32,000 bases of DNA from Acaryochloris marina S15 (GTDB taxonomy: Bacteria; Cyanobacteriota; Cyanobacteriia; Thermosynechococcales; Thermosynechococcaceae): assembly GCF_018336915.1 (NCBI RefSeq), contig NZ_CP064924.1, positions 180,001 through 212,000 of the forward strand. Direction: 5' to 3'. A program made the translations under genes and the position numbers. Within the stretch, counting starts at the first letter, position 1. Every line of letters starts with the position of its first letter. The notes below the pieces were generated by a model that did not search any database, was not told the DNA's origin, and saw only the letters and a list, made by a program, of their open reading frames with translations. This document shows, one piece after another, positions 1 to 32,000 of this stretch.

Positions 1-710
1 CCTGTCTCGTCAAAATGCCCTATTGCTGCTTGCTCAATACCGTCTTTGATCTGTACCTCAATCGGTTCTAATTTCTGAGCACAGGTTGTACGGGCATTGC
101 AGAGGGTTCCTTCAGAAACCTGGCAACCAAAAACTTCTTTCAACAGGTCACTCGTTCGCTCAAACGGCAACAGTTGAGCGTCCAGCAAGTACACCATCAA
201 GCCTTTAAGGCTACTGCCATACTGAACCACATTGGTGACATCTGCAGGGAATACACCCCGGCTCAAGGTTTGGCAGTGCTCACAATACTTGACTTCTGCT
301 TGATGCTCAATCACCTGTAGTGACAAGGGGGGTAACTCATGAACCTGGCTAAGGTCATATTGTTGTGGTGCTACTTCTGTTAAAGAGGCACCACATTCTT
401 GACACTGAGTCACCGGATGTAAAACTACGGCATCGACGGTCTCACGCCACTCCAATGTGCTACCAGGATGACCTTTTTGCCCACCACTTTTGCGTTTACT
501 CTTACCCCGTAGACTTTTTGTCCGCTTCCCAAAGCCATCGCCTGAGGGTGGTTTACTACTGTTACGACTATCCTTGTCAAGACGTTCTTCTAGTCGCTCT
601 ATCCGCTCGATAAGACGGGTGACTAGCTCAACAACCGCATCCTCACCTTGATGGTAGATTGCTCGAATATCAGATTCACTAATTTTTTGATCAGAGACTT
701 TCTTGTTCAA
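1..710 (-). CDS. IS66-family transposase (TnpC-like), N-terminal ~236 codons; 3' end lies beyond the window edge
   Basis: It is absent from the ORF track because it runs off the window. My minus-strand translation from TTG 710 reads LNKKVSDQKISESDIRAIYHQGEDAVVELVTRLIERIERLEERLDKDSRNSSKPPSGDGFGKRTKSLRGKSKRKSGGQKGHPGSTLEW..CQECGASL..GHFDETG. The NSSKPPSxDG box, the basic GKxxRKxGGQxGHPG box and the CxxC region are typical of IS66 TnpC. An in-frame ATG (749-747) is followed by TAA at codon 3 (743-741), so the native start may be lost. No tnpA or tnpB ORF lies upstream. Confidence 0.85.
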   Translation of the reverse strand, partial: MNKKVSDQKISESDIRAIYHQGEDAVVELVTRLIERIERLEERLDKDSRNSSKPPSGDGFGKRTKSLRGKSKRKSGGQKGHPGSTLEWRETVDAVVLHPVTQCQECGASLTEVAPQQYDLSQVHELPPLSLQVIEHQAEVKYCEHCQTLSRGVFPADVTNVVQYGSSLKGLMVYLLDAQLLPFERTSDLLKEVFGCQVSEGTLCNARTTCAQKLEPIEVQIKDGIEQAAIGHFDET

Positions 711-901
711 CGGAAGATCACGGATTGATTGCTGTTGTGCTTAAAACATAGATCCAGAGAGAGTTATAACTTCATTCTCAACACAATGATTTAAGCCTGG
801 GCAGTAACGCATTTGTCTAATTTTCTTAAGAAATTAAAAGATTCCAACTCTATTGCCAGCATTTTGGTGTATTCCTCTACCCATGATGTTTCCAAGGTTC
901 A

Positions 902-958
902 ATGATGGCTACTAAGCATGACAGTCTTCATTATTACCTCAAAGAGATGGGCCGTTAC
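902..958 (+). pseudogene. Severed 5' end (19 codons) of the sigma-70 family gene that continues at 3842
   Basis: ATG 902 encodes MMATKHDSLHYYLKEMGRY and then runs into the IS4-like terminus at 959. Joining 958 to 3842 restores [18 protein letters not shown], the usual sigma-70 region 1.2/2 entry. Confidence 0.65.
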
Positions 959-976
959 CTACGGTGTACACATAAG

Positions 977-1577
977 TCATTCCTGAGCTAGTTTCCAGCC
1001 AGAGAACATCACCTCAAACCTTTTCAGGCCATGCGTTAGAGTTGCTGTACCTGGAGGTCTTTGGGATTGATACCCGGACCATCCGCCCAGACGAGCAATA
1101 ATCCAAGTTGTCCAAGCCAAGGATTTCATCGGATAGGGATTTTTTAGCTTTTTAGTTTTGCCTTGAACAGTGGGGAAAATTTTTTGCAAGCACTCCTGCT
1201 GTACATCGGTGAAAGTGACAGATGCAGGCCACTTTGGGTTATCTCTGCCTTCCACCATTTGCAAGGTTCGAACCGCAACCGATAAGGCTAAAACGGTAAG
1301 GCGCTGAATCGCTTCACCCGATTCGAGTTGCGTCGATTCGAGATCTAAGCCAATCTTTTTAAGCCCCGCGAAAATCCGTTCGATTTTCCACCTGAATTTG
1401 TACCATTCCAGTATTTGTAGTGCTTGCTCAAGGGATTGCACCGTGTGGGTGGTCAGTAAGCGCCAATGAATCGGTTCCTGTCCTTTGGGCGTTCTGTGTT
1501 CTATCGCTTCAATGGCATACAGCTGAATACTGGGTGGATAGTCCAACTCCTTTAAATGCTCAGGTTGCTGAATTTTG
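977..1577 (-). pseudogene. IS4-family transposase, C-terminal fragment
   Basis: The 189-aa ORF contains the YKFRWKIERIFAGLKK motif (Y-x2-R-x3-E-x6-K signature of IS4/Tn5 DDE transposases). It is in frame with the fragment at 2953-3768 once the IS256 copy is removed. Confidence 0.85.
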
Positions 1578-2952
1578 GTTAGTGTCTTGATTTATTCGCC
1601 ATGAGCTGGAATAGCTGAAATGCTCTGATAATAGAGAATTCGGAGCACTCCTTGATGAACATTTCCCAACGTGAGCAGCAGATTATCCGTATCCAGTCTC
1701 AAAGTTCATATGCCTCTATTAACAAAGCTTTAGAAGCAACCCTGCGCCTTGAGGCTAACCGAGTTACCCAGATAGCAGTAGAGTCAGCACTAGACGAAGA
1801 AGTCCAAGCTTATCTATCAGAGCTTCAAGGGACTCGCCCTCGACGTTCAGGCTATTATCAGCGGGTTCTTGATACCCAGTACGGCAGGATTGCTCAACTA
1901 TCTGTCCCGAAACTACGGAAAGGGAATGCAGACCGAGAGTGGAAGATTCTAGAGCGTTACCAACGAGCCCTCGGTAGCCTTCTAGAGTTTTGCCTGGGCT
2001 TGTATGTCATGGGTTTATCGCTTCGAGACTTGCAAGAAGCTCTCTATGAGATCCTGGGAGCAGTTTTATCCGTGAATGCCATTAACCGGATTACTCTCAA
2101 AGCTCAGAAGCAAATGCTCCAAAGTCGTCAAACTCGTCTTGAGAAAACCCCTTTTATTCTGATTGTTGATGGAGTGTGGGCGAGTGTTCAATGCGCCTCC
2201 GAAGACTTTTGGGAAGACCAAGCTGGACATATCCGGAAGCTACGTCGTGCGGAAGACCGAGTCATCTTAGTGGCCATGGCGATATGGCCAGATGGGACAC
2301 AAACCGTTCTTCATTACGAAATGGCTGTCCAAGAATCTGAGGCAGCCTGGCTACTGTTCTTTGAGCACCTGCGGCACCGAGGATTGCAAACCCATTTGGT
2401 GAAGCTGATTGTCAGTGATGGCACCACTGGACTACCTAAGGTAATTCGCGCTCTGTTTCCCCTCGCACAACATCAACGATGCATTACCCACAAGGTTCGA
2501 GCGATGCTCCGGCATTTGGGCTATGAGCAATTGCCACACCTGGATGCTCAAGGACAAGAACTCTCCCACTCTGAAGCAAAGAAGCTGCGATATTCACAAA
2601 TTAAACACGATGCCTATGCTATCTATAAAGCGCCAGACTGGGAAGAAGCGATTGTGACGTTGCTCGTGTTTGCACAGAAATGGACAGACCTTGAACCCGA
2701 TGCTGTTAGAACCTTCATCAAAGATTTTGCCCTGACCTTGAGTTTCTATGATTTTGATGAATCCCTTCATTCGCTGATTCGTACTTCCAATGCGCTAGAA
2801 AGGCTGTTCCGGAAATTCCGAACCAAGGCTGACGAAATTGGTGCTTTCCCAAATGAGGAGAGCTGTTTAGCGATTTTCTTTCTCGTCTCTCGTAGGGATC
2901 ATGCCAAGCATGATCGCCTCAAAAACCGTGGCGAATAAATAGGGACACTAAC
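1578..2952 (+). mobile_element. IS256-family insertion sequence (1375 bp)
   Basis: Inverted repeats GTTAGTGTC(TTG/CCT)ATTTATTCGCCA match at 21 of 24 positions (1578-1601 versus the reverse complement of 2929-2952). The 8-bp direct repeat GAATTTTG lies at 1570-1577 and 2953-2960. A single mutator-type transposase ORF fills the element. Confidence 0.85.
1655..2938 (+). CDS. IS256-family (mutator-type) transposase
   Basis: This 427-aa ORF has the layout typical of IS256 transposases: ..LIVDGVW.., ..LIVSDGTTGLPKVIRALFPLAQHQRCITHKVRAM.., ..IRTSNALERLFRKFR... ATG 1655 follows TTG 1652. Confidence 0.9.
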   Translation: MNISQREQQIIRIQSQSSYASINKALEATLRLEANRVTQIAVESALDEEVQAYLSELQGTRPRRSGYYQRVLDTQYGRIAQLSVPKLRKGNADREWKILERYQRALGSLLEFCLGLYVMGLSLRDLQEALYEILGAVLSVNAINRITLKAQKQMLQSRQTRLEKTPFILIVDGVWASVQCASEDFWEDQAGHIRKLRRAEDRVILVAMAIWPDGTQTVLHYEMAVQESEAAWLLFFEHLRHRGLQTHLVKLIVSDGTTGLPKVIRALFPLAQHQRCITHKVRAMLRHLGYEQLPHLDAQGQELSHSEAKKLRYSQIKHDAYAIYKAPDWEEAIVTLLVFAQKWTDLEPDAVRTFIKDFALTLSFYDFDESLHSLIRTSNALERLFRKFRTKADEIGAFPNEESCLAIFFLVSRRDHAKHDRLKNRGE

Positions 2953-3768
2953 GAATTTTGACTGGAGTGCAACGGATGAGTAGCTTTGCATCCCTAGCCA
3001 TCCGCTGAGTACGAGATTCGTACTCAACTGTAATCTTGGTATACCCTATTGCCCGCTGTGCTTTGAGATACCCATAGAGCGACTTGGATTGACCCAGCAG
3101 ACGACGGTCTTGACGAACCCTGATTAAGAGGTGATTGAACGCATCTGGCACCGTTGCCCATTCCTCATACAAATCAGATTCTCGGTCACCAATATGAGTG
3201 ACCAGGCTAGCCCCTCCCATCTTCAGGCAGTGTTGACTCCGTTCAGCAGATGCTAGCCATTTGAATGATTCTTTCTCTTCAATCGGGAGATTGTTATACC
3301 CACCTCTATCTTTGACCGTTGGACGATTCGGGTCACGAGTCCATAGTTGAACAGTGCTCAATCCTAGCGGGAAACCAGTAGCTGCATCTAAGGCTAGGGT
3401 GGGGTGAATAAAAAAGCCCACATCACGATCATTACCGACGACACCCAATTCTTCTGTTTTGATGCGTCCAGAATGAGACTGCAAGTTGATCTCACTAGTG
3501 TCACTGATCGCTAAAATATGTCGCTCTTCTACCTGTTGCTGGCAGTGGTCACTGAGGCTTTTGACCAACTCAGATATAGACACATTCTCATTCTCTAAGA
3601 AGCGGTAGTAGCCCACTTGCTCTGCGCGACCTTGGCTGATTTGACGGATGCTGACACTCTGATGGTGATTAATGGCATCGAATAATGAAGCCCCCTTTTG
3701 AGCAAACGAAGGTCTCCAAAAGTAGTTCCATCAATCAGTTCTTCGTGCACCAGAATAGGATTTTCCAT
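2953..3768 (-). pseudogene. IS4-family transposase, N-terminal fragment with an additional frameshift
   Basis: The 222-aa ORF carries DDE residues in AISDTSE and THIGDRESD contexts, like Tn5 Tnp. Upstream, [26 protein letters not shown] (ATG 3768) is in another frame. The shift falls in the C5 run at 3691-3695; one extra base would give ..[29 protein letters not shown]... Confidence 0.8.
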
Positions 3769-3772
3769 ATCT

Positions 3773-4612
3773 ATGAGGATGCTCTATACGGCTCTCTTAC
3801 AGTCTAATTCAGACTTGTGTGTACACCGTAGGGGCCGTTACCCACTCCTATCCCATGAAGAAGAAATCGAACTTGCCAGACAAGCCAAAGCGGGGAACCT
3901 CAGAGCCAAGCAACGGATGATCGAATGCAACCTACGCTTGGTTGTCTCTATTGCCAAAAAACATCAGAATCGAGGTTTACCCCTGATGGACTTGATCCAA
4001 GAAGGCAGCATTGGATTGAGTAGAGCAGTAGAAAAATTTGACCTGGCTCAGGGCTGTCGCTTCAGTACCTATGCTTATTGGTGGATTTTGCAAGGGGTTA
4101 CCCGCGCGATCAAACTTAAGTCTCGCCCCATCCACTTACCTGAACGTCACTGGAATGTTGCCAACAAGATTAGAAAACACCACCAGAAACTAACCCAACA
4201 GCTCGGACGTGAACCTACACTTGCTGAATTATCAAAGACGATGGACCTCAAGCCAGAGGTGATAAGGCAAACGCTACAACTGTTCCAAAAAGTAGCGTCT
4301 CTCGATAAGCTCGTGGGGGAACAACAAAAAGATTCACTCATTGACTTAATCCAAGAAAAAAATGGTCCAGCACCCTACATAGAGTCACTACAGATGAATG
4401 ATGAACTCTCTCGATTAATGGTGCATCTAGATAAACGCGAGCAGTTTATTGTCAGCCAGCGGTACGGACTAGAAGACGGTGAACCTAAGACAATGAATGA
4501 GATTGGTCAACAGCTTGGCGTCAGCCGGGAACGGGTTCGACAAATCATCAACAAAGCCATGAAAAAATTACAGAAAAATAGTGACCAAGCTACAAAGGCC
4601 AAAACTGCCTAG
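3773..4612 (+). CDS. RNA polymerase sigma factor, sigma-70 (RpoD/SigA) family; native 5' end replaced by IS-derived codons
   Basis: Region 2 reads [60 protein letters not shown]. Region 3 reads RPIHLPERH. Region 4 reads [26 protein letters not shown]. The first ~20 codons (ATG 3773 to 3831) lie inside the IS4 terminus, so the start is uncertain and the gene may be inactive. Confidence 0.8.
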
Positions 4613-4784
4613 TCCTCGCCAAGAACAAGGGCAGCAAAAAACCCCCCATAGCACAGCACAGCCAGGGGGTATAAAGTTAAGAAGTTCCACATCATAGAGA
4701 AAAGGGACTCTGAGGAAATCCCCACTAAGAACATATCAATCAAATCTGGGGATATTCGGGGGGATGGAAACCGACGATGAAACC

Positions 4785-5411
4785 TCAAAACTTCGCAAGG
4801 CTGATCTGTGCCCCGTCCAGGTTCACCCCTCGCCAACTCCTGACTCTGAATATTGTGCGATTGAGGATTGCACCTCTGAAATCACCACCCCTGACCGAGG
4901 CAGACCTGAAATCCGCATCCGTCAGATCCGCCCCTGAAAAACTGGTGGACTCCAGATTACAACCCACAAAGACGGCATTCTTGAGTGTTGCCCCCTTGAA
5001 GCTGGAGCCTTTGAGGTTCGACTCCCAAAAGTCGATGCCCGTTAGATCCAGCCCAGCAAAATTGCCACCCTCAATTTCTAGGAGAGGGAAATACCGCTCC
5101 CCTGCCTGATACCGCTCAATGATCTTCTTTGCTTTGCTCTCAACGGTATCGTCAAGCCAGTAGGGACCATAATGCTCATCTAGCCACGGCATCCCAGTCC
5201 CATGATTGGACTGCTGCAACAGGTATTTACTGAGTCCTCGCTGACTAAATCGCCACTGACCATCAATACAGGCACCAGGGCAATTACCTTGCAGGGTGGA
5301 ATTCATCAAGCTGTCTTCGGTCACACCCAGGAATTCTGCGGCCTCGTGGGGGAGCAATGCCTTGTCTATCTGTGGGGGCTGGTGGGTGTTGGGGCTGGGG
5401 CTAGTTTGCAT
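4785..5411 (-). CDS. Excisionase/MerR-like HTH domain fused to a pentapeptide-repeat domain
   Basis: The N-terminal LLPHEAAEFLGVTEDSL....WRFSQRGLSKYL resembles an HTH_17/excisionase-type motif. The C-terminal ~90 aa are A(D/N)LXX-type pentapeptide repeats (GADLTDADFRSASVRGGDFRGAILNRTIF..). The gene overlaps the upstream gene by 11 nt. Confidence 0.75.
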   Translation of the reverse strand: MQTSPSPNTHQPPQIDKALLPHEAAEFLGVTEDSLMNSTLQGNCPGACIDGQWRFSQRGLSKYLLQQSNHGTGMPWLDEHYGPYWLDDTVESKAKKIIERYQAGERYFPLLEIEGGNFAGLDLTGIDFWESNLKGSSFKGATLKNAVFVGCNLESTSFSGADLTDADFRSASVRGGDFRGAILNRTIFRVRSWRGVNLDGAQISLAKF

Positions 5412-8076
5412 GGCTTACTCCTTCTTTAGCATCTTGGCCCTGGCAGTAAAGGGGACCGCTTATCTCCAAATCGGGAATATCTTCAGCGCTCAAGTCCGTG
5501 AGTTCCCAGCTAGCCCGATCATCAGGATTAACTTCGTAAGACATGGAAGGCTTGCGGTATACAATCACCGCATCTTTACGAAGGCAAGCCTGACCACCAT
5601 CCCCATAGAAGAGTCGGAACAGACTGGGATATTTCTCGTTAGTTTGAAGCGCAAAACAGGAGCGGCCAAACTCTTCAGCCTCTGATTGGCTATTGAACAA
5701 ATTAAACGGCACCTCAATGATGTACTCACCACAATCCCATCCAGTGACTGACTCGTGCTGAGAATTCCAAAGGTATTGGGGCAGTCTATCAACGTTGAGA
5801 CTGCCGTCCATAATTGCCATCAACTCGGGATAAAATCCCCATCGAAACCGTGACACATTCAGCCACAGATCCCAGCTCTTATTGGTTGGATGAATATCGT
5901 CCTGTGTCCAGTTCCAAAGATCGTACAAATCAATCTCTATCGCTGAGGGATTATATTCACAAATTTCATAGCCAAAAAACTTGACCAATAGATGACAGAC
6001 AGATTCTTGACTGGGTTCGATATCTGAGAGGTTTTGGTTCTCGTCGAATGCCTCATAACCTTCTGACAGGATGTAATAGGCGTCGAGTCTCGCTTGAGCA
6101 AGTGTTCTTGTTGTTTTGACACAGGTCATCTCGCTTTTAAGGTAGCTGGCCTCATGGGTTATCCAGAAAGTATTCTGAGTGGTTTGGCTAATAGGAACAG
6201 AAGGCGTTGCAGTTCCTTGAGTGTCGTCTAACTCTTGGAGCCGTTCAGTGATATTTTCTGGCTGCTCTGAGAGAACCCCCCCTGATATCGCAGTCATCAT
6301 CGCAATATCATGCTGGATGTTGTCATAAGACTTGGCATATAGATCCCTGGAAAGCTGATTGACTCTATCTTTTAACTCTGGAATTGAATCAGTAGCCTTA
6401 ACCTGTTCAAGTTGATCGGCGTAATCATTTCTCTCGTTGGCGGGAAGCTTGTTAATATGCTGTTCCATCACACCAACAAAGTCTAATAACTCTTTCTTCT
6501 GATCCTCATCCTGTCGGTTATTTGACTCAATAAGCCGATCACGAAATTCCAACTCATCTATGTCAGGAGAATCATCAAAATATTCATCTACTGAAACTTG
6601 GTCGTGGTCAATCTGGACGGATGACAGGGACAGTCGTGATTGAGGTCTACCCTGAAAAGCTGCTAAAACCTCTTCCCGGCAATAATTAGTGGTCTTCCGA
6701 GTGCCGTGGTAAGGTAAATCGCCCCTGGTACACATTAGCGACAAGCACCACTCAATACGTTCTTCAGGAAAGCCAGTAATACGCCTTTCCTCACGAGTGA
6801 CAATGAGAATATTCCCCGGCAAGGCTTCAAAGGTTTTCGGATCCAAGCAATAAGGCTCTAGACCTCTTGTACGGGCCTCGGCGTCCATCAATATTTCAAC
6901 CTCTAAACCTGACATTGAAATGCGATCAGTCAAATACTCGATAGTCGTTTTATGACCCCGAACACCCACCAGCAATTGAAAATCCTCCAAGTCGAGGGGC
7001 TGTTGTGAGTGCAGCTCTTCCCACCCCTCGGCTGATAGATACAAATATCGCTGCACTTCACCCGACTCGTTTACAGGAGCGACTTCTAGACTGACTTCCT
7101 GTTCAATTCCTTTCTCACGAATCTTCCAACCTTGTGAGATACGCTCAGCTTCAGACCGCACCTCGCCTGATACCAGGGATGCACAGACATCCCAATCAGC
7201 ACCCGGCAGGCAAGACCATTCCCAATTATCCATCAAATCCAACTGGGCATCAAAACCACTGGCAAGGCCAGACAACGGGATGCAATTAAAATATCGGCAA
7301 AGCAGATAGATGATATCCAAGCTGCTAAATGATTCAAAATACTCATAATCCCAAAAGCACATCTGCAAACCCTTGACGACATTCCACAGATGCGGGATAT
7401 CCATCGTGGTCTCAATGCCATTGAGCTGAAAAAATGGCTCACCACCAAAGATAAGAATGCGAGATGGAGACTTGGCCTCGACCTCCAGGCAGCACGGCAA
7501 CTGAGTATGGTCGAGGTGGGAAAGAGAGACCCTCAGAACTTCATGAGGTCTGAAGACTTCGGTGAGAAAACCAGACTCGCGTAAATGATCAAGTCTTTCG
7601 ACCCTCTCTAGGATTTGCTTGGATGGCTCTACCAGGAGTGGGTGGATTGCCTTGGAGCTGGATTGCTTGGGCTTCTCCTTACCGAAGAATGAAGAAAATA
7701 TCTCTAGTGTCAATGCCCGCATCTCAAAGGGAGCGGTGTAGTGTACGGTCTTAGCCTCTGGGTTAGGGTTGGAGTGGTCAAACAGGTCTTGAGCTTCGAC
7801 AAATTCAGCAACTTGAGTGTGATGAACATAGAGCCTTGCGCCACTCAAGATGATACTGGTCTGGTAAAAGCCTTGAGACAATAGCTCAGGCTCACTCATC
7901 CCTTCAGGGAGCGGCCACAGCTCTACCTCAAGTGGATGACGCCAGTGTTGGGTGACGCACAAGAAGCCCGTATAAGGGAAGGATGGATCTAACTCGATTT
8001 CATTCAAGTCAACATCAAAGATGATCGGCCTGTCAGTATTGAAGGGTATCGGTTGTAGGACGGTTGCAGTAGTCAT
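5401..8076 (-). CDS. Hypothetical acidic protein, 891 aa, no motif recognised
   Basis: This is a long uninterrupted ORF. ATG 8076 lies 7 nt after GAGGTG; the track start at GTG 8085 falls inside that Shine-Dalgarno sequence. I found no Walker A, nuclease or other catalytic signature. Confidence 0.7.
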   Translation of the reverse strand: MTTATVLQPIPFNTDRPIIFDVDLNEIELDPSFPYTGFLCVTQHWRHPLEVELWPLPEGMSEPELLSQGFYQTSIILSGARLYVHHTQVAEFVEAQDLFDHSNPNPEAKTVHYTAPFEMRALTLEIFSSFFGKEKPKQSSSKAIHPLLVEPSKQILERVERLDHLRESGFLTEVFRPHEVLRVSLSHLDHTQLPCCLEVEAKSPSRILIFGGEPFFQLNGIETTMDIPHLWNVVKGLQMCFWDYEYFESFSSLDIIYLLCRYFNCIPLSGLASGFDAQLDLMDNWEWSCLPGADWDVCASLVSGEVRSEAERISQGWKIREKGIEQEVSLEVAPVNESGEVQRYLYLSAEGWEELHSQQPLDLEDFQLLVGVRGHKTTIEYLTDRISMSGLEVEILMDAEARTRGLEPYCLDPKTFEALPGNILIVTREERRITGFPEERIEWCLSLMCTRGDLPYHGTRKTTNYCREEVLAAFQGRPQSRLSLSSVQIDHDQVSVDEYFDDSPDIDELEFRDRLIESNNRQDEDQKKELLDFVGVMEQHINKLPANERNDYADQLEQVKATDSIPELKDRVNQLSRDLYAKSYDNIQHDIAMMTAISGGVLSEQPENITERLQELDDTQGTATPSVPISQTTQNTFWITHEASYLKSEMTCVKTTRTLAQARLDAYYILSEGYEAFDENQNLSDIEPSQESVCHLLVKFFGYEICEYNPSAIEIDLYDLWNWTQDDIHPTNKSWDLWLNVSRFRWGFYPELMAIMDGSLNVDRLPQYLWNSQHESVTGWDCGEYIIEVPFNLFNSQSEAEEFGRSCFALQTNEKYPSLFRLFYGDGGQACLRKDAVIVYRKPSMSYEVNPDDRASWELTDLSAEDIPDLEISGPLYCQGQDAKEGVSHAN

Positions 8077-8104
8077 GGGATTCACCTCATTAGGTGGGAG
8101 TTTT
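8075..8104 (-). promoter_or_regulatory. Conserved leader / RBS palindrome, copy 1
   Basis: The 22 nt ATGGGATTCACCTCATTAGGTG are identical to 10180-10201, and 28 of 30 nt match over the full span. The leader contains the near-palindrome CACCTCATTAGGTG, which includes the Shine-Dalgarno sequence. Confidence 0.45.
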
Positions 8105-8209
8105 AGTACAGGTAATGGGTATGAAGTAGAAAATCTAGTTAGGCATTACGAATTCTGTGCAGGATTTGAAGTGCCTAGGCAATACAAATTCCAGAGAGAA
8201 AATAAAAAA

Positions 8210-9400
8210 TTAAACAGCGGGATTCAGCTCAAGCTCAGTATCTTCCTGTGTCTTGTCTTCAATAGATTCAGCTAAGCGAGTGAAGTACGCCCGATCCTCA
8301 GCAGTGGTGCGGTCAAAGAAGTAATTGTGTCCAACACCCCGGATGTCCTGATGGTCAAAAAGGCAGAGGTTTCGATAAATGTGATTAACATAATCACCCT
8401 CAGCGCTCCGAGCAACATTGATTTCATGCTCACCCCTCATAAAGAGGTATGTACCATCGTCATACAGGGTGCCACCCTCGGCATCAGCCATCGGACTTCC
8501 AAAGGCAGCAATGATTTGTGCTAACTGGTCGAAGATGGGTTCCTCGACTCTCTGCTTGGATTGGGTTACTGGATCGGGAGCAGTAGATTGGCGTTTAGCA
8601 AGGGATTGAGGACTCTGGGAGTACATACCCCGATCAGTCCTACGACGCTGGATATCTTGAAAACCATCAAATAGATGACGTGCAACCTGGCAGGAATAAT
8701 CTTCAATCCCTCGCTGCTCTTCTTCGGGTGTTTCAAACCCCTCCTTCTGTGGCTTGATGCAGCGCTCACAATCACCAGGGAATTCAGAAGCTTCAAACCG
8801 TGCCCAGACATACTTACCCTCAAAGCTCCTAGGTTCTCGCCCGTGGACAATCTCCAGGTAGCCACTCCGATCCGTGACATAGAAGCTAAGGAGTTCGTGA
8901 TAGTCCTCAATTGCTAGCTGGCATCGCTGCAAAACATATTGGTAGAAGTCTTCAAGCGTCGGTGCTGGTGGCAGTGGCTGAGAATGTTCAGCGATTGCCA
9001 TCCAGTACTCGCTATACTCCAGATCCTGACCCTCAAGTGCTTCAATGAATTGCAGGGCATGAGAAATATGCTCATGTTGGAAAACATTTGAGCCACAATG
9101 GATCGTGCCAATTTCTCCTAGCCGTAGCTCCACTCGAATTGCCAGTGAGCAATTGCCCAGCTTTCCCTGCTGCAAATAGACCGGGCGAATGCGGCGACAC
9201 CAGTATTCATCAGCCAAAAGCTCCATAATGACTGCATCACCTTCAGGGTCACGGTCGTCAGGGTGAGCAGATCGTTCATGTAGACTTTGGGCAACACTTT
9301 CAACTTCCTCGTCAGAATGGCAAGGCTTCAGGTCAAACCAGCGATTGGGGTCAATCCTAGTTTCTGGATCAATCGTAATCGTCCACGTTGATTTAGTCAT
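8210..9400 (-). CDS. Hypothetical acidic protein, 396 aa
   Basis: This is a long ORF. ATG 9400 overlaps the stop of the upstream 74-aa ORF (ATGA), which suggests translational coupling. No motif was recognised. Confidence 0.65.
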   Translation of the reverse strand: MTKSTWTITIDPETRIDPNRWFDLKPCHSDEEVESVAQSLHERSAHPDDRDPEGDAVIMELLADEYWCRRIRPVYLQQGKLGNCSLAIRVELRLGEIGTIHCGSNVFQHEHISHALQFIEALEGQDLEYSEYWMAIAEHSQPLPPAPTLEDFYQYVLQRCQLAIEDYHELLSFYVTDRSGYLEIVHGREPRSFEGKYVWARFEASEFPGDCERCIKPQKEGFETPEEEQRGIEDYSCQVARHLFDGFQDIQRRRTDRGMYSQSPQSLAKRQSTAPDPVTQSKQRVEEPIFDQLAQIIAAFGSPMADAEGGTLYDDGTYLFMRGEHEINVARSAEGDYVNHIYRNLCLFDHQDIRGVGHNYFFDRTTAEDRAYFTRLAESIEDKTQEDTELELNPAV

Positions 9401-9621
9401 AACTGCCACCCGTGAAACCGTTGGGCAATGCCCACCCGGATACTCTCAGCTACCTGCGACTCAGGTGATATCAGCGGATTGAACTCAGCCAGCCAGGACG
9501 AAACCCGGTCTAGGATTTCGTCTGATGGAAGTCCCGTACATGGGTCTGGGTGCTGACCGTGGTCGGTCTGGTAGTCGATCCAGGATTGCTCGAAGAAGCT
9601 GAAGAATGGGTTAGTCGGCAT
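9397..9621 (-). CDS. Hypothetical protein, 74 aa
   Basis: ATG 9621 is preceded by GAGGT. The stop overlaps the start of the next gene. Confidence 0.45.
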   Translation of the reverse strand: MPTNPFFSFFEQSWIDYQTDHGQHPDPCTGLPSDEILDRVSSWLAEFNPLISPESQVAESIRVGIAQRFHGWQL

Positions 9622-9766
9622 TGTGGTGACCTCGATATAAATTGGAATTCGATAAGCAATGAACGACTTGCTAGGACAAAGTACTGGGGATCGTTTTTAC
9701 TGTGATTAGGTGTGTAATCAGGGGCTGTCGCCATTAGCTCATGCAGCTGACAGAGAGCATCACTAG

Positions 9767-10180
9767 CTAGTCTCCAAGACTCCTGAGCCAAATATTTTTT
9801 ATTGCAAGCAGAATTCCAATAAAATTGAACAGGTAATTCATGAGAATCAGATAAGCATTGGGTAGCTCAATATTTCCGCAAAAAGGAGCTAGAAAGGAGC
9901 TAAAAAAGACAGACAAGAAACTAGCGAGAAGAAGAGCTTGAAAAGCTTTCTCTCTTATCTCAATTTGCTTAATTGAGTGGTACAGACCAACAGCAAAGAC
10001 CCATATCGCCAGTGCAACAGATACTAGTAATGAATCCAGAAATATGTGCTGAATTAGTGGATAAAATTGCCTAGAAAATAGGGCGGTTACGATAGCCAAG
10101 GGGAAATTGTAGCCCAGCGCATTTTTTATAGACACAATGCCTGCCGTTCCAAGGGCTAAAGCTAGGAATTTGTTTTTCAA
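9767..10180 (-). CDS. Hypothetical integral membrane protein, 137 aa
   Basis: Four hydrophobic segments are visible (FLALALGTAGIV, LLVSVALAIWVFAVGL, LLLASFLSVFFSSFLAPF, LILMNYLFNFIGILLAI). The TTG start sits 7 nt after the conserved GAGGTG leader. Confidence 0.55.
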   Translation of the reverse strand: MKNKFLALALGTAGIVSIKNALGYNFPLAIVTALFSRQFYPLIQHIFLDSLLVSVALAIWVFAVGLYHSIKQIEIREKAFQALLLASFLSVFFSSFLAPFCGNIELPNAYLILMNYLFNFIGILLAIKNIWLRSLGD

Positions 10181-10718
10181 TGGGATTCACCTCATTAGGT
10201 GTGGGTTTTGCTGCTTGAAGATAGTTAAGGATTCGCGAGTCGTATATGACTATTTCGCTCTCGAATAGCCATGACATCACACCGGAATAGCTTCGCATCA
10301 GGTGCCTGCTCATCAAAATAAAGAATATCAATGGGATCGAAATCGATAATATTGACCGGACCAACCCCAAAAATCCTAAGAGCTTTGTGCAATCAGACTT
10401 TGCAAGAGCATTTATGCTTTTGGGATTCCCCGATCTAATCAGGTCGGTCTGTTTCCATATCTCAATCCGGTCCTTCACCCTAGAAGCGCCAATGAACTGA
10501 TCACCCAGTTTATCTTTGCCATTGATATTAATGGTCCGTTTCAATCGACCAATCTCATCTCGTTCTGATAAAACTGGGAAATGGTGCTGGTCTAATAAAT
10601 CTTGGGAAGATTGAAGATTAACTAAGCTATGCAACGAGCACCCGCTAACCCAAGTAACAGCGAAAGCAATAGCGACTGAAGACAGAAGCGAGAAGTCTCT
10701 GAAAAACTTGTTAGTCAT
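10071..10718 (-). CDS. Putative lipoprotein, 215 aa; C-terminal ~45 codons read through the next gene's leader
   Basis: The N-terminus MTNKFFRDFSLLSSVAIAFAVTWVSGCS looks like a signal peptide with a lipobox-like VSGC. The last 110 nt overlap the 137-aa ORF and look non-protein-like. Confidence 0.5.
   Translation of the reverse strand: MTNKFFRDFSLLSSVAIAFAVTWVSGCSLHSLVNLQSSQDLLDQHHFPVLSERDEIGRLKRTININGKDKLGDQFIGASRVKDRIEIWKQTDLIRSGNPKSINALAKSDCTKLLGFLGLVRSILSISIPLIFFILMSRHLMRSYSGVMSWLFESEIVIYDSRILNYLQAAKPTPNEVNPIEKQIPSFSPWNGRHCVYKKCAGLQFPLGYRNRPIF
10180..10209 (-). promoter_or_regulatory. Conserved leader / RBS palindrome, copy 2
   Basis: See copy 1 at 8075-8104. Here the ATG is replaced by ATT and a TTG one nucleotide downstream opens the ORF. 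Confidence 0.45.
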
Positions 10719-10881
10719 TAAAAACTCCTAAAATACGATCCGTAACAGGTCCTAAAGAGAAAACCAGGACTAGGACGCTCAGACCGAGTGGGAGGGCAAG
10801 CAAAAGGATCTCTGCAATTACTTGAGAGGCTGGGATGAGCGCTTGATCTAAGACAAAGTGGGAAAAACCAAAGTCTGACAT
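10711..10881 (-). CDS. Small hydrophobic protein, 56 aa (below the ORF-track cutoff)
   Basis: My translation is MSDFGFSHFVLDQALIPASQVIAEILLLALPLGLSVLVLVFSLGPVTDRILGVFND. Its stop overlaps ATG 10718 of the next gene (AATGACTAA). Confidence 0.35.
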   Translation of the reverse strand: MSDFGFSHFVLDQALIPASQVIAEILLLALPLGLSVLVLVFSLGPVTDRILGVFND

Positions 10882-10884
10882 TCC

Positions 10885-11157
10885 TTAAATATCCTTTCGC
10901 TCATCCGTGATTACATGAGGTAAGAAGGATACGGAAGTTAGCTGTACTCCGATCCTCCCTGGCTTCTCAGATGAACATAGCTCTAAGACTTTCTTCTCCT
11001 CAACAGTAAGGAAAGTACCTAGGGCTGTCTTAGAAGTCAAGGCGAATTCACTAGCCTCATTTTCCAGAGCCATTATTGCCGTCGTAGGCATGAAATAGGC
11101 TTCCCCTGTATCGTAATCTTTGACCTGGTAAATTAGCGCTGCGATAAAGTGTTTCAT
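10885..11157 (-). CDS. Hypothetical protein, 90 aa
   Basis: This ORF lies in the co-directional gene run. No motif was recognised. Confidence 0.5.
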   Translation of the reverse strand: MKHFIAALIYQVKDYDTGEAYFMPTTAIMALENEASEFALTSKTALGTFLTVEEKKVLELCSSEKPGRIGVQLTSVSFLPHVITDERKDI

Positions 11158-11209
11158 TCTTCAGTTGTCGCTCTAATGATGAGATCAGACTTGGGTCTAG
11201 CCTGATGAA

Positions 11210-11449
11210 TTACTCAGGAGCTGAGCTTGAGGACTCCTTCACCCCAGCCTGATCCTGGGTCGCATCCTGGGTCATTTCGGGAAGAGTCCAAGACATTCTA
11301 AAGTCCAGGCCAGGAAGGTTCTTGAGCGCTGTCTGAAGTCTCTGAATCTGTTGCTCTGACAAAACTGGCTCATATACTGGGACTTCAATGGCGAAGATTG
11401 GTTTAAAGGGAGCTTTGGGGAGAGTTTTAGGGCAGAGAGGACTAATCAT
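11210..11449 (-). CDS. Hypothetical protein, 79 aa
   Basis: ATG 11449 overlaps the stop of the upstream gene (TATGATTAG). The track start at 11470 is less likely. Confidence 0.45.
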   Translation of the reverse strand: MISPLCPKTLPKAPFKPIFAIEVPVYEPVLSEQQIQRLQTALKNLPGLDFRMSWTLPEMTQDATQDQAGVKESSSSAPE

Positions 11450-11798
11450 ATGGCCCCACCTTATAAACACGCACAGAAGGATTTATCTCAACGTCAATCT
11501 GCGTAAGCGTTTCTATCCCTTTGACAACCCTTCGGGCTGCTAGTTTACCCGTTTTTACCATCCGCTCACCTTTATAGATCAACTCGGTATTAAGAGGCAG
11601 ATCTTCAAAAATATGCCTATCCTCGTCTGAACAATACCGATCAAAAAAGACGAAAATATTAGGATCATCTTCAAACCACCCATTCCCACTAGCGTCAAAT
11701 TCTCGATCCATAAAATCTAGAATCTTAGCGGTTGCCTGTGCTGCATCTGGATTTTCCTCTATGATTTTCTGAATTTGCTGTCTAACTATTGGTTTCAT
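11442..11798 (-). CDS. Hypothetical protein, 118 aa
   Basis: The ORF has a protein-like composition. No motif was recognised. Confidence 0.6.
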   Translation of the reverse strand: MKPIVRQQIQKIIEENPDAAQATAKILDFMDREFDASGNGWFEDDPNIFVFFDRYCSDEDRHIFEDLPLNTELIYKGERMVKTGKLAARRVVKGIETLTQIDVEINPSVRVYKVGPYD

Positions 11799-11842
11799 CG
11801 TTTGCTATCCTTCCTTTTTCAATAATCAAATAATTTCAATGA

Positions 11843-12220
11843 CTAACTTCCCTCAAACCTTCTCCCCAGCCAGGTCATCGGAAACCACAGCCCAAAAGCA
11901 ATCAGGCAAGAGGCTAGGCTCCAGTAGATGTGGTACTCAGCAAGGGCAGCAGTGGCAGCATTCGCACTCAGCCTGGACCCCTCACGCAGCAGCTCCAGAA
12001 CTTCCAGAGTTTCTTTGGTACTGCTGTCCTCAGTTATCTCCGGTAGGACAATATTGGCTTTCTCATACTGATGATAGAAATGCGTGGACAAGGGGCGGGC
12101 CGCTCTAGGGATGGGTTGCATCATCACCAGATAAAACCCCAGTGACACGCCGATGGAGCCGACAACGATACCTCGGGCCAAGGCCCAGAGAGTTTGTCTG
12201 GAGGGTAGTGAAAGTTTCAT
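11843..12220 (-). CDS. Hypothetical membrane protein, 125 aa
   Basis: GAGGA lies upstream of ATG 12220. There are two hydrophobic segments, one N-terminal and one C-terminal. Confidence 0.55.
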   Translation of the reverse strand: MKLSLPSRQTLWALARGIVVGSIGVSLGFYLVMMQPIPRAARPLSTHFYHQYEKANIVLPEITEDSSTKETLEVLELLREGSRLSANAATAALAEYHIYWSLASCLIAFGLWFPMTWLGRRFEGS

Positions 12221-12249
12221 GGGAACATCCTCAATTGTTCGTAAGTTGA

Positions 12250-12426
12250 TTAGCGGAATCCTTCAGTTGTTTTGTCCTCTGCACATCCGTCTGAATCTTC
12301 GGTGGGGCGGTCTGTGCGGAACTGGAACTGAGTGCTGGTGTTTTGCAACATTGCTTGGGTAGTCGCCTGTTGGTCTTGTGGGTCGCACCAGGGCAAAGGG
12401 GAGGTGGGGTTTGGGTTGTGGTTCAT
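12250..12426 (-). CDS. Possible small protein, 58 aa
   Basis: This is an internal ATG of the 137-aa track ORF, preceded by AAGGA. The sequence is low-complexity (MNHNPNPTSPLPW..), so support is weak. Confidence 0.25.
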   Translation of the reverse strand: MNHNPNPTSPLPWCDPQDQQATTQAMLQNTSTQFQFRTDRPTEDSDGCAEDKTTEGFR

Positions 12427-12575
12427 GGGTGGATATTCCTTGTGTGGCGGGATATTTTTTAGGTGTGAAGTCTGGGAGTTTTCAGGTGCAATGTCGGGGA
12501 GTTGGTATGGGGTAGTTGTCGTCGATACGGACTTGCGATGGCCGAAGGCCGGTCGGAGACCATCGCAAAATGGCA

Positions 12576-12923
12576 TCAACCCGCCTCGTCCTTGTCTCTG
12601 TAGGTATCCCAAAGGAGAGCGACACGTCTCAGGCCAATGACACCCGCTCCACCAACGATGCACACCAGTGAACCGTAGTGGAGGAAATCATTGGCAGTGG
12701 GGTTATGGATGATTGACTTGGATATTTCTACAACAGGCCGAAAAGGGGGCGCTTCAAGTCGCAAATGACCCGTCATTGGATCTGGCCCGACAAAACCATC
12801 AGCCATGAGCCAGCAGCCCCAACCCACCAGACCGAGACGCAGGGCAATAACTGGCAAGGCTGAAATAATGGTCGAGAGTACTTCCTTTTTCAGTGGCTTA
12901 TCTATGGGAGCTATGTTAGTCAT
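12576..12923 (-). CDS. Hypothetical membrane protein, 115 aa
   Basis: ATG 12923 is preceded by GAGGTAGAACAA and lies 10 nt after the upstream stop. Hydrophobic segments include IISALPVIALRLGLVGWGCWL and LVCIVGGAGVIGL. Confidence 0.55.
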   Translation of the reverse strand: MTNIAPIDKPLKKEVLSTIISALPVIALRLGLVGWGCWLMADGFVGPDPMTGHLRLEAPPFRPVVEISKSIIHNPTANDFLHYGSLVCIVGGAGVIGLRRVALLWDTYRDKDEAG

Positions 12924-12933
12924 TTGTTCTACC

Positions 12934-13365
12934 TCACTTGCTTTCTCGTGATTCAGATTCATGCGATTGAGCAGCTGACAATGCCAGCTTCACAAAAACG
13001 AAGCGTCCTAGAGAATAAGTAGCGACCACCGTAGGAAGGGTCAAAAGCCATAGGGAGAAAAGCCGAGGAAATACCTGGGCAATGGGTTCTCCTTTCGCCA
13101 AATAGAAACCTCCCATTGGTGTAGGGATTCTTACCTCCCAAATCGTGGACTTGACTTCAGACTCTGGTAAGCACTGCGCTAGGGTAACGGGCGTATACCC
13201 AGGCCGAGAACATTTGGCATCAATCAAATAAGGCGAAACCGCTAGAAAGCCAAATACAACACAGCTCACAGACATTGCACCTAGAACAACCTTGAGCGTT
13301 GAACCCAACCCTTCCAAGATTGTGGGTTGTCTGGGGACGGTCCTTGCCCCCAATTCAGTTAACAT
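12934..13365 (-). CDS. Hypothetical membrane protein, 143 aa
   Basis: AGGAGAAAAAAT precedes ATG 13365. At least three hydrophobic segments are present. Confidence 0.6.
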   Translation of the reverse strand: MLTELGARTVPRQPTILEGLGSTLKVVLGAMSVSCVVFGFLAVSPYLIDAKCSRPGYTPVTLAQCLPESEVKSTIWEVRIPTPMGGFYLAKGEPIAQVFPRLFSLWLLTLPTVVATYSLGRFVFVKLALSAAQSHESESRESK

Positions 13366-13484
13366 ATTTTTTCTCCTGAGTTTTGGTGGAGAGGGTAATG
13401 GATTAATATGCCACTACCCTCAGTTGATGAGTTGGGAAGGGGCAAAATAGTATGCCATCCTCCCTTGAAATAGGCAGGCCGATA

Positions 13485-13997
13485 TCACAACTCGCCCCGA
13501 ATCTCCTCAATCACGCCGTCGCGGATCACAACCTCAATCTGCATCTTGCGAATCAGATGGTCGCCTTGCTTGGCATAAAAGAAGTTATCGACCTGGCCTT
13601 GCTCAACTTCCTCGCCCAACTCCAAAGTTTCGATCTGCTCTAGTTGTTGCAAGACCTGAGTCTTCTGCTCCAGCAGTTCACCCTTGCGCTCATTGGCCTG
13701 AGTCTGGATATCTTGGATCTGGGCTTGGGTCTGGGCAATGGAGCTGCCCTCTGGATGGATTTGGACAGTATGATGGCTCAGCTCCCCAACCATTTGTTGA
13801 ACTTGGGCATCCAGTTGGCCTAGTTGTTCATCCAGTTGGTCAGCTTGCGATTGGAGCTGTTGACGGGCTTCGTCTTTCCATAGAGAGGTAACAATGGCCT
13901 TGACGAGGATCAGGCGTTTGAGAAAAAGTTGACTTGAGGATGGAGACTCAACCCACAGTTCAGGTTTTGGTTGGATGAGTCTATCTTGGGTAAGCAT
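13485..13997 (-). CDS. YlqD-family-like coiled-coil protein, 170 aa
   Basis: The protein has a Q/E-rich central coiled coil. Its C-terminal ..GDHLIRKMQIEVVIRDGVIEEIRG resembles the ..IVIKDGIVKEIR ending of YlqD proteins as I recall them. Confidence 0.55.
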   Translation of the reverse strand: MLTQDRLIQPKPELWVESPSSSQLFLKRLILVKAIVTSLWKDEARQQLQSQADQLDEQLGQLDAQVQQMVGELSHHTVQIHPEGSSIAQTQAQIQDIQTQANERKGELLEQKTQVLQQLEQIETLELGEEVEQGQVDNFFYAKQGDHLIRKMQIEVVIRDGVIEEIRGEL

Positions 13998-14030
13998 AAT
14001 TTTCTTTCCTTAATGAGATGGCTTGAAGGT

Positions 14031-14049
14031 GACGGAGTAATATACCGCC
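14031..14049 (-). promoter_or_regulatory. Conserved TGGCGGTAYATT-type motif (plus strand GACGGAGTAATATACCGCC)
   Basis: The TATATT core lies 41 nt upstream of ATG 13997. Confidence 0.45.
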
Positions 14050-14113
14050 GTTAATTTTCTGGATTGGAAATGGCAGGTAATGTGCCATCCGTCTTATTGG
14101 TTTGATTGGAGGT

Positions 14114-14131
14114 GACGGATAATATACCGCC
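14114..14131 (-). promoter_or_regulatory. Conserved motif copy (plus strand GACGGATAATATACCGCC)
   Basis: This is a near-duplicate of 14031-14049, located 83 bp away. Confidence 0.4.
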
Positions 14132-14133
14132 AC

Positions 14134-14439
14134 CTAATGAGATGAAATCGAACCTTCCTGTGAGAATGTACCGCCACTGTTATTTGCCGGACTTGGGGCG
14201 ATGGTTCCTCGCAGCCACCAGCCCCCCAACCCAGCGAGAAGGGTGACTAGCACCACCACCCAAACCCAATACCGGATGTCCGTGAACATCGCAGCTCGGT
14301 ACTCCCACTCTCGGCGGCGTTGGGCAGACTTCATCAGGAGGTGTTGGTTGTCGTTAAACTGCTTGCGTTCTCGCAGGGATTCAATTCGCTCGTTTTCCTC
14401 AAGAATGCTCATCAACCGCGAGTACACCATCTCTCCCAC
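14134..14439 (-). CDS. Hypothetical single-pass membrane protein, 101 aa
   Basis: There is one clear TM segment (YWVWVVVLVTLLAGLGGWWL). The start is ambiguous between GTG 14439 and ATG 14430. Confidence 0.5.
   Translation of the reverse strand: MGEMVYSRLMSILEENERIESLRERKQFNDNQHLLMKSAQRRREWEYRAAMFTDIRYWVWVVVLVTLLAGLGGWWLRGTIAPSPANNSGGTFSQEGSISSH
14161..14176 (-). promoter_or_regulatory. Conserved motif copy (plus strand TGAGAATGTACCGCCA)
   Basis: This 16-mer is identical to 15120-15135. It lies within the last codons of the 101-aa ORF. Confidence 0.4.
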
Positions 14440-14450
14440 AAAAGTCCACG

Positions 14451-15092
14451 CTACTCCTCCACTACAGTGGCCTTTAAGAGCGGTTGCTTTCCCGGCGTTA
14501 GTTGATTAGCCGTTAGCTTACTCACCAGGGCAGCCACCTCCGGGCGCTGCATAATTTCATCGGCTTTCGCCTGGATTCGGGCGTTGACATATCGGTTGGC
14601 ACTCTCATCTAACTCACCCAAAACTTGCACAACCTGATGGATGGTATTTTCCGTCGCCAAGTCGATAATCGGATCTATCTTCCGCTTCAGAACTTCCGGC
14701 AGATCCGATCTTGGGATTGCAGATTCCACCAAAGGCTCATCTTCCACCCCCCGCATCTCTGCCTTGACCACATCAACGGGGTCCATCCCTTCTTCAGAAA
14801 CCTTCTCGCAAACCAGGGAAAACAAGGGATGGTACAAATCATCACCCGTCTCAATCCCTTCATCGGATATCGCTTTGTGGATGGGCTTAAGGTCAACTTG
14901 ATACATCTCAGCGGTATAGATGCACCAGCCATGAGTGTAAGTATCAGCGGTTTTATCTTCTCGGAGTTTCACTACTCCTTGTAGAGTTTCCAGGTCATAG
15001 CCGTCTTCACTCATTCCGCAAGCTCTCAGTAGATGGCCGACTTGCTTGTCATCCATACCGAGGGTCTGCATTAGGTCATTGATAATAGTCAT
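14451..15092 (-). CDS. Hypothetical acidic protein, 213 aa
   Basis: GGAGAAATAAGCGA precedes ATG 15092. A conserved motif lies just upstream. Confidence 0.6.
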   Translation of the reverse strand: MTIINDLMQTLGMDDKQVGHLLRACGMSEDGYDLETLQGVVKLREDKTADTYTHGWCIYTAEMYQVDLKPIHKAISDEGIETGDDLYHPLFSLVCEKVSEEGMDPVDVVKAEMRGVEDEPLVESAIPRSDLPEVLKRKIDPIIDLATENTIHQVVQVLGELDESANRYVNARIQAKADEIMQRPEVAALVSKLTANQLTPGKQPLLKATVVEE

Positions 15093-15119
15093 TCGCTTAT
15101 TTCTCCAAATGTTGTTCTA

Positions 15120-15135
15120 TGAGAATGTACCGCCA
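15120..15135 (-). promoter_or_regulatory. Conserved motif copy (plus strand TGAGAATGTACCGCCA)
   Basis: The TACATT core lies 31 nt upstream of ATG 15092. Confidence 0.45.
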
Positions 15136-15173
15136 GCACTTTTTTGACTGGTGGGATTGGCTTTTTTGTTGGA

Positions 15174-15623
15174 TTAGTCATCCTCTTCAAAGCCCGCATA
15201 GATACTGGGTGCAGAACTGCCAGAATCTACCACCGGGGATTCCTCCGCTTCCCTCGGCGGCTCATAAGGATCAGAAGGTGGCTGCACAATCTCAAGCTCG
15301 ACTGTTGGCATGGAGGGCGCGGGAGGTGAGGGTAAAGATGGTTCGTCGGGAGTTGTCTCTTCTGAGGAGACCAGGATCAGCGCCAGGTCATAGAAGGTTT
15401 CAACTTTGTCCCGCGACAACTCAATCGCCTTGCGTACCTCTGCTACAGAATTGGTCTGGAGCGCTACGGCCAACGGCTTAAATACCGCATAGAGGATAGT
15501 GACACACTTCTCAGAAAAGGAACGACGATAATGGGCTTTCGCTGTCTCAATGATGGTTGTAATCTCCTGATCCTTATCCCAAACGGTATCCATGCGGAAT
15601 CGGTAATGGTTTGGATTTCTCAT
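15174..15623 (-). CDS. Candidate ParR-like centromere-binding adaptor, 149 aa
   Basis: ATG 15623 overlaps the ParM-like stop by 1 nt (TGATG). The N-terminal YRFRMDTVWDKDQEITTIIETAKAHYRRSFSEKCV is compatible with a ribbon-helix-helix fold. A proline-rich linker and an acidic tail (..YAGFEEDD) follow. The call rests on position and architecture only. Confidence 0.5.
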   Translation of the reverse strand: MRNPNHYRFRMDTVWDKDQEITTIIETAKAHYRRSFSEKCVTILYAVFKPLAVALQTNSVAEVRKAIELSRDKVETFYDLALILVSSEETTPDEPSLPSPPAPSMPTVELEIVQPPSDPYEPPREAEESPVVDSGSSAPSIYAGFEEDD

Positions 15624-16699
15624 CAGACTGCCTCCCTGACTGGAGCAGCTTCTAACTGCATCACGGGCGCTGCATGTTGTCGCCACACCAAATACAGATC
15701 GATAAACCTTTGCTGCTGGGAGGCAGATAAATGATGCTGGGTAAATGTAGCTTTGATTTCTTTGCGAACTGGAGCGAGGATATCAGCCTTCGCCTGACAC
15801 AACTCAGCTAAGTAGTCGCCCCAGAACAATGAACCTCCCCCACCGATATACACCCGCTTGGAATTCATAAAGTCGGTATCCGCTTCCAAGTCATCACTTA
15901 GGTCTGCCCACACTAGATCCTTAGCTTCCTTGAGTGCAGCTAGCTTAACCAGACGTTCGTCTTCACTGAGAATTGCAGATAAGCCCCCCTCTCCCCATTT
16001 CATCGCCTCCTCATACAACAGCTTTGCCCCCGTCAGTTCATTGCTGAAGGCAAACGGGAAGTTCCGCAAAATCTTGATGGTTCCGTACCCCGTCCAGGTA
16101 TAAGCATTGGGCACCACATTCGCTTGCTCATCCTTGAGGTTGATAATCGTCACATCCTGATGACCAAACATCAAAATTGAGCAGGGGTACACATTTGCAT
16201 AGTTGGCAAACCCAGACCCTTCTGGATGAACTTGAACCCGGACTGGATTGCAGCGGACGGTGTTGATGCCATATCTGAAACTGCGGATTTGCCGAAAGAT
16301 CAGCTCCTCCGTTTCTCGGTAGTAAGGCGCTTCATTTGAGGGCAGCATCAGATCAATCTCGACATCCAATGGCCGATCACATTCACTCAGGAACTGGCCC
16401 ACAATCGACAGCACCTTAGCCACAGCATGGTGCTTTTTAACCCGATTCACCTTAGTTCGGCGTACCGCTTCCTCGGCATACTCCCCCACAAGCCAATAGT
16501 TTCCATCAAAAGATAGGTGAGATCCTTGCCGATTGTTTACCAAGTTCAGCGATTCGTAGTAGCTAGCGGTGACTTTGCGGATGGCACTGGACTGCAATAT
16601 CAAATCCTCGGTGCCCACTTTGCCGGGATAAGTGATTTGTGCGAGAACTTTCGTCCCAGATGTCCCGGTATCGATTCCAAATTTTGCGTTTGCGTTCAT
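15623..16699 (-). CDS. parM: ParM/StbA-like actin-fold plasmid segregation ATPase
   Basis: Several segments parallel R1 ParM. FGIDTGTSGTKV matches phosphate-1 (IDDGSTNIK). DLMLPSNEAPYY matches CTLPLTEYY. VQVHPEGSGFANY matches VKVMPESIPAGY. VYIGGGGSLF matches the adenosine motif VIGGGA. Confidence 0.8.
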   Translation of the reverse strand: MNANAKFGIDTGTSGTKVLAQITYPGKVGTEDLILQSSAIRKVTASYYESLNLVNNRQGSHLSFDGNYWLVGEYAEEAVRRTKVNRVKKHHAVAKVLSIVGQFLSECDRPLDVEIDLMLPSNEAPYYRETEELIFRQIRSFRYGINTVRCNPVRVQVHPEGSGFANYANVYPCSILMFGHQDVTIINLKDEQANVVPNAYTWTGYGTIKILRNFPFAFSNELTGAKLLYEEAMKWGEGGLSAILSEDERLVKLAALKEAKDLVWADLSDDLEADTDFMNSKRVYIGGGGSLFWGDYLAELCQAKADILAPVRKEIKATFTQHHLSASQQQRFIDLYLVWRQHAAPVMQLEAAPVREAV

Positions 16700-16723
16700 G
16701 GATTTTCACTTCTCCATAATCAA

Positions 16724-16741
16724 CGTAGTAATATACCGCCA
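16724..16741 (-). promoter_or_regulatory. Conserved motif copy (plus strand CGTAGTAATATACCGCCA)
   Basis: The TATATT core lies 30 nt upstream of the ParM-like ATG 16699. Its upstream edge is 9 nt from the nearest iteron. Confidence 0.5.
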
Positions 16742-16750
16742 TCCAAAATG

Positions 16751-16827
16751 ACCGAGTTCCCATCAAGTTCCCGCTGAGTTCCCGCTGAGTTCCCATCAAG
16801 TTCCCAGTGAGTTCCCACGGAGTTCCC
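16751..16827 (-). repeat. parC-like centromere: seven tandem 11-bp iterons
   Basis: The units are accGAGTTCCC, atcAAGTTCCC, gctGAGTTCCC, gctGAGTTCCC, atcAAGTTCCC, agtGAGTTCCC and acgGAGTTCCC, in exact 11-bp register. They read GGGAACT on the gene strand. Confidence 0.7.
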
Positions 16828-17150
16828 AGGTCTGTAGAGCAGACCAGAGAAACTTGCAGGAAAGCTTGGAGTGGTGCTAGTTTGAGGGCAGATTCAAGAG
16901 GTTCTGAAGGGTCGCTGAGGCTCCCACACCCATCACCACTCCGAGGCACCGTTACGGAAATATCCAAGATCGGGCTGACCCTAAATTTTCGTAGTACATT
17001 CAGAAACATTTTCGTAACACCACGTAGTACAACCGTAGTTATTTTGTAACTTCACTCTGTAGTACCCCGTCACATCCCTGTAGTTTTTTCTGAAGCGATC
17101 ACGTTTGGGATCGTCTGATTTTGTTTGCAATTTTTTTCGCAGGTTTTCCC

Positions 17151-17393
17151 ATGCTTAAAACTTTCCTGCTCAGACTTTGGCAACCAGTCATTCATTTTTT
17201 CGGTCGTTCCCAAGCTGATGATGCAAAAGCAATTGAATTCCAAGAGTTCTATCAGAAGGAGCAGGCAGACCTCGATCTGATATTCGCTGACCCGAAGACC
17301 CTCTCAATGGCTCACCACATCCAAGGGAATCCTGATCTCCGTGAGGCATATCAAGCCGCAGTTCAAGATTGCCTGAAGCATCTGGGCGACTGA
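17151..17393 (+). CDS. Hypothetical 80-aa protein immediately upstream of the relaxase (possible relaxosome accessory factor)
   Basis: The stop lies 15 nt before relaxase ATG 17409. I prefer ATG 17151 over the track's TTG 17121. The functional suggestion rests on position only. Confidence 0.45.
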   Translation: MLKTFLLRLWQPVIHFFGRSQADDAKAIEFQEFYQKEQADLDLIFADPKTLSMAHHIQGNPDLREAYQAAVQDCLKHLGD

Positions 17394-17408
17394 GCCAGAG
17401 GCCCACTC

Positions 17409-20400
17409 ATGAAGACGATGCGGACCATAACGAGTGATTTAGTCTCCTATTACGAGGAAGATGAATCTCTCGTTGATGCTGTGGATCGCTACTATGGTCA
17501 GGCTGAAACAGTTTCTGAAGTGGACCGGATGACAACGGCCATCTGGGCGGGGTCGGCTTCAGTGGTCAAAAAGCTTAGTAAGCAGGTCAAACGTGAGGAT
17601 CTGAAGTCCTTGACGAGGGGCCTTATCCCCGCTTCTGCCAAAGGCATGGCGAAGGGTGCAGCCCAGAGGATTAGAGGCAAGAAACCTAATGCAGAAGACA
17701 GTGAACGTCTCGCCCATGACGTTACTTTGTCTGCGCCCAAAAGTGTGTCGATGGCCTTGCACTTGGAGGGGGATAACCGCTTATTCGATGCCCACATGGA
17801 GGCAGTTCTAGAAACTTTCGAGCTGCTTGAGCGGGAGTATGCCCAGTCTCGGATTCAGGTGAATGGAGTGCGCTCCGTCGTCAACACGGGCAACATGATT
17901 GCGGCATTGATTCCCCATCACACGTCCCGCGATGGCGATATGCAGCTGCACACCCACATGCTGATCATGAATGGGACGGAAGGGCCAGATGGTCAGTGGC
18001 GCTCCCTCTCCCATGAAAAGCTGGCAAAGGCTAAGTGGGTAGGAAGTTTCTACCGTCAGAAGTTAGCGGAGAAGGTGCAACGGCTGGGATATCGGATCTA
18101 TGAAACTAAACATGGGTTTGAGCTAGAGGGCTATAACCGTGCGGATGTCGAGGTCTTTTCCAAACGCCACCGGGCCATCGTCAAGGCGGTGATGGATGAG
18201 GGGCTAGCAGTCACTCCTCAGAATAAGAAGCAAAAGGTATTGACGACTCGCCAAGCCAAGCGGGGAGTGGGTAAAAAGCTGGAGACGATCCAAGACCATT
18301 GGCGAGAGGAAGCCCATTTTCAAGCTGTGGGGCATCCGGTATTGGCTGGACCTTTGGCAATGGTGTCAGATCCAGATAAAGCCAAGGTGGAGGTTGACAG
18401 TGCTATCCGTCATTTTTCTGAATGGTCATCCGTGTTCGAGCAAGATGACATCTATACCTACATCTTCAAGAACATCCGCCCCGAAGGCATGGCAATGGAA
18501 CAGGTTGATGAGGCCATTAGCCAAAGCAAGGAACTGATACCCGTCGATCGGGGATTCACCACAGTCACTGCCGTTGAAGAAGAAGCCCAGATCCATCAAC
18601 ACTGGATGGCAGGCCAAAGCCAAGCACAGCCAATGGTTTCTACCCCCTCCCTTGCAGGAATGGGAGTCAAGCTCAATGATGATCAGGCCAAAGCGGTACT
18701 CGGAACTCTAACGAGTACAGACCGTTATCAAATCTGGCAGGGCTTTCCAGGGGTCGGCAAGTCCAGAAGCTTAGGGGCTTTGAAAACGTTACTCGCTGCC
18801 TCGGGTCTTGTGATTCGGGGTTTTTCACCCACTATCCCCGCAGCGATAAACCTCCAAGATGAACTAGGGATTCCCACTAATACTGTCGAGCATTTAGTCA
18901 GGAGCCAGCCCAAGGCTGCATCCAAACAAGTCTGGCTCATTGATGAGTCTGGCATGATCAGCCGCAAACAGATGCTCAAGATCATGAATCATGCCGAACG
19001 CACGGGCGCTCGATTAGTGTTTGTTGGGGATAAAGGCCAGAACTCTGCCATCACTGCTGGTAGTCCTTTCAGGTTTATGCAACAGAATGGAGCCACGACT
19101 CACCGGATTGAGGAGATTGTTCGACAGAAAAATCCGGTACAGAAGCAAGCGGTTGAACTCATCTCTAATGGTCAAGGAGAAAAGGCTTTAGATCTCCTCA
19201 GTGCGAATGATTATGTGATCGACTTAGGGAGCAGGGGAGCTATCGTCAAAGCGGCAGCGGCCCAGTTCTTGGCTTTACCCCTCGCAGAACAAGACAAGAC
19301 TCTGATTGTCGCTGGGACCAATGAACAACGACTCGCCGCAGAAAAAGAGATTCGTAAGGGGGAAAAAGCAACCGGACGGCTAGGAGAATCTAGCAAAATC
19401 GTTCAGCTCTCCTCTCGGCACATGAGTATTGAGCAAAAACGTCGAGCGGATTGGTATCACCAGGGAGACTATCTCCGCTTGTTGCAAGACTACAAAAGCA
19501 CTGGCCTCACGAGAGGACAGCTCTACAAGGTAGAGAAACGCGAGGGTAAGGAACTGATCGTCTCTTCCTTAGGAGGTAGATTATATCGAGTCAATCCTGC
19601 CAAGTTCAAAGACAAAGAGGTTTACCATGCCCAAGAGTTTGATGTGGCCGTGGGTGACAAGCTCCGATGGACAACTACTATCCGGGAGAACAACTGGATC
19701 AACGGCCAGCAGCTCACGGTCACGGCCCTCGACAGCCTGAATATGTCGGTTGTAGATCGTGAGGGACGCTCTCATGATGTCCCCCTCACTCAACCTTTGG
19801 CCTTGGAATATGACCGAGTATGGACCTCGTATCGCTCCCAGAGTGCCACCAAGAAACGGACGATCATCATTGCAACGAATGACCGCACCTCTAACCAGGA
19901 GCCGTTCTGTGTTGATATTTCCCGCCAAGAAAGTGAACTGACGATCTACACGGAAGACCTTGGAAAACTCAGAGAGCGAGTCCAAGAATCCAATGCCCAA
20001 GAAAATGCTTTAAATCTCATTGAGGAAACCTATGGAAATCAACGAACAACTACAAGCGATCACGACCGCGATGACGGCCATGAGCGAACTTCAGCAACAA
20101 AACCAACAGTTGCTGACACAAAATCAAGAACAGATGACCGCCATTCAGCAGCAAAACCAGGAGCTGTTAGAAGAGAACAGAGAACTCAAGTCCCAGGTCC
20201 GGGAGAGAATCAACACCATCCCGATGGAGGTCAAACACGTTCTCAACACTTTCATCCAGGAATTCAAGGAGGCGATGGCGGCCAAGAAGCCCTCGGACAT
20301 GAGCGAGTCGATCAAGGAACTCGCCAAATCGATGGACAACTTGAAGATGAAAATAGAGGATACCAGCGTCTTGCAGATGACAATGGGCGACAAGGTGTTG

Positions 20401-23006
20401 GAAGCCGCAGAGGAGATCATGAAGGTCAAAAACAAGCTCCCCCGACACGCCCCACCCAAGACGGTCGTTCAACAGAATGGGAGCCAGCCCCCTCAGACTT
20501 AGCTAATTGGGTGATGCAGTGGTCTGAGGAGAATGAGCTATCAGCAAGTGGGTTGGAAAATCACTTGCTAGCCCTTGCTAATGATATAGAGTCACTCAGC
20601 CAAAGTCTGGAACCTGATTCCTTCAATGGTTTAGATGAGTTGGCAGATCTGGTCATTGAAAACCAGTTTGCTGATGCCCTCGCAGATAACCTCGCTCATA
20701 TAAGCCAATCTATCGATCACATTGATCAGGCCATAGAAAAGAACCTCAGCCAGCAGAGGATCGATAGCATTGCAGAGGCCGTGGTGGAGTGGCGAACCGG
20801 GCAGGAGTTAGCTGAGGCCGTTGCTGAAATAGCGGACATCGTTGCTCAATCGGATGGATTAGACCGGGGGATTCTCCGGTTGCTGGCTGGCTTGGAAGCG
20901 ACTCAATCTCTGGATGTAAAATTCCCCGCAATGGCTGAACTGGTCGATGCCGTCCAAGATTGGCAAACTGAGGTGGAGGTTTCCGCTGTCATTAGCGAGG
21001 TGAAGGACTGGGTTGAGAGTCTGACCATACCTCAATTTCCTGACATGGATAACCTGGCTCAGGATGTGCATGACCTCAATGAAGAACAAGCTTTGGCTGA
21101 GAGTGGTTTGGTTGAGCAGTTGGTTAGTCTGACGACTCAGATCAATGAGTTAGTTGAACCTCAGCAGATGGAGTTTGAGGGATTGGATCAGCTGACAGAT
21201 ATGGTGGTGGATCTGCAGCAAGGAGAAGACCTGGCTCTAGTCCAACCCCAGATCCAGGCCATCACCCAACAGATTGAAGCGTTCAACGACAGGCAACCCA
21301 CCTATTCGTTTGCCAAGATTAAGGAGCTGGCCGATACCGTCAATAAGTGGAGGGCACATGAATCCATTGCTCAGCACATTGGCGCACTCAATGATCTAAC
21401 CCTTCGCGCTCAAGGGAGTCTACATGAGTTCCCAGCCATGCAGCAGTTGGCCCAGGAAGTGCAATCCATGCGTGAGATTGACGCCCTTGCCAACGGGCCA
21501 GTCGCAGAACAGCTCCAAGATATTGCTCAGAAGTTGGCAGACAAGGGGATGAGTATCACGCCCAAGCCTAAGAAAATGATCCAGCCCAAGGCTAAGCCTA
21601 AGAGGCTCAAGGATCAGGTGTTTTGGCAACCGGACTATACGGGGGTTGAGCGGCCAGAACGTATTGATGAGAAACATTGGAATGAATGGGTGGATAGCTG
21701 CATTCATCCTGATGTGATCGCCGCTCGGTTGCAATCGATTAAGGGAGAACAGGTGATTGAGCGATTATTAGGGGCCAAGATTGAGGACATCGCCACTCGC
21801 AGAAAGGATGGATCTCTCAAGAAGGTTCGCAGCCAGTACCGGACTAAACCCATTCAATCGTTGATCGATGACCGTTCTCACCCTGATGTACTGAGCTATC
21901 AGGAGTTAGCGGATGGTGGAGGCTGGTGGTGTGATTCGGGGGTTAATCCGCTGTCCTTTGAAACGCTGGGACCGGATGAAAAACCCACCACCAGTCTATA
22001 TGGGACTTTTAAGCCCAACCCTAAAACCGCTCGATTAGATATCGACAAAACTCAGAAAGCAAGGAGAAAAGATCCCCAGGCTCCACCCCGCTATCGCAAG
22101 TACGAAAACCCAATGGGGCCAAAACGCGAACTGTTTGAGCGGGATATGGCATTCCAACCCATCCCTGATCACATTGCTCAGCAGATTCTTACCAAGTATG
22201 GAGTGATGCAAACCCAGGAGGAAAAAGCTAAAGGGTTCTGGTACACGGTGTACCAGCATCCAGAGATTCCCATCTACAGGACTGAAGGAGATAAGAAGGA
22301 TGCGGCATTAGTCTCTCAAGGTCGAGTGGTGATCGGTGGGCAAGGGGTGAATATTGGTTACCGGGCCAAGGACCAAAAAGACAACAGGTTGGAAAGACGG
22401 GTTCTGCATCCTCAGCTAGACGTGTTTGCGGTTCCAGGCAGAGAGTTCAGGTATGCCCATGACTGGGATTCTGAGCAATCTACGGTCTGGGATGTACGTC
22501 GAGAGATGGTTAGAGAGGCTGAGTTAATCGAAGAACAGGGCTGCAAAACATGGCGAATACCGTGGGATTCTGAACAGGGGAAAGGCGTTGATGACCTGAT
22601 TGGTAATCATGGCCCCATCGCCTTTGAGCGGGCAGACCAGAATGCCTATCCAATGGACCGGGAAATCAAGATGCATTACCGGGGGCAGTACACCCAAATC
22701 AAAAACAAATTAAGTCGGGAGAACCCACAGCACAACAATGATATTGCCATCTATCTCATCGCTCAAGGTGAGGGTGATGCAATGGATGGAACCAGAGTGC
22801 TGATGCAGTCTGATGCTGCTAGAGAACTGAAATCACCTGAAGATAAACAACGGTATATCCAGGGAGTGATTCACTTTACCCACTCATACCAGGACGCGCT
22901 ATACAAAGGACGTTCCACAAAAGTGTTTGAGCGCAGATTGTTCCTGCTCCAGCATAAATCTCAACCTACTCAAACTGTGAATCTGGATAAGGAACTGGAG
23001 ATGTGA
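17409..23006 (+). CDS. MOBF (TrwC/TraI-like) relaxase - RecD-like helicase - disordered linker - acidic repeat array - DUF3854/Toprim (CyRepA-like) domain; 1865 aa
   Basis: The relaxase histidine triad reads ALIPHHTSRDGDMQLHTHMLIMNGT. The helicase Walker A is GFPGVGKS and Walker B is VWLIDESGM. The C-terminal WWCDSGVNP...RKYENP...TEGDKKDAALVSQGRVVIGGQGV...HDWDSE...GKGVDDLIGNHG matches the Toprim-like DUF3854 pattern (EGxKKA ... DxD ... KGxDD). Confidence 0.9.
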   Translation: MKTMRTITSDLVSYYEEDESLVDAVDRYYGQAETVSEVDRMTTAIWAGSASVVKKLSKQVKREDLKSLTRGLIPASAKGMAKGAAQRIRGKKPNAEDSERLAHDVTLSAPKSVSMALHLEGDNRLFDAHMEAVLETFELLEREYAQSRIQVNGVRSVVNTGNMIAALIPHHTSRDGDMQLHTHMLIMNGTEGPDGQWRSLSHEKLAKAKWVGSFYRQKLAEKVQRLGYRIYETKHGFELEGYNRADVEVFSKRHRAIVKAVMDEGLAVTPQNKKQKVLTTRQAKRGVGKKLETIQDHWREEAHFQAVGHPVLAGPLAMVSDPDKAKVEVDSAIRHFSEWSSVFEQDDIYTYIFKNIRPEGMAMEQVDEAISQSKELIPVDRGFTTVTAVEEEAQIHQHWMAGQSQAQPMVSTPSLAGMGVKLNDDQAKAVLGTLTSTDRYQIWQGFPGVGKSRSLGALKTLLAASGLVIRGFSPTIPAAINLQDELGIPTNTVEHLVRSQPKAASKQVWLIDESGMISRKQMLKIMNHAERTGARLVFVGDKGQNSAITAGSPFRFMQQNGATTHRIEEIVRQKNPVQKQAVELISNGQGEKALDLLSANDYVIDLGSRGAIVKAAAAQFLALPLAEQDKTLIVAGTNEQRLAAEKEIRKGEKATGRLGESSKIVQLSSRHMSIEQKRRADWYHQGDYLRLLQDYKSTGLTRGQLYKVEKREGKELIVSSLGGRLYRVNPAKFKDKEVYHAQEFDVAVGDKLRWTTTIRENNWINGQQLTVTALDSLNMSVVDREGRSHDVPLTQPLALEYDRVWTSYRSQSATKKRTIIIATNDRTSNQEPFCVDISRQESELTIYTEDLGKLRERVQESNAQENALNLIEETYGNQRTTTSDHDRDDGHERTSATKPTVADTKSRTDDRHSAAKPGAVRREQRTQVPGPGENQHHPDGGQTRSQHFHPGIQGGDGGQEALGHERVDQGTRQIDGQLEDENRGYQRLADDNGRQGVGSRRGDHEGQKQAPPTRPTQDGRSTEWEPAPSDLANWVMQWSEENELSASGLENHLLALANDIESLSQSLEPDSFNGLDELADLVIENQFADALADNLAHISQSIDHIDQAIEKNLSQQRIDSIAEAVVEWRTGQELAEAVAEIADIVAQSDGLDRGILRLLAGLEATQSLDVKFPAMAELVDAVQDWQTEVEVSAVISEVKDWVESLTIPQFPDMDNLAQDVHDLNEEQALAESGLVEQLVSLTTQINELVEPQQMEFEGLDQLTDMVVDLQQGEDLALVQPQIQAITQQIEAFNDRQPTYSFAKIKELADTVNKWRAHESIAQHIGALNDLTLRAQGSLHEFPAMQQLAQEVQSMREIDALANGPVAEQLQDIAQKLADKGMSITPKPKKMIQPKAKPKRLKDQVFWQPDYTGVERPERIDEKHWNEWVDSCIHPDVIAARLQSIKGEQVIERLLGAKIEDIATRRKDGSLKKVRSQYRTKPIQSLIDDRSHPDVLSYQELADGGGWWCDSGVNPLSFETLGPDEKPTTSLYGTFKPNPKTARLDIDKTQKARRKDPQAPPRYRKYENPMGPKRELFERDMAFQPIPDHIAQQILTKYGVMQTQEEKAKGFWYTVYQHPEIPIYRTEGDKKDAALVSQGRVVIGGQGVNIGYRAKDQKDNRLERRVLHPQLDVFAVPGREFRYAHDWDSEQSTVWDVRREMVREAELIEEQGCKTWRIPWDSEQGKGVDDLIGNHGPIAFERADQNAYPMDREIKMHYRGQYTQIKNKLSRENPQHNNDIAIYLIAQGEGDAMDGTRVLMQSDAARELKSPEDKQRYIQGVIHFTHSYQDALYKGRSTKVFERRLFLLQHKSQPTQTVNLDKELEM
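20032..20502 (+). CDS. Embedded +1-frame ORF, 156-aa Q/E-rich coiled-coil protein, entirely inside the relaxase ORF
   Basis: GAGGA (20022-20026) lies 5 nt before ATG 20032. The translation is protein-like and the codon usage matches neighbouring genes, whereas the relaxase frame here is R/G/D/Q/H-rich with A-ending codons. See the corresponding finding. Confidence 0.55.
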   Translation: MEINEQLQAITTAMTAMSELQQQNQQLLTQNQEQMTAIQQQNQELLEENRELKSQVRERINTIPMEVKHVLNTFIQEFKEAMAAKKPSDMSESIKELAKSMDNLKMKIEDTSVLQMTMGDKVLEAAEEIMKVKNKLPRHAPPKTVVQQNGSQPPQT

Positions 23007-23018
23007 TCGGCAGGATAG

Positions 23019-24032
23019 CTAGAGGCTTTGACCTTGATCATGATTTGGGGCTTGCGTTCCCTGCTTCAAATCTAGACTTTCAGTGGTCAGGCTTTTCATC
23101 CGGGCACCTCTAACGACTATAGCCGCTGCCCGTACACCTTTTTCCTGTCCTTGCTCAGCCACAATTCCTCGAATAGTTGGATCATGCTTTAGCAACATTG
23201 ATTCAACCTTAGACTTGGCATACCCTGCCTTCAGTGCATTCTGGGCAACGAGGCCCGCCCCAATTAAGCCTGGCTGATCAACTTTAGATGAGAACTCGTT
23301 GTAGAGAGTTTGGCTGTCTTGTTCTTTGGATAGAGGGATATTGCTTGTACTCTGCTGCCGCTCATTCAAAAGTTGTTCTGCACCAAGATGTAGGGAGAGA
23401 ACAACATCCTCACCTTTATTGAAAAGACTCAGAACCTCATCCGTTGCAAAGGATGAACTGTACCGATCTACCAAATGATCTGGCTCCGAGGCAAACTGAT
23501 GAATGGCCTCTATCTGGTCATCCCGTAGTTGTGACCCATAATGATTCACCAGAAATTCAAGATCGTACAGATCCCGAGCCGCTGTTCGATGTTGGGCTGC
23601 TGATAACTTCTGATCAAATTGCTGCTCTATTCGGTAGGTCTTGATACCTGAGATTGTCTCAATGGCTTCAGACTGGGGGCTTTCCCGAAAGCTAGTCTCT
23701 ACCTTGAGTAACCTATCTTGCCCTGTAACCTGATCTAAATAATGAAGCTTGTACCGCTGGACAGTATCCGTATCTTTGACCAACTTTAGTGATTTCAATT
23801 CGATACCATTCACATTCCTAATGGCAGACTCAATTCGACCCTTGAGATTTAGCTTTTTTGTAGAGTCAAAATCTAAGTCCGTAGAATAGCGATCCAGGGC
23901 ACGAGTGAAGATGAGTGCCGCACCTCCCTTGAGGACATAAGGCGTATCACCGACTTGTTGAGCGACTGACCGCATCAAGTCCAAGTGGATGGACTGGGAA
24001 GGGTTTATACGAATTTCACGGTCTGAATCCAT
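23019..24032 (-). CDS. AbiEii/DUF1814-family nucleotidyltransferase (type IV TA / abortive-infection toxin) with a ~110-aa C-terminal extension
   Basis: YVLKGGAALIFTRALDRYSTDLDFDS (NTase GG..R.S.D.DF motif) and ..HRTAARDLYDLEFL.. are the hallmark AbiEii motifs. Residues ~226-337 lie beyond the usual domain. Confidence 0.8.
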   Translation of the reverse strand: MDSDREIRINPSQSIHLDLMRSVAQQVGDTPYVLKGGAALIFTRALDRYSTDLDFDSTKKLNLKGRIESAIRNVNGIELKSLKLVKDTDTVQRYKLHYLDQVTGQDRLLKVETSFRESPQSEAIETISGIKTYRIEQQFDQKLSAAQHRTAARDLYDLEFLVNHYGSQLRDDQIEAIHQFASEPDHLVDRYSSSFATDEVLSLFNKGEDVVLSLHLGAEQLLNERQQSTSNIPLSKEQDSQTLYNEFSSKVDQPGLIGAGLVAQNALKAGYAKSKVESMLLKHDPTIRGIVAEQGQEKGVRAAAIVVRGARMKSLTTESLDLKQGTQAPNHDQGQSL

Positions 24033-24547
24033 TGCTTAAAAATTCTGAGGGGTTCACCTGATAGTTGGATTGCCAAGCGTTCTAAGTACTCTCGTTTGAG
24101 GTGATCAACTTGCTCTTCCGTATCCAGCCAACTATTGATTGCCGCATTGTCTGCAATACTCGGTACTTTGGATTTCTGGAGATCCAGCATCGCTAAGTCT
24201 GCGATAGCCCGATAATGATTGGCGACATATATAGGTTGATCCGAGGGAATGGATAATCCTTCCTGAAACAAAATTGAAGACATATCTCGCACTCCCTGAT
24301 GACCTAGGGAAGGCGTTGTATCAACCTGCTGACCCTTTCCAGCAAGGGGGATGCTCTTTTGAGTTGTTAGGGCATCCGTTTGTTCAAAAAAGTAGGGCTG
24401 AAAATGCCAATCCCCCGTGTCTTCATCTGGGAAACGAAGGTTGAGTGCATGTTTGAACGAGATATACCGCTCCAGGGTCGTCTCAGGAATCGGCACTGGA
24501 CGTAACAGAACTTCTTTTAAATCTTGGGTGGGAGAAAGCTCGTTCAT
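24005..24547 (-). CDS. Hypothetical 180-aa protein, candidate cognate partner (antitoxin position) of the AbiEii-like gene
   Basis: It lies immediately upstream of the NTase gene and overlaps it by 28 nt. I saw no AbiEi-like winged HTH. Confidence 0.5.
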   Translation of the reverse strand: MNELSPTQDLKEVLLRPVPIPETTLERYISFKHALNLRFPDEDTGDWHFQPYFFEQTDALTTQKSIPLAGKGQQVDTTPSLGHQGVRDMSSILFQEGLSIPSDQPIYVANHYRAIADLAMLDLQKSKVPSIADNAAINSWLDTEEQVDHLKREYLERLAIQLSGEPLRIFKQWIQTVKFV

Positions 24548-24594
24548 ACTGCCCCTGGCATTCCTCTAGCTTAATCACAGAATATCAGAGGCAA

Positions 24595-24632
24595 CAAAAG
24601 GGAGCAGCTATCGCAACAGCTTCTCCCTTTTG
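24595..24632 (-). terminator. Probable rho-independent terminator of the coupling-protein operon
   Basis: A perfect 10-bp stem CAAAAGGGAG / CTCCCTTTTG is extended by an inner AGCT/AGCT pairing, with an 8-nt loop. It abuts the stop of the 82-aa ORF. On the minus strand the stem ends in CCCTTTTG followed by TTG. Confidence 0.55.
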
Positions 24633-24881
24633 CTAATCCCGATCACCAAAATCTCTCAAAAATCCTAAAGTTATTCGCCAAGTGCCTTGGAACAAGCTGA
24701 TAACGCAAGCCCATGCCATGATCAATGCACCTACATCCCATGTTCGCTTGAGATAGTCGATAAAAGCATGAAATGCTTCGATCCCTAGATAAACCATTCC
24801 TATCAACAGGATGGGAGGTCCATATTTGCGGATAAAATTACGCAGGGTAGGAAACCTATGTTTTCGGGTGAACTTACGCAT
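24633..24881 (-). CDS. Small membrane protein, 82 aa
   Basis: GGAG lies upstream of ATG 24881. There are two hydrophobic segments (PPILLIGMVYLGIEAF, GALIMAWACVISLF). Confidence 0.55.
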   Translation of the reverse strand: MRKFTRKHRFPTLRNFIRKYGPPILLIGMVYLGIEAFHAFIDYLKRTWDVGALIMAWACVISLFQGTWRITLGFLRDFGDRD

Positions 24882-24892
24882 GATGGCAACTC

Positions 24893-26419
24893 CTATAGTT
24901 CCGGTTCACTGTGGGCCAAGGCAGGCTCTTTCTCTGGCTGCTTGGGGGATACGCCATTACTAACGGCCTTGGCAATTTGCTCGGCTCTCTTTAAATATTT
25001 CTCGGCACGTTCCACATTCCCCCCCTGCTGCTTTACTTTCTCTATGCGTGGATCGATGGACTTTCCTTGCTCCTGTTTAACTTGGTCTTTGGTCTTAAAT
25101 TCACCTTCAGCACGTTGCTTCTCTTGAGGAGCAAGATTATAGGTATCAACGAGCTTCTGACCTTCCTTTAGGTGTAATACTACTCTGCTTCCCACTTTAA
25201 TCTTGAATTCACCTTCAAAATCCTTAAAATTCGTTAATGCTTCTTTGATATCTTCCATTTGCTGGTCACTAATCTGGGTGACGGAGCGGTCAATATCTCC
25301 TCCACGCATCCCAAAGATTTGCTCTTTGTTATAAAAGACCGCCATCCTGGAGATATCCACACCCCGCTGGTCTAAACCAGACAACGCCTCTAATAAGCTA
25401 TCCTCAGCTTCTTTAGACGAGTTCTCGTAGTTGTACTGCTCTAAGGCTGTATTTGTCGCATCCGCTAAATACGGAGAGACATCCTGAAGATTCTTATCTG
25501 ACATATCGGTCACATTCGGACCCTGAGCAACGATGGCGGTTGCCTCATCCACATCTTTACCTTCTCTCAATGCCTGGTGAGCAACATGCTCGTCATAAAT
25601 TAAGGCTAATTCTGGTTTGCCTTGGATATTTTGCTCAATCTGCTCATAGCTACTGAGGTCTGGATCTTTGTGGTATTCAGACAGTAGTCTTGCATACTCA
25701 GCTCGTCGCTCCATATCTGGCTCAATTGCTGTGGGGGCTTGGTTGATTGTGTCTGCCATTGTCGTCTGTCTCCCTTGTAGTTTTTGAATGGTTTGCTGAA
25801 CACTTTGCTGCATCTCGGCTAGCCAAGTCTTGGTGCGGTCGATATAGTGGTTGGTCATTTTCCAGGCATGGACTATCGGACGAGCCATCACGACAGGAAC
25901 ACCTTTGGCCGCATAGCTGATCGCCAATTTCCCCGTATCAATAATCCCTTTGCCAATCACCGATGGGGCGACAATCCCGCTCAACGGTCGTGCCCACGCA
26001 TCCGTCTTCGCCAACATGTCAGCGGTTCTGACTTTCGCCCAGGCATCAAATGCACTTTGCCGACCCCAACCATGTGGAACTTGACTGGCTAGATCTGTAA
26101 AGTTTTTGGCTATCTGATCAGCACGTATCCCATGAATCCCCGAATGCATCAGATGAGTGGTTTGGGATATTGCACCCGCAACCACTGGACCCACAATCGG
26201 GGCATGGGTCGCAGCAAAGGCCGCTCCTGGAAGCGCTGCAATCTGGATTCCCTTCTTGGCGACCCACGCTAATGGGGCACCCTCAAAATAGAGTTGTTCT
26301 TTCTCCTGTAGTTCTCTGTATTTGTCGCCAATGAAGTTGTGATATTGATACTTTATCGGTGGACTAGATTTCTCAGTCTCCCCTTTTTGGTCAACGATAT
26401 TGTTATCTTCATGTTCCAT
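24893..26419 (-). CDS. Hypothetical protein, 508 aa
   Basis: A strong RBS, AAGGAGGAAATAAATA, precedes ATG 26419. The N-terminal third is glycine/alanine-rich and hydrophobic. No catalytic motif was recognised. Confidence 0.7.
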   Translation of the reverse strand: MEHEDNNIVDQKGETEKSSPPIKYQYHNFIGDKYRELQEKEQLYFEGAPLAWVAKKGIQIAALPGAAFAATHAPIVGPVVAGAISQTTHLMHSGIHGIRADQIAKNFTDLASQVPHGWGRQSAFDAWAKVRTADMLAKTDAWARPLSGIVAPSVIGKGIIDTGKLAISYAAKGVPVVMARPIVHAWKMTNHYIDRTKTWLAEMQQSVQQTIQKLQGRQTTMADTINQAPTAIEPDMERRAEYARLLSEYHKDPDLSSYEQIEQNIQGKPELALIYDEHVAHQALREGKDVDEATAIVAQGPNVTDMSDKNLQDVSPYLADATNTALEQYNYENSSKEAEDSLLEALSGLDQRGVDISRMAVFYNKEQIFGMRGGDIDRSVTQISDQQMEDIKEALTNFKDFEGEFKIKVGSRVVLHLKEGQKLVDTYNLAPQEKQRAEGEFKTKDQVKQEQGKSIDPRIEKVKQQGGNVERAEKYLKRAEQIAKAVSNGVSPKQPEKEPALAHSEPEL

Positions 26420-26455
26420 TATTTATTTCCTCCTTATGGAGCATTCTTGATGCCC

Positions 26456-26473
26456 GTAGTAATGTACCGCCAG
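26456..26473 (-). promoter_or_regulatory. Conserved motif copy (plus strand CGTAGTAATGTACCGCCA)
   Basis: This 18-mer is identical to 28592-28609. The TACATT core lies 42 nt upstream of ATG 26419. Confidence 0.5.
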
Positions 26474-26830
26474 CTATCTTTCCTGCTGTCTGTCGATACT
26501 CGGATCCCGTTGGGGTGAGCTGGGGAACTGGTCTACGGCATTGGAAATCTGGGCCTTACGCACAATCAAGGACTCCGCTTTCTTAACGTCACCCCCTTGA
26601 GCTTCAACGGCATCGAGAAACCCCGTCTGCTTGATTGCCCCTGATAGTTCTTTTGGGCTGAAACCTCGCTGTTGACCTTCCTTTGCCACTTGCACCGCTT
26701 GCTTAAAGGTTGCGGTCACATTGGGGGGTCTCAAAAAGTTGGATTGGATTGCCCTGCTGAGTATGGCTTGCGTGAGTTCTTTACTTGCCCCCAGCATTTC
26801 TCTGAAATCTTGGTCGTCTGATGATGACAT
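26474..26830 (-). CDS. Hypothetical protein, 118 aa
   Basis: The ORF lies between the coupling-protein gene and the 508-aa gene. It contains the short helical module discussed in the findings. Confidence 0.6.
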   Translation of the reverse strand: MSSSDDQDFREMLGASKELTQAILSRAIQSNFLRPPNVTATFKQAVQVAKEGQQRGFSPKELSGAIKQTGFLDAVEAQGGDVKKAESLIVRKAQISNAVDQFPSSPQRDPSIDRQQER

Positions 26831-26850
26831 GGCTATCTTCCTCGATAAAG

Positions 26851-28569
26851 TTATACAGAATCTACTGCTGCTTTCCGTTCGCTCAGAGTTTCCGATTTAT
26901 GGAGCTTCTCTAACTCAGCCCCCGTGGGTAACATCGACTCTGCAATGTCCGCACGTTCACTGACGACGTATTCTGGTGTGATGCCTAGATCTCTCGACTG
27001 GCGACAGTACAGCAGAAACGGGTGGATGTGAGAGTACCAAAGCGTTTTATTCTCTTCTCTCAAGGCTTCATCGTTTTTGTTGAGTGGAACTTTCAGGCGA
27101 TGTGCCCGTTGCTTCCAACCAGGGGATTGGATTAGACATTCTCCAGGTTCAAATGTATCAATCTCATCTGCTGTGATAAGTGGGACTTTGCGATGTTGCT
27201 CGGAGCGGTTGCGACTACTGCCTGAACGACTGTTATGCCCCGTGGAGCGGGTCTTGTAGACTTCCGTGAAAGTCCCTAGGGAGTCGCTCAAGCTCTTATC
27301 AGTGGAATGATGGCCTGTGCGAAAGTGGATTCTCGTGCCAAGAGAACTGAGAATTGACATGGCATGGTCCCTTGTATACCTCAAGTTGATCTGAGCATCA
27401 CTCTGATAGGACAGGAGACAGCACATTCCATACTCTCGGTACAAGTTAATCCACCGCTCAATATCTGGCAGACGAATTGAGGTGAATTCATCCAAGCATA
27501 GAAACAGAGGCCGATCCCGACTCACTTCTGCGTTCAGGTTGTGCCGCATCAACATATGAATGACTGCGGCACATAAGGGCGAGGTCGTACTCTCAGCGTT
27601 CTCATCAATTTGCACCCATACGATCTGTTTACCTGGGAGGTCCAGTGGAATCGTGGAGCTGGTAATAGAAGGGATAACACTGGCATCCATCAGCGCTTGG
27701 AAGTTCGTAACCGCTGTGCCCACAATCCCCCCAGCGGTTTTCTCTGCTTTGGAGACGGACCTTAAACCCAGTGCCGCTTGGTTAGCCCAAAAGTCTAAGT
27801 CACCCTCTAAGTCAAATTGACCATATTGGTGGGCCGCGAGTAGCCGTTGGGGAAGGTCTTCTAAGCTGAGGAATCCCCAGGCTGAGACGAGATCTTGATA
27901 GACATGGCTTTTGGCGAGTAGGAAGACGGTCTTGAGCAAGCTATCGCCTTGGGGACCAAAGAACCCATCTTTGCGACTTCCCGGTACTTCAAAGTTAGCG
28001 TTGATGGTCTTTGCAAGTTCCAGGGCTTCTTTTGAGCCACCCCGTTCTGGAATGAAGTCTAGGAGATTGAGGCTATCCGTGTGAGCTTTGCCAGGACAGA
28101 AAAAATACTGCTGATACCCCAATCGTTGGGCAAGGGCGGCATGTCGCTTTTGCAAGCTTCCTTTGATGTCGTAGATGATGGCTGTGAAGCCTTGGCGAAG
28201 GATATCATCAATACAATTTTCGACGACACTTTTGGTCTTGCCATAGCCACTCGCTCCAATCACGCTAATTCCAGGCTGGCAGTCCGTGAGGATGAGCTTC
28301 CGATCACTCCCCAGGCTCAAGGAGCATCCATCTACTGTGGCATCTCGGATCTGTTTGAGTCCTCGCCATCGGGCTTTGCGAATTTCTCCAGGGGTGGCAA
28401 ATCGGGCATCGCGTTTACTCCGTCCATGACCATTCTTGCTGTCAAGGATAGTCGCAAGGAGGAGGAGGAACCCGATCATGCCCAAGAGCCAGGGCAAGGG
28501 ACTGCTCAACAACGGCCCCAGATCCACGGGGGGCTGTGTGGGTTGAGGTTGATTTGTCTGGGTTTGCAT
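26851..28569 (-). CDS. Type IV secretion coupling protein (VirD4/TraG/TraD family ATPase)
   Basis: An N-terminal TM segment (LPWLLGMIGFLLLLATIL) is followed by Walker A VIGASGYGKTKS and Walker B-like PLFLCLDEFTS. The length and layout are typical of T4CPs. Confidence 0.88.
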   Translation of the reverse strand: MQTQTNQPQPTQPPVDLGPLLSSPLPWLLGMIGFLLLLATILDSKNGHGRSKRDARFATPGEIRKARWRGLKQIRDATVDGCSLSLGSDRKLILTDCQPGISVIGASGYGKTKSVVENCIDDILRQGFTAIIYDIKGSLQKRHAALAQRLGYQQYFFCPGKAHTDSLNLLDFIPERGGSKEALELAKTINANFEVPGSRKDGFFGPQGDSLLKTVFLLAKSHVYQDLVSAWGFLSLEDLPQRLLAAHQYGQFDLEGDLDFWANQAALGLRSVSKAEKTAGGIVGTAVTNFQALMDASVIPSITSSTIPLDLPGKQIVWVQIDENAESTTSPLCAAVIHMLMRHNLNAEVSRDRPLFLCLDEFTSIRLPDIERWINLYREYGMCCLLSYQSDAQINLRYTRDHAMSILSSLGTRIHFRTGHHSTDKSLSDSLGTFTEVYKTRSTGHNSRSGSSRNRSEQHRKVPLITADEIDTFEPGECLIQSPGWKQRAHRLKVPLNKNDEALREENKTLWYSHIHPFLLYCRQSRDLGITPEYVVSERADIAESMLPTGAELEKLHKSETLSERKAAVDSV

Positions 28570-28591
28570 GTTGCTTACCGCAATTTAGGTA

Positions 28592-28609
28592 CGTAGTAAT
28601 GTACCGCCA
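28592..28609 (-). promoter_or_regulatory. Conserved motif copy (plus strand CGTAGTAATGTACCGCCA)
   Basis: The TACATT core lies 28 nt upstream of the coupling-protein ATG 28569. Confidence 0.5.
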
Positions 28610-28716
28610 TGCAATTTTTGGGGTGGGTTAGGGAGAGTAGAAGTATTGAAACTGAGGCAACAAGCTAAAGTAGGATTGAATCTCAAGCTAAGTCCTTCAA
28701 AGAATGGGGAAGTGTC

Positions 28717-29295
28717 GTGACAGCCTATACTATTGACTTCAGCCCGATTACAACTCTCTCGGATGATCAGTTTGACCTCCTCTGTAAGGCAAATCCTGAA
28801 ATTAAGTTTGAGCGCACCCCAACTGGAGAACTTGTCATCATGCCACCGACTGGCGGGGAAACGGGCAGAGGAAATGCAAAACTTACCTCCCGATTCGTTG
28901 TTTGGAGTGAACGATATGGCCTTGGTGAAGTCTTTGATTCATCCACCTGTTTCAGAATTCCAGGTGGTGGAGATCGGTCTCCTGATGTAGCGTGGGTAGA
29001 AAAGTCCCGCTGGGATAGCCTCACACTAGAACAACAGCGCAAATTCCCGCCAATCTGCCCTGACTTCGTTCTAGAATTGCTTTCACCCAGCGATAACCTC
29101 ACTATGGCTCAGCGGAAGATGCAGGAGTATCTAGCCTGTGGGATACGGCTAGGATGGCTCATCAACCCGGAAGACAAGCAGGTGGAGATTTACCGGCCAG
29201 GGCAGGATGTTGAGGTGCTGCAAACTCCCAGTACGGTTTCTGGAAAAGAGGTGTTGCCAGAATTCAACCTCAATCTGGGATGGATTTGGGGTTAG
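28717..29295 (+). CDS. Uma2-family (DUF820) putative restriction-endonuclease-fold protein
   Basis: The layout ..FERTPTGELVIMPPTGGETGRGNAKL...PDVAWV...PDFVLELLSPSD...KMQEYLACGIRLGWLINPEDKQVEIYRPG.. is the classic Uma2 arrangement with a PD-(D/E)xK-like core. The start is GTG. Confidence 0.88.
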   Translation: MTAYTIDFSPITTLSDDQFDLLCKANPEIKFERTPTGELVIMPPTGGETGRGNAKLTSRFVVWSERYGLGEVFDSSTCFRIPGGGDRSPDVAWVEKSRWDSLTLEQQRKFPPICPDFVLELLSPSDNLTMAQRKMQEYLACGIRLGWLINPEDKQVEIYRPGQDVEVLQTPSTVSGKEVLPEFNLNLGWIWG

Positions 29296-29325
29296 AGTTC
29301 TGAAATAGATAAAGAGAGGATCCAA

Positions 29326-29928
29326 ATGATCGCTGAAAGCTGGGAGAAGATAATTGAGTGGGGAAATCGAAATGCCCCAGAAATGCTCACAGATCTTAAT
29401 CCCGGAGCGTCAGAGGAGCAGATTGCAGTATTGGAAGTAGAACTCGGTCAATCAATCCCAGCAGACTTTCGTGAAAGCTTGCTAATTCACAATGGTGAGA
29501 GTGACGGATGGCCTTGTAAAGTATTTGCTGATTATGGTGCTTACCTTGGAACCGAAGGCATTCTTGAAAATTGGAAGCAGAGAAAACAAATTGCTGCTGA
29601 AATCGAGAATTATATGGATGAAATGCCTGATCCAGAACAACAAATTCGGGATGGCATCATTACTGTTGAAGGACCAGTGCGACCAAAGTTATTTTTGAAG
29701 GACTGGATTCCGATCATGGACAGTAACGGTGATGTTTTTTGGGCATTGGACATGAACCCGGCAGAAGACGGAATTCCGGGTCAGGTTATTGCGGTTGATT
29801 TGGAAGGCTGTTCGTGGATGGTCGTCGCAGATTCTTTCGGATCATTTATTCGTGATTACGCCCAAGCATTGAAGGATGGAGCGTACCGAGTGGTTGATGG
29901 ACAGCCGACCAAGGAGGAAGAAGAATAA
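29326..29928 (+). CDS. SMI1/KNR4 (SUKH-1) family protein
   Basis: ..LNPGASEEQIAVLEVELGQSIPADFRESLLIHNG.. and ..WIPIMDSNGDVFWALDMNP..GQVIAVDLE.. match the SMI1/KNR4 pattern. Confidence 0.8.
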   Translation: MIAESWEKIIEWGNRNAPEMLTDLNPGASEEQIAVLEVELGQSIPADFRESLLIHNGESDGWPCKVFADYGAYLGTEGILENWKQRKQIAAEIENYMDEMPDPEQQIRDGIITVEGPVRPKLFLKDWIPIMDSNGDVFWALDMNPAEDGIPGQVIAVDLEGCSWMVVADSFGSFIRDYAQALKDGAYRVVDGQPTKEEEE

Positions 29929-29950
29929 ACACGTTGATTTGAGTGGTATT

Positions 29951-31141
29951 TCACCTCTTATTGCAAGTAGCAATCGTTGTACCGTAGTGGCGATATTGGT
30001 TGCTGGTATAAATCTGGGGATTCGTACCTTCTTGGAACAGAACAATGATGTCAGATCCTCCAAAGAGGAAGTAACCAAACTCATCACCTTTGAGCATATT
30101 GTTACCAACGGTGGCTGTCATATTTACGGATGAAACCTGACACATGCCAACGGGAATAACTGCCACAATGCCGACGTCACCGAATGCAGAACCCGTCGTG
30201 TCAATGGTCACAATTCCACGAGCTTGGGCAAACTCATACCCCCCTTTGGAACTGTCAGGAGCATCAAATTGGTTGCCAGACAGATTCACATCCAGGTAAA
30301 CAAGCCCCTTCACTGCACGACACTCGCGCAACAGACCCGCGACGGGCGTATGGAAACGGTGGTATGAGTAGGGGCCGAGAAAATAGTGGACGAATGTTCC
30401 ATTGGCAAATGCGTCTGCATAAGGACTGCCGTGGAGGAGATCCTCGATACTGGCGAATTTATGAGTCTTCTTAATTGTGATTTCCGGGATCTTGGAATCT
30501 GGCCCAATAGGAAACATATTACGGTAGGTGCAGTCTGCTGGCGATGTAATGACCGAATTGTCAGCAGGGCTAGCAATTGGGCGTAAACCAGGATTCAGTT
30601 CCCGTGCGAAGAACTGATTAAAAGTCAGCCAGCCACTCGGGGAATTAGGCCGACCATTCACCATTGAATCCCCTACCCTATACTTGGGTGAGTCTTTAAT
30701 GAATGACTCTAAAACATTCTCGTTAAAAGATTCGATTGTATCGAGGAAGCTACCCCACAAGTTGGCATAAGCAATCAGCCACTGACTAAACCACTCGTTG
30801 TTCTCGACGATCTTGCTATCAGTACCAACCTTTTGGTCAATCAGCCAATAGAAGTGGCAGAGGCGATCATAGACTTCCTGCTGCTCATCGGTACCTGGGG
30901 CTGTCCATGCTTTATCGGTGCTTTGCTGAGGAATCCACTGCGAAAACTCTTTCAGGTAAGTGAGATACTCAGGGATCTCCACTGGCCAAGAAAGCGCATC
31001 GAAAAGAACAGGGTCGAGTCCTGCTTGTGCTGACGCCTTTGCTAATTGCAATGATTCTTTAAGCAGCTTGGCTAAATCATGATCCTTTTCCAGCTTTGCA
31101 GCCAATTCTGCAATGGGATTAGTTGAAGTGGTTAATGCCAT
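29951..31141 (-). CDS. Phosphatidylserine-decarboxylase-family (pyruvoyl-dependent) decarboxylase with a long N-terminal domain
   Basis: ..GWLTFNQFFARELNPGLRPI.., ..FLGPYSYHRFHTPVAG.. and ..GDEFGYFLFGGSDIIVLF.. match PSD motifs, with G-S at the self-cleavage position. The ~150-aa N-terminal extension resembles the non-membrane PsiD/PSDC-type relatives. Confidence 0.75.
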   Translation of the reverse strand: MALTTSTNPIAELAAKLEKDHDLAKLLKESLQLAKASAQAGLDPVLFDALSWPVEIPEYLTYLKEFSQWIPQQSTDKAWTAPGTDEQQEVYDRLCHFYWLIDQKVGTDSKIVENNEWFSQWLIAYANLWGSFLDTIESFNENVLESFIKDSPKYRVGDSMVNGRPNSPSGWLTFNQFFARELNPGLRPIASPADNSVITSPADCTYRNMFPIGPDSKIPEITIKKTHKFASIEDLLHGSPYADAFANGTFVHYFLGPYSYHRFHTPVAGLLRECRAVKGLVYLDVNLSGNQFDAPDSSKGGYEFAQARGIVTIDTTGSAFGDVGIVAVIPVGMCQVSSVNMTATVGNNMLKGDEFGYFLFGGSDIIVLFQEGTNPQIYTSNQYRHYGTTIATCNKR

Positions 31142-31200
31142 AATTTACCCCCTGCTTGATGTTGCCTGTTCAGACAGCCAACTTAGCTTAGTGCATAACT

Positions 31201-31533
31201 TTAAAGCCTATAAAAGGGTAAATAATCTTCGTACTTGGACTCGTTGATTCCTACCCTGCATCCCCGACCTCGTAACGTATTCATCGTCGGCAATTTCCTC
31301 AGCAATTCCTGAGTCGGTTGGATACCCAAATCAAGTGAGCATTTCGGGCACAGCCATTTGAAATTTGTCTGAATGGAATTGCCTATGGGTAAGGCCGCGA
31401 TTGCAACCTTGACCTCACGACATTTACAGCAGTGATTCAAATGAGGTGTTTTCAGTAGATAGAATCCTGCCTTCTTCTGCACATTCCAATCTCCAAGGTT
31501 GATCCGGGTCGGCATACTAATTTTGGTTTGCAT
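31201..31533 (-). CDS. Hypothetical protein with a CxxC...CxxC zinc-ribbon-like motif, 110 aa
   Basis: GGAG lies 9 nt before ATG 31533. The cysteine pairs are HCCKC and CPKC. Confidence 0.5.
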   Translation of the reverse strand: MQTKISMPTRINLGDWNVQKKAGFYLLKTPHLNHCCKCREVKVAIAALPIGNSIQTNFKWLCPKCSLDLGIQPTQELLRKLPTMNTLRGRGCRVGINESKYEDYLPFYRL

Positions 31534-31735
31534 GGTAAATTCTCCATTGAGAAATGGAAGCAATAGCTGCTTCAACTGAGGGCAATTCCTTTAACCGAGA
31601 GCCGCCTTTTTATTGGTCTATTTGCTCAGCAGCAAAAGATTGATAAACATCGAACAGATTATTTTGCTGCCGTGGTAAATTCTGGAGCGATTGTGGACAC
31701 CAATCATCTCAGGGCGATTTGCGCATTCCATGTCG

Positions 31736-31757
31736 CCCCTTCCCCTACCCCTACCCC
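31736..31757 (-). other. Canonical G-quadruplex-forming motif on the minus strand
   Basis: The plus strand reads CCCCTTCCCCTACCCCTACCCC, which is GGGGTAGGGGTAGGGGAAGGGG on the minus strand. It lies 13 nt downstream of the stop at 31770. Confidence 0.6.
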
Positions 31758-31769
31758 TAACCAATCACC

Positions 31770-32000
31770 TCAAATCCCAAATTTCTTCTGAGTGGCGATG
31801 AACAAAGTGCTGGCCGCACACTTTATGGTCTCCTCACTTGCCCTATGCTTCTCTAGTTCCCTGGAGGCTTCCTGATAACAGAAGGAATACAGGGCTGCTC
31901 GGTGGGTGATGTAGCTGGCAATCGCATTCTTGGCCTCTCCATCCAGCTCTCCATCATCTAGAGGCACATCCTCAACCACTGGGACCTGACCTGGAACTAG
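31770..32000 (-). CDS. Hypothetical protein, 3' part; the ORF stays open to the window edge
   Basis: The frame has no stop between 31979 and 32000, so the track's GTG start may not be the real start. Confidence 0.4.
   Translation of the reverse strand, partial: LVPGQVPVVEDVPLDDGELDGEAKNAIASYITHRAALYSFCYQEASRELEKHRASEETIKCAASTLFIATQKKFGI

Follow-up and report, generated by a model that had tools for sequence, protein, structure and literature searches.

A repeated motif on an Acaryochloris megaplasmid, most likely a shared promoter without a -35 box for DNA transfer and partition genes

The stretch of DNA analysed here (32,000 nucleotides of Acaryochloris marina S15, hereafter the window) belongs to an Acaryochloris megaplasmid, of which it is the conjugation/partition module. 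The genes, motif copies and neighbouring elements considered below are the following, with + and - denoting the strand.

820-957: 5' end and upstream region of a small sigma-70 gene
958-3831: 2.9-kb insert with a Mutator-family transposase, splitting the small sigma-70 gene
3698-4612, +: 3' part of the same sigma-70 gene, group-2-like and encoding about 274 aa
12934-13365, -: 143-aa gene, heading a long minus-strand gene string that reaches 5401
13405-13415, -: variant motif copy AGTGGCATATT of the 143-aa gene, whose ATG follows after 39 nt
13430-13466, -: hairpin just 3' of the YlqD stop codon, embedding a decayed motif-like word, GGATGGCATACT
13485-13997, -: YlqD-family gene, 41 nt downstream of the final array copy (14039-14049)
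14039-14175, -: tandem array of four motif copies, 38-45 bp apart, upstream of the YlqD-family gene: GGCGGTACATT at 14165-14175, GGCGGTATATT at 14121-14131, GATGGCACATT at 14079-14089 and GGCGGTATATT at 14039-14049
14451-15092, -: 213-aa gene
15124-15134, -: motif copy GGCGGTACATT of the 213-aa gene, whose ATG follows after 31 nt
15224-15234, -: degenerate motif copy GGTGGTAGATT, in the 3' end of a 170-aa ORF
15623-16699, -: ParM/actin-like gene
16730-16740, -: motif copy GGCGGTATATT of the ParM-like gene, directly downstream of parC-like iterons and followed after 30 nt by the ATG
16754-16828, -: iterons, GGGAACT seven times at 11-bp intervals (repeat analysis: period 11, 6.8 copies)
24893-26419, -: 508-aa gene, with an AAGGAGG Shine-Dalgarno sequence between motif and ATG
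26461-26471, -: motif copy GGCGGTACATT of the 508-aa gene, whose ATG follows after 41 nt; the 18-mer form lies at 26455-26472
26851-28569, -: type IV coupling protein (T4CP) gene
28598-28608, -: motif copy GGCGGTACATT (extended form TGGCGGTACATTACTACG, 28592-28609), 28 nt before the T4CP ATG

All of the copies listed in the original prediction were present in the sequence, with small corrections: the 18-mer placed at 26456-26473 lies one nucleotide lower, and the hexamer is 41 nt, not 42, from the ATG of the 508-aa gene, while the other distances (28, 30, 31 and 41 nt) were as given. GGCGGTAYATT occurs seven times on the gene (minus) strand of the window against 0.5 expected, and RTACCGCC seven times, exclusively on the + strand (shuffle mean 0.51, with 0 of 100 shuffles reaching seven). 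When one mismatch was allowed, TAATRTACCGCC had seven occurrences (0.05 expected) and the generalised gene-strand form GGYGGYAYATT had 12 (2.5 expected), 11 of them on the minus strand. A less biased test started from GGYGG pentamers, asked for an abutting NANNNT and pooled four related modules. On the gene strand 45 of 140 pentamers were followed by such a hexamer (about 10 expected), which was YAYATT in 29 cases, and on the opposite strand 10 of 127 were, which is the chance level. The motif is not equally frequent on the other strand and inside genes, and the finding stands.

The hexamer of the proximal copies ends 28-41 nt 5' of the start codons of six operons, and between each of these copies and its start codon lies a Shine-Dalgarno sequence. 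The hexamer was seen as TACATT, TATATT, CATATT, CACATT, TAGATT, CAGATT and TACGTT, so that the A at position 2 and the T at position 6 are constant across all variant forms and position 3 is free. A scan for canonical -35/-10 promoters returned eight sites against 16 expected, none of them intergenic or at a gene start. Judged from the sequence, the motif behaves like a -10-like hexamer with an abutting 5-nt upstream extension and without a -35 box. This agrees with one part of the earlier interpretation, a shared promoter type, in that the G-rich extension directly 5' of the hexamer is fixed and orthologous positions are kept; its other parts (plasmid-wide distribution, a small sigma-70 reader and a global operator) were not supported.

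Conservation was evident at individual copies. The T4CP copy is conserved in pMB01, pREB3 and pREB1, where it reads GGCGGTACGTT, and the promoter block CCCACCnCAAA..CATGGCGGTACATTA is retained between plasmids despite a T4CP protein identity of only 36%. The copy of the 508-aa gene has its pMB01 orthologue at position 29802 of L001, and that of the ParM-like gene is GGCGGTACATT in pREB1, with GGGGGTAYATT preceding the ParM-like genes of pMB01 and pREB3. In pREB3 the position before the 213-aa gene carries three tandem copies, 45 bp apart. The 13405-13415 copy is identical in pMB01, and in pREB1 and pREB3 the form GGTGGCATATT predominates. The YlqD array, whose first copy in the window (14165-14175) lies inside the non-conserved 3' tail of a 101-aa ORF, contains 3-6 copies in pMB01, pREB3 and pREB1. 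Arrays of 3-6 copies placed 38-45 bp apart are uncommon among promoters and lie outside the reach of the model proposed below. Furthermore, a region upstream of the T4SS peptidase gene contains a U-run hairpin (z = -3.6) with the motif directly after it, and in pMB01 a relaxed match lies 27 nt before the peptidase ATG. The iterons at 16754-16828, an element separate from the motif, form a parC-like centromere/operator that belongs to the ParM-like system.

The motif had been described as plasmid-wide. In the nearly complete 394-kb relative pMB01 (390.6 kb scanned) there were seven strict matches, five of them clustered in 16.6 kb (Poisson P = 2e-7); the motif is restricted to the module of conjugation, partition and T4SS genes and is module-wide rather than plasmid-wide. 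In related plasmids the hexamer is kept and the extension replaced as one block. The form in pMB03 is AACMG-TATATY (ACMGTATATYC seven times, on the gene strand only and found nowhere else), in pMB04 GCAAGCC-TAATAT (GCAAGCCTA..AT six times), in pREB7 CTGCC-TATGTT (TTTGCACC-N12-CTGCCTATGTT six times, with a -35-like TTGCAC at 18-nt spacing) and in L008 CACGGGTATATTATCTRCG (four times). The YlqD proteins of the window and pMB03 share 92% identity; the pMB03 gene nonetheless has the pMB03 promoter variant. Two GGTGGCATATT copies are kept in pMB03 before the homologue of the 143-aa gene, unlike the variant used elsewhere on that plasmid, which counts against the reading proposed below. pMB01 and pMB03 are co-resident in one cell, with different extensions.

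Within-plasmid uniformity together with between-plasmid difference points to a plasmid-encoded trans factor, whatever its kind. From sequence comparison, the promoter reader is probably an unusual sigma factor encoded by the transfer system itself. The candidate, AM1_C0036 of pREB3, has 697 aa (425-701 aa among family members), and genes of its type, found only in Acaryochloris, lead the T4SS operon, outside the window; a sigma gene lies near the head of the T4SS cluster in every module type. For the replicon of the window itself, whose T4CP had no exact-sequence record, carriage of this sigma would be by analogy with the relatives. A Pfam search of the pMB01 and pREB3 proteins, even at E <= 10, gave region 2 only. 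The predicted structure adds a short region-3-like helical bundle and lacks region 4, and it further contains a membrane-spanning helix and an extracytoplasmic beta domain in a model whose mean pLDDT is only 44.6; with such a helix, release from the membrane might be needed for action. Identity of the T4SS-operon sigma to that of pMB01 is 80% in pREB3, 27% in pMB04 and 21% in pMB03. In the plasmid collection, relatives at least 75% identical were found only in pMB01, pREB3, pREB1 and pMB05, which are exactly the users of GGYGG-YAYATT. Moreover, L031 and L032, whose sigma N-terminal domain is 83-91% identical to that of pREB3, both retain the motif at the peptidase promoter, and in L030, with a 48% identical sigma altered in the 2.4/3.0 stretch, the terminator is kept and the motif is absent. 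The AM1_C0036-type sigma thus appears to track the motif variants, across few lineages that are partly kin by descent.

Published RNA-seq data contrasting low far-red light with high white light (PMC11633204) also bear on this candidate. AM1_C0036 changed by log2 -3.9 and C0030-C0039 by log2 -2.8 to -4.3, and the motif-bearing block C0368-C0382 mostly by log2 -1.8 to -2.85, against mostly log2 -0.43 to -0.85 in the flanking C0354-C0367 (C0364, -1.25; the small sigma C0355, -0.59) (PMC11633204). Induction of the ParM/ParR-region genes was weak (log2 -0.75 to -1.25; PMC11633204), which counts against the proposal. The sigma is co-induced with motif-bearing operons (PMC11633204), a correlation from one contrast in which the pREB3 copies also shift (4 vs 3) and the mapping of locus tags to genes is possibly off by one.

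All these data suggest that the motif is most likely a shared promoter of the DNA-transfer and partition genes, without a -35 box. We hold with moderate confidence the fuller reading that it is a module-specific promoter of this kind, read by a divergent Acaryochloris T4SS-operon sigma in lineage-matched versions. Its core would be a sigma-70-family -10 hexamer, YAYATT (-12 to -7), with GGYGG abutting at -17 to -13, and one cassette or a tandem array would stand before each conjugation/partition operon, serving the coupling protein, 508-aa, ParM-like, 213-aa and YlqD genes and the gene string headed by the 143-aa gene; in relatives the promoter would also precede the T4SS peptidoglycan hydrolase gene. 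Transcription would start about 6-8 nt downstream of the hexamer and give 5' UTRs of about 20-35 nt. RNA polymerase carrying the AM1_C0036-type sigma would read these promoters in a cascade, in which a master promoter drives the sigma/T4SS operon and the sigma then fires the motif-bearing promoters. The extension version of each plasmid lineage would be matched to its own sigma version, and in this way co-resident megaplasmids could control transfer independently.

Parts of this arrangement have counterparts elsewhere. Phage T4 late promoters consist of an extended -10-like element alone (TATAAATA), read by gp55, a truncated sigma-family protein without a -35-binding domain that is encoded by the mobile element itself and acts together with gp33, a co-activator, and the sliding clamp. 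gp55 is not known to share sequence similarity with the proposed sigma, which belongs to a plasmid and has a long C-terminal extension that includes a predicted membrane helix. In IncP (KorA/KorB/TrbA) and IncW R388 plasmids, one short word at transfer, partition and maintenance promoters controls the backbone as a unit; those words are palindromic repressor operators over host sigma-70 promoters, whereas the present motif is asymmetric, strictly gene-oriented and apparently the promoter itself. SigN (ZpdN) of Bacillus subtilis pBS32 is a plasmid-encoded alternative sigma with a plasmid-borne regulon and its own promoter class (PMC6751061), but it belongs to another sigma lineage and host phylum, its regulon is linked to cell death after DNA damage and not to conjugation/partition (PMC6751061), and no lineage-specific promoter variants are described for it.

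The closest known analogues appear to be two cyanobacterial extended -10 promoters. The J-Box (GGGaAtacT) of SigJ, a group-3 sigma of Nostoc punctiforme, likewise combines a -10 hexamer with near-invariant A and T, an invariant GGG extension directly 5' and a weak or absent -35, and many operons that form one regulon have it upstream in forward orientation (PMC6495340). The SigF promoter PpilA1 of Synechocystis PCC 6803 has GGG at -15 to -13, GGTAA and TAAGTT, is stringently recognised by one alternative sigma and controls a cell-surface apparatus (PMC2532724). These resemblances raise the possibility that a host chromosomal group-3 sigma of the SigF/SigJ type, with an extended -10 and a G-run, reads the motif, which would tie the transfer genes to the host cell-surface/motility regulon. 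Of nine positions, the L008 form GGGTATATT shares seven with the J-Box, and seven with the pilA1 word if the latter is read as GGGTAAGTT, reconstructed from the positions reported in PMC2532724; GGGGG ahead of the pMB01 and pREB3 ParM-like genes fits as well. However, the motif extension is 5 nt long and has C or T, not G, at -15 in most window copies, and no G-run is present in pMB03, pMB04 or pREB7. PpilA1 needs a -32 TAGGC and an AG-rich upstream stretch (PMC2532724), and the motif has no conserved -32/-35. Unlike the J-Box, the motif is plasmid-borne, limited to one transfer module and present in several lineage-specific versions, and its likely reader is not a SigJ orthologue. Divergence between pMB01 and pMB03 within one cell is unexpected for a single host reader, as is the exchanged promoter of the well-conserved YlqD gene. 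We consider a host reader unlikely.

Uniformity inside a plasmid and difference between plasmids could also be explained if the conserved flanks were the operator of a plasmid repressor or activator over an ordinary host-read -10, in a network like that of IncP or of R388 ArdK/StbA with the arrays as cooperative sites. The 3-6-copy arrays and their spacing, a partial dyad GGTGRC-N9-GYCACC in the YlqD-array copies and the reappearance of the ACTACG tail of three copies in oriT-like repeats at 16990-17095 fit this explanation. To our knowledge, however, the known global plasmid operators are palindromes; the common core here is asymmetric and always gene-oriented, so that the IncP-like operator first suggested is disfavoured. 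No dyad is present at the single-copy sites (T4CP, 508-aa and 213-aa genes), the module encodes no Pfam-recognisable DNA-binding regulator, and sigma domain 3 contacts -13 to -17, which is the variable part of the motif; an operator is therefore quite unlikely. The small plasmid sigma-70 factor beside the module, the reader originally conceived, is very unlikely. In the window, pMB01 and pMB03 its gene adjoins the module (farther off in pREB1 and pREB3), and the protein has neither H455 nor E458, the residues with which E. coli sigma-70 contacts an extended -10, and is hypervariable at the two residues ahead of a conserved HW (ER, DH, AC, VW, HY). Its alleles nevertheless do not track the motif variant: the window copy is 94% identical to that of pMB03, where the variant differs, and 63% identical to those of pMB01 and pREB3, which share the window's variant, while pREB1 and pREB3 use the same variant with small sigmas 58.6% and 88.3% identical to that of pMB01, respectively. 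The gene is indeed split by the insertion, as had been noted, yet the motif copies are all intact; it occurs in every large Acaryochloris plasmid regardless of the transfer module, and the change of its pREB3 orthologue C0355 equals the copy-number baseline. Least probable, and highly unlikely, is an RNA-level element of the 5' UTR (a translational-regulator or processing site). The coding-strand position close to start codons and the small hairpins possible for some copies would fit, but an Rfam search of the window gave no match, no consistent secondary structure is common to the copies, some copies lie in the 3' tails of upstream ORFs, and the pREB7 variant is paired with a -35-like box at canonical spacing. 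At the peptidase gene, moreover, the motif begins right after an intrinsic terminator, and an upstream transcript would not normally include it.

Lastly, two further elements were observed near the copies. The degenerate copy at 15224-15234, absent from the earlier list, lies 100 nt upstream of the 15124-15134 copy; its pREB1 orthologue is GGCGGTAGATT, and L008 carries a complete copy at the corresponding place within the gene. The hairpin at 13430-13466 has a folding energy of -17.4 kcal/mol (z = -1.1), and its pREB3 counterpart (z = -2.5) carries GGGGTATATTATTTGCCCC in the loop.

All the motif copies listed in the original prediction were found in the window, where RTACCGCC occurs seven times, always on the + strand and antisense to the minus-strand genes (0.5 in shuffles). 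The 12-mer TAATRTACCGCC with up to one mismatch recovers the same seven sites (0.05 expected in the window), and the gene-strand core common to the copies is GGCGGTAYATT. When the forms seen in relatives were admitted, GGYGG-YAYATT with up to one mismatch matched 12 sites (2.5 expected), of which the gene strand has 11. The positions and gene distances predicted at the outset hold overall, except for one 18-mer, whose position is 26455-26472, and for one distance of 41 nt instead of 42. The array of the window and an added copy are at:

14039-14175: tandem array of motif copies
15224-15234: degenerate copy, added here

Such tandem arrays precede the YlqD and 213-aa genes and contain 3-6 copies with a period of 38-45 bp. 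Some copies lie within the 3' tails of upstream ORFs, in their non-conserved parts. At six operons the hexamer is 28-41 nt from the ATG, with a GGAG-type Shine-Dalgarno sequence in between in five of them. We also ran a hexamer-unbiased test on four related modules, counting NANNNT at zero spacing after GGYGG pentamers; it was found at 45 of 140 pentamers on the gene strand and at 10 of 127, which is the chance level, on the opposite strand.

Judging from these sequence features, the motif is very likely the promoter of the module operons; a search of the literature turned up no TSS map for Acaryochloris plasmids. Every copy is YAYATT or a near variant of it, such as TAGATT or TACGTT, and through all variant forms seen the second base of the hexamer stays A and the sixth stays T, while position 1 is T or C and position 3 is C, T or G. 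The constancy of A2 and T6 is what a sigma-70-family -10 element would show; in such elements the -11 A and the -7 T are flipped out at promoter opening. The earlier reading that there is no obvious -35 is borne out, as no conserved -35 hexamer exists at 16-18 nt spacing and a consensus scan found no canonical -35/-10 pair at these motif sites and gene starts. At -40 to -28 the information content does not exceed 0.3 bit, and a weak A-tract at -27 to -24 (0.4-0.5 bit) is the sole upstream feature. Regarding the extended -10 TG (-15/-14), T(-15) G(-14) is present in GGTGG-CAYATT copies and C(-15) G(-14) in GGCGG-TAYATT copies; G(-14) and G(-13) are constant in the GGYGG variant and missing from the pMB03 variant. 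Additionally, relatives have a terminator-then-promoter layout at the T4SS peptidoglycan-hydrolase (peptidase) gene, where the motif comes immediately after a strong U-run hairpin (z = -3.6) and the ATG stands 27 nt further on.

The window is the conjugation/partition part of an Acaryochloris megaplasmid and encodes a MobF relaxase (+ strand), a type IV coupling protein (T4CP), ParM/actin-like and YlqD-family proteins, an AbiEii toxin and many ORFs without Pfam match; two large ones, of 894 aa (5401-8085, -) and 508 aa (24893-26419, -), have neither Pfam matches nor significant PDB sequence matches. The window shares 89% identity with pMB01 and about 79% with pREB1 and pREB3 of A. marina MBIC11017, and the motif occupies orthologous positions in pMB01, pREB1, pREB3 and pMB05. 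T4CP genes whose proteins are only 36% identical still share the block CCCACCnCAAA..CATGGCGGTACATTA. The modules are highly mosaic, with gene-by-gene protein identities among relatives ranging from 24% to 100%. The motif had been described as plasmid-wide, a scope that a count over 390.6 of the 394 kb of pMB01 reduces to module-wide: the strict motif occurs there seven times versus about three expected, and five of these matches fall within a 16.6-kb module (Poisson P = 2e-7). The two strict matches outside the module are located in a coding sequence and 110 nt upstream of an unrelated gene, and one relaxed match precedes the T4SS peptidase gene by 27 nt. A conserved GG(T/C)GGCATATTAGCGAGTGGCATC is also found about 0.85 kb inside the T4CP coding sequence of pREB3 (L002 28239, -) and pREB1 (L003 27033, -), which may be an internal promoter or chance.

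Word counts over upstream regions served for motif finding. Other Acaryochloris modules retain the layout and have exchanged the flanks of the hexamer as a block. The pMB03 variant, ACMGTATATYC, has seven occurrences, every one on the gene strand, and is absent elsewhere; a MAG contig (L008) carries four copies of CACGGGTATATTATCTRCG. pMB04 uses GCAAGCC followed by TAATAT or TATAGAT, and pREB7 uses TTTGCACC-N12-CTGCC-TATGTT, where TTGCAC lies 18 nt from the hexamer in a normal bacterial -35/-10 geometry. Each of these last two variants is present six times, with copies before the relaxase genes among them:

L016 (pMB04) 16049, 19790, 22142, 39214 and 40654 (+): pMB04 cassettes
L016 (pMB04) 35905 (-): pMB04 cassette
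L017 (pREB7) 7207, 19800, 22755, 32857 and 34378 (+): pREB7 cassettes
L017 (pREB7) 29930 (-): pREB7 cassette

One strain houses both pMB01 and pMB03. The YlqD proteins of the window and pMB03 are 92% identical and their promoter is nonetheless each plasmid's own variant. This uniformity within plasmids, together with the divergence between them, argues for a plasmid-encoded trans-acting reader. On pMB03, whose copies are elsewhere of the AACMG variant, two GGTGGCATATT copies precede the homologue of the 143-aa gene (L004 15413 and 15456, -); these could be relics; alternatively, the A-type sigma (the version of pMB01, pREB3, pREB1 and pMB05) of co-resident pMB01 or pMB05 may read them in trans.

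Among described promoter classes, the nearest are the J-Box of SigJ, GGGaAtacT, an extended -10 with a weak -35 (PMC6495340), and the SigF-dependent PpilA1 promoter with GGG at -15 to -13 and GGTAA/TAAGTT (PMC2532724). The motif shares their architecture but differs in sequence and in its likely reader; the window copies have CGG or TGG at -15 to -13, and GGG is found there only in L008 and in a few pMB01/pREB3 copies. A sigma-54 promoter (-24/-12; TGGCAC-N5-TTGC, GG/GC 10 nt apart) was rejected because the spacing fits a single degenerate copy, 14079-89 (TGGCACATTACCTGCC), and sigma-54 is absent from cyanobacteria (PMC11345509). The 18-nt conservation also suggested a promoter for a single-subunit, T7-like RNA polymerase, a reading that we discarded as the 894-aa and 508-aa ORFs lack Pfam or PDB polymerase matches and the pREB7 variant is laid out as a bacterial -35/-10 promoter.

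Readings other than a promoter were considered as well. A palindromic global operator of the IncP/IncW type does not suit a core that is asymmetric and used in one orientation, with a partial dyad in the YlqD-array copies only; a search for a cognate repressor gene returned no Pfam DNA-binding regulators among the module ORFs, many of which are without any annotation. There were no Rfam matches to a known RNA family. A parC centromere was rejected: a single motif copy precedes the ParM-like gene, where a separate repeat takes that role:

16754-16828 (-): direct repeats of GGGAACT, seven units every 11 bp, a separate element directly upstream of the motif copy of the ParM-like gene

These repeats look like the parC-type centromere/operator of a type II partition system, with the downstream 170-aa ORF as its putative ParR-like adaptor.

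Two sigma factors were considered as readers of the motif. The small sigma-70 of the window, proposed originally as a conceivable reader and as disrupted by an IS, is a group-2-like protein (3698-4612, +) whose disruption is real:

820-957 (+): 5' end of the small sigma gene
958-3831: 2.9-kb insert, with a Mutator-family (IS256-like) transposase at 1652-2938
3832-4612 (+): remainder of the small sigma gene

In the split ORF, about 20 foreign codons now form the start, and the YLxxIG motif of region 1.2 has been lost. The comparison does not support the small sigma as reader, since its alleles do not track the motif variants and one such gene is found on every large Acaryochloris plasmid: the window copy is 94% identical to that of pMB03 and 63% to those of pMB01 and pREB3, and pREB1 and pREB3 have a common motif variant and divergent small-sigma alleles. 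This family lacks the extended -10 contact residues H455 and E458 of E. coli sigma-70 (region 3.0, window 4100-4200; L001, L002, L004 and L019), and the two residues preceding its conserved HW are hypervariable (ER, DH, AC, VW, HY).

A second, large sigma is encoded near the head of the T4SS cluster in all module types, and we lean slightly towards this T4SS-operon sigma, the best candidate, as the reader of the motif. Its length varies (537 aa in pMB01, 697 in pREB3, 461 in pMB03 and 568 in pMB04), and the pREB3 protein, AM1_C0036 (L029 6716-8809, -), is annotated as a 'sigma-2 subunit domain protein'. The family comprises 11 clusters among 5.8 billion proteins, the named ones all from Acaryochloris and several from metagenome contigs. 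The pMB01 and pREB3 proteins are 80% identical, while those of pMB03 and pMB04 are 21% and 27% identical to that of pMB01; close relatives in the plasmid collection are restricted to pMB01, pREB3, pREB1 and pMB05, exactly the users of GGYGG-YAYATT. In this regard, two more contigs with a sigma N-terminal domain 83-91% identical to that of pREB3 keep the motif at the peptidase promoter, and another contig, encoding a sigma of 48% identity in which the 2.4/3.0 stretch is changed, retains the terminator and has no motif. Furthermore, Pfam detects region 2 alone in the pMB01/pREB3-type protein, even at E <= 10, and region 4 is sub-threshold in that of pMB03; promoters with no -35 suit a sigma that has no -35-binding domain. 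The combination recalls T4 gp55, an element-encoded sigma that works with -10-only promoters, and, as a plasmid-encoded sigma, could also be likened to SigN of pBS32.

A structure prediction of the large sigma (mean pLDDT 44.6) was used for domain layout only, given its low confidence. The layout it suggests runs from region 2 through a region-3-like bundle of three helices and a long disordered linker to a hydrophobic helix (433-450), and on to a beta domain and a helical domain at the C-terminus. A VirB9-like identity for the beta domain was dropped, with no Pfam matches at E <= 10. In AM1_C0036 and the family members P0001-P0011, an internal Met is followed by a signal-peptide-like or transmembrane stretch (MYKTIAAMIAAWLGLLISPATA) and then by a conserved beta-rich domain, which could mean either that the sigma is membrane-tethered or that translation from an internal, in-frame start yields a second, secreted protein.

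Published RNA-seq data of MBIC11017 in low far-red versus high white light showed log2 changes of -2.8 to -4.3 for C0030-C0039, mostly -1.8 to -2.85 for the motif-bearing block C0368-C0382 and mostly -0.43 to -0.85 for the neighbours C0354-C0367 (C0364, -1.25; the small sigma C0355, -0.59), with a plasmid copy-number change of only 4:3 (PMC11633204). This link between sigma operon and motif block is a correlation, and locus tags may have been assigned to genes with a shift of one. No motif precedes the sigma/T4SS operon itself; upstream of its first gene lies the 19-bp palindrome TTTCTGTATTRCACAGAAA (pMB01, L026 ~23473-23491, -; pREB3, L029 ~10895-10913, -), a possible operator through which a master switch would control the transfer programme. 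Such an arrangement would fit a two-step cascade.

Taken further, and as something possible rather than probable, the megaplasmids of Acaryochloris may be equipped with orthogonal sigma/promoter pairs. A leading gene of the T4SS operon would supply every conjugation module with a sigma of its own, membrane-tethered, without detectable region 4 and with an extracytoplasmic domain, and all transfer/partition operons of the module would be preceded by a matching promoter variant (TAnnnT plus an extension of 5-7 nt specific to the lineage). This would let several related plasmids in the same cell start their transfer programmes independently of one another, and the periplasmic domain of the sigma might link firing to the state of the envelope or the secretion machine. 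To our knowledge, almost nothing is known about the control of transfer in cyanobacterial conjugative plasmids. If true, our reading would provide a defined promoter class for an entire transfer/partition module, a concrete candidate regulator, AM1_C0036, which according to published data is the top-expressed sigma in far-red light, and a natural set of apparently orthogonal sigma/promoter pairs that could serve as expression parts for cyanobacterial engineering. It would also give a handle on why Acaryochloris has so many sigma genes, with up to 33 homologues in one strain (PMC11119718). If a host sigma were the reader, the finding would remain a clean annotation of the module promoters.

Lastly, another repeated element lies close to the relaxase gene:

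16990-17095 (+): cluster of (C/T)GTAGT words (CGTAGTACATT, CGTAACAC, CGTAGTAC, CGTAGTTA, TGTAGTAC and others) between the ParM-like operon and the relaxase

This cluster, conserved in pMB01, pREB1 and pREB3, is probably the oriT/relaxosome region and may have a relaxase promoter (G-TACATT) inside. The reverse complement of its word, ACTACG, is the tail of three group-1 motif copies. An AbiEii-family nucleotidyltransferase toxin gene with an overlapping upstream 180-aa ORF (23019-24547, -) occurs in the window and pMB01 and is missing from pREB1, pREB3 and pMB03; located between relaxase and transfer genes, the pair looks like a toxin-antitoxin or abortive-infection insert. Directly 3' of the YlqD stop codon there is a hairpin without a U-run (window 13430-13466, -; pREB3, L002 15020-15050, -), and its stem and loop consist of a motif-like word (GGGAGGGGTATATTATTTGCCCCTTCCC in pREB3).

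Follow-up and report, generated by a model that had tools for sequence, protein, structure and literature searches.

The window that we analyzed is a 32,000-nucleotide stretch of DNA, and the locus within it is carried on an Acaryochloris marina plasmid (Table 1). Because the window contains a gene for a TraG/TrwB-like type IV coupling protein, we consider the locus to be a conjugative transfer region. The gene under study encodes a protein that is 100% identical to the NCBI entry "MobF family relaxase [Acaryochloris marina]" (1862 aa, P0003; protein search). An N-terminal TrwC domain followed by a TraI-type SF1 helicase (PF08751, PF13604, and PF22232) places this protein among the MOBF (TrwC/TraI) relaxases. 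The conserved helicase part extends to approximately aa 874 (nt 20030), as determined by a BLASTP alignment of host residues 1 to 885 with residues 1 to 854 of a Nostoc relaxase.

Table 1. Features of the relaxase locus, with positions counted from the first nucleotide of the window
Feature	Position	Strand	Details	Basis
MobF-family relaxase (host gene)	17409..23006	+	1865 aa + stop	ORF list, translation, Pfam, protein search
TrwC relaxase domain	17436..18317	+	host aa 10-303	Pfam PF08751, E = 1.8e-61
AAA_30 / TraI-type helicase core	18669..19217	+	host aa 421-603	Pfam PF13604, E = 2.8e-51
TAA closing the +1 frame	20011..20013	+	6 codons 5′ of nested ATG	sequence
Shine-Dalgarno-like GAGGA	20022..20026	+	5 nt before nested ATG	sequence
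R/G/D/Q/H/T-rich linker (same DNA in relaxase frame)	20031..20504	+	host aa 875-1032	
Nested gene, +1 frame of relaxase	20032..20502	+	156 codons + TAG	
End of nested ORF, stop TAG	20500-20502	+		
Helical-repeat region of relaxase	20505..21578	+	host aa about 1033-1390	translation, Nostoc comparison
DUF3854 domain of relaxase	22236..22616	+	host aa 1610-1736	Pfam PF12965, E = 9.8e-41
Type IV coupling protein gene, TraG/TrwB-like	26851..28569	-		Pfam PF02534, PF10412, PF12696

The nested ORF lies wholly within the relaxase ORF, on the same strand but in a different frame, and the same arrangement is found in Acaryochloris, Nostoc, and metagenome relatives. A sequence-only reading of this DNA had delimited the ORF by the TAA and TAG stops and had assigned it 156 codons, the GAGGA element, and the ATG at 20032, and all of these boundaries were reproduced. 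Across the family, a stop codon closes the +1 frame 4 to 24 codons upstream of the nested ATG in all members, and the ATG is conserved along with the Shine-Dalgarno (SD)-like motif. In nearly all nested members, the ATG is preceded at a distance of 5 to 9 nt by a GGAG, GAGG, or AGGA sequence; the motif is weaker in some (L038, L033, and L005). The 60 nt around the nested ATG rank at the 98th percentile of the locus for lack of structure, and the start region is similarly unstructured in 12 of 13 members (89th to 100th percentile). Given that the SD-like motif and ATG are conserved, that a stop precedes them, and that the start region is unstructured, we infer that translation initiates separately at the nested ATG.

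The two frames differ in the kind of peptide that they encode. The relaxase ORF has no stop across the nested segment, and its peptide there is of low complexity and poorly conserved: 80% of the residues are R, G, D, Q, H, T, P, S, or E, and only 9% are hydrophobic. Of the 157 relaxase-frame third positions in the segment, 70 are occupied by A. The 18 arginine codons of this frame comprise 6 AGA, 4 CGA, 5 CGC, 3 CGT, and 0 CGG, while CGG is the most common arginine codon in the relaxase flanks. In the nested frame, only 10 of the 156 codons (6.4%) end in T, versus 28% in the reference genes of the window, and T-ending codons are absent among the 52 nested codons that precede AA, AG, or GA, where about 10 would be expected. 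The sequence-only reading had described the hydrophobic-poor R/G/D/Q/H/T string, the A-dominated third positions, the arginine codon bias (10 of 18 being AGA or CGA, with no CGG), and the scarcity of T-ending codons together with their absence before AA, AG, and GA, and our recounts agree with it on every point. It had also judged the +1 frame to be the better-looking one and suggested a frame-specific codon-usage check; in a codon log-odds scan, +1 is indeed the best frame for scanning windows starting at about 19930 to 20200.

The absence of relaxase-frame stops goes beyond chance expectation. When the nested ORF was resampled synonymously with local codon usage, the relaxase frame acquired 9 to 10 stops on average and was stop-free in 0 of 20000 replicates; a shuffle restricted to the ORF's own synonymous codons gave P = 0.026 for relaxase-frame openness. 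Stops in either frame in homologous plasmids, which the earlier reading had named as evidence against dual coding, were looked for, and over the nested gene the relaxase frame contains 0 stops in the 19 nested members, versus 3.5 to 15 expected. The probability of an open relaxase frame is ≤2e−4 in 16 members and 0.015 in L047 (17 of the 19 members being testable), and the own-codon shuffles are highly significant when combined over 13 lineages (Fisher combined p = 2.7e−16). A stand-alone homologue of the nested gene (L042) has 6 stops in the frame that corresponds to the relaxase frame. In every member, stops also interrupt the remaining sense frame and each of the three antisense frames. Single-base changes that are synonymous in the nested frame yet create a relaxase-frame stop do exist in the Acaryochloris segment (25 changes). 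The resampling, the stop-free members, and the own-codon shuffles support the notion that selection actively avoids relaxase-frame stops.

The nested ORF is conserved well beyond the plasmid studied. A +1 ORF of 110 to 171 codons occupies the homologous place in 5 further Acaryochloris plasmids. In the fetched Nostoc plasmid relaxase genes, the nested ORF is always in frame +1, and tBLASTn located copies in 17 Nostoc plasmids, almost all of them in regions annotated as mobF or as relaxase fragments. It is also present in metagenome contigs (L039-L041 and L045-L047). The family spans two cyanobacterial orders, down to about 20 to 30% protein identity; similarity of the +1-frame proteins holds at 18 to 40% identity with a conserved motif, and their matches among 1.8 billion proteins are significant (E down to 2e−18). 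A scan of genome contigs with the relaxase alignment returned only the A. marina plasmids that were already known, together with two MAG fragments that are unrelated. The nested gene precedes the DUF3854 domain in Acaryochloris, whereas in Nostoc it follows that domain. Other cyanobacterial MobF/DUF3854 relaxases (L017-L023 and L026-L029) do not contain the nested gene, which indicates that it is dispensable for some systems.

The pattern of substitutions reveals which frame is constrained. In the relaxase flanks, the differences at positions 1, 2, and 3 are 0.118, 0.080, and 0.335 on one side and 0.231, 0.148, and 0.413 on the other. In the nested segment, the values for the same relaxase positions are 0.216, 0.091, and 0.034, which is the order position 3 > position 1 > position 2 of the +1 frame, and the same order is seen in the Nostoc and metagenomic groups. 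Identity is likewise higher in the nested frame (0.62 and 0.32) than in the relaxase frame (0.49 and 0.21). These patterns support the view that purifying selection in the segment follows the +1 frame. Both frames are thus maintained by selection, the nested one as judged by periodicity and conservation and the relaxase one by its freedom from stops (p = 2.7e−16). The central claim of the sequence-only reading, an overprinted +1 gene with both frames under selection, is therefore upheld by the conserved ORF, the periodicity that follows the +1 frame, and the avoidance of relaxase-frame stops.

The nested product is acidic (pI 5.3), as are the products of all members (pI 4.4 to 5.3), and the nested proteins have in common the motif F[IL]xQ[FL]xExLxx[KQ]K[SP]SxMxE.I..L.KA[ML]. 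The AlphaFold model of the nested protein consists of two long helices (pLDDT 77). We found no significant match of the nested protein to a known family or fold in Pfam, NCBIfam, PDB sequence profiles, or a Foldseek search against PDB; weak coiled-coil matches to ALMT, CCDC90, and SHE3 are compositional and were discarded. The stand-alone homologue that the sequence-only reading had proposed to look for does exist (L042-L044), and its gene in L042 starts at the equivalent ATG. It is the only true stand-alone copy; the candidates from the profile search proved not to be stand-alone. In L048, a 1-nt frame break interrupts the relaxase just upstream, and the relaxase frame continues without a stop across the nested gene; L049 has the usual nested arrangement, and the L050 contig is riddled with indels. 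The predicted nested protein represents a real family, which has nested members in two orders of cyanobacteria and a single stand-alone member. At every intact RefSeq relaxase locus examined, PGAP/RefSeq annotation omits the nested ORF, and the only copies that have been annotated are those in broken relaxase genes, at a frame-broken locus, or on short contigs. L042 also contains a second, unrelated +1 nested ORF of 240 aa with a transmembrane tail, in a relaxase of another lineage. The remaining +1 ORFs of 70 codons or more in the examined relaxase genes are junk-like and show no conservation.

We consider it very likely that the region 20032-20502 is dual-coding, that is, that it specifies both a read-through linker of the relaxase and a separately initiated 156-aa helical protein, which is likely an accessory factor of transfer. 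Ribosomes translating the relaxase would stay in frame 0 throughout the segment, and the frame-0 product would be a disordered linker joining the TrwC relaxase-helicase part to the part with the helical repeats and the DUF3854 domain. Other ribosomes would initiate at the internal GAGGA and ATG in the +1 frame and produce a separate acidic protein of two long helices. Selection on amino acids in the segment would act mainly on the nested protein, while selection on the relaxase frame would act mainly to keep it open.

The pattern could also arise if only the +1 frame were functional. Three proteins would then be made: the relaxase-helicase, the small protein, and, from its own start (for example, GTG 20511 or ATG 20514), a repeat/DUF3854 protein. 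The relaxase frame would be open for reasons unrelated to its protein product, such as the avoidance of polarity. The low complexity and poor conservation of the relaxase-frame peptide fit such a scheme, but in the absence of a stop the ribosomes translating the helicase must read through the segment, and the fused protein is therefore made whatever else happens. Moreover, the avoidance of stops over 110 to 170 codons in 19 members is what selection for read-through predicts. In some plasmids, mobF and DUF3854 are indeed separate genes rather than one relaxase gene (L031); in L031, however, the break lies elsewhere than the nested ORF, which is still in frame +1 inside the DUF3854 gene. The GTG-ATG that stands in the relaxase frame right after the nested stop recalls the restart of repB′ after mobB in RSF1010 (PMC2200642), but its conservation is confined to the closest Acaryochloris group and does not extend to pREB6, the metagenomic members, or Nostoc, so that a C-terminal restart at GTG 20511 or ATG 20514 is unsupported. 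Overall, we regard exclusive use of the +1 frame as unlikely.

Programmed +1 ribosomal frameshifting near 20014-20031 is less likely still. It would yield a shortened relaxase-helicase that terminates at TAG 20500 and has the coiled coil as its C-terminus or, if a second shift returned the ribosome, a relaxase carrying the coiled coil. The frame selected in the segment is indeed +1, and an SD-like element lies just 5′ of the candidate shift site. In prfB, an SD-like element just 5′ of the shift site stimulates +1 shifting. Yet the conserved element here is an SD with an ATG rather than a slippery or hungry-codon site: in every member the +1 frame is stopped 4 to 24 codons before the conserved ATG, the SD and ATG follow that stop in all members, and by inspection 20010-20034 (TTA AAT CTC ATT GAG GAA ACC TAT GGA) contains neither a CUU-UGA-like nor an X XXY YYZ motif. 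One database protein (P0069) is a chimera of relaxase-frame and +1-frame sequence, but it comes from a single metagenome record and its simplest reading is an indel. A double shift would also make the avoidance of relaxase-frame stops needless, yet this avoidance is very strong, and the stand-alone homologue L042 starts at the equivalent ATG.

Least credible of all, and almost certainly wrong, is the notion that the two open frames reflect sequencing indels, an A-rich and T-poor linker composition, or an antisense gene: the composition of the segment is unusual (AT skew 0.37 to 0.42), the +1 frame is open in 18% of synonymous resamples given the relaxase peptide, and antisense ORFs of 101 to 104 aa exist at 20145-20472, one of which shares the third positions of the nested frame, but the same frames recur in >20 independent sequences from different projects, the similarity of the +1 proteins persists with its motif (E down to 2e−18), the substitution periodicity tracks the +1 frame, own-codon shuffles exclude a purely compositional cause, and the antisense and third sense frames carry stops in all members, which disposes of the antisense candidate. 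Two alternatives raised in the sequence-only reading fall with it: compensating frameshifts or indels are excluded by the agreement of >20 independent assemblies and by the closure of the +1 frame at both ends, and low T content alone is excluded by the own-codon shuffles (Fisher p = 2.7e−16).

A third alternative of that reading, the fusion of ancestral genes, is plausible as the evolutionary origin of the locus, given the stand-alone homologue (L042-L044), but it is no rival to present dual coding. We tentatively raise one such history, which is possible rather than probable. The older gene would be that of the small helical protein, once a stand-alone gene (as in L042-L044) flanked by genes for a relaxase-helicase and a helical-repeat protein. 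Clearing its −1 frame of stops would have let read-through fuse the flanking proteins while leaving the small gene intact, and the relaxase-frame linker would then be the overprint. The nested gene and the helical repeats would subsequently have moved together as a unit, which is now upstream of DUF3854 in Acaryochloris and downstream of DUF3854 in Nostoc.

Genes nested in relaxase genes are already known, and it is this particular nested gene that is new and unannotated. In RSF1010/R1162, the small accessory gene mobB lies wholly inside the relaxase gene mobA/repB, on the same strand and in another frame (PMC2200642), and in RP4 the traI gene contains, in another frame, the coding sequence of the acidic protein TraH, which stabilises the TraI-TraJ-oriT relaxosome (PMC7314908). 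The RSF1010 host protein and the MobF host are alike in that a relaxase is fused to a C-terminal module of replication or priming type, and the Acaryochloris nested gene, like mobB, is located between the relaxase part and that module. The hosts differ, being a MOBF TrwC-helicase relaxase with a DUF3854 module here and a MOBQ relaxase-primase in RSF1010. In Nostoc, the nested gene follows the DUF3854 module, unlike mobB, and therefore the analogy with a relaxase/primase linker holds only in part. The role of MobB in the relaxosome is experimentally known, and a similar role of the nested protein would be by analogy; the likeness to MobB is one of gene arrangement, and the family and fold searches gave no sequence relationship to it. 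The nested proteins resemble RP4 TraH in being acidic, but traI encodes a MOBP (IncP) relaxase rather than a MOBF one and the searches detected no homology; any shared function would be by analogy. Because the searches of Pfam, NCBIfam, and PDB, including Foldseek, returned no significant match to anything, we do not assign the nested protein to the MobB or the TraH family.

By analogy with these systems, the nested protein most likely assists the relaxosome or DNA transfer as an accessory factor that is made in cis with the relaxase. Because the helical-repeat region is always directly downstream of the nested gene, in Acaryochloris as well as in Nostoc, this module is a candidate binding partner, and the nested protein, as a predicted oligomeric coiled coil, may bind it. 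The locus also resembles the same-strand overprinted genes of viruses and a few bacteria, in which long complete overlaps likewise avoid stops in both frames and combine a structured protein in one frame with a disordered, skewed peptide in the other. Unlike in those cases, the nested frame here is the more conserved one and has a stand-alone homologue (L042), and two orders of cyanobacteria share the overlap, in contrast to lineage-restricted overprints.

The nested ORF represents a protein family that standard annotation has missed. It is also an unusually well-supported bacterial overlap, with complete nesting over 110 to 170 codons, conservation in two orders, and a stand-alone relative as a natural control, and such a case is useful because claims of long bacterial overlaps are often disputed. 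Clean separation-of-function mutations exist: T20033C is synonymous in the relaxase (TAT>TAC) and changes the nested ATG to ACG, and T20111A is synonymous in the relaxase (GTT>GTA) and changes a nested TTG to TAG. The second nested ORF of L042 hints that hidden genes could repeatedly arise or find shelter in relaxase linkers. Transfer of cyanobacterial megaplasmids is almost unstudied, and the nested gene is a concrete candidate factor in it. With this finding, the mobB and traH precedents gain a counterpart among MOBF relaxases, and together these cases suggest that hiding an accessory factor in the linker of the relaxase itself may be a general way of keeping the two genes together.

The product of the relaxase gene is 100% identical to the NCBI protein "MobF family relaxase [Acaryochloris marina]" (protein search), and the gene lies in a conjugative-plasmid setting, between a ParM-like gene on its upstream side and, downstream, a gene for a type IV coupling protein. 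Within it, the boundaries, length and Shine-Dalgarno-like motif of the nested ORF were all reproduced on the window sequence as the sequence-only reading had placed them. Its counts held as well: 10 of the 156 nested codons end in T, and the 18 Arg codons of the overlapping relaxase frame include 10 that are AGA or CGA but no CGG, with A dominating relaxase-frame third positions across the segment. The reported absence of stop-making T placement was likewise confirmed, since none of the 52 nested codons that stand before AA, AG or GA ends in T (about 10 expected). When the sequence was scanned with codon log-odds derived from the other genes of the window, the +1 frame scored best for windows starting at about 19930 to 20200, and frame 0 (the relaxase frame) scored best elsewhere.

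Features of the relaxase gene and its nested ORF
Feature	Position	Strand	Source
MobF relaxase ORF, 5598 nt	17409-23006	+	ORF list, translation
TrwC relaxase domain	host aa 10-303	+	Pfam
TraI-type AAA_30 helicase	host aa 421-603	+	Pfam
DUF3854 domain	host aa 1610-1736	+	Pfam
+1-frame stop TAA closing upstream side	20011-20013	+	sequence
Shine-Dalgarno-like GAGGA, 5 nt before ATG 20032	20022-20026	+	sequence
Nested ORF, 156 codons, frame +1 of relaxase, TAG 20500-20502	20032-20502	+	ORF list

Directly downstream of the relaxase gene, and convergent with it, lies an AbiEii-family nucleotidyltransferase toxin gene (23019-24032, minus strand); plasmid pMB01 has an AbiEii gene in the corresponding neighbourhood. 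It is overlapped by a 180-aa ORF (24005-24547, minus strand) that had no match in Pfam and may be the AbiEi-type partner of the toxin.

We found that two sense frames are maintained across the nested segment. Relaxase-frame stops, named in the sequence-only reading as evidence against dual coding, are absent from all 19 nested members, the sequences from Acaryochloris, Nostoc and metagenomes that carry the ORF inside a relaxase. When nested ORFs were resampled synonymously with the codon usage of their hosts, in the 17 of the 19 whose contigs were long enough to supply a codon-usage reference, 3.5 to 15 such stops per ORF were expected; the probability of an open relaxase frame was ≤2e−4 in 16 members and 0.015 in the record L047. 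The proposal that low T content alone explains the open frames fails, because the deficit of stops remains significant in 12 of 13 lineages when each ORF's own low-T codon set is used (Fisher combination, P = 2.7e−16; the lineages are related, yet synonymous sites are saturated at such distances). The third sense frame has 7 to 19 stops in every member.

The amino acid constraint sits in the nested frame, and the relaxase frame is constrained mainly to stay open. In an alignment of the window and four close relatives by relaxase protein, differences at relaxase positions 1, 2 and 3 show normal coding periodicity in the upstream flank (0.118, 0.080 and 0.335) and the downstream flank (0.231, 0.148 and 0.413), whereas in the nested segment (0.216, 0.091 and 0.034) they follow exactly the order of third, first and second positions of the +1 frame. 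This order recurs in the Nostoc and metagenomic sets, where conservation is 0.62 and 0.32, respectively, in the nested frame versus 0.49 and 0.21 in the relaxase frame, in alignments guided by the nested protein and thus slightly biased in its favour.

Antisense ORFs of 101 to 139 aa are visible in or beside the segment (19581-20000, 20145-20459 and 20167-20472, all on the minus strand), and their equivalents are sometimes called by metagenome gene callers on short contigs (L007-L011). Every member has stops in each of its antisense frames, and the latter two ORFs, which lie inside the nested segment and are interrupted by stops in relatives, therefore look like by-products of skewed composition.

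The nearest DNA relatives of the window's gene are the mobF genes of Acaryochloris plasmids pREB1, pREB3, pMB01 and pMB03 (75 to 78% DNA identity), with pREB6 more distant. All five have an open +1 stretch of 157 to 171 codons, free of the +1-frame stops that would have spoken against dual coding, at the equivalent place, and their relaxase frame is likewise uninterrupted. The +1 proteins of the close relatives are 85 to 89% identical to the window's over residues 53-156, exceeding the DNA identity, and relaxase-frame peptides are far less similar; in pREB6 the +1 protein is still alignable (34%) and the relaxase-frame peptide barely aligns.

Among 1.84 billion representative proteins, 12 matched the nested protein (best E = 2e−18; 29 to 42% identity). 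Among matches with DNA fetched, six lineages (L039-L041, L045-L047) have the ORF in frame +1 within a long open frame that runs on from the C-terminal end of a helicase or enters a DUF3854 protein. A profile built on the Acaryochloris proteins picked up nested +1 ORFs in Nostoc mobF genes, and tBLASTn located the ORF in 17 Nostoc plasmids, where the annotation at that place is nearly always mobF or a relaxase fragment; the ORF is in frame +1 in all those fetched. The family has in common the motif F[IL]xQ[FL]xExLxx[KQ]K[SP]SxMxE.I..L.KA[ML]. The final family-profile search returned 23 called proteins, none meaningfully named; those on long contigs are nested or lie inside frame-broken relaxase genes. 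None of the intact RefSeq relaxase loci examined has the nested gene annotated, and the only NCBI-annotated family proteins (P0002 and P0090) come from broken loci. Decayed or interrupted relaxases were seen in Acaryochloris sp. CCMEE 5410 (L006), Nostoc sp. C057 p057_J (L034), Nostoc UHCC 0870 (L032) and the records L033 and L048, the damage being several frame breaks, insertion of IS1380 or, immediately 5′ of the nested segment, a frame break of 1 nt; in L006 and L034, where decay is heavy, the nested ORF is broken too.

The sequence-only reading had asked whether the gene stands alone elsewhere, and it does in one lineage (contigs L042-L044), where the other frames are closed; in L042 the frame equivalent to the relaxase frame has six stops. 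This homologue adjoins, convergently, a relaxase-like ORF (L042:1790-5014, minus strand) of a different relaxase lineage on this metagenome contig. That relaxase-like ORF contains a +1-frame nested ORF of its own, different from the window's (L042:2551-3273, minus strand; 240 aa; T-ending codon fraction, 0.067) with a Gln-rich coiled-coil N-terminus and a hydrophobic, transmembrane-like C-terminal segment, overlapping a P/E/R/D-rich low-complexity linker in the relaxase frame; the family profile did not detect it.

The module order in the window's relaxase and others of its type runs from the relaxase-helicase to the nested segment, helical repeats and DUF3854; in Nostoc, DUF3854 comes second, ahead of the nested segment and helical repeats (window 20505-21578 versus host aa 1422-2142 in L025, Nostoc punctiforme pNPUN01), a permutation within one relaxase family. 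In both orders the nested gene is therefore immediately 5′ of the repeats, and the place of this pair relative to DUF3854 has changed. The nested gene is absent from other cyanobacterial MobF/DUF3854 relaxases, among them the short Acaryochloris type and those of pCC7120gamma, pNPUN03, Crocosphaera and PCC 7002.

We consider dual coding with a separate nested product highly probable. The nested protein would be initiated separately at its ATG, and the relaxase frame, read through, would supply a flexible linker. In essentially all members an SD-like purine motif lies 5 to 9 nt before an ATG, and a +1-frame stop lies 4 to 24 codons 5′ of it. Folding of the 60 nt around the ATG is weak in 12 of 13 members (89th to 100th percentile of local windows), to which A-rich composition contributes. 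The conserved start and upstream stop, together with the avoidance of relaxase-frame stops, disfavour frameshifting as the source of the +1 segment. A relaxase/coiled-coil fusion product is hinted at by P0069 alone, a 263-aa metagenome protein whose sequence passes directly from the relaxase frame, at a helicase C-terminus, to the nested frame, most simply through an indel in its contig. A relaxase-frame GTG-ATG (20511-20516) lies 8 to 11 nt past the nested stop codon and is reminiscent of RSF1010, where repB′ restarts after mobB. This GTG-ATG is kept only among the closest Acaryochloris relatives and was not conserved in pREB6, the metagenomic members or Nostoc. Because this restart codon is not conserved and read-through is unavoidable without a stop, three separate proteins in place of a read-through relaxase are also disfavoured. 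Artefact or chance is excluded.

The nested proteins are acidic in all members (pI 4.4 to 5.3). The AlphaFold2 model, based on an alignment of 11 sequences, has two long predicted helices (2-84 and 87-135) and a disordered tail rich in Pro and Gln (mean pLDDT, 77; pTM, 0.40); Foldseek against PDB, a PDB sequence profile, Pfam and NCBIfam gave no significant match. Like the window's gene, mobB of RSF1010 lies inside a relaxase gene, mobA/repB; its translation uses a frame other than that of its host gene (PMC2200642). RP4 TraH, acidic as well, is coded in a different frame within traI and stabilises the TraI-TraJ-oriT complex (PMC7314908). Because of these precedents, we suggest that the nested product may function in DNA transfer; given dual coding and a separate product, a relaxosome or transfer accessory role seems about evenly balanced by analogy.

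Our literature search found no paper describing the family within the literature covered. Nesting of one gene inside a relaxase gene was recognised decades ago in MOBQ and MOBP systems; what is new is a protein family in MOBF relaxases of cyanobacteria without homology to known proteins. The comparative evidence for the overlap is unusually clean, the stand-alone homologue makes the direction of overprinting testable, and separation-of-function mutations exist for the two frames.
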